This document shows positions 1 through 64,000 of a stretch of DNA of 64,000 bases, one piece after another (position 1 is the stretch's first letter; each line of letters starts with the position of its first letter). The position numbers and the translations under genes are program-made. The DNA is from Bilabrum cf. latius. Taxonomy: Eukaryota. The DNA is taken from NCBI GenBank assembly GCA_965178125.1, contig OZ237744.1, positions 310,001 through 374,000 on the forward strand, written 5' to 3'. The notes beneath the pieces are model-generated. The model had not been told where the DNA came from. It ran no database searches and worked only from the letters and a program-made list of their open reading frames with translations.

Positions 1-3
1 GCC

Positions 4-1401
4 ATGAACTTGTGCGACATCTTAACAGATAGCCTATGTTCTCTCCGGCAAAGCGGCCGCGGTCTATGGTACCCATCCTCCGTTCCTATAGTAGAGCATG
101 TTACTGAAGGCATAATTCGGAAGCATATGAGCGAGAGCATCCCGCTCTTGTGCAAAGGTTCAGCAAAGTCTTGGCCAATAGCACAGGACACGCGAGGCTT
201 GGAGGATATCAAGAAGTGCATGGGATAGAATGAAGTTGTCGTTGATGTTACACCAAACGGCCATGGGGACGCTCCTGTGACAGTGGGGGGCAAAAAGGGG
301 CGCACGATGTTTGTAAAACCGCACGAACTGAAACTGCCGTTTTCGGAGGCTATTGAAGTGATCTAGGCTCAATCGATGGTACGTACAAGTGACGAAACCG
401 TTCAACTTTCTGTAGCGCGGGGGCTGGCGGATTGCTTGCCTTCTGAATGGTGGCGAAAGACTTCTTCGTCAGGACAGCCCCACGCAAGGCTATACTACAG
501 CCGCCAGAACGACTGCCTGCGACAGGAGTGCAAGCCAATCTCATCAATCCTCTCTAGATTTCAGACATTAGCTTGGAGCAAACCGCTCGGCGAGCCCGAC
601 GCCGTCAATTTTTGGATGGGGACACACCACTGCACGACAACCTGCCATAAAGACTACTACGACAATCTCTTTGCAGTGTTGCACGGCCGCAAACACTTTC
701 TTCTTTTTCCTCCCACGGATGTTGCGTTCCTGTACGAGACACCGCTTCCGACTGGCAGGTACGTCCCACGAGCGGGCTCAGAGGCGGCCGCTGGAGCAGC
801 TGGAGCTCTGCACTGGGGCGTTGAAGTCGAGAGGCAACCTCATCACGAAGAGAGACATGATGAGACTGCAGCGGGGGCCGGCGGCGATGCATGCGGCAGC
901 AGGCAAGCCAAGGGATCGGTCGAGGATTCCAGCTTAGAGGAGTCGCCCAGCGCCGCACTGGCAGGAGGGGCAGCCAAAGCCAACGGTGGGACTGCGGCTG
1001 GAGTGACGCCCGCGTGCAGGCCAGAGGCAGAAGACGCCGAAGGCAAGCACGGCGATGACGAGACTGACGAGGACGGTCTGGCATCTGCAGTGCACACGCC
1101 CTGGATCGCTGTGAACCCCGACGCACCGGACTTCGCCAAGCACCCGCTGTCCTCGCTGGCTTCACCCGTCGCAGTTACCGTAGAGCCGGGCGACATCCTG
1201 TTCCTTCCTGCATGTTGGTATCACAGGGTCAAGCAGGAAGGCTTCTGCGTATGTGTCAATGCGTGGTACGACATGAAGTTCGGTGCGGCTCACGCCGCGC
1301 TCGAAGCTGCAAGCGGCTTGGGGAAGGTGGCGCAAAGCCTTGCGGTCGATGACTAGAAGAAGATTGCTGATGCTGTGCTTGCAATGGATGACGATGATTG
1401 A
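4..1401 (+). CDS. JMJD7: JmjC-domain hydroxylase, JMJD7-like (~465 aa with TAG=Gln)
   Basis: ORFs 4..228 and 376..1356 are in one frame joined by TAG at 226 and 364. Motifs: VVVDVTPNGHGDA, VNFWMG, CHKDYYDNL (HxD), LFLPACWYHRV, VNAWYDM. Reads through TAG 1354 to TGA 1399-1401. The start may lie upstream of the window. Confidence 0.85.
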
Positions 1402-1492
1402 CGAATTGCTTACGAGAAATTGCAAACGTCCTCGGATCTCCCAACACTCGGTACTTTGGTGCATAACCTCATCCGTCGGTGGATTCGTTCCC

Positions 1493-1539
1493 TGCGGCCC
1501 CACGCGAGAAACGCATCATGTGCGGCCCCACGCGAGAAA
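1493..1539. repeat. 19-nt direct repeat flanking a stop codon
   Basis: tgcggccccacgcgagaaa at 1493-1511 and 1521-1539, on either side of the minus-strand TGA at 1516-1518. Confidence 0.85.
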
Positions 1540-4500
1540 TGCAGACACGCAGATCGACCCCGCCGCCAGCAGTACAGCCACCCCGATGGACAGACCGGCC
1601 TCGCCCAGCCTCTCCTCCCAGTATAGAGACGGGTTCGTCCCGCGCACAAGCAGATCGCCCCGGCTCTAGGTCCCACTGGGGGTGGCACTCATGCAGAACG
1701 CATGCCCGCAGGTCCCCACCACGCATAGCAACGCCCACCCCACACAGACCAACACGGCCACATCCTCCCATAGCCGCTGCCACCAGGACATGGCGTTCAC
1801 GAACGAATGCAGTGCCCTGCCCCTGCGGCTCATCTCTTCTTCGCCTGTAGCCCCAAGACTCGAGCTGGACAACAAGTGCCCCATTCTGGGGTCCGTGGCA
1901 TCGGACACACCGCTCCACATGAGTGTCTATGCATCCCATTGCAGCGCCTGCAGTGCCCTTAGCACTACTGCTGTGGCAGGATACATGCCAATCGTGCTCG
2001 CGACGGATCGGGCGGCTCGTCGCACTACGTGAATAGGGTCGCTCTCTTGATCGCTGCTGTTCTATGCCGAGTCCAGGAAGTTTGACGTGGCAGTGAGCTA
2101 TGCAAGGCCGTTGTACTGGTCAGTGGTCATCTACCGCGTGCCTGCGCTGGCAAGAGAAGCTAGCCTTGCGTCAGGCTCACATTGCTTGGCCTGATCTAGC
2201 GGGCCGTCATCTCGAGACTCCGTGTACCTGCCAAAATCTCGTAGACGCCACGGTGCATCATCCATATCGTGCGCGGCTACTCTTGCCGAATCGGAGAGCC
2301 TGCGACCGCCCACCGATGCACCCTGGACCGAATGCCCCCCGGTTGAGTGGACTAGGCTGCCTTGATCAAAGCCCTCAATGCTCTTAGATCGAACCCTGTT
2401 CATTGAACTCGTGAATACCTTGCAGCTACCTTGCTGTCTCAAGCCTAACTATTGCCCCATCCGTCCATCGTGCGTGCCAGCAGTTGCACTGCATGGGCAC
2501 ACTCTGAACCAGCACCGCGCCCAACCAGTGTCAGCCTACCAATCTTCCTTGTCTGTCCCCAGGCGAAGCACGTCCCCATGACTTTGAACACACGAGCAGC
2601 ACGGCGACTGCACCAGCAGCAACACTCTCACTAAAAGCACGGTACTCATCGCGGCGAAGACCCCGGCAGCCGGCAGGTGCATGCGGCCAGCTGCCAGAGC
2701 AACTCCAAGCAGCCAGTATGCCCCAGCACGATAGAGCACGAACACAGCGAACGTGCCTCCCATAGCCCTGCTGGAGCCTGCGGTGTGCGGCACAGCAAGA
2801 GAACACTGGGAACAGCAAGTACCTTTAATTGACTGCTAGTTCCGCAGTGTTCCTTCCCTAAGGGCACTAGAGGTGTGTTCGCTGGCTTGCTCGGCACGAA
2901 GATGTTGGTCAGCATCAGGGATGGCCCACCTGTCCGGGTCGGTCCAATGGATTTGCTCTTCTCCAGATTGAACTTCTTTTCTGGCAGGAGCCGAGGGCTT
3001 GGATCCTGCTGCGACTTCTTTGTCGCTGCGGTCAGTTCGACTTTCTCCACCAGTGACCGCTTGCAGATCAGATGGCATGTTCACCAACGGCTGCACGGCC
3101 CGTGGAGCTGCGGCGACGGACCTGGCAGCTGCAACAGCACCCACGCCTGCAGCAACATCACTCACGGTGGATGGTCCATCTAAAACGTTTCCAGCCTCGC
3201 TCTAGCTGTGTGCACCCACGGCAGGCTGAACCTGCGGTGCCTCCCGACTGTCCTGCTCAGTGGAGGGTGCATCGCTGCTGCTAGCAACCCTCGAAGTCGT
3301 GGTATTCCAGCTGGGCTCGCTGGTCCTGGATCGCAGCAAGTTCTCCTGCGCCCAGCCGTGGCCGCCCTGCTGCACCATGGCATGACCTTGACCTCGCAAC
3401 CCAATCGGGTTGTGTTCGAGCGCCTCGGAGCGCCACCCCCGCCTTGAAATAACGCCGCTAGCTGGCACAGTAGCATCATCGCGCTCGCCGTACGAGGCGG
3501 TCCCATCGAGCGAGTGCACGCCAAGGCCATCGCCGTGCACATCGTCGCGATGCTGAACGGGAGATGGCTCTGTCGGTTGAGCCAAATGTGTGCTACTTGG
3601 TCCGCTCTGGCCAGAGGTGTACGCATCGTCGCCTTGGATCGAGGGCACTACGATCACATCGCTGGCTCTCATGGACATTGCGCCAGATCCTACCGACCCA
3701 GCTGCCAGTGACGCTAGACTCGTAGCCGATGCTGGCCTATCGTGCGACCCTTGGCCCCTTTCTGACCCGGCCTTGGAGGCAGTTCCGTGTCGAGAGGCTG
3801 ATGACTGCGGCACTGAATTGTTGACCCGAGCGGACGACCCACTTGTCCTGCTAGTGTCAAGATGGTCGGAATTGAAGTGAGCACTAACGCCTCCAGAGTC
3901 CCGGTCCCGGCTTGATGTCGTTGTCTTGTCAGCCTGAGATTGTGACTCGTCGATTTTATTTGAGCCTATGTGCAATCGAGTGCCAGCTGGCCGGCAAAAC
4001 ACTGGCCGTGGCGTGGCCTCAATGCTTCGGTCTATGGACAGACCGACAGGGATCGGTGCACGTCCCCAGCGCGCTGATGGCAAGCCGGCCAGCGGCAAGG
4101 TAACTGAAGTTTCCGCCAGCGCATTTCCATGCCACCGATAATCCTCTGCTGATTGACCGTAATCGGCAAGCAGCCCCTCGCGCAACGCCACGTCCGCGCT
4201 TGATCGGCCTTCCTTGCGAGCTGCACGAGCTGCACAGATGCTGCCAGTCCCGACCATGCATCCCACCAGCAGCAGCCACTGCACGATAGCTACCGGGCCC
4301 CACAAAGCTTGTCCAAGTCCATCATTACACTCGTCAGCGTTTCTTCCCATTCCTCCGTGGAGGCACGGCAGCTCAACGGATACATCTACAGACATGGGCA
4401 CAGTGGCCGGGAGCCACGCACCACCCTCCGCCCCGGGCCTCTTGCCCCGCAGGATCGCACCGAGCTGCTGAGCGAGCGCACCGGCAGATCTGCCCCTCTA

Positions 4501-7500
4501 CGCTTTTCGCCACCCATCGGACCCAAACAGGACCACGGGAATCGGTTCCAGCCTTACTGTCACATAGATCTCCATCGGAAGGTATGGAGGTTCTTGTGGT
4601 GGGTTCGGAGATATCGGTCGGGCTGTACCCTGGGACGGCTGAACTCGTGTCCTTGGTATCGGAGAACGCACCGATAGCACCTCCACGTTGATGACCCGGG
4701 TGTACAGCGACGACTCATTGCCCCCGATGATCTTCCTACGGCTCATGGACGGCTCCAGACCTAGGGCCCATGCCTCCCAGTCCGGCCCCAGTGCATCTTC
4801 TGCCCCTTCCTGCCTTGCTTTCAGCGACGGGTCCCACTCACCCAGCAGGTCCATCACGTCTGCTTGCAACTCGGCTTGCAGCCGATCGACCTACTGCACT
4901 GTGGGGGAAGGGTAGCCTAGCCCGGGACCATTCGGCTGCCCAGCAACCGTGGTGTAGGCTGGTGGCCACTGGTTTCGATCGAACAGAATCATGAAGCTGA
5001 CAGTAGCGGCAGCGGTCGGCTCTCGTTGCGCCCAGAGTGAATCGCTCCACGGAAGCAACCCGCCCTTGTCGCGCATGCACCGAACGTTCGGTGGGTTGGC
5101 TGTCGGGCTCAGCTCACGGGTCGCTTTCTTCTAGTACGTCGGCGGATGCCAACTAAACCCCTTCCCCTTCTTCCAGCTCCCGAACGAGCCAACAAGCCCC
5201 GGTCCCAGCTGGCCAGATCTAGGCACCACGCTGTCGCTCTGCACCAGCGACGGATGCCCGCCCCAAGTGGATAGCCAGGGCCGTGCAAGCGATGCAACCG
5301 CCTCCCACCCCTTTGCACTCTTGCCACCTTCCAGCCCAAGATCCACAGCCTCCCACCCCTTTGCACTCTGGCCACCTTCCAACCCAAGATCCACAGCGAT
5401 CCTGCCGGGATCGTCGCACTCCATCCTGCACACCGGTCGCATGAAGAAAGCACCGATCGGCGATGTCTCACCGCACGTCCATCGGCCTCGGGTGATGCCG
5501 GGCAGCGATCTTGGTGGCGCATCAGCAGTCACTCGCCATAGCGCCGCGCCCCTGTACCTGGCCTTGGGCCCCTGCAGTGGTATCGGATTCAGAAGCGGTG
5601 GCCAGGGCTTGCCTGCCTGTGGGGCAGGAGCGGGCACTGGCGGCCTCGTGCCAGCATTTGATGGCAGAATGTCCATTGGGCCCACAGTAGCGTTGGGCCA
5701 CGCTCCTCTGGTACCCTCAGATACGCTCACTGACAGCATGCCGCCTATGCTCGCGGCGCGAGTGCTCGAGGCTGCGGGGTAATCACTGTGCACCACGTCT
5801 GTGACAAATTGGTCTCCAGAATCGGAGACACTGGCTGATTCTTTGGCGAGCTGCACCTCCATCGTAAGGGCGCATCCGATCTTTGGCATCTGCGCCCCGA
5901 GGGGCAGGGCCTGCAGCACGTCCCTGGTCCACCTCCGAAGCAATCGGTTCCTCTCAGCTCGAGTACTAGTTGAGTTGATGGGGAGATTGGGAGAACATGT
6001 CCTCGCCTCCACGCAGGATGGGTCGTCTAGCACCACAACCTGCCCGAAGATCCCGTGGCTCCTCTCTTCAAATCCAGTCGTCAGGTTCAACCCGCGGCAA
6101 TAAAGATATCCGGAGGACGCATCTACCTACGTATCATACAAAGAGCTCCCTTTCTGGCCTGGTTCTATAGCCATGGGGGGCAAAGACCAGATTGCTTGCA
6201 CAACGTGGTGGGTGTTGACGTGCCACGGGTACTGATCGCGACTGTTCCTTGCAGCTGACGGGGGGATTGTATCCAGCTGTGCCACGGTGCCAGGGGGGTA
6301 CACGACTGTTAGCACCTGGTGCCATCGATTGTACAAGCCAGCCCCCCCAGAACTGAACGGATACTCCTTGGTGCCCCCAGGGCTGGGAATCGCCATGGTA
6401 GTGTGGACCAGCTGGGACCTCACTACGCTCTGATAGTCGTTCTCGAACGAGCCCAGTGATGCTAGTTCCGGTCTTCCAGGGTCTACACGGCACTCGTTTC
6501 GCGATGCATTTGGCGGTGCCTGCCACGCTGTTGCCTGCCTGCACGTGTCGTTGGGCGCGATGGGCACGTCCATCGGGGTGCATGCCTCGCTCAAGACCTG
6601 CCTGGGGCAGAGGACGACGGGCAAATTCATCGTGGCAGTTGCACGGAATACCTTTGGAACGTTATCAGAGTACAGTGCCTGAGCTCCCATTCCGACCGAG
6701 TCGCCGCTCCACGAATAGTGGACCTTTCTCTTGCCTCCAACTGGCAGGGGCATCCAGGGACGAGGGTCCTCCCCGTACCTCGCATCTCCCCAGTAACGGC
6801 CGTGGGATCCGGTCCACAGCGACGCTACGATAGAGTCGCTATAGCTGCCCGGCTGGTCGTACACGAGCACCCACTCCTCCGTGGTCCACGGCTCTGTAGA
6901 TCTGGTCGGCGGCATGAGAGCGCTGATCCTGGGTGGCAGGCCGGCGCCGTAGGGCGGTTCCTGCGGAGTCAGGGCGGCGGGAGTGAAACCAACCGTAGTC
7001 GATGTCACCGAAGGGGTCACTCGCTGCGGCCAGGGGCCCGAGTCTCTCGGGACTGCCTCGGTGCCGGTGGCAGCTGCAGCGGACTGGCTGGGTGCGAGCT
7101 CGGAAGGAGGCAGTCCACCTGGCCCGACTGGCCAACGCCAGTGAGCCGTGGACTCGGGATAGTGACGCAGTTGTGTTGGCTGGAAAGGCATGTCAACCAG
7201 AGTGCAGCCTGCCTGGTCTGCTCCCTCCGGCGATGCCCTAAGCTCGGCCTGGTCTTTGCTGCTGAGCACACGTAGCGTCCGGCTCGCCTTCATGCCGATA
7301 CCCAGGGTGGACGGCCCCGGAGTAGCAACCCAAGTGGCTGCATCGTTGTTGAAATGGGCCTAAAAAAACAGTTTTCATCTTGCGGGGCATCAAAGGAGGG
7401 GGGTAATGAGTTGCATGGCCTCTCAAGGGCTCAGCGGAATACACCAACTCACCGTTGCATATCGTGGTATTGAGACTCGCTTCGGTTCCGAATGGCAGAA

Positions 7501-7615
7501 ATATCTGTGGCCGTGCAGCTAATATTCCAGTTGCAACGCTGACTGCCCGTACCTCCGTAAACTGTACCAGTATGCAGAAGAATGTCGCGATCCACAGTTG
7601 TTGCCGCGACCTCAT
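1516..7615 (-). CDS. Large predicted membrane protein of unknown function (~1990 aa): signal peptide, Pro/Trp-rich ectodomain, several TM segments
   Basis: ORFs 6127..7293, 5131..6090, 4498..4869, 3202..4401, 2836..3165, 2536..2793, 2131..2442 and 1666..1920 share one frame, separated only by TAG, and end at TGA 1516-1518. An exon 7615..7453 (MRSRQQLWIATFFCILVQF) joins through a putative GTGAGT...TGCAG intron 7452..7338. Confidence 0.65.
5300..5397. repeat. 48-nt tandem duplication (2 copies) in coding sequence
   Basis: gcctcccacccctttgcactc...caagatccaca occurs twice with 2 mismatches and encodes AVDLGLEGG(Q/K)SAKGWE x2. Confidence 0.9.
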
Positions 7616-7742
7616 CGGCGATACCACTGGCTGTCTGAAAGGAAAACGTCTACCACTCAACGCGTGCCTAATCATGCATCTCATTTGAAAACTGTTAATC
7701 TTATGTTGGATCGTGGTCGGCACGAGCGATCCAATGCAGGTC

Positions 7743-7782
7743 GCTTGATCTACAGCTGCCTATTGCTTGATCTACAGCTGCC
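7743..7782. repeat. 18-nt direct repeat in 5' intergenic region
   Basis: gcttgatctacagctgcc at 7743-7760 and 7765-7782. Confidence 0.85.
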
Positions 7783-8110
7783 GATATTGTCTCCAGGAAT
7801 ATTATCCTGCCAAATGAATTAAAACAAGCAAGAAGATTAGCTTCTGCTGCCGTCAAAAATACTCTGCGCTGCCCACATTTTGCTTTTTCAATGCTCACAA
7901 TTGGCCCTGAAAACCTTGCGACCTCGTGCAATGATTCATGACCTCATCTTCACAAATGGTACGACCACACACATTATGCATTCGTGCATTCGGAGAACAA
8001 AGTCCAGCACCCAATACATCCCCATCCCATGCCAGTTCAATTGCTTGCAAATGTGGCTGCTACAAAGCACGCCACAGCCATTGGACGACACCCATCAACG
8101 CAACGCAGTA

Positions 8111-11100
8111 TCACCTGCCGTCACTCGACCCACCCTTCGCCTCCCCTGCAGTTTTCTCCGCCAATGCTCTCTCCACCGCCCGGAGCGCCTTTAGCCTCCG
8201 GGCCTGCCCTGCCGCTGCCCTGAACTCCACAAGGCACAGCCGCCGCGGGGACCACCGCATCCGAATCATCAGCCAACCAGCCAGGCCAACCTGGTACCTG
8301 CCACCTCCACTGTATGCCACGGCTTTGTGGTACAGCGCGATCTGCACTGCCAGGCGTCTCCTGGAGAGGCCCTTCTGCACCTTGAGCCCGTCATCAAAGC
8401 CGCGATAGCGTCGGCGGGCCACGCTTAAAGGAACACCCTACACCATGCCCTCTGCATCCGTGGCGACAAGCGAATGGTACTGTATCCTATTCACGTAAAT
8501 ATCACTCAGCCACGGGTTGTTGACCGAGCTCTTTGCGAGGGAGCCAGCAGCTTGCTTGGCCGGACCGCCGGCAGGACCGAAGGAACCCAAATCATCACTG
8601 GCTGGGATCGTCGCGTGGCGAGCGGCATCCCGTCTGCACCACGCCTACAGGTCGAAATCACTCCGTGAAACGATAGACGCTGCCAGGCGGCACCGCGACG
8701 ACATTGCTTGGGAATGATCACGGCCCGCAACGGCCACGTCTCCATGCCCCGAGACCAAGCCAGCCATGCCTGCTCTGCGTGCTAAAAGGAGACCACTGCG
8801 CTCCCCGGGCGGTCTTGAAGCAACGCCGTCCCCAAATTGACCCAGTGCTCTCGCCGACATTGTCATTTCATGCATTGTGATCACAGAGAGCGCAACGCCG
8901 TCGGGGGCCATCGAGACAGGAGTGAAACCCCTCGCGTCGCGTGAGACACACGCGGTGTATCCGCCATTCTGAAGCAGAAGCACCACGCTCGGAGCAAGCG
9001 CTCCGTCGTACCCAGGCCGCGTGCTCGCTTCCACCCCAGCAGGTGACGCAAACAGCAGATGCACTGGGTTTTGCTGCGACACATCGCACACCTGCCTTTC
9101 CATTGGGGGGCTGCCGCGCTTGATGCCAGCTAGGAGCACCTCGAGCAGCAGGGGGTGACCCGCGTGTCCTGACCAGCACAGCACCATCAGAGGGTTCCAA
9201 CCCCCAGCCATGATCGCGTCGGTGCGAGCTCCCGCGGAAATCAGAGTGCTTAGTATCTAAGCGTGTGCTCGGACGCGGTGGTGCGATAGCTGGCTGCTCA
9301 CACCTAACACCTTGACCCTATGAGCGGCGTGCTTCACCGCTCGACGGGCAGCCAAAATCATTGCGGGTGTCCTCTTGCCGTCTTCCCGAACAGGAACAAC
9401 GCCCGCAAAGCTATCACTCCCTGTAGCATCCCCTGAAGCTGTTTGATCGTGCAGGATCTCCCGCAGCTGATCGATACTACTCCTCGCAGCTACGCTGAGG
9501 TGACCCATCCACACGGGACCAGCCACTGATGAAGCCAACCCAGAGCCTGCACCAGACGCACCTGAAGCGCCAGATGCACTCCTGGACCTGCTGGATGCTT
9601 CTGTTTCGCTACTACTCGTTCCATGATTGTCGTTTAACCCTGCGCTGGCTCCTGCTGAGGACGGATCGGCAGGCACAGCTGCAGCACCAGCAGCACCGGG
9701 AGGACCTGACCCCCACGTGCCACCCTCACCCTCGGTCCCTCCACCTGCCCCCGACGATGCCTAGGCCCGGGCCTCTGCTGATATTTCTCTTGCAGCCTTG
9801 ATGACTTCGAGATGAGACAGCCCGCCAGCGGCAAAGACCTTCTCCCGAAGCTCTAGCTCCTTCGCCCTAAGCTCGGACCGGGCACCAGCGGCGGCTTGCG
9901 TCCCTGCGGCATCGACTTGGTCCCCGTCCAGACCCGCAGTTGCCTACCAGGCATCAGCAGCTTCCGTCAAGCCGATGCCATCCATGTACAGAGCCTCTAC
10001 CTATTTCTGCGGGATGCAGGCGAAGAGACCTGCCTGCCTGCTGGCGCGTGCGGCCAGGTGCAGACAGCTCTCACCGCACAGCACGTCTGGATCCTCTGCA
10101 GCAGCGTCAGCACCGAGCAAGACTAGCATAGAAACGATGTGATTGTTGCAATGCAGTGCAGCCAGACCGAGAGCGGTAGTGCCCTCAGGCGCAAGCATCC
10201 TGCAAGACATGCCAATCGTAGTTGGCGGCGACTGCCAATCCAAACGCGTCATGGCCGCCCGTGCGCAGTTCTCATCAAAATACCACCGATCGTCCTCGTC
10301 GACATCTGGGTAAACGTAGTCGTCTTGCATCACTTCGTCGTCGATATGCCTAGCTACATAGCTTCCAGCTCCTTGCTGCCCGAGCGTGATCCCAACATCA
10401 TGACTGACGTGACCCACCAGAGCGCGACACACTTGCTAGTACACGTGCCCCTTCACTGGCACTCTGAGAGGAGGATCTGCCAGCGTGAGACTATTCACTC
10501 TATTCTCATAAGAGGCAAGGTAGACGAAATCATCAGAGCCTGGAATGGGTGTAGCAAGGCCACCCCAGGTTCCGGCATCTTCCTTCGCTCGAGCATCGCT
10601 ACCATACCCGGAGGGGCCAGCCAACTCCATCTTCTCGATCTCCTCCATCTGTGCCTTGATGTCAGCACCCTCTAAGGCCCGCTCAATCGACTGCACCATT
10701 GCTAGCAAGTCAGGGCCGCGGGAACTTGCCCTGCTGCGTGACAGTACCAGCGCTAGCCGAGCTGGTGTCTGCGCGCCCGGAGCGTCGCGCCCCCAGGACA
10801 CCTCTTCGAAGGCGGGGTTTGCGGGCTCCACCTCCTCGTTGAGAAACCTGCGGAAGGCCCGCACCCTCGAATCTAAATCTGCGCCGGCCTCTGCCGCAGC
10901 TGCTCGCTTCGATACATCCTCGACCGCGTCTGCAAAACAGAGGCCAAGGCGGGATGCAGGCACGCCATCATCGCCAGTGCCGTGACCTGACCCCGCCGCC
11001 CCTGCCACTGATGGGTCCGAGGCGGATGATGGGTCCGAGGCGGAGGGAGCCACTCCATCGCTGCCGGCTGTGCCGCTGGAGCCCTCATCCACTGCCACCA

Positions 11101-11842
11101 GCCTCAGCCTCAAAATCGCCAGTGTGCCGTTGATTAGCGCCGCGCACATCTACCGATTCCCGCGCATTGCAGCACAATGCAGTGCAGATAGGCCCAATCC
11201 TGGAGTGCGTGCGCGCAGCGCGGCCGCCAGGGTCAGGCGCATCCGGGTGCCAACAGCAGGCGGAATATTGGAGTCGCCTCCCGGCTTGATAGTGTCGGCC
11301 AATTCGTGCATGAGATGCAGGACGCTGTTGCCACCATCGCGAGTTGCGGTGAGGGCAGCGGCCTGCAGCAGGTTCGCACCTGCATAGAGCTGGGGACTGC
11401 GTGTCGAGGCTTGATACCTAAATAACCCGCCCCTAAATCTGGCTTCCTCACCATCTCCAGCAGAAAACAGACCAGGCACAAGCAAACGCGCCCAAGCCTG
11501 CCTGTCGTCAAGGTCTCGATCCGAGCTGTCTGCCTGCACCGTCCAGTTAAAGGCCAACTGAACTTTCCCTGTCTGTGACGCGCGACGCAAACCTCCACTT
11601 GATCTATGCTTGCGCTTCTTGTCGGAATGTCCACCCTTGATTCGTCGGGCCCAATTGGCAACGGCAGCTGGCATCAGCCCGTATGGGTCCTGGAACGGCA
11701 GCGGTGCCACCACAGGTGCTTCCAGAGGCGCTGAATCGTGTAACATATCCATCGTAGCCTACTTTAGAGTCCGCTCAGCCGGTGGGACCATGACGGCACG
11801 TTTCTTGGCCTTCAGCAGCTTCCTAATAGAAGATTTTGGCAT
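8111..11842 (-). CDS. Ankyrin-repeat protein (~1240 aa)
   Basis: Single frame from ATG 11842 to TGA 8111 interrupted only by TAG. Ankyrin-like units: GLSALHCAAMRGN, TTALGLAALHCNNHIVSMLVLLGAD, GESCLHLAA, GWNPLMVLC, DARGFTPVSMA. Confidence 0.75.
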
Positions 11843-12109
11843 GCTGCCACAGGTCGACGCTGTCCAGCTAATAACCACCAAGCTTGCTGACAACCGTCTC
11901 TAGGATTCAACCTTGGGCAAAGTATACTAAAATGCAGCTAATCACTCTGCGATGCAAGGACACATTGTGTTGCGCGGATGTCTTTTCGCGCAGGAACGAG
12001 AGAACCCCACCGGCGGAATGCCGAACGTTCGATCCGAACTGTCCGACCCGTTCGAACGGCTCCAAAATAGCCGCTCTTGGTGGATTTCTTCTACTGCAGT
12101 TACGACAAG
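11843..12109. promoter_or_regulatory. Bidirectional promoter, ankyrin protein / SIAE
   Basis: 267 bp between divergent ATGs. Contains TGCCGAACGTTCGA at 12019-12032 and the palindrome CCGTTCGAACGG at 12048-12059. Confidence 0.5.
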
Positions 12110-14904
12110 ATGCCTTTATTTGACATTATCTCAGTCCTGTGCCTTACAATTGTGCCATACAGTGCTATAGCAACGAGCATTGAAAGTGCAGCTCAGGCGC
12201 CGTGCCCAGTTAAATTCGCCCAGATCTTCACCTCATATCAAGTTCTATAGCGAGAGCCGCGATCAGCTGCTGTATATGGTATTCTCACAAACGTGACCAG
12301 TCCCGCCATGTCAGTTTCGCTACGATTCGACGACGGGTCCGTGTCTCACGCCGCCGTGACAACAGAGGCCATAAATGCGACGAGCTTCAGGTGGCACGCA
12401 GAGTTTGAACCGCACGCACCAGGTGGAAATGCAACACTTGAAGCAACATCTCTGGGCTGCAGCGGAAACTGCACCGCTAGGCTGTGGAACGTGACATTCG
12501 GCGATGTGATCTTTTGCGGCGGGCAGAGCAACATGCAGCTCCCGCTGTTTCACACGTTTACCAGGAATGACTCTGTTCGGGCCATACAAAATGGATCTCT
12601 CTCACATATTCGCCTGAAGCTTCAGAGCCAGCAGAGGTACATCCGGCTGTGGGCTCCTTGGACCACAGCCGAGGAAGCCATCGAGCTGATGGACTAGAGC
12701 GGCTCGTTCATCCGGCTGTTCGTGTTCCCAGCGTGAGAGTCCGACAAGATGACGCGGCTGTGGCGAAATTGACTTTCCAACAAATTGCTCAGATGGGGGC
12801 AGCAGTGTGACCACGTGTAGCCTGCGCCAGCGCTCCGCCGTGCATTGTATGTGACAGCATGATGTCGTGCCTCCCGTTCCCACCAGTAATCGCAGCACGT
12901 GCTTCTACGCCGCCGAGGAACTGAGCTACATGCGGCGGGATGCAGGGCTACCTCAGGTGCCGTTGGGTCTCATCACAACTGCCATCGGCGGCACCACGAT
13001 CGAGCAGTGGTCCACCAACGCGACGTTGGACCAGTGCAAGAACCTGACCAGGAACTCAGACAACGAGCAGTTGTACGATCAGTACATTCTGCCGTATGAA
13101 AACATGACTGTTGGGGCGTTTCTGTGGTACCAGGGCGAGAACGAGTGAGTCATCGCTACGTCCTCGCTACATGCGAATACCTGCATGCAACTGACTGCCG
13201 GAGCCTAGCCCGGATAGCGCAGATAGGCATCGTCGCGGTGGGCACACGATGGCAATGAAAGACAGCGAACAGAGCAGTTATTCCCCCACTTACATATCAA
13301 GACACACTGTGGCAGTGTCGAGGGGCCATTCTATACGTTCTCTAGCCAGCTCCCAATCTCTTGTGGCCTTGGCCCCCAGCTTTTGACGGGCTACAAGGGC
13401 TGCTCCACTCCTCCTTTGCACAATCGGCACCCCGTCTCCTCGCGCCTGTCATTGACCCTCGCAGTATGCACAACGTCAAGGGTAATGTGCTGAGACACGA
13501 AGGCTACGCATGCGCCATGCCCAAGCTGGTGGAGCTCTGGAGAAACACCTTTTCCAAGCACTACAACACAACGGATCCCGAGGCTCCATTCGGGGTTGTG
13601 ACCATCGCTCCGAATGGTGATGAGGGCGGGCTCGATATTGCGACTATGCGCTGGGCCTAGACGGCCAATATGGGCTACTTGCCCAACCAGTACATGCCAA
13701 GGACATTCCTGGCCCAGGCATTTGACGGCGGGGATGCTTGGTCGCAGTGCCAATGCCAGAGCTGGGGATGCTGTGCCGTGGAGGACGGGCCGTATTGCGG
13801 CTCGTAGAGCAACGCGACCAAGTGCCTACAGTCCACCGGGGGCCACCCGGAGATATGCGAGAACTGCTGCAATGCAGATTGCAACACGAAGGTTTTCATG
13901 GGTAAGAACCACATCTGCGGCACCTTTGGCCGGCGTCTTCGAAGGCAGACCACGTCCAGTGTGCCCCCGGCTTTGAGCTATCACAGCATCTTGTGCTTGC
14001 AAATGTGCTGCCACTCATTGCACTGGAACAATCATGACTCATTCACCCATTCGCCAAGATCTTCTCCGCCGCAGGTTCTATTCACCCTCGAAACAAGCGC
14101 GAGGTTGGGCGGCGCCTTGCCAACGGCATCATGCTCGAGCTCTACGACCAGGAGCTCACAGCCCTTCGCGCGGCATCCTCTATGGAAAGTCCCTAGCTGC
14201 GCGGAGGTGTGGCCGACACTGAAAGCAGCAGCGCACCACGCCTCTACACTGGCCCCCAGATCAGCGGGTGCAGCTTGTCGAATGATAATTCTCAGCTAGT
14301 GCTCAAGTTCAACCAGAGCATGCTACAGGGGGCAGCAGTCGAGGTGGGCGACTACAACCGCACTCTAAACCAGAGCATGGTCGAGGTCCTGTACCCACCA
14401 GGTGTCTTCTGCATGGAGCCGCTGCTCCGGTGCAAGCTGCTGCCGAATGGAACCAGACCCACCAAATGCAGCCAGGACGACCAGGAGTGGTACTGTCTCG
14501 ACAGCTCAAGCGGAATGAATGGCTCGGCCATGCAGCCTGATACCGCCTTGTCGTCTGCATCAGGCGCCGCGGATGCGCGAAGTAGGCCTCCTCCTGGCCC
14601 TGACGTGTACCATACGTACTGGCTGACTGCCAACATATCGTCTGGCTCGAGTGCCACAGAGGTGTTGGTAGATCTGGCTGGTCTCAGCATGCTCGACTCG
14701 GATGGCAACCTGGTGCCGCCCATCGGAGTACGCTATGCATTCTGGAAAAACTCCTACAGCTGCTGCCCGAACCAAGACTCCTGGCTTGAGTGCCCCGTTG
14801 GGTCTTGCCCCATCAATGCAGCCAGCCTGCCTGCCAATCCGTTTTAGGCCGCGGTCGTGAACGGAAGGTGCGCCTGTGCAGCGCCCCAGGTTTGTAGCGA
14901 GTGA
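12110..14904 (+). CDS. SIAE: Sialate O-acetylesterase (SASA/SGNH family), secreted, 4 exons
   Basis: Signal peptide MPLFDIISVLCLTIV. Motifs VL*REP, FGDVIFCGGQSNMQ, GGTTIEQWS, LWYQGEND, MRWA*TANMGYLPN, GSIHPRNK, LPANPF. Introns 12733-12895, 13145-13464 and 13902-14074 restore the motifs. Ends at TGA 14902-14904. Confidence 0.9.
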
Positions 14905-15035
14905 TCGATTCTTGGTATGGTACAGTTACTCTGCGCGTGTAGGGTGACTTTGAGTTGCGTTGCTTTGCTTGCCATGATATTTGCTTTCTATAATTAGATG
15001 GCCCAATTAGACCAAAGCAGCCGGATGGCTCGGGA

Positions 15036-18000
15036 TCAAGACTCTTCCTCGATTCTCGCCATCCCGTCAGGTGAGTGCGAAGCCTTCGACGCCGAGCCTG
15101 GCCGCCCCTATTTACGCAATCTTCGACTTCCTTGTGGGAGCCTGTATCTCCGCTAATGCCCACCTCCAGCCAGGGACAGCTCATCTGACGCGATCGACTC
15201 TGCGAAGACGCTCCGCTTGCCAGTCTGTTCATCATCCTGCACACCTCCAGCGCCAGCAGAATCAGCCAGCTCTTCCTCCGAGCTGCTGTGCATCTGCAGT
15301 CTCCCCTTCGGGTCAAGACGGCGAGCAAGTGGGCTTCCGGCTAGCACGTCTTCATTGCCAGCCGGGGTTCCAGCCGATAGACTAGAAGCCCCAGCAGGGG
15401 CAGAGGCACCGACAGCATGCCCTTCCTCCTCTGCGTCGATCTGGGCTACCAGCTGGCGCTACTTTCTGAAGTCGGCGACAGCCGTAGCCAGATTCGGCTC
15501 TGCCGCAGCCACAGGCGGCTGACTACCACGCGATTTCTGCTGGACTCTGCCACCCGACAGCCAGCTTCCCGCCCTTCTGACACCTGGCGCGGCGGGCGCC
15601 TTGCGGTGAGGTACTGCACCTGACGCGGACTTATTGGCTTCATCGCTGTCCTCCTCAGATTCATCGGATGCCTGAAGCGCATCATCGGCTGTGCTCTTCA
15701 TTCTGCTATCACCCGCTCCAGCGCCAACGCCAGGCCCCGCCTAGTGTGACAAGTCAACCCGGGCTTCAGAAGCAGGCTACACTGTGCTCGGAAGCTGTGT
15801 ATGCTCACTGGCTGGGGCTGCTTGACTCTCGTCGTCAGCCGCGGATGTCTGCTCACCATTCCCGCTTGCACGAGTCTCCTGAGCGTTGGGTTCGATCGAT
15901 TCAGAGTGACCTCTGTTCTAGTCTTCGACCGCCGCCACACGGGATGCAGAGCCCACTCCCACCTGCTCGTCTTGAGCGGGACTCAACGAGGTACCACTCC
16001 CTGGCGATGCGCCTGGCAGTGGCGAACCTACAGCAGCCGCCCCAGCGTCCTGCATCTCCTGCTCGGTCGGTTGCAGGCGGTGAGCAGGCAGCTCACGAGA
16101 AACTCGGGGCGTAGGTGAGTCATCCGCACTGCCAGGCACAGATGAGGCCGATCCTTCCACAGCTGGGGTGCCCCCTATACCATGATCAGCCCCGCTGCTC
16201 TGCGCGACCGCAGCTTCATGCTCGTGCTGGTGCTGCAGAGCCTTTGCCCGCATTAGCTCACGACTCAGCGCGGCCTCCTTGCTGCGAGATCGCTGTTCTT
16301 CGAGCCTGCGAACGGCCTTGGAATGAGCAGCTGCCAGTAGCTGCGGAGCTAGCTCCACCCGGGCGCGTGCCCTCCATGAATTTAACAGGGCCTATGGACT
16401 GGCTTCTTTGGCCCGCGATGCGGCTGCCAGTCGCAGGGAGGCCGCCTCAAGGCGCACGACCACCTTGGACAGAGAATACCTTCCCGAGCCCGCCCTCTCA
16501 AGAAGCAGGCATCGGATGCCAAAGACCCACGTCACGGCTTCATCGGTGTCGGCGCACTCGAAATCAAACGACCGCTCCGCTGAGTACAAAGTTAAGCAGC
16601 ACTATTCATCCTCCGGCTTCGCAGCAGCCGACTGAAAGACGGGGGAGCCCGTGCCGAGCCCTACACCCGTCACGTCGGCCAGCCGAACCGAAGAGGTGAA
16701 CACGCGCTTGTGAGGGGCGCACCACCCGATCTCGGAACCCGAAGCGGCCAGCGCCACCCACCTCCTCTGCTTTTCGCCTTCCTTGTGCGCAGCATACTTG
16801 GTCAGCAACGCTCCCTGACGCAGTGCGTCCATGGCACTGTCCACGTCCAGGCGCCTGCGCTCCCTCAACCTGGCCGCTCTCTGGGCCTTCTTCAGGTTGC
16901 GGATGGTCTCGTCGCGCCGCCTGGAAGACTACGAAGACCTCAGCTGCAGCTCAAGCAGCTTGACCTTCATCCCGTGCGCATCTTGCTTGGCTGCACTGCC
17001 ATCACTTTCCCGTTCTTCCAGGCGCTTGGTAAGCACCTGCACCACGCCGTTCGATCTCGCGGCGGCTAGCCTGAGGTGGGACAGATCCCCTTTCAACTTC
17101 TCCTCCCTTTCCCGAGCCGCGTCCAGATCGCGCTAGAGACGGCTTGCGGTTGTCTTGACTCTGGCCTCTTCTTTGTGGGATCTAGACTTGGCTTCTTCTG
17201 CGTGCGCATCTGCCTGCCTGGCCAGCTCCCTGGCATCCCTTAGGTCTTTCTGAAGCTCGTCAATCCTGCGCTCTTTCTTCTCGTTCTCACGCTGCGCGTC
17301 CTCGTGGGATTGCTTGACCTATCGCACCTCGGCTTCCAGCTGTTCGACCTGCCGATTCGCGTCCGAAAGGCCTTGCTCCAGGGTCAGAAGCCTTGCTGCG
17401 GCAGTCTCGCCCTCGTGCTGCATGCGATCGAGCTCCTGATCCGCGTCTCGCCTGGCTTGCTATTCTAGGTGCAGCTGCTCCGCCAAAGAGTCGGCTCTAA
17501 TGCCTTGCTGCCGCGTGCTGTCCTTCAGTTCAGCAATTTCGCTCTTCTTGGATTCAATCATGTCGTTCGCTGCGTCGAGCGCCTGGGTAGCCTCGCGGAT
17601 GCTGTCCTCGAGCTCTCTGGATCGAGCCTCGGAGCGCCTTGCGTCCTCACGGCCGCCGTCTCTCACCTCCTCGAGCGCCTTGCGCAGATTGGACCGATCG
17701 CTTTCCGACTCGTGCAGCCTCTCCTGCTCGCGCTGCAGCTGCGACCTGAGGTCGACTGTATGTGCCTCCGCGGCTGTCATGACGGCACGTGCCTCCGCCA
17801 GCTCTACTGCAAGCGCCTTTTCCCTGTCCTTGGAAGCAGAGAGGAGCTCGGATGCTTCTGATGTTGACTGCATGCTCTTCTTCTGCGCCTCATCCCGAGC
17901 AGCTTCGGCTTCACGCAGTCGCTTCTCGAGGCCGCGCACCTGCTGGGCACCCTCTTCCAGCCGTGCGGTTGCCGTCTCGAGCTTGTGCTGCAAATCTTCC

Positions 18001-21000
18001 TGCTGGGTTTTGCCTTCGGTGCGAACAGCAAGCAGCTTCGCTTCACTCTCAGACTTGGCTTGCTCGCGTTCAGCCTCGAGGGCACTCAGGCCAGCCTTCA
18101 GCTCCTCCACTTGCGAACTCCTTGCATCGAGCTGCGATTGGAGCTCGGCAATCTTCTCGTCCATCTTGCTAATTGCTTCGTTCGCCTCACTGATCGCTTG
18201 CTTCAGCTCCGCCTGCTTCTTGCTGGCTTCGTCCAGCTTGGCGGCGTGATCGCGCTCCATCTAGTCGCTCTCTTCCTGCGCGCTCTTCATGACGAGCTCG
18301 ACCTCCTCCTTGCTCTTGTGCAGCGCCTTCGTGAGGGTCTGCTTCTCCTCTTTCGATCTGGCCTGCGCTTCGGCGAGTTCCTCCTTCAGGCGATTGGCAC
18401 CTCGCTTGGAATCTCCCAGCTCGCGTTCGAGCCTGGCCACAGTTTCCTCCAGCTCAGCGCACTTGGCCTCGAGTTTTGCGACAGAGCTGCGCTCCTTCGC
18501 AGCTCCTGCTTTCTGCCTCTTCAGTTCTGCGTCGGCACTGGCATTCTCAGCCTCTAGCTTTTCCAGCCGGGCCTGCAGGTCGTCTCTCTCTGCGGCTGTC
18601 TTTGAGAGCAAACGGTGGGTGCTCTCCAGCGACCTAGACTGCTGCTCCTTCTCTTTCTCGTAGTCCTTCAGGCGCCGCGTCTGGTCAGCGCAAGTCTGCC
18701 GGAGCTTCGCGAGCTCGGCGTCTAGCCCAGCCCCGCGCGATTTCGTGGCCTGCAGCTGCTCAGACAGCTCAGCCAGCTCGCTGTCGGCGCTTGATTTCGC
18801 CCGCATCGCCTCTTCCAGCTTGGAGCGCAGGTCGGCTTCAGCCCGCCTGCCCTCTTTTTCTCTCTCAAGGGCCTAGTCGAGAGACTCCTGCGTCTCTTTG
18901 GCGTCCGTGATGGCCCGTTCTGCTCTCTTTTCAAGCAAAGAGGCGGAGTGCTTCTTCTCAGAAAGCTCGCTTTCAAGCTTCTCGCGATCGCTGCGCTCCT
19001 GCTCCACCTCTGCCTGAAGGCTCGCGTTCCTTTGCTTGGTGCCTTCGAGCTCCCCCTCTGCTTTTCGGAGAGTGGTGCGCGTGCTCTGCAAGTCACTCGA
19101 AAGGGCTTTGCTGCGAGATTGCTCCAGCTTCACGTCGTCAATCAGCTTCTGAGAGGCGGCATGGGCGGCATCGTGGGCGGTTGTGGCCACAGCGAGGCCG
19201 GCCTCGGTGATCTGAGCCTGGCACCTTGCGGCCTCGGACTGGGACTCGAGCAGCAGCGGCGTGCCAGAATCGAGAAGGACGGCGAACTTAGCGGGTCCTC
19301 GTGCCAATCTGGTGTACTCCTGCTAAAGGAGGGTCCAGTTCCTGAGCAGCTGCCCCTGCAGTTCCCCTATGGAGACGCGGTGGGCTCGCAGGGAGGCCAG
19401 GCCAGTGTCGGCCAAGCTGCGGAGCTTCTCCGCCTGCGATGCGGGATCTGAACCGCTGCTTTCACCGTCCGTCAGCTCCTTGGAACGCCCAGCCTGGAGC
19501 TCCTTGCTTGCGCTGTCGATCTACTGCACCGTGTCTGCCTGTCCCTTCTGCGCTTCCTCAAGCACCTTCCGGGCAGAGATCACCACGGGTTGCAGGTGCT
19601 TGTCTCGAAGGTCCCCGCAGAGCGCCTTGCACCCTTCCCTTGAAGCGGTAGAATTCGCCCTGTCGAGATCAAGCGCGATCTCCTGTAGGTGCTCGACGAT
19701 CCTCGCCCTCTCCCTCTTGACGGGAATGGGAGCACCTGACGGAGCAGAGTTGTCGAACCTGCGGAGAGCATCTGCGTGCACCTCCTTAACAGCGTCCTGG
19801 AGGTCTTTCTCCTCCATGGGAAGTACATCTAGAGCAGTGTTTACGCCAGAAGCATCGGCGGCTGCTTCTGTTGCCATGCCTGCGGTGCCCTATGAAGGTT
19901 CAGGAGCTGCTGCCCCAGCGCCGGCGCCGCTGGACGGACCTGCATCAGAGCCACCCGCGCTCGCTAGACTCAGCCTCGCGTCGACCCATGCGATCACGGA
20001 ATCGGCCAACCGGGTGCACTGGTCGCCTGCAGCGGACTCCCACGCATCTGCTATTGAGGGCACGCCGCCCCCGTTGATGGCGTCGACGTACGACCGCACG
20101 AGTCCGGCTAGGATGGGACCATTCACGCTGCGGCTACCCAGACGCTTCGGAAGCGCAGCGCCGTATATGTGCTCCTTCAGGTGAGCCATCCCCTCCTTAA
20201 ACTCCTCCCGCAGTTCCCCCTCGGGCACATCGTCGAGCCCCTGAAGCTTCTCTTCGTCCTCCACAGGCCTCACAAGCGGGAAGCAGCGCCTGCGCCGGAA
20301 GAAGAGCCGGAGCGCCTTCCTGATTCTGTTCCTGGCGGTCGTAGCCTGGTCAAAACCCTGCACGTCAGACAGAGATTTCTCCAGGTACTGGTCCGCCGTG
20401 ATCTCATTGTAGTCGTCATCCTCAAGCCGAAGAGAGAAATCGCGGAGAACCCAGACAAACTAGGGGAAAAAAGGTTCCAGGTCCGCAGCATTTTCTTCTT
20501 CGGCGCCCTTCTGACCAGATGCAGCGGTGGCCGATGCATCTGACTCTTTTCCTGTCGCAGACTTGACACGGATGTGCTTGGTGAGGTTCGAGATGAAACC
20601 AAGCTGCTGGATCGAACCCTCATCGATCTAGGAGGCGCCGTTGAAGATCAGAGTGGAGCACAGCAAAGTAGCCAGCGAGAAAATGGTTGTATCGTAGTGC
20701 TCATCCTTGCCCTTATCAATTGCGCCTAGACCCTCGCTGTCCATCAGTAGCAGCTTGATGGGTCTGCCATCGGGCGTTGCAGCGTCAACAGCGCTGTTCG
20801 AGAGAAAAATTCCCTTAGTATGCGACTCAATTGTATGCCCTACGCTGAAATCACCTGCTTTCGGGAGCAGTTTGTTCATTAGAAAGCTCTTTCCGCTCCG
20901 ATATCTGCCTGCAACAATTGCTACTGCGATCTCATCCTGGAATCCTTGCAAGAAACGAATTGCGTCCTCTCCCACTTTAAACTTTCCTGTTTTCTCATCT

Positions 21001-21044
21001 TGGTACACTAACGGAAGAGCTCTCCCAGCCGAATCTGAGCTCAT
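15036..21044 (-). CDS. Guanylate-binding protein/atlastin-family GTPase with long coiled coil and PH domain (~2000 aa)
   Basis: G1 AGRYRSGKS, SHTKGI, G3 DSEG, FVWVLRDFSL, FPLVRPVEDE. E/K/A/R-rich heptads from ~19300 to 16900. PLC-type PH-like segment ~16840-16510 (LRQGALLTKY...SFDFECADTDEAVTWVFGIR). One frame, fragments joined by TAG, ends at TGA 15036. Confidence 0.85.
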
Positions 21045-21319
21045 TAGTCAACGACCCAAAGCTTCCGAAGCACGTATACAGCTGAGCGGGAAGAATTCTG
21101 CAGTTAAAATGCGAAAAGTTGGTGGCAACTAAGTATGAAATAAATACAAGGATGATTAAATCGCAGAAAAATCGCCAGCCTGAACGAATTTCAGCTGCAC
21201 TGGATACAGGCGATCATTTTGCATTCTTGCCGAACGTTCGAAATGCTCTACACGCGGGTTCGCTGCCACCGGCTGCCAGCAATTTGCCAATTCATCGTTT
21301 GCCCGCCCGTTGTGCCATT
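21045..21319. promoter_or_regulatory. Bidirectional promoter, GBP / MARCH6-like
   Basis: 275 bp, more AT-rich, between divergent ATGs. Contains TGCCGAACGTTCGA at 21228-21241. Confidence 0.5.
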
Positions 21320-24300
21320 ATGGATGGCAGTGACGATCACCATGAAGAAGTGTGTCGGATTTGTCTTGACATCGAGCAGGAAAACATGCCGCTCATTCGG
21401 CCTTGCCTGTGCACAGGGAGCTCAGGCTATGTCCATTCAGAATGCCTGGAGGAATGGCTGAAAGAATAGCACCGAGGCGCCAAAGGAAAAGAGAGATGCG
21501 ATACGTGAGTAATGTTTGATCCGCTCTACCTGTCTGTGCTCCTCGATTCTTTCCATGCATGTGCACACGCATCTCCTCGACGTGGTGCGCAGGTGCAAGG
21601 CTCGGTTTCACTGGAAAAAGACATACACAGACGGGGCCCCACAAGGGGGAATGCCGTGGTATGCTTGGCCATTTGCACTGTTCCCGATCGGTAGTCGCGC
21701 TGCTATGTTTATCATGTGGCACAGCGTTCGCGGGCTGTTCGTGCAGGCATTCATTTTCACATTCCATGTCCTTGCAATGGGAGCAGCTGCTGTAACAATG
21801 AGCGTTGTGGTTCCGAAATTCGTTGGATCAGTGCATCCTCCGTGGTTTGGACACATCGAGCAGGACTCTTTGGAGGCCCTGATGGCCCCCCTACCATGGT
21901 ACGATGGCAGCCCCATTCAAGCCGACCTCTTGCAGTTCTTGTCTCAGTTGCTCGCCACGGCCGTCACGGTGCTGCTTTGCACACTGATCGTCGACTGTGG
22001 CATATCACTTGGAGGTGTGGTCATCGAGAGAGTCGCCAGCCGCAACCGAAGGTACCTCCTGAGCCAACTGCCGTATCACGGCAGCTTTGACGAGCTCAAC
22101 ACGGAGCACCAGACGTCGCTCGTGCGGTCTATCCTGTACTTTGACGTGACCAGTATGCGAGAAGTTCGGCTCCGGATGGAAGGCAATTTGGTTCGCTAGA
22201 AGCTTCAAAGAGAGGACAAGGAGGACCGCGAGAGGAAGGCACGCTTCAAGCACGCCCAGGGTGCGCTCCTGGCCTGGTCACTGCGGCAGCAATCAAGAGA
22301 GCGCAGAGAGACTCGAGCAGGAAGCAGCACTGCATTTTCGAATCGATCGTACCGATTGCGCGACTCTATGAGGGGGGAGTCTTCTAGGCTAGGGTCGGCA
22401 TAGGAACATCCGCCACCTCATCCCGACGGTTCTGAGCCATCGCGGCTGCAAGCTGACGCTTCCTCGGCGCCGTCGTCGTCGTCCTCCAGCTGGCTCGGCG
22501 CGAACTGGTCCCATGCCAAGCGGTTCTATTCCATGTGGTTCGGCTACAGAACTGCTGCAGACGCCACCGCCCTCCGCATTGAGAAGCTGGTGAGGAAGAC
22601 GACGAAGCAAGGCATGCCCAGATACATTGAGTTCAGAGCGCGGGTGCTGAGCAGGCTGCTCTGGTAGCTCCTGCTGGGTTTCTCGGACCTCGGAGAGATA
22701 CGCAACTGGAACCAGTTCATTGAATTGGCGCTGCTTGCCCTTGTGAATGCGATTCTCAGCATCGCCACTGGGTGCTTCACCGTGCTACTTTGCGGGTCGC
22801 TCGTCATTGCCGGCCAGCAGACCGCTATGGCGGTGAGAGAGCGATCCATCGGCCCTCTCTTGTTCGATAATAGTGCCCCGCTGTACCCTGTGTCGACCGT
22901 TCCGTCCAATTTGCTGGATGGTGTGGGCTTCATGGTTGACCCAAGCTCTTCTGAGCACCACAGCCCAACGGTGCACATGGGCGTGGCGACGTCGGCCTGG
23001 CACGACAGGTACAGCTGGCACATGGAAGGACACTCTGACGGGGAGCTGCAGGTGCCAGCACCGCAGCTTCCTCGGTCCAGCAACCTTTCTGACATCACTG
23101 GTGGCCTTTGGCTGCAGAGTATGTGGGCTAGCATGGTTGGTCACGCGAGGCAGGACTATTACCACCCGCTTAGTGCATCGATGGGGGGCCCCTTGGCTGC
23201 TAACAAGCCAGTCGATTTCTCCGATGCTCGATCGCAGTAGCATGATTTTGCCAGCCTGGACGGCTGGCCGATAGCCGGGACATTGAAAACAAAGAACACT
23301 GCGGATTTCTACAGGTATGCCCCCGGCAGGAGACTGCAACCGAGCATGAGGCACCTAGTGCCCCTCACTGGTCGTGGGTCGATCGCACCTCTCTTTCAAG
23401 AAGGTGCGAACATGAGCGATCCCATGCTTCCCGTGAACGTGTCAACAGCTGGTTTTGTCGTGCGATTTGGAACTGTTTCGGAGTGGAGCCGCGCGGTGAA
23501 CGGCTCTATGCTGAGCGGTGCATCACCCGGTCAAGCATGGAGTGGTATAGAGTCTGTTCTAGCGCGGTCGCTGGAAGTGAACCACGGAATGCAGCTGTCT
23601 AACGACTCCGGGCCGCTGCACCCAGCCAAGTTGGCTGGATGCCTCTTGCGCGTGCACTGTGAGCTGTCGCTGGCGTGCGATCGACCGGGTCAGGACTGGC
23701 TCGCCAGCCGGTGTCCAGACGGTGACAGTATCCGGACCGAAATAATCAAAGCCATTTTCGAGAGTGGGGCTCGGTCTGGACCTGCGAGCATAGACAGCCT
23801 TATTGCGAGGATTTGGTCTGCAAATCCAATCAACGCCAGCAGCAGCACACAATTACCCGCAGTTGGACCTAGCTCCAATGCATCTGTTTCTGCGACTTCA
23901 ACTCCGAGGGCGTTGCTATCGATTGACGAGGTTGATGAATTCGTCCGGAATGGGTCAGATGGCCTAATCACGGCGAACGGCAGCCTACATGGGGCCATGC
24001 AGTCTAGTCTACAGTTGTCTCAATTGCTTGGGGCCCCCTCATCGAGGCCATCTTGGCTCCCGCTGGGAGTAAGCACTGCTGCACGCGCTTTAGGAAAAGT
24101 TGTCATGTTCATATATGACCTGCCAAGAGCGCTGCTGCTCGGGCAGATCGCGTTCCCAAGAATGAACCGGTAGCAAGCCAAGGCCCATACTCGCAACCAC
24201 CAGACCAGTGCAACCTCTTTAGGAAACGCATTTAGTTCGGATGGGTCTGCCAAGCGAGACAGCTCTGACGCGTGGCATGCCGTTCACCAGGTTTCCGACT

Positions 24301-27300
24301 TCATCGTCAAGTCAACGCCATTGTGGCGTGTAGACTTGGTGTGCCTCGCGCTGCTTGGGCTGGCGCAAGTCGGCATTTTCCTCGCAGCACTCTACCTAGC
24401 ATCGTGTGTTGTTGGCTGCGTGCTACCAATGTCACTGCTAGTTTTCTTCCAAAGTGCACGAGCCGTGCACGGACTGCGCGTGTCGGATGCAGCCAGACAT
24501 ACCTTCTTGGTTCGGCCCGCCTCGAAGCTTCTGCAGTGCAGCGAGCTCGTTCTGGAAATGCTGCTAGGGCTGCCAGTCTAGTACGCCATAGTGATTGGAA
24601 AGGCATGTGTCATTTTCGCCTGGTATAGCGCCGGACTTTGTCTGTGCGCGCATTTTCTGGTATGTGTCGCGCTGCAGGCCTCGGCAGCGCCGTCGCTTGG
24701 TGCCAATTTCCTCGCGACTGCAACCGTATCGGCCTTGACTGGTGATTTAAATATCCTAGCCAGTGCGATTGCTTGGGGCTGCATATGGATTTAGATCGTG
24801 AATATGGTGCTTGTGCCGTGCAGGGCATTACTTAGAGACGGAATTGCGGATTGGATTGTGCCAGTCCCGGCTTCGCCAACCACGACGTGCAACCGTTGCC
24901 TGAGGACCACAACCAGCAAGCACGTATACGGGTCTCTCACCGCGTTGGTATCGATAGCTTTTGCAATGACGGTCTGCGTGTTGATCCCTTCCATGGTTCG
25001 GCAGGCAAGCATGCTTCCTGGTAGTACCGTGGAGCAGCTCGTCCGCGACCAACGATCACTCGTGCGTGAACTTGCCTTGAACGCATCCGCAAGCTGGGAA
25101 ACACAACTTGCAAATTCTTGGAATCAAGGGGATGCCAAGATCCTTCAGGCAGAGCACGATGAGAGAGTTGCAGGGTCTTTGCGACCATTGCAGTATGCCG
25201 CCTTACTAGTACCTGCAGAGGCAACGAAGCTACCGAATAGCACCGGATTCAGCGTCCAGAGCATACCCAAGGATATCTTGAAAAGGGACGGTGTAGTTAC
25301 GCTATTTGCTTTTTGGGAGGAGGACGGCCCCTCCGAGGTACAAAGTAGACACGATCGGCCCCTCATGCACAGCTCGCTCTCATCCGCCCGATCGAATCTC
25401 GAAGCCCTTGCAAAGGTGCAGTGGGAGGATAGCTTGGCGATGCGTGTTGCGGGTTTTGGCTAGCATGACGGGTCACCACCGCGTTTTTTGACATCGGTTC
25501 CCATCAGCCCACGCGGCTAGTAGGCACAAGGAGCGTATGATCATAATGGCGCTAGCTCGGCTGCATGCAGCCAAACACTGCGGCTTGCCATGCAGCTAGG
25601 ATATAGCGTGCCAAAGTTTGACCCCATCCATCCGTTCACCGCGCGCATACCTATTGTTGATGCAAAGCGTAGGCTTGCGTCAATTGGTCGAAGCACGACT
25701 GGATTTCCTCCAAAGATCGACTGGGCAAGCTACGAACAAGCGCTGGCAGGCTCCAAGCCGCGGGCCAGTGCCGCAAGTCGCAGCAGGTAGGATGGTGTGG
25801 TCGATCTGGACACATTTGTGCCTCCTTACCTTAGGTCCTCACTCGCGGAACACTTGCCGTACTGGTATCCTGGTCGAAGTTTGGTGCGCTCGGCACTCAA
25901 CGCTTCCGTCTTACCGATGGTTGCCTCGAATTCAACCCACGTCGACATGATCAGAGAGGAGCTGACTGCCTCGATCCGCTTGGCTGCCAGCCGATACGGA
26001 TGGAAATTCCGCAGGACGGGTGGATCCCCCATTCTTGACAACTGGAAGTCTCTTTCGCTGGACGTGCACCCTTCAGACTATGCTCTTGCGACAGTAGAGA
26101 ACATGTATGGCATGATGGTGCGGCTTGTGCACTTGGCTCAGCACGAGATCCTTCCAGAGGCGCAGGCCCTCTATGATGAGAGATACGCCGTCTTTGAGAG
26201 TGGTGCTGGTTTCTATGAGACTCTTCTAGGGCAGAATCTTACTTCTGACGCGAATGCTACGATGCAGGCATTCTGGGCATCGCTGCGTGCTCTCGATGAC
26301 ACTGGTATCCTCATCGACACCGCGCTCAAGTTGTCTGCATTTCTCAATGCCAGAAGCACCCAAGCCAGTCATACGGCGCAATCTGCTCCAGTTCCGCCAG
26401 GAGTCACAGCGCAAGACTACTAGAACTACTTGGTAGCGCTCGCTCACACCGACCCGCGCTGGGATGCCTGCGGAGGGACCGAGGATACCTCTGACAGGCT
26501 CGCACCATCTCATTCCGCTGCTTCTTGCGAACCAAGAGACTACTTCGGCTGGTCAACTTCTGAGCGGACTCGACTAGCCAAGGGCCGTAAATCCTAGGCG
26601 AGCTCCATGTCTCGACGGCTCTTGCACCGTGGTCGCGCCGCCGCCGGCAAGGCTGCCAGGGCGATTCTGTCTGACCTTCTGGCACAAGCACGGCAGCCGT
26701 CCAGCATGTATAGCCCGAGAACGCACCTGTCAACTCCAGATGCGCTGATTGATGCCATTGATGACGTTGTAGACGAAGGAACTACTGTGCAAATGAGCCT
26801 ATCGCAGGGTTTGCGACGTGCAGCGACACGAATAGAAACTGCCCTGCGGTGTGCCAGTGGCTCTGCGACTCCCAGCGACGATTGCAGCATCTCGATCTTT
26901 AGCCAAGCTCACGCCAAGGTGCGAGTCATCCGACCGATGAGACTAGCAAAGCATACAGAGAGCGGCCCACAAGGCAAACCGACAAGTGACTCTGGCTAGC
27001 TTGAAGATTTCAAGAACACCCCGCGCGCTGGTGTGATAGGCACAATCACAGAGCCGATGATGCCAAACGACGCTTGGGCTGCTATCGAGATGCAGCTTCG
27101 CAGATTCTTGGCAGCCGGCCGGAACCAGTCGCGGTTTTTGACATCTTCTCAGCAGTACGAAATTGGGACGTGGGATGTCTACGGGCAGCCGAACACGCGA
27201 AGCAGATTGCCCATGCTCACGGACAACAGCAGCACTGTATCCACGCGGCTGCATCCAGCCAAGATTGTAAGAAATTACACAGGACCATCCGTGCACTACC

Positions 27301-30300
27301 CAGTTGCGATAGCTCGCTCTGCCCGCTAGTTTGTCGGCAATCTCGACCAGGAAGGTCTCGCATCAGCAATCGGGACTCTTGGCGAACGCGTGGGTTTATC
27401 GAGAGAGAGCTTCAGACGTGCTGTAGTTTTGCGTGGCACCGTGCTTGCAGATATCCCTCAATCAATTGGAGTTAACGAAGGGGTGAGATCGAAGTCGACG
27501 AGCGCCGCTGCGAGCAAGCAAGCCACAGTTCTGTCTCCAGGTGAGCAGCATTTGGAGTCGCTCAAAGCCACGGATGTCATGTGGATAGATGCTAAAAAGC
27601 GAAACCTAGAGGAGTTTTTCGGGTGCAACGAACCGGTCAGGGCAGCAACCACCACGGCACGACAGCAATTCCAGCCTACCTGTGCAGCTGGCGTGGTAAG
27701 CTACGGTCCGCACTTGGTGAAAGGAAACTGTCTGGCCAGACTGTCTACGCTTCGACAAGTTGCCGGAGACGAGACTCCCGTCATTATTCCCAGAGTCTCA
27801 CGTGATACCCCGCAGTGGCGCGGCAGGTCATTTCTGTTTGCTTATGCGAGAAGCACTTTTGTCTTGATCGGAAATTTCAGCTGGAGGGTTGGGACTGCAT
27901 CGGCTAGGGTGGGCATCCCTTTTCGAGGTGTATTTAGCAGGCTTGCTCGCAGGCTTGGCGCCGTCATTGACTTCGGCAGCTAGATTCACCCAGATCTGCT
28001 GGCCAGCATGCACAGCAGCGACTACCAGTTGCTGGCATACGCCATTCTGATCGCTCTGTACATTATCCCTGGGCTAGCGATGTGGTCACAAACCGTCATT
28101 TCGTGGGCATTTGAAACGATGGGTTGCTTGTTTTGCGTGTAGGATGTGTTGCTTCCGCCTGTCAATGTGTTGCGGGCACGCGCACCGGAGGTCATTGTGC
28201 GCTTGCCCTCCACACCCGGTCCTGCGGAGCAGCTCGACCCGCAAGGATCCGCTTCATCAGGTGTAGATGTTGCCGCCGCTGCTCCGACCAAGATTGAATC
28301 GTTCGTGCACTCTGGCATCTCTGCTTCCAAGGCAGACAGACTGCTGCCCGGAACTCTAAAAGAAAGCAGTGTGCTCGTCAAGGCGCGAGACATCGCCAAT
28401 TTTGGCAATTCTGCGGCTGAATGTGGTGCTGTGAGTGAGATCCGTGTCCCTGCATGCTCCGTGGAGGTACAAGTGTTCGGAACCATGAATCGTCTGGCAA
28501 AGGCGTTGGTAGACGTGGAACGACGCAAAATCCTGCAGGAAGTTGCCATGAGGCCGCGTCACTATAGGGAACTTGCTGCGCGAGGCGTCACCCCCAGCTA
28601 GAGCATCAAGCAACTGAGATACGGGCAGATGGTCAGGGCCAGAAAGCTGTCTGCGGCGTCGCCCCACTTCAACGGTGACAGCAAGCTGCAGCAAGAGTTC
28701 TGGCAAACCCCGCACCGAAAGAGTATCTCGCGGCACGAGCCAATGATAGTGGATGTCATCGTCGGCCGGAATCTTGTACGCAAATGGTACAGGCACCTCA
28801 GAGCCCCCAACCGCTCGATGTACGGTCACAGGCAGTCAGATGTGTACGACTACGCTGTCCAAGCCAAGCAGTAGGACCATTATATCGTGCGGGCACCGGC
28901 TGGAAAGCGGGCCAGAAAGCTCGCTCAGAAGTCGTTACAGGTTCTTTCGGAACTCGAATCTGGTTTACCAAAGCCTCACAGAGGCACTCCTGCGGCATAT
29001 ACGGCGCCTATCGACGAGAACCACCGAGCTGTGTTGAAGCCGGCTGTAGGCCATCCGAAAGGTACCGGAGAAAACACGGAGTCGCAATCAGCAGCTACTC
29101 CAGATTTTTGTGAACTTGATGCTACTACTGGCGCAGAGAGCGAGGCATTGGAGACGGTGTTCGCAATGGCTGCCGCAACTGAGCTGCGCAAACGAAGGAT
29201 GAATCGTGCTACGAGACTCGCGGCAAAGCGGGCCCGCGAGCACCGCAGACAAGCCAAGACAGGATCGGCGAGACATGGTGCAAAACCAAGGTTTCAAGCT
29301 AATTTAAGTTCATCCCAAGTGCATGGACCGTCTGGTTCGGATCTCTCTGGCTCGGATTCCTCTGATGGCGATAGCCTCCGGGCTACTCGCAGCCTACTGT
29401 CGAAGCCACGAGGTGCCTCGACGCCAAAGAGGTCTGTCTCTCGGAAACGCAGACGTATGGCAAATCATCGCAAAGAGCAGAGCAGGAGCAGCAGCAAGAG
29501 CGACTCAGACGATTCATTCATGCATCCGTCGGGCGCAGCTGGCAACGAGCACTTGAGCGGCCACCCACCAACATCGTAGGGAGCTGCAGCCACCTCAGGC
29601 AGCTCTCTGCACTTGCCTGCTCTCGGTCGATACCCGCTGTCCCGACTGCCTTCGCCCGGTACGGCTGACTTCTATGCGATGGGCATGGGAGTCACAAAGG
29701 TGGACGTTTCTACGCTCGGTCGTATGGATCTCTCAGCCGATGAGACAGAAGACTCAGAGGCGTGCTTTGATGAGTACATGGATGCCTCAACGGTCCCAAG
29801 CAAGTCTCAGCTGCGGTCAAGTTCGAGAGCCGCCCGGCTGCTTCCGTTGCCGAAGAGGTACCCTGCCATGAAGCGCTCGAAGGCGAAGTCGAAAGGTAAC
29901 CTACGCGCAGGCAAGTCGTCACAAGCTGATCCGTCGGGCGAAAAGCCAGCTCCTGATGCATCGGAAAGGTCGGCTCGGGGAGCTGTATGTGCTGCTAGTG
30001 ACGGTGATCATGGGCCATCTGGTGAAGGGAATAGCGAATCAGGACTCATTGCAGGGACAGATGCAGGTACAGAGTCAGGTACAGGTACAGGTAAAGGTAC
30101 AAGGGCGGGGGTAGCGGCAAGTGCAGCAGACTCGGCCGGCAATTAGAATGACGTTGCTACCGATCATACCGACGATGGCATGGACGCCTAGGATGGGATT
30201 GAAGCTGGACAAGCAGAGCCGATTCAGGAGGCTGAACCAGCGGAGGCCGGTGACGATTTCGGACAAGATCCTCATGCAGGTTTCATTGCTTGGCTCATTC

Positions 30301-33300
30301 GAATCATCAATGAGCATCCTGCTCTAGATTACCCTTTCCGCATTTTCCTGCTAGTCCTTTCTTTTTCGCTCAGCATATTCACTTGGATCCTTGAGTGGAT
30401 TATATGGTGTCTCAAGCTGATTCTAGCTCCTCTTGAGGATGAGAATGCCTAGAATGGCCCGGAAGCAGCCGGGGGAGCTGGTCAGCCTGGTCCAGGAGCA
30501 AATGCTAGAGACGGTCGCAGAGCTGTCGAGCTCGAGCGTGCTGCTCGGATGGTGGAAGCCGCGATCGAGCGGGCCCAACTAGAACCTGATGCAGCTGCGC
30601 GAGCGCGTGCCATCGTGAGACGAGAACTGGAGAGGGCACGGGCGGCAGACAGGTAGACCAAGCCCAAGAAACGGCGACTATCCTTTGGCGACTGGCCTAG
30701 CGATTTAGAATCAGAGCCGGAAGACGACGATCAAGATGAAGATTCGTAGAAGGCAGAAATAGAGGTTGAGGAAAGTGATGGTCAGGATGGAGATTCGAAG
30801 AAGACAGCGACCGACGGAGAGGACAGCGCTGTGAGCGGTGCAGCTAGCACAATTCCAGAAGATCTGGAGGAGGAAGGGGGCGCAGGCAGCTTGCAGCTAC
30901 ACGATACAAGTGCATTTGCAACTGAAACGCGTCCTACTGACGGAGTTGCGAGAGCTTCTGATTCATTGAGCACAAAACAAGGCTAGGACGAACCAGGGAT
31001 CTTGTCAGTAGAGACTAGTGCAAGGGACGACAGGCCGAAGGCAGCTGCGGCCGATGACACGGTGAAAGAAGTGGAGGATCGCGATCTAGCAGTTGGTGCA
31101 GCGCAGGGGAAGGCGAATGACCCCAACGTCAAGCAGAGTGCCGGTGCTGTGTCGGCAGCTCGCTCGGTCGCTGCCAAGCTCCGCAAGAAGCACCCCGCAC
31201 TCGCACTGGAGATCAACCGAATACTCGCGAAGTCTGGATCGAGCTGTTCACCGCCCCCACTCCGTTCAAGAATGGTCATCGAGGCCCCTATCTGGCAAAG
31301 AGAGCTCTACACCTACTATGTGCAGAGATAGGTGGCACTTCGGACCCTGTACGGAGGGGCTGACACCTTGGATCTCATGTGGGACGCAAGAACTGTTGGA
31401 AAGTACAATATACCCGACTAGGCTCGTATCGAGAGGGAAGTCATCGAAGGGCTTGCTGACCGGTCTACTGATTCCAGTAGCAGCAGAAGTGGCACTGATT
31501 CTGAATCCGAGAACGATGCGTTGAAATCAAAGAGGCTTGGTTCAGGCACAGTGTCGCGCCCCCCCAGATCGCTGAGGCTCCTCAAGCGCCTCGTTGAGAA
31601 GAAGTGCGAGCTGGATGCCGTGGCGAATGCATCGGCGTTGCCCTTTCATCCTCCTGTCAGCAAGTCGAAGCTGCTTTGGAAAGCACGTGCGGCTGAGATT
31701 GAGAAGCGGCGTAGGGCGAAGCAGGCTAGGGCGGATAGAGAGATGCGATAGCGAGCTGATGGACACTTGGACGACCAAGATCAGGGTATCGGCGCCGGAG
31801 AACAGGTGGCTGCAGGTGTTGCTGAGCCTGGTGCTCACGCCCAGGACGAGGAGGACCTGGCTTGGGCGGGTTTGGATGGTGATGGTGATGGCGATGGGGA
31901 TGGGGACGCCAGCGATGGTGATGCTAGCGATGACACTCCGATGGATACAGTGTATGGGCTGCACAGCGCGGCGTCGCACGAAGATGCTCGAGGAGCGGCA
32001 GACCCCGCCGTTGCGGCAGATGGCTCTTGCAAGAGCACTGACGACGATGATTTCTGTAATCAAGGTGGTGCAGATGAGATCGAGAACCGGCCATCTAACG
32101 ACAGCGCAGCTGGCACTGCTGTGCCTGCGGAACTCGGCAAGAGACACAAAAAAGCAGCCAGTGCCGCCGCTGAAGACAATGGTGATGGGTCGTGGAATGG
32201 CGGAGACGTTCATGATGGTGATGCCAATGACGAAGACGCTGCTGTCGGTGGTCGCGATGGTGATATGGACGTGCACCAGGACGAGTATCGTGAGGACGAG
32301 GAGGATGTCCAGGACGGCGATGCAGCCCCCGCGGATCATCCAGACCAAGCACCTCCCCTTGACGACGTGTTTGGTGCCCTGGAGCTTCCGGATGGCTACA
32401 AGGGCCTGATCGGGTTCGACCGGCAGAACAGGTCAGACGACGAGGACATGCACAGCGACGGTGTCGCAAGTGAGGCTAGCCGAGACTCGTGGTTCGACGA
32501 CATGCCTCCCGGTCCTCATGACGCGCAAGACCCCGGCATCCCGCACGACATGGCAGGATTAGGTGGGCCACGGGTGGGTGCTGGCGGTGTCGTCGTGCTG
32601 GATTTGAATGAGCACCTTGCGGATGTCGACGGCCAGGCTCAGCATGAAGCGGAGCAAGGCGGTGATGATGACGACGACGCATCTAGCTCTACCTCCTCTG
32701 ATTCTGATAGGAATGAAGGTGAAGACTCTAGCAGTGTCCCTCAGGACGCACTAGCAGCTCGGCACAAATCAGAGATAGGTGACCCAGAAGACAGTGGTGA
32801 CGAATCAGCTCAGGTCGAGGAGGCGGCAGGTGATGCAGGTTCAAACGGCATTGCCAGCAGGCGATCTTCCTCATACCATAGCGGCAGGGCTCCAACCAGT
32901 CTGAGCAGTCACAATACGCCCACCTAGTAGGAGCAGGGGTCACAGGGGTCCTCCGATCACTCGGCTAGCTAGCAATCGGTTGAGCCCGCAGACCCCCCCC
33001 TGCCTGAGTCTCCCCGTCTGCTGTCGCGCAATTCTGACCGTAGCGATGCGCTCAGTCTACCCACAGTGCGAAGCGACAGCCCGGGAGATACGTTGGAGGG
33101 ACGAGAGCTTGGATTGGTGGGTGCGGTTGCGTCAGGGAGTGCCGAGGGCGAGCACGTCAGCGACAGCGACCTTCCAACCAGCGACCACCGTCGTTGTATT
33201 GCGGATTCAGCGGCACTCGCTGGGCTCATTGAAGGCCAGCGGTTCCGTACGATTGAAAGTGACCGGTAGCTGGGGTCCAGAACTACTGTGGCTGATCTGC

Positions 33301-35171
33301 CGCCGCCTAGGCCAAACCCGAAATGGTACTACACTCCCAGCGCCTTGGAGAGATCGATCGACACCAGCTTTCCCATCAGCAAGGGAGCACAGGACAAGAT
33401 CCGCAGCAGACGGTTCCATGAGCTCGTTCCTCACGGTGCGGTCTCGCAGAAGATAACACAGATGCCTTCAGGAGTCCTCGCTAGGGTTGCTCTGCGAGTG
33501 GAGAAAGAGTTGCGTGAGTCTGTTCCGAAGAGAAAGAGTTCGGGCGCGTCGTTGCGTAGGAGAAGTCTCACCCCCGACACTAAGAGGTCGGGAAACGATG
33601 TATCGAACATTTGGATATCCTTTTGCAAGCATGGGTTCAAGCTGCTGCGATACTCTGTGATGCTGCCTCTGATGGCCTTGTGTCTCGTCCTGCTGGCGCC
33701 TTTGCTGAGCGGGTTGGGAGTGCGGACTATGCAGGTAGTTGGTAGGCTGACGATTTCGGTCGCTGGCCCTCTTTCGCAAGATTACGACGCTATTCAGCCA
33801 ATGTCTTTGCTTGTCGGGTTAGTTGTTGCATCGGTTGCAACAAGGTGCATATATGACATGTGCTTTTCTGTGTGCCTTGCTGTGGGGTCCTTTGCCAGGC
33901 GAGTATCCTTCCAGTGTCTCCTGCGGCAAAGGGGTTGCAGCCTGTCCATGACTCGGGCGGTGCTATTTTGCTGCTGGCCGCTGGCTGAGAGCATGTGGCT
34001 GCAGAGCATCCGCAACTAGCTCTTGGTGCACTTTGGAAACCGCCCGCCTCGCCGTATGGGCCTTGGCAGGCTACTATGGATGCTCGCCCAGACGTTTATG
34101 CTGCTTGTGGCGGCCCCAATGGCAATAGGCTGCATCATTATGCGTGCAATTTACAAGGAGAATTGGCTCGCCGTGCTAGTCTTCTTGCCAGGGGGGCACA
34201 GCAGCCCTGGGATGGGCCGCCTGCGGGACGAGTTCTGGAGACAGCAGCCGGACCTTGTTGCGATAGGTGGTACCACCACTCAATGGCTGCATGACTGGGG
34301 CATCATGGGGTCACCCGATGCTCAAGATCATCCGTTATGGTCAGTGCAGTGGGAAGTGCTCGTTGCCCTGTTTGTCGCATGGATGGTGGGTACGGTTGTA
34401 GTGTATGCGCTGTCAATACCCGGCATTGTGCCAGTGGCTGACGTCCTTTATTTGCGGTCTGCCGTTCCAGAGTGCGTAGTCGCTGCTTTTGCTGCCTTCG
34501 GTGTGATTGCCATGGTGGCTAGCCGTCCACTCGACCCGGTGGACTTTTTGTCATCGCCAGCAGGACAGGTGCCTGGTACGGTCGCACCTGATTACGCCAG
34601 CGACGCGATCCCAACCCCGGTGCCAGAGGTATCCAGTGCGAACACCACGAGTCTATTGTAGGATAATCTATCGGCTCAGGGGGGGGATGGCTCTTCTATT
34701 GACGCTGCTCCTGCACCGGGCTCACTGGTGGCCACTGCCCTCTACGTGTTCAGCGTGCTTGACTGGCCCGCACAGGTTTAGAAGGGGCTGGTGCCAGCCT
34801 GGCAATGGCTAAGCGGGCTTGATCTTGGCAAAGATATGTCGGTTGAGGTAGCTGCCTACCTGGCCGAGCAGGATGGGACCTTGAACGCTGCATAGCTGCC
34901 CTGGGGCAAGCCTCCTCTTGATGCAGCGGTCGCTACACTGGTGCCTGGGTTGCGGGTCCTATTTCGGTTGGGGTACACGGTGGGGGCGTACGGGCTGGCT
35001 GCTTTTGTGCTTTGGTTTGCGTTCAGCTCGCAGCTGAAGCAAGTGCACGACTACTTTTACGACCAGCTGTATCTCAAGGGGAGGTCTGTCAAGGAGATGC
35101 CTGACAAGGCCCGCAAATGGCTGAGGAAGAAGATGGAAGAAGATAGCCCAAGGGCTCTGCTGGGGGACTAA
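21320..35171 (+). CDS. Giant RING-CH (RINGv) multi-pass membrane E3 ligase, MARCH6/Doa10-like (~4587 aa)
   Basis: N-terminal CRIC...LIRPCLCTGSSGYVHSECLEEW...CDTC is completed by intron 21505-21592. Exon 2 (21593-35171) has no in-frame TAA/TGA until TAA 35169. Several hydrophobic blocks. C-terminal VHDYFYDQLYLKGRSVKE resembles the MARCH6/Doa10 C-terminal element (IKNDKYLVGQRL). Confidence 0.8.
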
Positions 35172-35303
35172 AAGGATGTACTTGGTATTCAATTTTCGTC
35201 AGATGATTGCAACGACTGTATACAGTTATAGAATACATTAAGACTCAACAGTGTGCCTGACATCGCAGCAATGCCATGAAATGTATACAACGACACTGGA
35301 CGC

Positions 35304-36575
35304 TCAGCTCAATGCAATCTCGCTGCGGTGATGCCCGACCTCAGCGATGGCGCACTTCATCGGAGCAGTGAGTCCTCTTGGGGCCATCAGCCCGTGTGCT
35401 TCGACAAAACAGCTCGGTATGTAGATGGCAGCCGCGCCGCCGCGCCTCTCGGCTGAAGCCGATGTCGGCAAAGTAGCCATTGCTTCCTCCTTCTCCCCCT
35501 GCCTCGGGGCAGAAGAAGAGACTGCCAGTGATGCTGCACCCACGGAATCGCACGCATCACTACTCGCGGTCGCTGGCCCCTTGCTGCTGCGAGCACCAGC
35601 ACTTGCACTGAGTGCCCCCAGAGAAGCTGGCCCCGTGCTGCCTGCCCCTGCATCAGGTGGTACTTTTGCTGATTGTGATTGCGCGATCGTGTCTCGAACT
35701 TTCAGGTCAGTACGCTTTTCGTGTTCTGACGACTCTTTCGTATGGCCTGCTCCTGTTCCTGCCCCCGTGACTCCTTGTTTTGCAGCTGTGCTTGCTGGGC
35801 TAGATGTGGAAGACGATGGAACGATCGCTCCTGCTCCATCTGCACAGCCCGATAATGCAGAAGATGGAGCAATTGAGGATAAACACTGACCGGGTTCTTC
35901 ATCTTGCCATATCTCGGCGAGTGCGATCGCCTTGGGGTGGCTGCTCCACGCGAAGGAGACGTGAGGGCAGTGGCCGGGGTATGCGGGTGGACAGCCAAGG
36001 GCCCGACAATGCGCCGAAACGCGATCCGCAAGAGCAACAGCCTGTTCTTTGTACCCTCTGAGACCCAAGCCAAGAAACACTTTGGACCTGTCGTCGTTTA
36101 GGAAAACCATCGGACGCGGGTCTAAGGAGGCTGCCCTTGCCAAGCCATGCCTTGTCGTACAGGCAGCATGCAGCCGTGGGAGGACCTATTGTACGATGTG
36201 GCTTCGAACTGAAAATGGTCGGCACAGTGAAATGTGGGCCGCAGCTCTCGAATCCACCACAATGGAAGCAGTTGAGGCGATATCTATGACATGCCATTGC
36301 ACTGTCGCGAGCCGTGCTTGTTCGAAAAAAGCTTTGAAGCACATGTTTCGCCACTTAGCGACCGCAGCAATAGTACGATTATTCATTATCCAGGGAATCC
36401 AAGCAGCAACTGCAAATGAAGCGGGGGTTTTGGACAGTGGTTGGGCTGCCAGTATACGCCTCTTCTTTGGTATCCCTCCGGCTTCACCTGCACCTCGATC
36501 GCGTTTCGTGCCTAAAGATGCAACGCCGCAACTGTCGTCATCTGATGAGCTTTCATACACACCTAAAGCGTCCAT
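35304..36575 (-). CDS. USB1: U6 snRNA phosphodiesterase USB1-like (2H phosphoesterase)
   Basis: N-terminal ALGVYESSSDDD, two HxS motifs (AHISLCR, PHVSFAW), VFLNDDRSKVFLGL. ORFs 36186..36719 and 35304..36143 are in frame across TAG 36186. Ends at TGA. Confidence 0.8.
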
Positions 36576-36683
36576 CCAGTGCGGTTGAAATTTTGTCGGG
36601 CGTTTTGCAGTACAATGCAGTACAGTTTGGCTTCGTGAACGTTCTTCGCAGGGCTCACCAACAAGATTTCCATTATTGTGAAT
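36576..36683. promoter_or_regulatory. 108-bp bidirectional promoter with HSE-like TTCnnGAAnnTTC
   Basis: Lies between divergent ATGs at 36575 and 36684 and contains TTCgtGAAcgTTC at 36632-36644. Confidence 0.5.
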
Positions 36684-37439
36684 ATGGCCGGCGATAAGCG
36701 CCAAATCCCTTGGAAACAACTGTCTGTATCGAAATCATGGTCTCCTGATGATGTTTGGTCGGAGGAAACGGGTCTATCTCCCACGTGGAGAATGTTCTTG
36801 CTTGGTGATGGGAGCCCGACAAGACACCTACGGCTGTTAACAGGATCCAAGACTGAGGTTGATGTTCTTGGGATGCTACCAGTAGGGAAGGATAGCTGTG
36901 GTGCTCCATTAGAGGTGGAGCAGGTCGCCAGTCCCTGGCTTTTAAGGCAGGTCTTCTTGCGAAATAGCCGAGGCGAACGCCTGGGCTATGCAGCATCGTG
37001 GTGGAATGAGGAAGAAGTTAAGCGATATCTCGAGGACACATCAATACCAATATGGCTGTCCCTCGCAAAGCACAAGGTTGAAATATTTCGAGAGATTTGC
37101 GGGCTGTGCGAGGGCACCAACGAATGGCTCGCGAAATCGTTTGGGTACGACGGCCCCTTCTTTGGCAGGCACTACGTCTTCTGGCACGACAAAAAGCCAC
37201 TAACTCTCATATACGAAGTATTTTCTCCCCATTTGGAACGGTACCTCGGCCCAGTGCGAGCACCAGGGCCCAGCCCCTGCCTTGGCCCAGCCACGTCATC
37301 ATCAGAGGCTGCCTTCGCCGGCGCTTCGCTTCCAGACATCTCGCTGGCACCCGCGGAGGAACAGGAAGCAAAATCGAGCGATCTAGTAACAGGAGAACCC
37401 AGCTCTCCTGCCACCGGTCGAAGCTCCGGGACGTCGTGA
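36684..37439 (+). CDS. ycf21: Ycf21/DUF98-type chorismate pyruvate-lyase (cyanobacterial UbiC-like)
   Basis: LLGDGSPTRHLRLLTG, RQVFLR..GERLGYAASWW, PIWLSL, GPFFGRHYVFWHDKKPLTLIYEVFSP closely match the cyanobacterial/red-plastid Ycf21 family as I recall it. Intronless, no TAG, ends at TGA. Confidence 0.85.
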   Translation: MAGDKRQIPWKQLSVSKSWSPDDVWSEETGLSPTWRMFLLGDGSPTRHLRLLTGSKTEVDVLGMLPVGKDSCGAPLEVEQVASPWLLRQVFLRNSRGERLGYAASWWNEEEVKRYLEDTSIPIWLSLAKHKVEIFREICGLCEGTNEWLAKSFGYDGPFFGRHYVFWHDKKPLTLIYEVFSPHLERYLGPVRAPGPSPCLGPATSSSEAAFAGASLPDISLAPAEEQEAKSSDLVTGEPSSPATGRSSGTS

Positions 37440-37868
37440 TCCGGCAGTTGAGCAGAAGCAGCAGCAGCAGCTGCCGGTCGGGCGCTCGCCGGCATGCCTC
37501 CTATCGCCCGAGTTCCACAGTGTGCACGAGCGCGTGCATCTGGTACCAACCACAAGTTGGTTGCGAATTGGCCTTATGTCTACTAGTAGGCTTGCACAGA
37601 CAATAAATTGACTAGAAGGGGGGGTCCTACTAGATCTAGTACCGGTACACTCCTGTTCCTGCCAGGTGCTGCCCACGGGCTACAGCAACCGCGGTGGTGA
37701 CGTCGTGGGGAAATTGCCGCGACTACCAGGCGCTTTGGATTGGATCATGCGATCTCCATTGTTGAACAGGATACTTGAACAGACTTTACCTGTTACTGCC
37801 AGTGAGGCCGTAGGTCTCCTCGCGACGACAAGCCAAGCCACGGCATACAGTGGCACGATGTTGCAGTC

Positions 37869-38273
37869 TCAGTCTCTGGCCCACGGCCAACCCTGCCCCA
37901 CTGCGGAAGAATTATTATCAGAATCATTCCCCATTTCGCTGGCACTATCAGCATGGTTTGATCCCTCTTTGCCAAATGCATCGCCCCAAGCTGTGTCCAT
38001 TGATTCCGCTGTTAAACGGGTTGATGCGAATCCAACTTGTCGGCGAAGTATCCCGAGCTGCTACGCCCCAATTGCCATGCAATCCTTTATCTTCTAAGGA
38101 TCTCGTAGGTGCCTGTTTTCTTCGAAGCGTGTCCGAACGTGCTGTACTGCATGCTTACGAGCCTCTGTATCGAGCGACTGAGCAGCTCGCAAGAAATCCC
38201 TGTACAGACGCACTGCTTTGGCCTTGGATAAAAAGAAAGAGAGGCCCAGGCCGTCCTTAGGTAGCCTGGGCAT
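37869..38273 (-). CDS. LYR-motif mitochondrial protein, LYRM2-like (~134 aa)
   Basis: AVRLYRDFLR...VRTRFEENR, then through TAG 38094 and 38061 to KIKDCMAIGA*QL...VGQGWPWARD, ending at TGA 37869. Confidence 0.75.
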
Positions 38274-38382
38274 CGCAGATTTGGCGTATGAAAAAAGCAC
38301 CACGCATCAATTCGATCGGAGCTTATCTATGCCTCACACTCAAACAAAGAAAGGCCGACAGTATCCGAGACCCCTGTAGACT

Positions 38383-40043
38383 ATGTTGGCCCGTCTTTCA
38401 TCTCGAGTTTCGCGCGGTGCTTCACGCATGACTAAGAGTCTTGCAATGGCAAGCTCAGCTGGCTCGTCCAGGCGCTTCATTTCGTTTGATCTGACGGAAG
38501 ACTAGCGAGCTCTGCAAAACACGGCTAGGGAGTTCGCTTTGAAGGAGATGATCCCGGTCGAGCGCAAGTACGACGAGTCTATGGAGTACCCTCTTGATGT
38601 TTTTGACAAGGCATGGGAGCTTGGTCTCGTGAACTCCCACATTCCCGAGGTCAGAACCGAATCCAGTCGTTGCCAATCGGCCACATCAATCACGACACTT
38701 CGCCTAGTTTGTAGCCCATTGTATCGTTGCTGTGCTCGACTTCTACGCAGGACTGTGGAGGACTTGGATTGCATTCTCTTGAGGGTGTGATCATTGGCGA
38801 GGAGATGGCATACGGGTGCACTGGCATGATGACTGCCATTGAGGCCAACTCGCTGGTGAGAGCGAGCAAAGGAGCGACATCGCCGAGCATTGGAGCGCTC
38901 GGTCGTTTGTCGTATCGTATTTTTTGAGGCACTATCCCAAACTTAAACCTCTTTAGGCGCCCGAGCCTTTCTGCTGGATCTTCGTGCTTCTTCTATGCTG
39001 CCACTTGCTCGCCCGCTCGCAGGCAGAAGCCCCTTTGATCGTCGCCGGCAGCGACGCTCTCAAGAAGAAATACCTCGGCAAGATGACCGAGGAGCCCTTC
39101 CAGGCCGCATACTGCGTCACCGAGCCCCAGGCAGGCTCCGACGTGGCAGGCACCAAGACCCACGCCAAGAAGGTCGGCGACAAGTGGGTCCTGAACGGGA
39201 ACAAGATGTGGATCACCAACGGCGGGGCACCCAGGGTAGACTGGTACTTTGTCATGGCAAAGACCGACGAGTCTGCCAACGCCGGGTCTGCCTTCACCGG
39301 ATTCATCGTGGACGCCAACAGCCCGGGGATCACCTAGGGCAAGAAGGAGATCAACATGGGCCAGAGGTGCAGCGACACCCGCGCCATCTTCTTCGAGGAC
39401 GTGGAGATTCCCGATGAGAACCGCGTCGGAGACGTGGGATTCGGATTCAAGGTGGCCATGAAGGCCTTCGACTTCACCAGGCCCCCGTGAGGCATTTTTG
39501 TGTGTCCGATCGGAGCTAGTCGGTTGCCCAATTCGCCTCGTCTCCAAGGCACAGTCTGCATGATTGGCCCCCCAGCCCCCTCTCCGCTGTACGCCGCCCT
39601 CTATATTCGTCCGCAGTGTCGCCGCCGGTGCCGTGGGTCTCTCCCGCCGCGCTCTCGACGAGGCCATCAAGTACTCCCTCGAGAGGAAGACCTTCGGGAA
39701 GCCCATCGCGGCCCACCAGGCCATCAGCTTCAAGATCGCCGACCTGGCCACTGAGATTGAGGCCGCTCGCCTGCTCACCTACAAGTCGGCTTCCCTCGTG
39801 GACAACGGCAAGCGCAACACGCACGTGGCCTCTATGGCCAAGCGGTTCGCTGGCGATCTCGTGCAGAAGGCTACGTACGAGGCCATCCAGGTCTTCGGTG
39901 GTGCCGGGTTCAACACCGAGTACCCCGTGGAGAAGCTGTACCGCGACGCCCGCATCTACGCGCTGTACGAGGGCACGTCCGAGATCCAGAAGGTCATCAT
40001 CAGCCGCGATATTCTGGGCAACCCCGACCTCGTCACCCCGTGA
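38383..40043 (+). CDS. ACADM: Medium-chain acyl-CoA dehydrogenase, mitochondrial, 4 exons
   Basis: Arg/Ser-rich presequence. Motifs [76 protein letters not shown]. Introns 38650-38750, 38856-39022, 39487-39616. TAG at 38503 and 39335, ends at TGA. Confidence 0.95.
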
Positions 40044-40428
40044 AGAAGGGAAAGCGTGATTTGATTGATAGAGTTCTTGCGTTTGAGTGAGGCGCAGGGC
40101 GAGTGGAAGACCAAGGGGTTCCAACTTGCGGTAGACGGTGCAGTTGGAGGTCTGCAGTTCTCGTGCGTCTTGGTACGTGTTCTCTCCAAAAGCTCCGCCA
40201 CTAGCACATGCCAACTAGTATCCGCATACAGACGACTCACCACTCGCACTCCGCTGGACTTCCTATCCTCTGCTCTGATCACCAGAGCAGGCAGCGGAAC
40301 CTCGACCCGCGCAGGTGCTCCAGCTGCCCATTGGCACGCAAATTCGACGAGACATACGTCTTAAGCGGCATGAACTAATGGAAGATTGTGTACGATAGGC
40401 CATAAATGCCCCAAACGACCTAGACAGC

Positions 40429-43400
40429 ATGCCTAGCGTTTGCAGGGGGCTTGCATAGAAGTTGGTTTTAAACGGTTTACCTCTTCGAGCTAGCCAAGTT
40501 GTCCCTCTATTTGCCGAAGACGAGCCTCTAGCTAATGCAATATTAAGGTCTTTAGACAGCTCGGGTGGCAGTGCCGCGACTGCGCCAACTCTGCTGGCTT
40601 CAGTGCAACTGGCCGTTGCCGACGTTCAAGAAATCGCAAGCAAGATGGGCGCAATGTGGCCGTGCGTGCTCGCAATTGTTACCTCGGAATACAATGCAGA
40701 ATCTAGATTACTTCAGCTGCTGCGAGATGCTGGTCTTTCAATGACAGGGTAGGGTGCTGGAGGGTACGTTTTGTCGCTCCATGCGTTCAAGCCCGGCTTT
40801 CCTCCACTGCTAGTCAGCAGAGGCAATGTAGGTGGAAACGGTGCAGCGGTGTCGAAGCTTGATCCAATGAATTGTTCTGGTAGCCGTGGGGTGGACCTTC
40901 ATAAGCATGTAGCAATCCGTGCGAGCCAGCCAAAGCCGGCTGGGGATACTGGCAGGCTGCAATCGTGGCAACGCTTGGAACCGCCATAGCTTGCGGTTGA
41001 ATCAAGCGGGATACTCAGTTCGCAGCAGCCACCCAGCGTGTACGCCAGCGTGTCGCCGAGCAACGACCCGATCGAGGATGCTCACTTCACGTTCTTTGAG
41101 CCGAGGTCGCGGTGCACGGTCGTGGGCGTTCTGGACGGGCACGGGGGCGACCACTGCGCCGATTTCGTGCGGCAAACACTCCCGCCCTTGTTGGCCACGC
41201 ATCTTCACAGGCTCGGACCGGCTCCTGCAGCGACTGTGACTGGGGCAGTGGCAGGGGCTAGCGACTCGGCTTTTCGAAGCGCGCCGTCGCCGTCCATGAC
41301 CTTGGCGTAGTGGCTGGAATCGATTCGCAAGAGCCTCATGCACGCGTTCGTGGAAGTGGATTTACTGTTCCGCAAGTCGCTCGCGGCGCCCGTTCGGAAG
41401 AACAACTCCAGGGGCCGCATACTGGGATGCCACTACAACGCGGGCGCCTGCGGGCTAGTGGTGGTGCTCGGGGGCGGGCATGCTGTCAGCGCCAATGTGG
41501 GCGACAGTAGGGCCGTGATGGGGTCTGCCGTGCCTATTGCCGGCTCCCCTAGTAGCAGTAGCAGCAATGCCAGGAGTGCTGAGGGCCTCCATGCAGCCTC
41601 GTCCTCGTCGGGTATGCAGGCTTCATCTACTGGTAGTGTTGCGCTTGCTCCGTCTGCGTCTCCTCCAGGTGCCGATAGCAACCTGCCCAGTCCAGTGGAA
41701 CCCGAGTGCGAGATGCTTTGCCCTACCGGACTGACCAATGAGGAGTACGCTATCCTTGCTGGGGTCAATCCAGTCAGGGTGAGGCCCAAGCCACTCACCA
41801 CCGACCACAACTGCAGGAATCCACAGGAGCGAGCAGCCGTATTTCGGCGAACCACAGACCCAATCCCGTTTCGAAACAGGCCAATTGTATCAGCTTCCAA
41901 GCAGCGCGGATCACAGGCAGCTAGATCTACAGCGGTGAGCCCGGCCGTGGCCTCGGTGCCGCCTCAGCATCGGGCCTCCAAGTAGGCAGGCAAGCCAGAC
42001 AGCAAGCATTCGCCCAGCGCTGTATTGCCGGTGCCTGCACCTGCATCTAGCAGCTAGGAGGCTCCAGGGCGGCTAGAGGGGCAGTCAGCAGCTATGGCAT
42101 CCGAGGAATTTTCGGGGCGGAGCGCCGACGAGAACACGGATGAGGCGCTGTCGATGGAGGCAAGCGCACTCTCTCTCGACCTCGACCTGGATCCACCCGA
42201 GCTGAACGATGGGCGTCACTTGGGCGGCAGAGGCGGTACTGTGTAGGCCGCGGTTGAACCCTCGTCGCCAAATTCCGGGCCTGCAGCCGCGAAGACTGCG
42301 GGAGCTGGTGCCTCATCGTCCGGCAGCCATCTTGGAGCATCGTCTGGCAGAGGGCACTCGAAGCCAGCAACTGCGGCCCGCTCCGAGTTGAAGCCAGCCA
42401 GGGGAGGGCTACAAGTGTAGTCCTCGGCGGGGGCTATCCAGTCGTCTTCGTCATCCATAAAGGCCGCATCGTCCGCCCGATCGACCCGCCCGTCAGCGCA
42501 AGGCCAGGCATTCGACCGGCTCGCGGGAGTAATGATGGTCACTCGGGCGTTCGGAAATGCGTTTCTCAAGTGGCCAGGGTACTCCGTGGGGCCCTTCAGT
42601 GACCACCTTCCGTACCTCACTGCGCTGCCTGAGGTAACAGTGACGAAATTGAGCCCCGTTGACCTATTTCTAGTGGTTGCTTGCGATGGCGTGTGGGAAA
42701 ACGTGTCCAACCAGCAGGTAGTCAACGCGGTCACCGGCCGGCTGTACGTCGAGCACTGTTCTCGTCGAGCTGCCGCGGAGTACGCTTGGCTTAGCAGGCT
42801 AGACGCTGCCGCGGCAAGATCTTCCTCCTCGTCCAATGCATCGTCGCCACAGTCAGTCGAGGCCGAAGCAGAGCTGAACGCAGGTGCTGCACCTGGCACA
42901 GTCGGTGCAGTTGGTCGTGCTCCAATAGCAGGAGTGAAACGGGCCCGCGACTCCAGTAAGTCTTTGGAGGACTGCCACCTAGCCGTGCCCCAGCTGCCTG
43001 GATTGCCAGTGTAGTTGGCATCTGGTACGAGTGCCCCAGTTGCGGTATCCGAGTCGGTTGTGCAGCGAACCATAGCTCCTTTCTCTGCATTTCCCGTGGT
43101 CTCAGCCGAGATTCCACGCAGTAGAATGCAGGTAGTCTCACATGCGAGCGGTGTCCTGTAGGGATATCATTCTGTTACCCCGAGCGCGGAATCCTCCAAC
43201 CAGCAGCGACCTGTCAGTGCTGCTGCAACCTCATCCTCATCATCATCATCTGCCTCAAGTACAGAGACCTCACCTCGGAAGTCAAGGCGAGAGGCAAGCA
43301 CAGGCACCGGCACGGCAAGGGGTTGCTTGACGGAGTACCAGATGACGGCATCGCTCGCCTCTAGACTCGCACCTCGCCTGGGCTGGGCCGAGAGCCTCGA

Positions 43401-44379
43401 CCACCGATCGCATGGGACCAAGGCCACGATCGATCTGGCCAACACACGAGATGCCCAGCACCCCGGCATTGAAATGGCCAGGCTAGAATCAATGCGAGTG
43501 AAGCACGTTTGTGGCAAGGGCGCAGGCAAGCCCACAGCTGGTAATCGTGCAACGAAGGGACGCTCTCCATACTCCAGCCCTTCCTCTCCCAAACACCACG
43601 GCAGCCATGACGGCGCTCATGACAGGCCGCCCTTTATGAGACCCAGATCTGGCCTGCAGCTGCGGCGCGTAGATTCCGCGAGCTCGGCGACGTCTCCCAC
43701 TGTTGACGGGTCAGGGGATGCAAAAGGGGCCAGCCAGCCCTCGCCCGATTCTGGAACTTACGCCACTAGAGGTGGTAAATATGGCAACTCTTCGATTGGA
43801 AGCGACACTAGATCTGGTGGTAGAAGCAGTGGGCGAGGCGGACCGGTTGCTGCGAGTGGGAGCGGCAGCAGCAGTGCGCATGCACCGATGGGCGGCAGCC
43901 GTGGGGCTGCAAGCAGCGAGATTCCACCGGCTTCATCGCATGCGTTGCAGCGGCTCGCCTGGCTCCACTTCGGACAGGAGGCGCTGCCCGCCTTGTACGA
44001 CGGCCGTGCCGGTGACTGTGCCCCAGCAGTCACCGGAAATGCAGCGTGGCGCCGCCGTCTTCTGGACCCTCGCTTGAATGATCCGGCCGCGAGAGTCGTC
44101 GGGGCTGCTCTTGTTCGGTCTTCGCAGCGGAGGAAGCAGCCGATGAAGGTTCGGGCGCTCCTCCGCGTGCCTCCGGGTAAGAAACGGAGGCAGATGGTCG
44201 ATGATGTGACATGCATTGTTGTGATGCTGCCGGGTGCCGATGAGTTGCTCACGCCGCGCTGGTCCGCGACGAGCACGATGGTGCAACCGGGTGGTGGCAA
44301 CAGTGAGCTGCAACCCAGCGGTCCGAGCGATTCACCTGTGCGATGGCATAAACGAGCGAAGATTGTAACCGAAAACTGA
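40429..44379 (+). CDS. PP2C/PPM-family protein phosphatase with long low-complexity insertions (~1316 aa)
   Basis: NDPIEDAH, GVLDGHGG, ANVGDSRAV, LTTDHN, VTRAFGN, PYLTALPEV, FLVVACDGVWE, DDVTCIVV all lie in one frame with only TAG interruptions. Ends at TGA 44377. Confidence 0.88.
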
Positions 44380-45317
44380 GAATGGATGTCAACTTTCGTC
44401 GGTTTCGACTACACTTCTTTGCTCGGCGATTCGCGGCATGCTTTTATTGCTACTGCATAATTTTGTAGTTCATGCCATGCTGGCCTGTGGCGACCGAAGC
44501 AGAGTCGAGGCAGCCGCGGCAAGCGGGATAGCAAGAGGCATAGAGCACATGCTTCGCATTGCAGACAAGAACATCAATGATGCTGCCGCTGTGCTCCTCG
44601 GGGATCTCGAGGGCAGCCTGAGCAGCGAGGAGACCGCCACGCTGTCGGTTCTCACTCGCCTAGTGGCCCTGCGTGGTGCCTGAGCGTGGCGTGATTCTGC
44701 GTGGTTGTACCCACAGATTTAGTTGATTCGTTGAATTCTCCGTCTAGCTTCTGCAACATGCAATCAAATGCAGGTACAAGACCGCTTCTTCTGCGAAGCG
44801 GCAGCAACACGGTCGCCCTGCGTCCAGGGCGAAGCAACCTCCTCAAGGCACTGCACCATGCCCTCCACCAAATTGCAACGTAATGCAAAGCACCACACCA
44901 TGCATGCATTCAAATGCTATAAGGTATAATTGCAAGAGCACAAACCTGCGATCCCTGCTTGGAGTCGTCGTTGCATCGCCACGTACAAGCCCTCGTTGCC
45001 GATGATCACGTACAAGGCGCTCTGCTCACACTATCGCTACCCAAACATATATATAGATACAAGTAAAGGCAGCTGCTCGGCACCAACACCCGAGTTTTCG
45101 AACGAGGCCCACGCCTGCCACGCGCCGACCCCACTACCTCCGTGCGTTCTGCTTTGAGATCGGGCAAGGCCTTTTCATGCCCGTCCACCTCACTTTATTG
45201 GGACTGTTCGTTGATTGTATCATTTATCTTCTTGGCACTTTGCAGGTCAGTGTCTGTCCTGTCTAAGCTGGCGACACGAACACAGCTCACGATCGAGAGA
45301 CTGGGAGCGCAGCAAGC

Positions 45318-46055
45318 TCAGAAGCTCGGGGGTGGCAGGGCCGATTCCATGAACGTCTTGACGGCCATGGGGCGATCATAGATACTGAGGTACTCGTCAG
45401 CACTCGCAGCCTTGTTCATCCTGGCGAGCCTGACCGCCACTGAATCAGGGGGCAGCATAGAAACGTGCTTGCTCTGCGCGCTGTCCCCGAACGCATCGAA
45501 TTCGTGGTCTGAGGCCGAGAGCGGCGGAGCATGCTTGGATAGTTCCAAGATTCGTCGGTAGACGGACCAGCAGGCTGGCGCAGGGTCCTCTGCATTGAAT
45601 GGCACTTCGCCGTACGCTCCAGGCGAGATTGAGGTCGCAATCGTGACTAGCCTGCCAAACAGGGGCAACGGACTGTCCTCAGTCGATGCAAGAATTCGAA
45701 CACTCTTAAACAATGTGAGAGTGTCCTCAGAATCTCCCCCAGCAGCCTTTGCCTTGTCGTCGTCTCCTCGTGTGTGTTTCTGGATAGCACGAACGAGGGA
45801 CACTACAGCCTCTGGCTGGCCATCCACCAACTAAAGCATGGAATTTTGCTGAACAAGAAGCAACCCGGTAAAGTGAGAATCTCGCTCTCGCTCTTCGTCT
45901 ATGAATGAATCAAAGAAAGCACTCAAGTGGTCCTGTGCGCCAGGCGCAAGCTCTGCGACCAGTAGCACGCGCGAATAGCTAACAACTTGCATCTCCTACG
46001 TCGCCACGCGATCCACAATTGATTTCATCAAATGGCCTGATGTTCCGACATCCAT
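45318..46055 (-). CDS. TEX47/C7orf62-like (BLUF-like fold) probable flagellar protein (~245 aa)
   Basis: Reading through TAG 45996 and 45831 gives SRVLLVAE...FTGLLLVQQNSML*LVDG...VRILASTEDSPLPLF, the pattern of TEX47-family proteins as I recall it. Ends at TGA 45318. Confidence 0.6.
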
Positions 46056-47002
46056 ATTTGGGCAGTGCGTCCAAAGAGTGGGGAATTCCGTCGTCAACGG
46101 ACAATGCGACAAACCGGAACTGTGGTTCGGTATTGGCACGCAAGGGTTTGGGTTAGTTATGGACTTTTGGTGGACGTAATGCAAAGATTTCCGTCCGATC
46201 GACGGATCTGCGAAGACATCTGAGTACTAGTGGGCTCTACCAAGCTATGCGATGGAGGGAGCCCTTTGCCGACGTGTCCGTGAGCCTCCCCTCCCCCACT
46301 GGCCTTCCAACCCATCCCTTCGTGTCTCCCGCACTGAACAAATATAGCGCTCAGAACTCATAGCTTGTATTTTTAGCTGCATTTGCAGTGGCACAGTCCA
46401 AAGCAGCTGATGTAGAGGTAGGACTAGCACTCCCAGCGGTGGGGCAGGAAGTGCAGCAGAGACAAGGGCATGTCATAAGACGCTGGTTGTTGGGACCCGC
46501 AGCTGTATGACAGAACTGAGGAGGTGGTGTCAATCGTTGCGCCAACGGCTTGGCCATGGACCGCGTGCATTCAGCGGAGGGGGGGTGACGAAGGGTCGCG
46601 AGACGCTAATAGCAGGATGAAGAAGGGCGCGACACGAGACATGGCCGATGAACGGTACGTACTACCAAACCGTCATTTGATGAGACGTTAGCAGCCCTTG
46701 CAAATACGGGCTGTGCTTAACCACTCTATTACTACCCGAGCAAATGCTGCTGAAACCACCCGAGCAAATGCTGCGCAAGAGGCGCGGGGATAGGTGACGG
46801 CCAGCTTGCTGCTGCAGTTGGTCGCAAACTTGGCAACCAAGAGTGGAAGCCAGTTTTAATTCCAAGTTTGTTTGATATAAACAAGCGAAGCACGACAGCG
46901 ATAGACGACGATATCGACACGAGTATCTGTGAAGCATTCTCTGCCACCCAGCAGAAAAGGATCGCGGCAGCCCGTTCTGGACTGTGTCGGAGGTGTTCGA
47001 GG

Positions 47003-50000
47003 ATGCTGCAAACTGAAGTGGCAGCAGACAAACAAAGAGGCGAGCACCACGTATGTACAATATACGGGGGTAATTCAGGTTGCTGGCTTATTGCTGTTGC
47101 CTCTGGATGCCTGTTGGTGTCCGTAATCATTACAATGGCATCGGTTCGGGAGCAAAGGCTCCGACTGCTTGATTCCTTTGAAGCGACAGCCCAGCTTCGG
47201 GTTAGCACGGAGATGCAAGCATTCCATGACCACTTTCCTGAAGTGGATACTTTGAGGGTTGCCCTCGGCGGGGAAGCCCAGGCAACGTAGCCGTTTGGCT
47301 GTCGACCTCTCACAAGTGAGAGTGTGGCCGATCGCATCACAAAAAGTAATCCTGGAAGCGTTTCGGGAGTAGGATTCGCTAAAGAGGTAGATAGAGTGCA
47401 TCTAGGCCCATTGGCGGATATTCTTGCACGAGAGTACGCGAACAGCACCAGGTTCAAGTTTTGCTCACTACGAGCCATCGGGACACGGGGCCTGCTGCCT
47501 CTCTCTGCCGCTAACCAAACTCAAATTCGGCCTCGCCGCGCCCTTCCTCTTACTATGGTTGGAGACTTCAACGGTTCCACAGCAAACGTGATCGGTCTGG
47601 ACCTGTCAACAAATCTGCCTCGGTACCAAGCCATGGAGGCTGCTGCCCTTGCAAACAGGATCGCCGTCACGAGACCGCTACAGCTTGCCTCTCGAACAGG
47701 GCTAACTCGAGGCGTATTGGTCACTGCGCCTGTGTACTCTACTTTGGGTACGCGGAGCGGCGATCGGCTGGTGAACCTTCCTGATGGGATCGACGTCCAA
47801 GCCCGGGCTGGTGACGAAGTGCCAGGCATCAACCGTATCACCGGAGACTAGAGGCGGGTTCAGCAGGAGCAGTACACACACAACGCGAGCGATCCGTGCG
47901 GAGAGGCCTTCAGGGCCGTGTGCCTGCCCTTCACCTCTGCAGAAGACGCGCTGGCTGCCTACAACCAGAGCCTCATCGACGTGCAAGAGGGCAGGAGGGA
48001 GCACCCCCTGGAGCCGTGCAGCAGCAGGTGCGTGAACGGGCATCTGTTTCGGGGCCACGCAGTGGCTATCTTCTTCTTTGCAGCTATATCCAAGGAAGCA
48101 GATCTGGTACGTGACCTTGAGTCTCCGGTTGCCCTCTACAGCGAAGACGTGACCGATTTGGTATTAGAGGCCCAGGAGAGGCTGAGCGATGGAGCGGGTG
48201 GATTGACGGGGGAAAGAGAGAGGGAATACGACGATTATGCGTATGCCGTCGCAACACCGTAGTTTTAGGAGCTGAGTCGCGTGTCCTTGTTCGACTTGTT
48301 TTCTGCGGGCACTAAGAATGATGCAACAATGCTGACAAGACACGACGTCTCTGCGGGGCTGGGCTAGTTCTAGTACGCCCTTAACGATGCCAGCAAGTTA
48401 CAGGACCCTGCATCGGATGAAACTCAAGAGCAAGTGCTAGGATTTGTGCATGGACGCGCCTCAGGGAGCACGCGGGAGGTGCTGGGGTACCTTGTTCCGG
48501 TGGGCAACAGGGTGTGGTCCATCCACGTGGCGGTGACGGACGAATTCTTCCAGAGCCATAGCACATCAGCAGTATTGATTCCCATTGTATTCGGGGGCCT
48601 AATGACGGTTGCAGTAACAGCCTTAGTCGCTGTGGGCTTCGCAGCAACAAGAGCTTAGCAACTGCGAGACAACCGAGAACGGTCTGAGCAGAAAGCTAGG
48701 TTCGAGGCTGCCTAGAAAGCCCACGAGATTATGGTGTCCTTCGTGGTACACGAACAGCGAAATCCCCTGCATCTGTGCAGTGGTAGCCTAAGCATGCTAA
48801 AAGAGGCCTCAGTCAGTGTGGGCAATGCCACTAAACGAGCCATGGCCGTGCTTGAAGGGGCTCTTGTGGAAAACATGAAGGTGTCAACACAGTGTCAGAT
48901 AGTGGCTCATCACTTACTGCAAGCTGCGGAGGTAAATGACAGGTCTGGGATACAAAGTGACGGTACTGCTGCTGCTGCTAGTGGGTCAGACCCTCGACTT
49001 GTAGAACAGGTGAAAGCGCTGCAAGCTCTAGGATCAGCTAAACGAAGTCTGCATGCCGGGCACCAGAAGTTGGAGGGAGCCGCGCACCTGCTTAAGTCCG
49101 TATAGGACCAAATTAAGGCCAATGATGGCGATTTGAGCGTCATCCACCAGGGCACAGAGACACTACACCGGCTAGTGAACGACCTGCTTGACCTCAGCAG
49201 GCTGCATCAGGGCAAGCTGCCCATCGCTCCCGCGCCCATTGACCCACGCAAGCTAATTGCGACAGTGGCTTCGAGTCATCAATCCTTTGCAGAAGTCCCT
49301 TTGCGCTTCAACGTTTCTGCTTCTGTACCTCTGGTGATCGTGGCAGATGAGCTCAGAATCACCCAGATCCTCGCAAAGTGAGCTATAATTGTATCTGAAC
49401 TACAGGCATTGCCACTTGATTTCTCACCGTTTAGTACCTTCTTGCTTGACCTCTCATCATGTATACAACTTGCCTACGCAGTGGCCTGACGAATGCGGCC
49501 AAGTTCTGCAGGAAAGGGTATATTCTCGTGGACTTGCGAGTGGAGATGAGGCCAATGAGTAGGCCTGTCGCGGAGGAAGACATTCAGTCAAGCAGGCTGG
49601 CCCGTATCTATGGTGAGGCTGTCAGCACGGCCCACCAGGGTTCTGCAGGCAGCAATTTTGGTCCTGGATCGCTGCTAGATGCCGCTTCGACGCGAGAAGC
49701 ACGAATGCTGCAGTGGATCAAGCATCACGACAATGCAGTCAGCAATGATGAGGATGGGCCTGGCGCAGTCTAGCCTGACGACGAGAAGACGTTCCAGGCT
49801 GCGGGCGACGAAGAAACCAAAAGGACTTTAGGAATGGTCTCTCATAGCGAGTCACCGCGGCGAGGCATGTGTGAGCAGGTGAGCTGCGGGTGCGGTCCCG
49901 GGAGGAGCATGCCCTCTTCGACAGAGCGGTACGATACCACGGCAGCTGACTTGAGGTAGGAGCAGCTAGATTCGTGCATCGAGTTGTGCGGTGGATCACG

Positions 50001-53000
50001 AGAAGCGGGTATCGAGCTGCTCACGAGGATTGGGGCAGCCGGAAATTCAAGCCTCTCATCACTTGGCGAGAAGGTCGCGAAGGCAGCAGAAGAGGTCCGC
50101 ATTAGCCACGGCATTATCCCGGAGGGAGGCGCAGTGGCAGCAGCCATGGCGACAGTTCCAAGTGCTGTGGATACATTGCTCCCGCCGGGGCTTTTGCTGA
50201 GCGGACCGCGCACCGATGGCTCAATTGCATGCCCGCCAGAGTATGGAGTCGTGGGTCCAGGAGCAAGTCTTGGATTTTGCGGCATCTCCTTGAATCACCA
50301 TTCATACATGGCACTCATGCTGTCTGGAACAGGCAATGGAGACTCTGTTGAGTACAATGATGATTTGGCGTCAGATGGTGTCGCTGCGCAACAGACTTCT
50401 CAAGTTGCACCCGATGCCTTGCCAAGCCCAACCGTTGTGCCTATGCTGGTATTTCGAGTCATTGACACTGGCGCAGGACTCGCACGAGATCCAGCTGGCA
50501 GCAGCAAGAACGAGCTATTCTCTGCATTTGTGACGAGAGAGGTATCTGCCCCTGAAAATTCTCAAGATCAAGCATGGATTCGCAGCGATAATGAACAGAT
50601 TGGAATCGGAAGCGAAGCGCGGGATGACAGTGCTGTCCCATTTGCAGTTGGGTCTACTTCAGGTGTCTCAAACGAGCGGTCTACCCGATTCAATCCGACA
50701 GCACCGGATGGAAGCGCTAGTTCCGTAGCCAAGCAGAAGGGTTCTGGGCTCGGGCTAGCCATGGCTGAAGAGCTGACCAAGCAGATGGGAGGGACCATCG
50801 GGCTTGGTGCTGAGTAGAGGAAGAAGAGGACCGTGCTGGAGGTGTCGCTGCCGCTGCGGCCGCCCTGGCGCGTGGTTCGCAGGATGGAGACAGGGGCCGC
50901 GAGCAAACTGCGCAAGGGCACCTGCTTGATGTGGGAGCAGCGGCTGCGGCAAGAGATGCAGGCTATTGGTCGTGCATGTGAGCTGTTGTCACAGGGAAAG
51001 ACTGATGCTGCCCTAGCCGAGTGCTCGTGCGCTGCAATTGCAGGGAGAGAAGCCTTTGGTCCATATTCAGCCATTGGCGTGGAGCAGCGGCAGCCTACTA
51101 CTCGTAGGAGTGTTTCATCGGATGAAGGCATTCTTGCAGCTAGCACAATGCCAGTCGAGCACACCACTGCAAACAGAAGGTCTTGCCGAAGTCCGACAGC
51201 AAACTAGGGTATCGGCGAGGGCCTACATCGTCGCCTTGGCGACAGCACCGCTTCGAAGAATGCCACGTCATCGTTCTCCCTTCGGGTTGGCTCGATTGAG
51301 CCGAGCTCTAGGACGGGAAATTGTGCGCCAGGCATCACCAATGATGCAACCCATGCTCCTGATCGAGAGCTTGAACGACGGCCGGGCGAGACACCGTTCG
51401 ATGACCCAGTCAACCGCCCAGCTTGCGTGTCAAGCAATGCAAACCACGACAGGAGTCTCCAAAGCAGCGAAGGCAAAAGATACTCAAGGAGGGACACCCA
51501 GGTGCTCAGGGCGCTTGAGGAAGTGCGCTCGTCCACACGAGCCGAATGCACAGCAGGGGCTGAGGCATGCCTCGTGAATACTCTCAAGAGTGTCTCCGCC
51601 CTGGACTAGAGCAGGCTTTCGGCAATTTTGCTGCACATGCGGTCATTTTCGGGTCAGTTTGATGCTGCGTCTCGTCGTAGTGAAGCTGGCAATGCCGATG
51701 AGTCTGTTTAGACCTCTGACCACCAGCGACGGGACATGTCGACGGAAGGCAACCTTCAATCACTTACGACTCCGTCGAGGCTGCTCTACAGCCAAGGACT
51801 AAGTCATAGGTCTATTGGCGACTTGTGTGATGACACGCATGCCTGGGGAGATGTTCCTACCGAGCCAGTCGTAGTACCCTCTTCCGCACGAGCGAGAGCC
51901 AGGCCAGCAGCCTCCGCGAAGGTTCAGCACTCGCATCCCAATTCTGTTGTAAGTTGCTCAGATAAGGGTGGTATAGGCAACACAACTGACCAAGGTTGCA
52001 TGCAGTCGCACGATGGCTGCATCGTCGAAGAGGCAGCAAGGGAGCTCGTGCTGCCGTATACCCGAGGCCACAGGGACAGTCGCACCGCAGCGCAAGGGGC
52101 GTACAGTCGCACCGCAGCGCAAGGGGCGTCAATCTTGCCTAGAATTGCCGGCAATGCGGGAGTGTCGTGTGTTGAGGCCGACGTTACCGCCCTCGGTGCA
52201 ACGGCTCAAGTACTGCGACGTGCTTTTGAACGCGGGATGCACAGTGCTGAGGTGGGCGACTCTTTGGCCTGCAGCAACACATCCGGACCCGCAGATTTCC
52301 AGGCGCGGGATCCTCGATCCAGGTCAATGCCGGGAAGAGATGCCTCTCTGTCGGCGGGTGGATAGGAGGGGTGTCGTTCATTGGATTCTGCATTGCCTTT
52401 AGCAGGGGATTCAACCAGCGGTCCTCTCTCTGGCCTCCACGTTCTCGTGGTGGACGACGAGCGAGCCCTCAGGCGCATGGCCTCGCGCATGTTGACTAGA
52501 CTAGGCGCCACATGCGAGGAGCTAGAGGACGGAGAAGAGTGCGAGGCCGTGCTAAAGAGTAAGGGCCAGCTTCCGGGATCATATGCGGCTGGAACGAGAG
52601 CACTAGGTTGCGACCACGGCGCTTCCGAGGCCGGTCCTCAATTTGATGTTATCCTTTCGGACATTGTGATGGTGCACTCGAGAGGCACAGACGTCTGCAA
52701 GCACCTCCTTGAGCTCGGATGCAGGGTGCCCATCTTCGCCATGACCGCCAACCACGATGCTTGGAACCTGCCAGAGTACAGAGCCGCCGGCTTCTACGGC
52801 ATTCTGCCCAAGCCATACTCCCAGAGTCAGCTACTGCAGAAGCTCGCAGATCTCCGAGGCAGTGGTACCATTGAAGCAGTCAGAGCAGAGCAGCAGAGGT
52901 GGGCTAGAAGCGGATCTGTGGCTGTGCAAACGGTTGAGGATCTATGGGCAAACAGGGACAGGCAACTGTACCCTGGCAGCGGCGAGACGGCCCGACATCG

Positions 53001-53292
53001 CAGTAAGAGCGGCCCATCGTACAGCAGGGGGTCGCCTCGAAGGGCTATTTCGGGCGTGTCTGGGCAGCAGCCAATCAAAGATCTGTTGGCTGGCGAACGA
53101 GCTGGTGGTGAGTCTGGCCCACTCGACAGAGGGCCCAGGCCAACGCGTCTGGAGCTGTCCACAATGTAGCCTGCATTCGCAACTCAACGGAGTGAATCAA
53201 TTCGGACCTCAACATCTGCACCCCCGGATGCACGATCTCGAAAAGATCGTCGCGTCGTGAAACGAAGGGAAAAGAGGAAGCAGGAGACGTGA
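47003..53292 (+). CDS. Hybrid histidine kinase: TM-CHASE-TM-HisKA-HATPase-receiver (~2060 aa, 5' end uncertain)
   Basis: CHASE-like NVIGLDL...AVTRPLQL...GVLVTAPVY. H-box VVHEQRNPL, LVNDLLDLSRL, N-box QILANGLTNAAKF (joined by intron 49378-49481), G1 VIDTGAG, G2 GSGLGLA. Receiver VLVVDD...ILSDIVM...PIFAMTAN...LPKP. Ends at TGA 53290. The frame is open from 46754 and the first ATG is 47003. Confidence 0.88.
52076..52129. repeat. 27-nt perfect tandem duplication in histidine kinase linker
   Basis: acagtcgcaccgcagcgcaaggggcgt x2 (SRTAAQGA x2). Confidence 0.9.
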
Positions 53293-53411
53293 TGCCGAGT
53301 ATTAGTTGTATGCCTGAAGAGCTCATCACAGGCCTGCCAGGACGTGCGCGCGGCGAGGGTTGCGGTTGTGCTACTTCTTGCCTTTTCATGTGAATCCAAA
53401 TCGTGTATCGC

Positions 53412-55625
53412 TCAATTGATGTCCAGCAATGACCCAGCAAACATGCCATAGTCACCCCGCTAGACCTGTGTGATGGATCGGCGCCTGCACCTCCAGCACC
53501 ACTGGGACACCTGCAACACGCCTCCCACCACGTGCTGCATCCTCTCGGCGCAGCGCCGGTTGCAGTGCACACAAGGCACCGCGCTGATCTCTCTCCTCCT
53601 CTCATATTCCAGTCTTCGGTGCACGTGCATGCGTGCATATGTCCCCTTCCAATCGGTGTCCTTGGGTGTCCTCCGGCAGTCCCGGGGCATCTTTGCGACC
53701 AGCTGACCCGCGGACGCGCTGAGCAGCTGCTCGGTGCTCGGCTTGAATCGATCCGATCCTACGATCCTCGGAGAGGCACCCGCCCTCTGCGGTCCAGACT
53801 GGGCATGACCCGAACCCACTCCCGCACCCATACCTGCACCACGAGGTGCCTCCCCTCCTGCACACACGCTTGGTTCTGTGCTACTTCCAACCGTATGTTC
53901 AATAGACTTCGATTGATCCGAAGTCTTCGACCTTTCCGTCGACTGGATTGAGCCCTCCAGCACAAATGGTCGGGACCGGATCAGCGAGGTTGGTGCAGCT
54001 GGAGAGACTGCCTGGCGCCCACTGGCAGATCCAGCGCTCTACTGAACGCCTGTTCTGGCAACAGATGAAGTCTATCTTGAAGAGCCTATCGCCGGTGGCT
54101 GATAAGCTCCTGAGATGACTGGCACAACTGGTTCCAACCCTGCCTTGTCTGCGACTGCCGGAGATTTGGACGGCGACAATGATACTGATGACGACGATGA
54201 TGATGATGACGTCCACTATGTACTTGGCACTACAACGGATGCTCTCGTGCTTTGGTCGAGTGCTTGCAACTCGCCCTTGCCCGCATCCCAAGCAGTCCTT
54301 GCTCCTGGAAGCGGCACGCGCTGAGCTGCCCGAGACGCCTCGGGGAGGCTTCCTGAAGAGGAGCGCACCTGGGACTGACTGGAAACAGCAAGGGGATTCG
54401 CTGCGATCTTTGGCCCGGTATCGTCTGCGCTGTCGTCGCCACCGTGCAATGCACCCAGACCCGCCTCTGGATCCACTGCACTCGTGAAGCACGAAGAGCT
54501 CCAACCCTGGAAATCGCCACTTTCACTCTCCTTTTCCATCCCGTTCTTTGTCGCATCAGCCTCATCGTCGCCATTAATACCGCCGTATGAAAACGAAGAC
54601 GAGTTCCTCCAGCCCTCGCACGGCTCGGGGTAGCTGCCCCTGAAGAAGTCCCTTGCCACCATGCGCACCCACACCGGGTTGGAACTCGTGGGGCCGCACA
54701 GCGCCCTGCATGACCCAGCCACGGAGCACGCGTCCCTGTAGGAGAGCGAGAGCAGCAGGCGGTGCAGGAGAGTGGGCCTGCAGACAAGCTTCGACAGCTG
54801 GCTGCCTCGCTGGAGATTCGGTGCCTGCCGCGCGGCAACTGCTGGTCCTTGACGGCTACTAGTATCGGAAGGAACGCTGCCAGCTGGCCGATTCTGGTCT
54901 CCTCCAGCAGTCGCTTTGAAATCTGCTCCAGGCTGCCCCTTCTCTGCAGCCAATCCCAGTGGCAGTGGCAGTGGCAGTGGCGGTAAATGCTGCGTAGACT
55001 GGGCCACCGGAACAACGCCGAGGGCGCTGTGGCTCGGCTCCGTGGCAGCTTGACGAGTGCCCAACACGGGTACATCTAAAGGTTTTGGTATAGTCTCCTC
55101 CGATACTACAATGGTTAGGTCGTCCGTGCTTGCATTTGCTCGGGCACTCGACATGTCGCGGCCAGTGCGGCTGCCTATGCTTGGCAGCAAGGCAGACGTG
55201 TCGATGTCGTCTTCTAAGTCACGCAAAAATGCAGTCATGCGATCATCCAGTGATGCATTCGCGATAGCTGCAGGTAGGACAGCGCGGAGAACTAGGCCGG
55301 CGATCAGAATGGTCTTGGTCCGTAGCGAGAAAGCTGCTTGGACTGCCGCATGCGACATCGCCCTACGAGTCGCACCAGAGTTCTCTCCTCTATCACCAAG
55401 CCGAGACTCCATGACATTGTAAATTTCAGTTGCAATACACTCTTCCCTATTGCTATGTGCGAACCTTTCAGCCATGTCGGAACCACCAGACGTAGACTTG
55501 CACTTGTCCTTAAATCGTTCGATACCAGTTGCAAGAGCCTGCCTCAAGACTCGAACGACCCGAGAACGATGCTAGCGAGTACTATCATTGCCCTCTTCTG
55601 GTCTAGCACGCTTTGAACCGATCAT
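53412..55625 (-). CDS. F-box-like protein with TFIIS-central-like N-terminus and C-terminal CxxC...CxxC ribbon (~737 aa)
   Basis: One frame from ATG 55625 to TGA 53412 with only TAG interruptions. F-box-like PTLLHRLLLSLSYRDACSVAGSCRAL...VW, later DWKGTY, then CVHC-x19-CWRC. Confidence 0.55.
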
Positions 55626-55975
55626 GCTGGTCACAAGGCGTGGAAGCCGAAATTGCATCTCTTGGCTGGCGCGGCAGTGCCCTGCATTTTTCTTGTGCCG
55701 CGGCGGTGCACGGTTGCAGGTCACACTGTGGCACTCCGATTGAGTGTCACATCACAGTGGGGGCCCGTTGTCAATGCCGATAATTCAACTTAACGTAGGA
55801 AGTTACTGGAATCAATCAAGATCGGTTCAATTTCCACCCGAATGTCTTGTGCAGAGGCACTGGAGCACCCAGCAGGTGCGACAACAAGCACGCTCTGCGC
55901 CTGCTGGACTACAATGAGCGTCAAGCATTGGACTCCCAACCCAATTCAGCCCAAAGCCATCGAGTGCAAGCACGC

Positions 55976-56799
55976 TCAGATGGAAGGCAGCTTGGGTACC
56001 ACGCCCATGTGCCCCAGCGAGCCGGCCACCGTGCCCACCAGCAGCCCTAGGATGCTCAAGACCCAGAAGCCTCCGTTGTACCGGGCGGGGGCGCCCTTCT
56101 CAGAGCGGTACCCGCGGGCGTACAGCTCCCTCCCGGCGATGAACACCACGCCAAGCCCAGCGGAGATTTTGGGGAAGAAGACGCCGCTGCTCAGCAGCAG
56201 GAACAAGGCGGGGGGCAGGATCTCCAGGTAGTTCTGGTGCCTGCGGACCTTGATGATCAGGTAAACGCAAATAAATCTCAGAAATTGATAAGAGCAGCTA
56301 TGGTGCAGTTTACGGATCAGCGTATCGATGATGCCATGGGTGAACTGGAGGAGGAAGGAATGCCTTTGCGCTACTCACGCGCGCTGTGCGTTGTTGATCA
56401 GCAGGTAGTCCTTCATGGATAGAAGCTGTCCATACTTGCCTGCAATCGAAATTACTATCACTGGTTAGAAACATGGGGCTTTTGATGAAGGCTATTTGGT
56501 ATTGGCATGGATGACGGCTTTTGAAGGGGTCGCGGAAAAACCCGAACTTGGACCCGTCACAAAACAAAACTCTTACCCTGGCCCATGTCTGGGTAGCCGT
56601 TCTTGTCAATATCAGACTTAGTTATCTTGTTGTGCTCCTCGTTGAGCTGCTTGTATTCCTCAGTCTTGCGGAATGAGGAGTCGGGCCCGAACACCTTTTT
56701 GCGAGCACCTCCGACTGCTACCCCCTGAATCACCGAATGCACGCAAATAGCAGCGCCAGTGAGAACTGCGTAAAGAATGAGAGGATAGGTGCGAGCCAT
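55976..56799 (-). CDS. MGST3: MAPEG family microsomal glutathione S-transferase 3-like, 3 exons
   Basis: Exons 56799-56577, 56439-56379 and 56240-55976 give GYPDMGQGKY...NNAQRAHQNYLE...GRELYARGY. Introns are GTAAGA..TGCAG and GTGAGT..CGCAG. Ends at TGA. Confidence 0.88.
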
Positions 56800-57168
56800 G
56801 CCAACTTGTTCCGAATTGTCCTACCAGCTCAACTCCAAAGTCCACGTGGCGCAAACAACTACGCATTCAGTTCAAGTGTCATGTTTTTGCACGGTTTTCG
56901 CCATGTGCGCCTCACGAACATAACCAAAGTCACCTGCAAAAAGCTGGCTTGCAGGGGATCCAGCCATTGTCTTCTTGGATCTTGAAAAATGTGCAAATAA
57001 GGACAAGGATGTCGACCGAACCCATGGAACGTTCGGTTCGATCCACTCACCCTTTGAAGTTTGAACCGGGATCTTAAACCAGAATTCCTTCCTTCCTTCC
57101 TTCCGGGAATCACCCGAAACGATGAGATCATGATGAAATCGCACATTGTACACAAGTGTTCGATCCGA

Positions 57169-58899
57169 TCACCCTCGCTTCTCCTCCACCGCCGATCCCG
57201 ACGCAAACGGCAGCGTCACCCCCCGCTCTAGCGCGCCCGCCACCCGCAGCCGGTCCGTCCCGCCCCTCCGCAGCAGCTCCAGCCTGGCCTACTCCACCAT
57301 CTCCGCCTGTCTCGTCCTGTCGGCCCGCATGATGGACGACTCCACAGGGGCCAGCAGCCTCCTAGACCCGGAGTACAGCGCCATCGTGCCAGCTGCAATC
57401 AGGGCGGGGAAAGCCACCATACCAAGGAACAAGGCAGGCGCTCGCTTCCGGGCCAGGTACGCCCCGCCGGAGAACAGCACCGCACTCGTCACAGGGATCG
57501 CCACGTCAGACAGCAGCGAATCGGACGGGGGCCGCACGAGCTCTTTGGCCCTGGTCACGGGCACTCGCCCGAAGCGAACACAGACGCCTGCGAGCAGGTG
57601 CTCGTCCACGAGAGCGAGCACTCTGCCTGTCCCTTGCGCCTGCAGGCGAAACGCCACGATTTCTTCCCTCTCCCTGGCATCCACGAGCTGCGCGGCGGTT
57701 TCCCAGGGGCACTTGCTTCCTCCCGTGGCTCGCATCGCAGAGCGGGCGTGCTCCAAGGAGGGACCCAGCGACCTGGTCTGCCCCAGCCACGCCTCGTCCA
57801 CGATCCTGGGCTTCTCGATGGCGTCAGCTGCTCGTTGGAAGAAGGCCTCCACGTCACTGGCACTGTCCCGCGCGGCAAGTGCTCGCATGGCGTCTGTACC
57901 GATCCGGAGGGAAACTGGTTTGCGGTCGTTAGGCTGCGTGGTGCCTGCACCGGTTGGGAGGCTCTCGCCTTCGACTGCGTCCTCGTCCTCGTCCTCGTTG
58001 CCATTGTCAGCACTGGACACTTTTGCCTTCAGTTCTTCCTGTGCTCTTTTCGTGCGGTCTGTGGCCACTGCGCCCACCTTCCGGATGACGGTTGCAACCT
58101 GGGACCGATCAGCGGTTGCAACCGCGGCTGCGGCGCGGAGCACCTGCTTCCAGCCGCCCAGGATCTCCTTGGCGCCGAGCAGCGTGTCTACGAGGTTCAC
58201 GAACGTTCGCGTTCGGATCCTGCCGATGGCTTCGTGCCTCTCGAGGGGAAGCACCCTGCCAGACACGGGGGGCTCCACGGTCGTCGTGTAGGCCACTTTC
58301 AGGGCGTCCTGGAGGTCTTGAGCGAGCAGCTCCGGCGGGAGCACTTCTTCTTCCAGCTGATTCGATTTCTTAATGTCTTCTCTGACGCGTCGCAGGCGGG
58401 GAGTCTCGAGGGCGATGCCACCGGATGGCATGCCGGTCTGCACCGGGTCCCTAGATAGCATCGCAATCCCGCGCTGCCACTGCCCGAATAAGACCGTATC
58501 AGCCAGCACCGGCAAATTTGCTGCCGACGGTTCCACCTCATCCCGAACAAAATCTTCGGGTAGCACTGAAAAATAGGTTCGACGGTCAGGAAACCTGTGC
58601 CTCAACCGCCGTCGTGAGGACTGCAGGCCTACCGTGCCTGGCCGCTCATCTCTGATAATCTCAGCTACGAGCTCCCTTGCAGCAATACTTTTAATTGTAC
58701 CATCGGTATACTGAACCTTAGATGCATCACAAAGCCCAACCACTTTGAATGAAGCATGCTCAGATGTCCACTGTGCTGAGGCAATATCCAAGTGAGCGAC
58801 TGTCGGCTCTGCACGCGGCGCATGGCTATTATCTGCCCTCTATGCGTCACTAGGAGCTTCACCACTAACGTCGTTCTGCTTCGAAGCGCTGGATCCCAT
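57169..58899 (-). CDS. Divergent TraB/TRABD-like membrane protein with N-terminal MGSSAS (~576 aa)
   Basis: ATG 58899 to TGA 57169 through TAG 58840 and 57289. IIRDERPGTVGLQ and LVDAREREEIVAFRL...RVLALVDEHLLAGV resemble TraB-family blocks. C-terminal hydrophobic hairpin. Confidence 0.5.
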
Positions 58900-59026
58900 A
58901 GCTAGACGATTTGTTGTGCATTTTGCATCGCTGATTTTGGCGGTTCCAACCAGCCATTCCGCGTGTAGTGCAACCTTCGAGATACTGCGCGCAGAACTGT
59001 TCGACGCGCGTAATTACTGTAACGCA

Positions 59027-62000
59027 ATGTCGACTATGGGAGAATCTCCGCAGGGTCCCAGTATGTTGTCCCAGGGATCCGTTGATAGCGATGCTTTGAC
59101 AACACCTCAGAAGGGCAAGCCAGCAGGACTTCGAATTGGGATACCAGGGCCGTCTATTGAAGCATTCTTAACGTTCGAGCAAATGAGGTAAGAAAAATTG
59201 CTGTATTACTTGGTGCGGCAACGTTGAACTATGGCTATCGACAAACGAAGAGCACGCGTTGCGCGAGCCGTTCCGTCCGAGACGCGCAGGGGCGTGCAGA
59301 CTCCAGTCAATGTGGTTTCAAGGCGCACAACAGTGATGCACAGAGCCATCGAGGGGATACGAGATGTGATCAACGCTTCAGCTCGCAAGAAACAGAGAGT
59401 TTCCCGGCCCAAGAAGCGAAGCAAAGCAAAGTCCAGCGGCAGGACCTCCAGGGCCTCGGCAGCTGGCTCAGGAGCAGGCCAGGCCCTAGGCTCCCCGGCG
59501 GGCAGATCCTCCCGCACGAGCTCCAGGTCACGAGGCGAGCACGACAGGCTGTTCGAGCCTTCCCTCCCCATCGTTTCATCTGGGACCCCCTCCAGCATCA
59601 TGGGCCGAGCACCGCCGTCACCGGCCATCTCAGAGCAGTCTCCGGTGACGCCGGCAGTGGCAGCGGCAGGGAACGCATACGGAATGAACAGTCCTAGTTT
59701 ATCAGGCGCGAGCGTGGCGGGCTGCATGAACTCGCAGGAAATTATTTTGGGCCCCGCCACGCTCCCCCCTGCCCTCCTTCCAACTGTCTCCGATCGAGGC
59801 ATGAAAATGCCTCACGGGCAGCTGCCGAGCAGCCGCTTGACAAGTGCGCTGCCTTCAAAGAGCGAGAGCTACGCAGGCGACGTGACTGCGCTTCAGGTGT
59901 CGGACGGTGCCAATGCTCCTTCGGCGGTGGCAGGTGTACAGGCAACCGCGCTGCCACGCACCGCCCTGTCTTCTTTGAGCAAGGCACAAGGCGGTCCAAC
60001 CCAGGGCAACGAATCTCTCAATGCAGCGGGTGCATCCCAGGCTGAGCACTCAGCAGCTGATGGTGGCATGGCTCGCACGCAGAGCGCCCCGAGCTCCGTG
60101 CGGGGACTGCAAGGCGAAGCAGCTGGCAGCGGCAGCAGCGCGAGCGCGAGCTCAGTCGTAAAGAAGGAGACGTCGCCATCATCATCGTCCTCATCATCGG
60201 CATCAGCAGCACAAGATCTTTCGAAATCAGGCACGGGCAGTGCAACCCCCTACAAGATCACCATGCGATGTGCCACGCTGCCACGAGAGGCCGTCCACAG
60301 CGCCTTGGACGCATTGCATGAAGCAGACAGCAAGCTGGCGGGTCTCGCACTGGATCGGATCAACGAGGCCTGGTCGACGATGCTGAGGGATATCGGCCCA
60401 GGGCGGGCTGCGGAGGCGCTGCAGGCCGTGGACGAGCACTCGTACAGTGCGCTGATGAAGGCGACGGCTCTGAAACACGACGTGGCGGCGGCAACTAGCG
60501 TGCTTGCGCTCTGCTGCCTCGGTTGCACAGTGAGCACAAAAGACCTGTCTGGATACGGTCCCGCTCACTGGGCCGCTGTGTGTGCGGGCCCTCGCACGTT
60601 GGAAGTGCTCTGTGCCTTCGGAGCGGATCTCACGGGCGGGTGCCAGGTGGGCGAGACTGCGCTGCACCGTGCCTGTCGTATGGGCCGAGGCGATTCAGCC
60701 GTTCGGCTTATGCAGCTGGGATGCCCGCTGCAAGCCATCAATCACGAGTTCCATACACCCCTTGATGTCGCTGGCTACACTGACGATGGGCAGCTGAATC
60801 AGGCTACCCGCGCGGGCGTTCGCGCAGTCGTGCTGCAGGCCGAGCCCAGCGCGCGACTGGCGGTGTTCTCCCACCCCGACTGCCTAGAGCACAAGACCAG
60901 GGAGAACCACCAAGAGGCGCCAGAGCGCCTCACGGCTATCCTCAAGCGCATGCGCGAGGGCAGGCAGCTGCAGCAGCACGAGTACACGTTCACCTCGTCT
61001 TTCCCCCATGCCAGCGAGGAGGAGCTCTGCAGGGTACACTCGAGCAGGTACGTTGCTTTCATGCAGCACATGGACACTGCAGTGAGCTAGAGCTAGCAGC
61101 CCGTGCCTTTCACTCCCATGGTGCAGAGGGGCATGGGAAAGGTGCCTCTGGAAGACCTCAAGGAGGGCGTCCACAGCGATACCTGGTTCTCGCCGGGATC
61201 GCTCAAGGCGGCAACTCGGGCCGCCGGGGCCGTGTGTGCTGCCGTAGACGCAGTAGCCCAAGGCCACTGCCGCAACGCCATGTGTCTGGTTCGTCCCCCC
61301 GGTCACCACGCTGGCGTGCAGGGGCTGCTACGGGGCTCCAAGAAGGAAAGTTCCTGCGGGTTCTGCATCTTCAATTCGGTTATGATAGGCGCTGCGCACG
61401 CTCTGCGTCACCTAGACCGTGGCAGGAGCTACGGTGGAATGGCACACGACTGGTCTGGTGCCTCCGCTGGTATGTTTCAGCAGCATAGATACGCTAGCAG
61501 CTCGCTGGCAGTGCAACCGTCTCCTTCTATAGCTCCCATCAATCGCGTAGCAATTGTTGACCTGGATGTTCACCACGGAAACGGCACAGAGGAGTGCGTG
61601 CGGTCGTGGCAGGCCAAGCATCCGCTATCAACACACATCTTCTTCTTTTCCATGCATTTGTACGACGTGCAGCTGACTGCCATCCCGGTGAGCGATGACG
61701 AGGAGGAAGAAGAAGAAGATTCCCCAGCCGATGGTAGACAGAGCACCAAGTCAGAGCCTGCTGCACGCATCACAAGGTCAAGGTCCAGACAGTAGGACAC
61801 CCCATCTGCTGGAACTGAGACGAATGCAAAGTCACAAGCAGACAGCAATTCTGGTGACTCGAGCATTGCTGGTGCTGCAGTGAAGTAGCCTGTCGCACGA
61901 ACCGAAGCTGCCGCGCCCACGGACCCCGGCACCGGAACATCCGTCGCGTTGCTGAAGAGGATCTCGAAGGGGGCAGGAGCCAGAGCCACGAGAGGCAGGG

Positions 62001-64000
62001 GGCCGGGCCGACCTAGCTCGGTGCCTGTCGGGCGCAAGGCGACTCGGGCAGCTCGCAAACGCAAGCATGTAGAGCTGGAGCTGCTGGAGGACAGCGATGG
62101 CAGCTCGGTCGCACCTATTGATGCTGAAGGCAGGGAAGGCTCGTCGCGGAACGATTCCACGAACCCGTCCTCGGCTGCGATGGCTGCTGCTGCCGCTGGG
62201 GCTGGCATGGAGACGGTGCCACCAAGCCCAGTTGCGATGCGGGGGTCGAACGGTGGGGAGACTCGAGGCAGGTCGAGAGGCGACGAGCCGAGCCCCAGTG
62301 CAGGCATTGCGTTTCGTTCAGATGGGTCCGGTGCAGCGAGAGTGCGGCGGCCGACGGCCTCTCCGCCAGCCCACCCAACGCAGGTACCTCTGGACTCTGC
62401 GGGTTCTCCGATCGGGCATGAGGTAGGAGCCGTCGCTGGCGTCTCGCACGGGTCTGCTGGTGAAGCAAGCGGCAGCAGCGGGGGCGCAGCAGCTGGTTAG
62501 GTTAGATCAGCCTTTGCTAGCGGTGGCTCCGGCGAGTACAGTTCGGACGGCGGGGCTGGTGACGACGCCCATGCTCACAAGAAAAGGCGGGTGGGCATGG
62601 GCGCTGCTGCGACAGGTTCGGTTGCTTCGATGGATGGCATCCCTTCCAAGATGGTTCTGCGGAGGTTCTAGTCCGCTCCAGGCAGTACGACGCTGGGGAT
62701 GCCTGACTGGCAACGCAGCGTTTCAGACCAGGCAGATGGCCCCTCGGTTGCAGCTGGGGGCAGCAGCAACCCCCCTGTAGCTGGCGTGGCACCTCACAGG
62801 CAGCGCAGCCGACGCTCCATCGCGTTTGCTGACGAAAAAGAGGCAAGTAGATTCATCGGCACGGCAGATGACAAGCCACAGCACCCTTCGGGCAGTGCAG
62901 GGACGATTCCCTCCTCCTAGCCAGCCTAGCAGGCTGCTAGCTCTTCCATGGAGGGGGGCTCTGGTTCTGCCGCCATGGATGGGAGCTCTGCCCGCGGCAT
63001 CTTGAAGAATCGGCTGGAGCAATCGCCACGACTGCCCCCCGTCACGAGCTCGGCATTTTTCGGTGCGAGCAGCGAGCAGGACAGCGAGAGCAAGCTCGAC
63101 GCCTTCCTGCGCACCGGTGCGGTGGCTGAAACAAAGACTCCCTCTGGGCCTGGTGCTGTGGACGGCCATGGGTTCAGTAACAGGGTGCCTCCAAGGACTT
63201 CGATGGCTGGCAGCAGAGTCCCTCAGCATACGGGTGAGTCGGGCACGGCAGGAGCTGCTGCTCCGCGCTTGGCGCACACGGTTGGCAGCAGGGTCGGCGG
63301 TGTCGACAGGTAGCTTGCCGGCTCGGGCACGGAGTCGAGCGGTAGAGTAGCAAGGTCACTGCTGGGCAGCGGCAGCGGGTAGATGGGGCTGGATCTGTCG
63401 TCGAACGTGCTTGGCCGTGGCTCCGGGCCCCTGCTGTACCCTGGGGAGGCTGCAGCTACCGGGGGGAGCGGGCGAGTCTCCAGGCGGGCATCTGCGGATT
63501 CAGGCAGCATGAACGTAGTCACCCCGTCGTCTACGAGTCATTTGAAGCAATCTTCTAGGAAGGGATGGCTGGTGGGCGGCCCGCTTACGACAGTAGAGGC
63601 AGGCGATCCGTTCGGGCCGGACAAGCAGGTCGAGTACTCGTTCTACCCCGGGAGCGGGGACTGCGATTGCCCCGGTGCGAACGTCGTGAACGTGCCTGTG
63701 CCGCCCCTATGGCGCGCAACGAAGACGAAACCGAAGCGTCCCACTGCTTCAATCCCTGCAAAGGTAGGGCGACTTGCTGCCAGACAGGCCATCGAGGACC
63801 GACTGATCCCTGCACTCCGCGCGTTTGGTCCCGATCTCATCCTCATTTCCGCGGGCTTTGATGGGGGTTCACACGATATCGGCAACTCGAGGCCGGACGG
63901 CAAGGCTACCCCGGGCATGGATCTGAAACCCGAGGATTTCGCCCACATCACCAGCCGAATCCTGGATGTGTCTCGGTCGTGCTGCCCTGGTCGGGTCGTA
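59027..64000 (+). CDS. Ankyrin-repeat class II-type histone deacetylase (3' truncated by window)
   Basis: Intron 59188-59289. Ankyrin repeats GYGPAHWAA, GETALHRAC, HTPLDVA. HDAC motifs HQEAPERL, RVHS, VRPPGHHAG, GFCIFN, DLDVHHGNGT, FYPGSG, PDLILISAGFD. One frame with only TAG interruptions. Confidence 0.9.

Follow-up and report, generated by a model that had tools for sequence, protein, structure and literature searches.

Evidence that UAG is read as glutamine in GC-rich nuclear DNA of a protist, probably a stramenopile

The nuclear genetic code seldom changes, and it is rarer still for UAG to change while UAA is kept as a stop codon. Panek et al. (2017; PMC5304391) have reported that the fornicate Iotanema spirale (Fornicata) reads UAG as glutamine and uses UAA and UGA as stops, and the same source gives UAG as leucine in the rhizarian exLh. 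Among ciliates, Protocruzia tuzeti and two phyllopharyngean lineages read UAG alone as glutamine, and UAG is serine in the green alga Scotinosphaera (PMC11687900). For a changed UAG beside a UAA stop, these two sources name a single fornicate, a single rhizarian and a single green alga, besides a few ciliates (PMC5304391, PMC11687900). The reading of UAR as glutamine (NCBI table 6) has been reported for many ciliates, hexamitid diplomonads, ulvophyte algae, oxymonads and an aphelid (PMC11687900). In crAss-like and other phages, recoding of TAG to glutamine has been described as 'genetic code 15' (PMC9523058).

The window described here, that is, the whole 64-kb stretch of DNA that was analysed, is very probably GC-rich nuclear DNA of a protist, likely a stramenopile, in which UAG has become glutamine and the only terminators are UGA (mainly) and UAA. 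The code is written as NCBI table 15. As in Iotanema, UAG alone is reassigned, to glutamine, UAA and UGA are stops, and the meaning is deduced from UAG at conserved glutamine positions (PMC5304391). The main terminator is UAA in Iotanema according to that source, whereas here it is TGA, which closes 12 of the 14 long frames whose ends the window includes. Iotanema is a metamonad and anaerobic, whereas the window encodes an acyl-CoA dehydrogenase of mitochondrial type as well as an LYR protein, has 58% GC, and its genes group weakly with stramenopiles. The reading of UAG as glutamine and the decoupling of UAG from UAA are also as in Protocruzia and the phyllopharyngeans (PMC11687900). Unlike the ciliates, the organism has 16 gene models on one GC-rich stretch of 64 kb, with GT..AG introns of 101–167 nt. 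The macronuclear DNA of ciliates is usually rich in AT, and in phyllopharyngeans it is gene-sized. The codes with UAR as glutamine likewise read a stop codon as glutamine, presumably via a mutated tRNA-Gln, but TAA is not a sense codon here, and the 4552-aa frame ends in TAA. With exLh and Scotinosphaera the window shares the reassignment of UAG alone and the stops UAA and UGA; the residue differs, TAG standing here on invariant glutamine columns. Phage code 15 has the same codon with the same meaning, but here the introns are spliceosomal and the gene families eukaryotic. UAG alone is thus already read as glutamine in Iotanema and some ciliates, and the origin of this reading here is probably independent.

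The gene models of the window, together with the acyl-CoA dehydrogenase gene given further below, are as follows.

1–1401, plus strand: JmjC/Cupin_8 (JMJD7-like) gene, 5' end off the window; Cupin_8 E 3.4e-56; 3 TAG; ends in TGA
1516–7374, minus strand: 1952-aa frame, no Pfam family; 14 in-frame TAG
8111–11941, minus strand: ankyrin-repeat protein frame; 11 in-frame TAG
12119–14904, plus strand: sialate O-acetylesterase-like (SIAE, SASA) gene of several exons, an incomplete exon model; Pfam SASA at 12855–13148; PDB SIAE matches in two exons
15036–21047, minus strand: guanylate-binding-protein-like gene (GBP, long coiled coil, PH domain); 2003-aa frame, 19 TAG
21513–35171, plus strand: 4552-aa frame, no Pfam family; 37 in-frame TAG; ends in TAA
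35304–36734, minus strand: USB1/HVSL-like gene; Pfam HVSL E 1.3e-12; 1 TAG; no PDB match
36684–37439, plus strand: chorismate pyruvate-lyase (Rv2949c-like) gene; Pfam E 1.3e-54; no TAG
37869–38306, minus strand: LYR-motif protein gene; Pfam Complex1_LYR E 1.9e-14; 2 TAG (38061, 38094)
40279–44379, plus strand: PP2C phosphatase gene with long inserts; 11 in-frame TAG
45318–46472, minus strand: TEX47/BLUF-like frame; TEX47 E 1.3e-6; 4 in-frame TAG
46754–53292, plus strand: hybrid histidine kinase gene (CHASE, HisKA, HATPase_c, receiver; Pfam); 17 in-frame TAG
53412–55751, minus strand: 779-aa frame, no Pfam family; 5 in-frame TAG
57169–59013, minus strand: 614-aa frame, no Pfam family; 2 in-frame TAG
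59228–64000, plus strand: ankyrin plus class-II-type histone deacetylase gene, 3' end off the window; Pfam Hist_deacetyl E 8.2e-52; PDB HDAC6 matches; 10 in-frame TAG

In the Atlas, the clusters nearest to the chorismate-lyase-like gene are cyanobacterial, which marks the gene as cyanobacterial in type. An AhpD match (E 0.99) in the PDB search with the SIAE exons was taken as chance and ignored.

In-frame TAG occurs in 15 of the 16 gene models, the chorismate-lyase-like gene (36684–37439) being the sole one free of it; the first-pass annotation had counted 15 of 17. In-frame TAG was found at all five positions that it had quoted (12248, 13658, 38503, 38061 and 48656). When TAG is taken as sense, the 64-kb window has 11 stop-to-stop frames of at least 500 aa instead of 2, and the longest grows from 620 to 4552 aa. 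Frames are hardly lengthened anywhere when TAA is allowed as sense (still 2 of this size, longest 620 aa), and with TGA as sense there are 5, the longest of 693 aa. Twelve long frames delimited by TAA and TGA, with 17,230 codons, contain 130 TAG, 0 TAA and 0 TGA in frame, the two zeros being by construction because of that delimitation. In the two other frames of the same DNA, TAG occurs 194 and 154 times, TAA 55 and 62 times and TGA 266 and 427 times. Since the off-frame stop rate is 1.9–2.8% per codon, an open frame of 4552 codons is impossible by chance. With TAA:TAG use scaled to CAA:CAG (202:435), about 60 TAA would be expected in the 17,230 codons, against none in frame. In these 64 kb TAA is not reassigned, and TAA and TGA remain stops. 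The share of TAG among glutamine-type codons is about 17% (130/767). Pfam matches run across TAG in the JmjC gene (Cupin_8, E 3.4e-56) and in the GBP-like gene, where the GBP match (E 3.4e-58) covers two TAGs. The earlier proposal that TAG is a sense codon across which frames continue therefore holds, with protein domains intact on both sides and 130 such codons in frame.

The 15 longest frames end in TGA (12) or TAA (2) or run off the window edge (1). There is a slim chance that TAG has two meanings, glutamine within genes and stop at the ends of some of them, as in codes of the Condylostoma type: frames delimited by TAA and TGA would read through any gene that ended at TAG, and C-termini are fixed by homology for two genes only, acyl-CoA dehydrogenase (ACAD) and JmjC. 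Both of these end in TGA. The features of the ACAD gene and the TAG near the end of the JmjC gene, seen against a protein (P0241) of a close relative, are as follows.

38383–40043, plus strand: medium-chain acyl-CoA dehydrogenase gene, 4 exons; splice joints in runs X5, X7 and X8; ends in TGA
38650–38750, 38856–39022 and 39487–39616, plus strand: ACAD introns, all GT..AG, 101–167 nt long
38503–38505, plus strand: TAG on an invariant glutamine column of ACAD (90/90 homologues), kept in spliced mRNA
39335–39337, plus strand: TAG on a variable column of ACAD (103 homologues: V 80, R 6, I 5, L 4, P 4, A 3, H 1)
1354–1356, plus strand: TAG facing Gln in P0241, 14 codons before the JmjC TGA; 14 downstream residues identical

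When the four exons of ACAD are joined at the splice sites seen in the runs, they form one open frame with two TAGs, and its TGA falls at the homologous C-terminus, which tells against a second meaning of TAG. The JmjC gene tells against it too: it ends at the same residue as the relative's protein, TGA being the next codon in the window; its TAG at 1354 is followed by residues identical in the relative right up to that end. In two further frames a TAG precedes the stop, by 15 and by 23 codons. With TAG found 14–23 codons before stops, there is no visible depletion of TAG near 3' ends.

As for the amino acid that TAG stands for as a sense codon, the evidence from conserved columns points to glutamine. 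The two sites of the SIAE gene that bear on this, besides ACAD 38503, are as follows.

12248–12250, plus strand: TAG on an invariant glutamine column, motif VLQ; SIAE homologues 79/79, PDB chains 4/4
13658–13660, plus strand: TAG on an invariant glutamine column, motif R-x-A-Q; SIAE homologues 79/79, PDB chains 4/4

The first-pass annotation had placed TAG on family-conserved glutamines at these three sites, and the counts strengthen the case. At 38503, glutamine occurs in all 90 aligned homologues (103 of 120 matches kept at a length of 300–480 aa, 13 of the 103 gapped at this site), and the SIAE sites were scored on bacterial homologues at 79 of 80 loci. Columns with at least 90% glutamine number 9 of 696; the window has TAG on three, a standard glutamine codon on five (verified as CAG for the four in ACAD) and GAG, for glutamate, on one ACAD column that is 97% glutamine. 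Five of the eight alignable deep TAG sites are variable columns where glutamine is absent or rare among homologues: V/R/I in ACAD, T/S/G/A and D/S/A in GBP, and D/N/Q/H and R/S/A/L/Q in Cupin_8. The closest ACAD homologue has R at the 39335 site. As a control, standard CAG codons of the ACAD gene itself lie on non-glutamine columns in 3 of 8 cases. Over the eight sites, BLOSUM-smoothed log-odds are best for glutamine by a modest measure (6.5 bits vs 2.2 for glutamate). Two sets of TAGs were set aside: the third TAG of an SIAE exon (context CGSxSNAT) belongs to a Cys-rich insert absent from bacteria, so that its forced alignment to a phenylalanine column, with mismatched flanks, was discarded, and those of the deacetylase at 61088 and 61094 are uninformative, their segment being missing from solved HDACs. 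TAG had also been described as lying next to glutamine codons, and this argument was dropped because glutamine within three residues is enriched 1.26-fold, which is not significant (p = 0.10); the correlation of context profiles around TAG favoured no residue.

Proteins of the close relative also bear on the meaning of TAG. Its matching fragments are 83–93% identical to the window, those in the 4552-aa frame 83–91%. The sites, besides 1354, are as follows.

19323–19325, minus strand: TAG where predicted protein P0124 ends in the alignment to the relative
19521–19523, minus strand: TAG facing Gln in P0124, identical flanks
19890–19892, minus strand: TAG facing Ser in P0124, within a low-complexity stretch
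25461–25463, plus strand: TAG facing Gln in P0260, identical flanks
25788–25790, plus strand: TAG facing Ser in P0261, upstream flank diverged
26139–26141, plus strand: CAG (Gln) where fragment P0261 ends, the reverse case of a stop-type codon in the relative against glutamine here

TAG of the window faces glutamine at three sites, all with conserved flanks (1354, 19521 and 25461), and serine at two with diverged, low-complexity flanks (19890 and 25788). The relative's fragments end at a window TAG four times and at a window CAG once. The end of P0124 at the TAG of 19323 suggests an in-frame stop-type codon common to both species, and the relative appears to share the TAG code. Thus TAG interchanges with glutamine between the window and the relative where the flanks are conserved. 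The relative was compared through its proteins; scans of metagenomes with two queries (a conserved piece of the 4552-aa frame, and P0128) found no relative's DNA. Three more distant GBP relatives (P0121, P0126 and P0128, 55–59% identical) were rejected as evidence on the code, their ends looking like intron read-in or truncation.

It is very unlikely, a shade more so than a double meaning, that TAG stands for another residue, such as serine (as reported for Scotinosphaera), glutamate, leucine or tyrosine. Serine faces TAG at 2 of the 5 sites in the relative, and standard glutamine codons never faced it (48 window CAG/CAA in the same alignments met glutamine 40 times and serine 0 times). It is also common among protist homologues at both GBP sites, and the GAG on a nearly invariant ACAD column means that a change from glutamine to glutamate does occur at conserved columns. 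Against this stand the three invariant glutamine columns (90/90, 79/79 and 79/79) and the three sites in the relative with glutamine between conserved flanks. In the same alignments window serine codons faced glutamine in 0 of 131 cases and glutamate codons in 1 of 72, and the empirical log10 likelihood is -6.25 for glutamine, -10.46 for serine and -11.86 for glutamate. No conserved serine column was found under TAG, serine being confined to the variable GBP columns and the two diverged sites of the relative; the latter may reflect a one-step change of TAG to TCG at unconstrained sites, in a relative known from proteins.

The TAG is also present in the mRNA itself. Spliced contigs retain TAG in three runs, X5 and X8 from one study and X7 from another, whose RNA nature was deduced from splice joints and uneven depth, none being recorded as RNA. 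Their contigs carry the three GT..AG joints of ACAD, which the DNA run X1 lacks; a further GT..AG intron, in the histidine kinase gene at 49378–49481, restores the frame and has its splice joint in X5. Record 24 of X8 spans 38371–40110 spliced, with 0 other letters, and includes the TAG at 38503. Between 35301 and 55300, the 34 variant places listed all lie outside the 43 in-frame TAG codons, and 22 of the 43 lie inside listed pieces of the RNA-type runs with 0 differences. Runs with small shares, including some labelled as protist or algae metagenomes, were left out of this comparison. Rather than the CAG or TGG at TAG sites that the first-pass annotation had named as telling against its reading, the contigs keep TAG, and since they are spliced mRNA, editing of UAG is ruled out. 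That the TAGs are not translated as such, whether through pseudogenes, assembly or sequencing errors, UAG-to-CAG editing or tiny unrecognised introns, is extremely improbable and found no supporting point, given 130 TAG against no TAA or TGA in 17,230 codons, the agreement of the DNA run X1 and of the three runs of RNA type (two studies) with the window at every in-frame TAG covered, the breaks of the relative's frames at the same positions and the intact domains on both sides.

If UAG is glutamine throughout, it would be read by a tRNA-Gln whose anticodon is CUA, or by some decoder that does the same, eRF1 would no longer recognise UAG, and most TAG codons would have arisen from CAG by a C-to-T change. 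ARAGORN found no tRNA in the 64-kb window, no Rfam family matched there, and the eRF1 gene is absent from the same stretch.

The lineage of the organism was followed through its proteins. In a single-gene FastTree of ACAD, the query groups with P0024, and the sister of this pair is P0012 plus P0057 (support 0.925), the source of P0057 having taxid 33652, Cafeteria, a bicosoecid. Beyond two further groups stands a sister group of 12 sequences with all five oomycete sequences (support 0.897). The best named matches of GBP are oomycetes (41–43% identity) and that of JmjC is a brown alga; in homologue searches with the window's genes, no protein match points to ciliates. The organism had earlier been called GC-rich, intron-bearing and SAR-like. 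The first two are borne out by a composition of 58% GC and the GT..AG introns in the ACAD and histidine kinase genes, and the third gains weak support from the ACAD tree near Cafeteria and oomycetes and from the GBP and JmjC matches. The ciliates and Iotanema that read UAG as glutamine do not fit a 64-kb window of 16 gene models with 58% GC, spliceosomal introns and an enzyme of mitochondrial beta-oxidation. An independent origin of UAG as glutamine is plausible on these sequence comparisons, its strength limited because it rests on a weak lineage placement.

Under the standard code, an annotation of this genome would shatter nearly every gene, and the proteins that databases already contain from the organism and from its relative are pieces broken at TAG. 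The organism's sequence also occurs in runs labelled as several different organisms, and because of this the TAG code could mislead analyses of data sets under other labels. The reading of UAG as glutamine appears to be unreported in stramenopiles. We incline slightly to the view that UAG means glutamine in a clade of heterotrophic stramenopiles with GC-rich genomes, comprising at least two species and akin to Cafeteria and other bicosoecids. For Stramenopiles it would be the first reassignment of a nuclear stop codon, and the rare code that decouples UAG from UAA would have arisen independently once more. On that view the change arose at 58% GC with UGA as the main stop, unlike what 'codon capture' under AT pressure predicts, and turnover between TAG and CAG is ongoing between species. 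Overall, a new and probably independent origin, in a GC-rich lineage that differs at the level of supergroups, would add a natural experiment bearing on how eRF1 loses UAG yet keeps UAA, and on base composition as a driver of such changes.

The 64-kb window has a GC content of 58%, and a search of it found no tRNA and no Rfam family. Its long frames carry the following genes, and four long frames lack a Pfam family:

1-1401, + strand: JmjC/Cupin_8 protein, eukaryotic gene
15036-21047, - strand: guanylate-binding-protein-like gene (GBP), eukaryotic
36684-37439, + strand: chorismate-lyase-like gene
46754-53292, + strand: CHASE hybrid histidine kinase
ankyrin protein, eukaryotic gene
sialate O-acetylesterase-like gene (SIAE), eukaryotic
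USB1/HVSL, eukaryotic gene
LYR protein, eukaryotic gene
medium-chain acyl-CoA dehydrogenase (ACAD), eukaryotic gene
PP2C, eukaryotic gene
TEX47/BLUF-like protein, eukaryotic gene
ankyrin-HDAC, eukaryotic gene

Two very long frames without a Pfam family are 21513-35171 (+, 4552 aa) and 1516-7374 (-, 1952 aa). The first, the giant frame, is hydrophobic in segments at its two ends and contains long acidic tracts of low complexity, and a 1200-aa piece of it matched only a close relative at E <=1e-10 (4 of 5 hits). The chorismate pyruvate-lyase is of the Rv2949c type, with cyanobacterial clusters nearest in the Atlas, and could have come from a plastid or a bacterium, in a lineage that is presumably heterotrophic. 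The histidine kinase is one protein of about 2100 aa with a CHASE sensor domain and a cytokinin-receptor-like architecture, in which very long inserts separate the catalytic motifs. A 556-aa open frame without a family match lies antisense to ACAD (38690-40360, -), and several similar antisense frames exist; it was rejected as a gene, being a by-product of high GC and scarce stops.

With the standard stops, the window holds only two frames of at least 500 aa, the longest of 620 aa. Reading TAA as sense changes neither value, reading TGA as sense gives five such frames (longest 693 aa), and reading TAG as sense gives 11 (longest 4552 aa). The 12 long frames (17,230 codons) contain 130 in-frame TAG codons (0.75%), similar to the off-frame counts of 194 and 154. 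TAA and TGA are both absent in frame, against 55 and 62 TAA and 266 and 427 TGA off frame; these zeros arise by construction, since TAA and TGA delimited the frames. With 1.9-2.8% of off-frame codons being stops, chance does not account for frames that stay open over 2000-4500 codons. Pfam matches also span TAG codons (Cupin_8, E 3.4e-56; GBP, E 3.4e-58). The first-pass annotation had counted in-frame TAG in 15 of 17 gene models; the 15 stood and the total is 16, hence 15 of 16. Its reading of TAG as a sense codon is borne out by the long frames, by the domains that cross TAG and by the spliced contigs that keep it.

The 15 longest frames end in TGA (12) or TAA (2) or run off the window (1), and treating TAA as sense lengthens them only trivially. 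If the ratio of TAA to TAG matched that of CAA to CAG, the frames would hold about 60 in-frame TAA codons, and none is found; the nuclear code is therefore a UAG-only reassignment, not UAR. From the few genes of this window, it is unlikely that TAG also still terminates some genes. ACAD stops at a TGA at the homologous C-terminus, and the JmjC protein shares its last residue with that of the close relative, the next codon in the window being TGA. The 14 residues after a TAG that precedes this JmjC stop by 14 codons are the same in the relative, and TAG codons also stand 15 and 23 codons ahead of two other stops.

Four of several public sequencing runs with near-identical sequence (X1, X5, X7 and X8) were compared with 35301-55300 of the window. 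X1 has a flat depth of about 95-100 and zero splice joints and is DNA-like. Very uneven depth marks the other three, X5 and X8 from one study and X7 from another; their RNA nature rests on splice joints and depth profile, the label 'RNA?' being a guess. Contigs of these three runs skip 38650-38750, 38856-39022 and 39487-39616, every gap being GT..AG, and joining the ACAD exons at these sites yields a single open frame for a full-length enzyme, which includes two TAGs and ends in TGA. Record 24 of X8 spans the ACAD mRNA (38371-40110) with zero differing letters. A fourth GT..AG intron (49378-49481) separates the two parts of the histidine kinase; its removal joins them and restores the N-box. 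The stretch 35301-55300 has 43 in-frame TAG codons; none of the 34 listed variant places touches them, and 22 of the 43 lie within pieces listed for the RNA-type runs X5, X7 and X8 with zero differences; CAG or TGG in place of TAG, which the first-pass annotation had named as evidence against its reading, was not seen there. Editing of the mRNA, assembly error and pseudogenes are rejected, because TAG is unchanged in the DNA-like run and in the spliced contigs and the variants miss all 43 codons.

Contigs differing from the window occur in X1 and partly in X5, X7 and X8, clustered at 38555-38792, 47855-47956, 48496-48509 and 49162-49189; they could come from a second haplotype, from a paralogue or from a relative present in these samples, and their clustered differences touch no in-frame TAG. 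The near-identical sequence occurs in runs labelled as different organisms in three studies (label A, DNA-like; labels B and D, spliced and RNA-like). The organism may share or contaminate other cultures; alternatively, the labels may be synonymous.

The identity of the amino acid was examined in deep homologues. In an alignment of 103 ACAD homologues (300-480 aa, out of 120 listed), TAG 38503 faces Gln in 90 of the 90 sequences reaching the column, the other 13 being N-terminally gapped. At each of the SIAE TAGs 12248 and 13658, Gln occupies the column in all 79 bacterial homologues (80 loci, of which one with a short ORF was left out) and in 4 of 4 solved SIAE chains. The earlier proposal that TAG falls on conserved Gln thus holds at these ACAD and SIAE sites. 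Only 9 of 696 columns across both alignments are at least 90% Gln, and at these nine the window has TAG three times, a standard Gln codon five times (CAG verified for the four in ACAD) and GAG once. By our arithmetic from these counts, the chance of three of five TAG sites falling on such columns is of the order of 1e-5. ACAD residue 401 (exon 4, 39617-40043) is Glu (GAG) where 97% of 99 homologues have Gln.

Other alignable TAG sites show little or no Gln in homologues. The column of ACAD TAG 39335 holds V 80, R 6, I 5, L 4, P 4, A 3 and H 1, with R in the closest homologue; GBP columns hold T/S/G/A and D/A/S (119 residues per column, 120 hits), and Cupin_8 columns D/N/Q/H and R/S/A/L/Q (18 sequences). 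Such columns are not peculiar to TAG, because Gln is likewise in the minority at three of the eight CAG/CAA codons of the ACAD gene. BLOSUM-smoothed log-odds over eight sites rank Gln first (6.5 bits; Glu 2.2), a modest result alone. The claimed placement of TAG beside Gln codons was not statistically meaningful (1.26-fold, p = 0.10). Solved structures gave no residue for the two HDAC TAGs, which fall in a segment missing from solved HDACs, or for the USB1 TAG, USB1 having had no PDB match.

Orthologue fragments of the close relative (P0124 for GBP, P0241 for the JmjC gene and P0260-P0263 for the giant frame) are 83-93% identical to the window over 1408 aligned residues. P0124 and P0260-P0263 all report a longest contig of the same length (23,101 bases), which agrees with the window's gene order, and the relative appears to keep the order of 15036-35171, with GBP adjoining the giant frame. 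TAGs 1354, 19521 and 25461 face Gln within identical or near-identical flanks, and TAGs 19890 and 25788 face Ser within diverged, Ser/Ala-rich flanks. As controls, 40 of the window's 48 standard Gln codons are aligned with Gln and none with Ser, and Gln stands opposite none of 131 Ser and one of 72 Glu. Since Ser and Glu almost never face Gln, Gln is, on these alignments, the only residue fitting the constrained TAG sites; the two Ser sites are consistent with a single-step change between TAG and TCG where constraint is absent. Predicted proteins of the relative stop exactly at a window TAG four times and at a window CAG once; the relative therefore probably shares the UAG code, and TAG and CAG appear to interchange in both directions.

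The best named matches of GBP are oomycetes (41-43% identity) and that of the JmjC gene is a brown alga. The ACAD FastTree places the query and the homologue P0024 as sister to P0012 and P0057 (support 0.925), and the source line of P0057 gives taxon id 33652, Cafeteria, a bicosoecid stramenopile. Two groups further out, a 12-sequence sister group contains all five oomycete sequences (support 0.897). The organism may thus be a stramenopile, perhaps near bicosoecids, a lead and not a result because the tree is of a single gene.

UAG lies within the coding sequence of mature mRNA and corresponds to Gln. By analogy with known codes of this type, as described in PMC5304391, a tRNA-Gln would read UAG and eRF1 would spare it, still reading UAA and UGA. 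PMC11687900 and PMC5304391 report UAG-only reassignment to Gln in Iotanema spirale, Protocruzia tuzeti and two phyllopharyngean ciliate lineages, to Leu in a rhizarian and to Ser in Scotinosphaera. Iotanema, as described there, has the same code as the window organism; however, its main terminator is UAA, whereas that of the window organism is TGA. The window organism further differs from Iotanema in being GC-rich and in having a mitochondrial-type ACAD, an LYR protein and stramenopile-like genes. Searches of the main full text of CC-licensed PMC articles and bioRxiv brought up no report of a stop codon being reassigned in the nuclear code of stramenopiles, labyrinthulomycetes, bicosoecids or Bigyra. 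Overall, the first-pass observation of TAG in frame and on conserved Gln is confirmed, and the reading of TAG as glutamine in this organism is supported; it is a known code variant, probably shared with at least one close relative and probably of independent origin.

Follow-up and report, generated by a model that had tools for sequence, protein, structure and literature searches.

A UAG-only stop reassignment, likely to glutamine, in a 64-kb window of GC-rich eukaryotic DNA whose genes end mainly in UGA

The decoupling of UAG from UAA in nuclear genetic codes was first shown in 2017, in a rhizarian that reads UAG as Leu and in Iotanema spirale, which reads it as Gln (PMC5304391). Later UAG-only cases, as described in PMC11687900, are Scotinosphaera (Ser), several phyllopharyngean ciliates and Protocruzia. 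The principle of UAG/UAA decoupling is therefore already established, and what we describe here can add no more than one further lineage to a known code type. The DNA in question is a stretch of 64 kb with a GC content of 58%, which we call the window. A first-pass annotation, made from its letters, proposed that UAG and UAA are decoupled in it. This proposal is supported within the window: TAG is a sense codon, while TAA is absent in frame from the gene interiors and is found at a gene end that is shared with a relative. The same annotation held that UAA and UAG usually move together when stops are reassigned, which agrees with the account in PMC5304391 but understates the decoupled codes that have been published.

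Iotanema spirale (Fornicata) resembles the window in that UAG is the only codon to have changed meaning, probably to Gln, while UAA still ends genes (PMC5304391). The mechanism predicted for it in the same report, a tRNA with the anticodon CUA together with an altered eRF1, is also the one proposed below. The use of stops is different, since UAA is described there as the primary terminator, whereas TGA ends 13 of 14 genes in the window. The window is moreover GC-rich and carries a mitochondrial-type medium-chain acyl-CoA dehydrogenase (MCAD) gene, which would set its owner apart from an anaerobic fornicate such as Iotanema. The phyllopharyngean ciliates Hartmannula sinica and Trochilia petrani, as well as Protocruzia tuzeti, are like the window in using UAG for Gln only, with no hint of a dual meaning in the description of PMC11687900. 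In the phyllopharyngean ciliates and Protocruzia, however, UAA ends 93.5-100% of the genes aligned in that paper, while the window uses mainly TGA, and the long GC-rich genes of the window with their spliceosomal introns do not seem ciliate-like in look. The rhizarian exLh (UAG = Leu) and Scotinosphaera (UAG = Ser) are non-ciliate nuclear systems in which the two codons are decoupled and the UAA stop is kept (PMC5304391; PMC11687900). Here it is the residue that differs. In the window, the summed Pfam scores discussed below place Leu 16.5 and Ser 4.9 bits below Gln, and a relative of the window has Leu at 0 and Ser at 1 of 10 aligned TAG sites. The lineages with code 6 (many ciliates, hexamitin diplomonads, some Ulvophyceae, Streblomastix and, as reported, Amoeboaphelidium protococcarum) share UAG = Gln with the window, but they read UAA as Gln too, whereas TAA is a sense codon at 0 of 16,511 codons here. 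The GC content of Amoeboaphelidium genomes, about 40% (40.5%) according to PMC10608142, is also different from the 58% of the window, and on this ground an aphelid origin of the window was rejected. Among named proteins, the best match comes from a brown alga, with 46% identity over 18% of the query, which is not strong enough for a taxonomic placement. Beyond the lineages named here, we found no UAG-only code in the literature for a stramenopile, an alga or another GC-rich protist, though such a code may have been published all the same.

Our overall reading is that the window is probably nuclear DNA of a GC-rich, gene-dense eukaryote in which UAG has become a sense codon, likely for Gln, with UGA as the main stop and UAA as a rare one; this would be a code of the NCBI table 15 type. 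The matter is of some practical weight, since in this organism or its relatives annotation with the standard code breaks nearly every long gene. Every lineage that arrived at a UAG-only code independently is also a natural test of how eRF1 tells UAG from UAA, and termination mainly by UGA would add a usage pattern unlike that of Iotanema and the ciliates, whose main stop is UAA.

How long the reading frames of the window become depends on which codons are counted as stops. With TGA, TAG and TAA all counted, there are 14 ORFs of at least 300 codons, and the longest has 620. When TAG is read through (TGA and TAA as stops), the number rises to 33 and the longest ORF reaches 4,552 codons, while reading through TAA instead (TGA and TAG as stops) brings no gain, with 16 such ORFs and the longest still at 620. 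Ordinary eukaryotic proteins are encoded by the long frames. The genes lie on both strands, at a spacing of about 100-700 bp, and a few of them have short GT..AG introns. Those with a bearing on the code are the following, apart from a giant ligase gene that is laid out separately below:

1..1401, plus strand: JMJD7-like protein (cupin type), Cupin_8 match with E 9e-57; 5' end cut by the window; 3 TAG; ends in TGA
1516..7374, minus strand: ORF of 1,925 aa of no known family; 13 TAG; ends in TGA
8111..11941, minus strand: ankyrin-repeat protein; 10 TAG; ends in TGA
15036..21047, minus strand: GBP-like large GTPase with a PH domain; 19 TAG; ends in TGA
35304..36719, minus strand: HVSL/USB1-like phosphodiesterase, Pfam HVSL; 1 TAG; ends in TGA at 35304-35306
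36678-37439, plus strand: chorismate pyruvate-lyase (Rv2949c-like), E 1e-54; without TAG
38386..40043, plus strand: medium-chain acyl-CoA dehydrogenase (MCAD/ACAD) with three GT..AG introns; 2 TAG; ends in TGA at 40041-40043
40315..44379, plus strand: PP2C phosphatase with long inserts; 11 TAG; ends in TGA
45318..46472, minus strand: TEX47/BLUF-like protein; a TAG lies at a well-scored profile column; ends in TGA
46868..53292, plus strand: CHASE histidine kinase with a receiver domain, two ORFs and a probable intron; 17 TAG; ends in TGA at 53290-53292
53412..55751, minus strand: ORF of 770 aa of no known family; 5 TAG; ends in TGA
59231..64000, plus strand: ankyrin and histone-deacetylase gene that runs off the window; 10 TAG

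Some of these gene models need a comment. In the histidine kinase, Pfam finds HisKA in the first ORF and HATPase_c and Response_reg in the second, and the apparent TGA stop of the first ORF (49379-49381) is part of a GTGAGC 5' splice site; judging from the sequence, the two ORFs, joined at 49379-49458, probably belong to a single gene for a hybrid histidine kinase that has CHASE as its sensor domain. The dehydrogenase model is backed by Pfam matches on its exons, by PDB alignments with MCAD and by spliced joints in contigs of the sequencing run X5. An RNA contig of the same run (35261-36570) covers the HVSL/USB1-like gene, for which a PDB sequence search gave 0 matches. The 100 nt on the 3' side of the chorismate pyruvate-lyase TGA are repeat-like, with a GC of 0.67, and this flank makes the true end of that gene uncertain. 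Another multi-exon gene, at 11978-14904 on the plus strand, has no Pfam match. It carries a GGQSNM motif, which we take to be reminiscent of sialate O-acetylesterase-type hydrolases. A tRNA scan of the 64-kb window found 0 tRNA genes, and eRF1 is not among the genes of the window.

TAG is a frequent sense codon that is retained in mRNA and lies inside conserved genes. The codons were counted in 11 long ORFs of 466 to 4,551 codons, 8 of which contain Pfam domains. These ORFs hold 126 in-frame TAG codons and 0 TGA among 16,511 codons, and they shrink to at most 620 codons once TAG is counted as a stop. The RNA evidence comes from X5. None of the runs with matching sequence is registered as RNA; X5 is an RNA run in practice, because its contigs, unlike those of every other run, lack the three GT..AG introns of the dehydrogenase. 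UAG is present unchanged in its RNA contigs, and one of them, spanning 30614-35200, keeps 14 TAG codons of the ligase with 0 other letters against the window.

A second line of evidence comes from relatives in public data. The runs X9, X10 and X12 contain contigs that are about 10-13% different in DNA from the window over the whole 20 kb from 21001 to 41000 (547 differences over 4.4 kb, for example), which means that at least one sister species exists. The public ORF calls for the relative are broken into fragments at TAG. Three of these breaks coincide with TAGs of the window, so those positions are common to both at about 88% DNA identity. In the JMJD7-like gene, where the last TAG is 15 codons short of the stop, the relative's sequence P0001 has Q at that site and the same residues throughout the remainder of the tail. 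The 91 ligase residues that follow the last TAG of that gene are conserved to the C-terminus. A late TAG is thus read through at both of the C-termini that the relative covers. A metagenome scan with the ligase C-terminus gave 84 pattern matches with no relative among them; a relative present in those metagenomes should have matched, since one of the query peptides is identical in it.

The behavior of TAA is quite different from that of TAG. It occurs in frame at 0 of the 16,511 codons of the same 11 ORFs, whereas the two alternative frames of that DNA contain it 53 and 57 times. Outside the genes (6,376 b, both strands), TAA is found 94 times, TAG 111 times and TGA 202 times. Codons that end in A are in free use in the genes: CAA makes up 0.32 of CAR, and GAA and AAA make up 0.34 and 0.25 of their pairs. 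From the CAA share, about 59 TAA codons would be expected had TAA shared the meaning of TAG. The count is not circular, because the same long frames are obtained when TGA is the sole stop; the TGA-only frames contain just two TAAs, both in the giant ligase frame, one in an intron (21510-21512) and one at its end (35169-35171). TAA is not a sense codon within the window, and its shortfall is far beyond chance.

The ends of the genes show the same division. Of 14 gene ends, 13 are TGA, one is TAA and none is TAG, and at none of them is TAG required as a stop. TGA is a stop; in the dehydrogenase, for instance, it comes nine residues past the C-terminal domain. In three genes a TAG sits 16 to 41 codons ahead of the TGA, and translation might now and then end at such a TAG. 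We conclude that UGA is the usual terminator and UAA probably a seldom-used one, the role of TAA resting on one gene. These counts bear on several claims of the first-pass annotation. That TAG is frequent and TAA never internal is borne out by 126 against 0 in 16,511 codons, and the tally of terminal codons and internal TAA that it had asked for, made over the window, returned the 13 TGA, one TAA, no TAG and 0 internal TAA given above. Its view of TGA as the main stop stands as well, but its figure of fifteen TGA ends does not, the number being 13 of 14 ends; the TGA at 49379-49381 belongs to a splice donor.

The one TAA end is that of the giant gene, whose parts are these:

21320..21504, plus strand: exon 1, with the RING-CH (RINGv) domain (Pfam RINGv, E 8.5e-15); one in-frame TAG; GTGAGT at 21505
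21505..21592, plus strand: putative 88-nt GT..AG intron, placed by frame continuity and splice signals; separates the two members of the RING's last Cys pair and contains the upstream TAA of the frame
21593..35168, plus strand: exon 2, about 4,525 codons; 37 in-frame TAG (frame counted from 21516), no TAA
35169..35171, plus strand: TAA, terminal codon of the giant RING-CH gene
35172..35279, plus strand: 35-codon tail to the next in-frame TGA (35277-35279); one of its codons is TAG

The protein has a length of about 4.6 kaa. Its translation has hydrophobic stretches after the N-terminal RINGv domain, which fits the polytopic membrane layout of the Doa10/MARCH6 type; a phmmer search of PDB sequences with 400 aa from the N-terminus and 700 aa from the C-terminus returned no ligase (Doa10/MARCH6) match, and the conserved C-terminal element that the first-pass annotation placed just ahead of the TAA thus found no confirmation at the sequence level. 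The 88-nt intron is a prediction from signals in the DNA. At the other end of the gene, a predicted ORF fragment of the relative (P0020, 287 aa, 237/288 identical, 82%) ends at the same last residue. The 105 nt that follow the TAA have a GC of 0.39, lower than all 4,516 windows of the same size within the gene, the minimum of which is 0.41, and the tail has a GC3 of 0.37 as compared with 0.59 for the gene. The codon-usage score of the tail lies at the 39th percentile, a score that is not discriminating because the codon bias is weak. The X5 contig of 4,587 nt (30614-35200) matches the window without a single difference and stops 29 nt past the TAA; this end, if real, would mean that the TGA at 35277 is absent from the ligase mRNA, contig ends being a weak hint. 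We read the tail at 35172..35279 as 3' UTR or intergenic DNA. That the TAA at 35169 ends the translation of the giant ligase is well supported, by three independent results in a single gene. The earlier description of this locus has held up in the following points: the giant gene encodes a RING-CH protein, by its RINGv match; it ends in TAA at 35169-35171, the one TAA end among the 14; the sequence beyond is AT-rich, below every window of the gene in GC; and the roughly 36 codons that reading through to the TGA at 35277 was said to add are 35 by our count.

The residue that TAG encodes is a less clear-cut matter. At the start of the MCAD N-terminal domain, Q stands opposite the TAG in all five of the alignments listed with solved structures. 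In the TEX47/BLUF-like gene (45321-45995, minus strand), the BLUF profile scores 23.5 bits with Q at the TAG and at most 20.2 with nine other residues, while the TEX47 profile favours H at this TAG, with 36.0 against 32.1 for Q. At the 10 aligned TAG sites, the relative has Q and E three times each and H, S, W and R once each, and the three Q sites are all in well conserved contexts. Internal breaks in the relative's ORFs fall twice on a CAG and once on a GAG of the window. The Pfam bit-score sums over 9 segments with 12 TAGs do not single out Q: they are 611.9 for H, 610.7 for Q, 607.8 for E, 606.1 for K, 605.8 for S, 605.8 for D, 604.6 for R, 596.3 for Y, 594.2 for L and about 590 for W. Two of the JMJD7 TAG columns are mostly D (13/18) and R (14/18) in homologues, with Q at 1/18 in each, and the TAG columns of the GBP, JMJD7 and HDAC genes fall on variable positions or gaps in comparison with PDB homologues. 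Leu, Tyr and Trp are unlikely. On balance, Gln is the best overall reading for TAG and a likely one. The first-pass annotation had taken TAG to be Gln; the assignment stays the best available but is less clear than was assumed, with the relative split evenly between Q and E at three sites each of the 10.

Following the scheme put forward for Iotanema in PMC5304391, a tRNA with the anticodon CUA would pair with UAG and not with UAA. Such a tRNA would probably have come from a mutated copy of tRNA-Gln(CUG), the simplest origin in that scheme. The eRF1, in turn, would have lost UAG recognition, or have it weakened, while still reading UAA and UGA (PMC5304391). We would go one step further only tentatively. 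It is possible, though we would not count on it, that the window belongs to a GC-rich aerobic lineage, new to science, of which public data contain two or more relatives that differ at the species level by about 12% of their DNA, that the UAG-only code evolved independently in this lineage while termination moved nearly completely to UGA, and that UAA is a nearly abandoned stop, an intermediate on the way to the loss of UAR recognition by eRF1.

Several other explanations have to be weighed against a UAG-only code with Gln. UAG might stand for Glu, or less likely for His or some other residue. E is as frequent as Q at the relative's TAG sites, H, Q and E differ by no more than about 4 bits in their Pfam sums, and ciliates that translate UAG as Glu are known (PMC10553269). 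Such a residue is nevertheless unlikely, although of the alternatives it is the one we take most seriously: Q is found in all five MCAD alignments listed, the BLUF column favours Q by at least 3.3 bits, the Q matches sit in the most conserved contexts, and the relative's H and R would be one step from CAG, but not from GAG or TAG. Another explanation touches TAA, which could be effectively unassigned if the release factor were weak at both UAR codons and there were no tRNA for UAA; the TAA of the giant gene would then be a poor or leaky stop. Its rare use as a terminator (1/14 ends) and its absence from the interior of genes would fit. One TAA among 14 ends would, however, not lie clearly below what GC-rich genomes with the standard code have, the relative's ligase ORF stops at the same residue, and the RNA contig finishes before any further in-frame stop. 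We give an unassigned TAA a small chance, somewhat less than a residue other than Gln.

It is quite improbable that TAG sometimes also terminates, as in a context-dependent code with stop and sense meanings. The three genes with a TAG 16 to 41 codons before their TGA could be read in this way, but where the relative can be compared, what follows the last TAG is conserved as far as the TGA (JMJD7) or the TAA (ligase), and TAG is needed as a stop at 0/14 ends. Code 6, with UAA and UAG both Gln and TAA unused through GC bias, has in its favour that coupled UAR reassignment is the commonest variant (PMC5304391). It is very improbable here, given the free use of synonymous codons that end in A, the 0 TAA where about 59 would be expected, and the coincidence of the sole terminal in-frame TAA with a conserved protein end and a drop in GC. 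There is, finally, hardly any chance that the TAGs are untranslated, whether through pseudogenes or through removal of UAG by editing or micro-introns. We found no point in support of it, and the RNA contigs retain the TAGs unchanged, the ORFs are open for up to 4,551 codons but for TAG, and three TAG positions are common to the relative at about 88% DNA identity.

A few minor observations on the window may be added. Low-complexity coding stretches, acidic or made of GCA/GAC repeats (31673-32339 and about 37450), draw unrelated contigs. At such stretches the depth spikes to 312, and there are false joints at 28020, 29502 and 32320, leading to about 37450. The ligase and USB1-like genes are convergent, with their stop codons 132 bp apart (35172-35303); the RNA contigs that end at 35200 and start at 35261 would give them 3' UTRs of roughly 29 and 43 nt. 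A TGTA word is repeated 5-25 nt on the 3' side of the stops of several genes (at 35178, 35282, 53310 and 57140, for example), and this recurrent word may be part of a polyadenylation signal.
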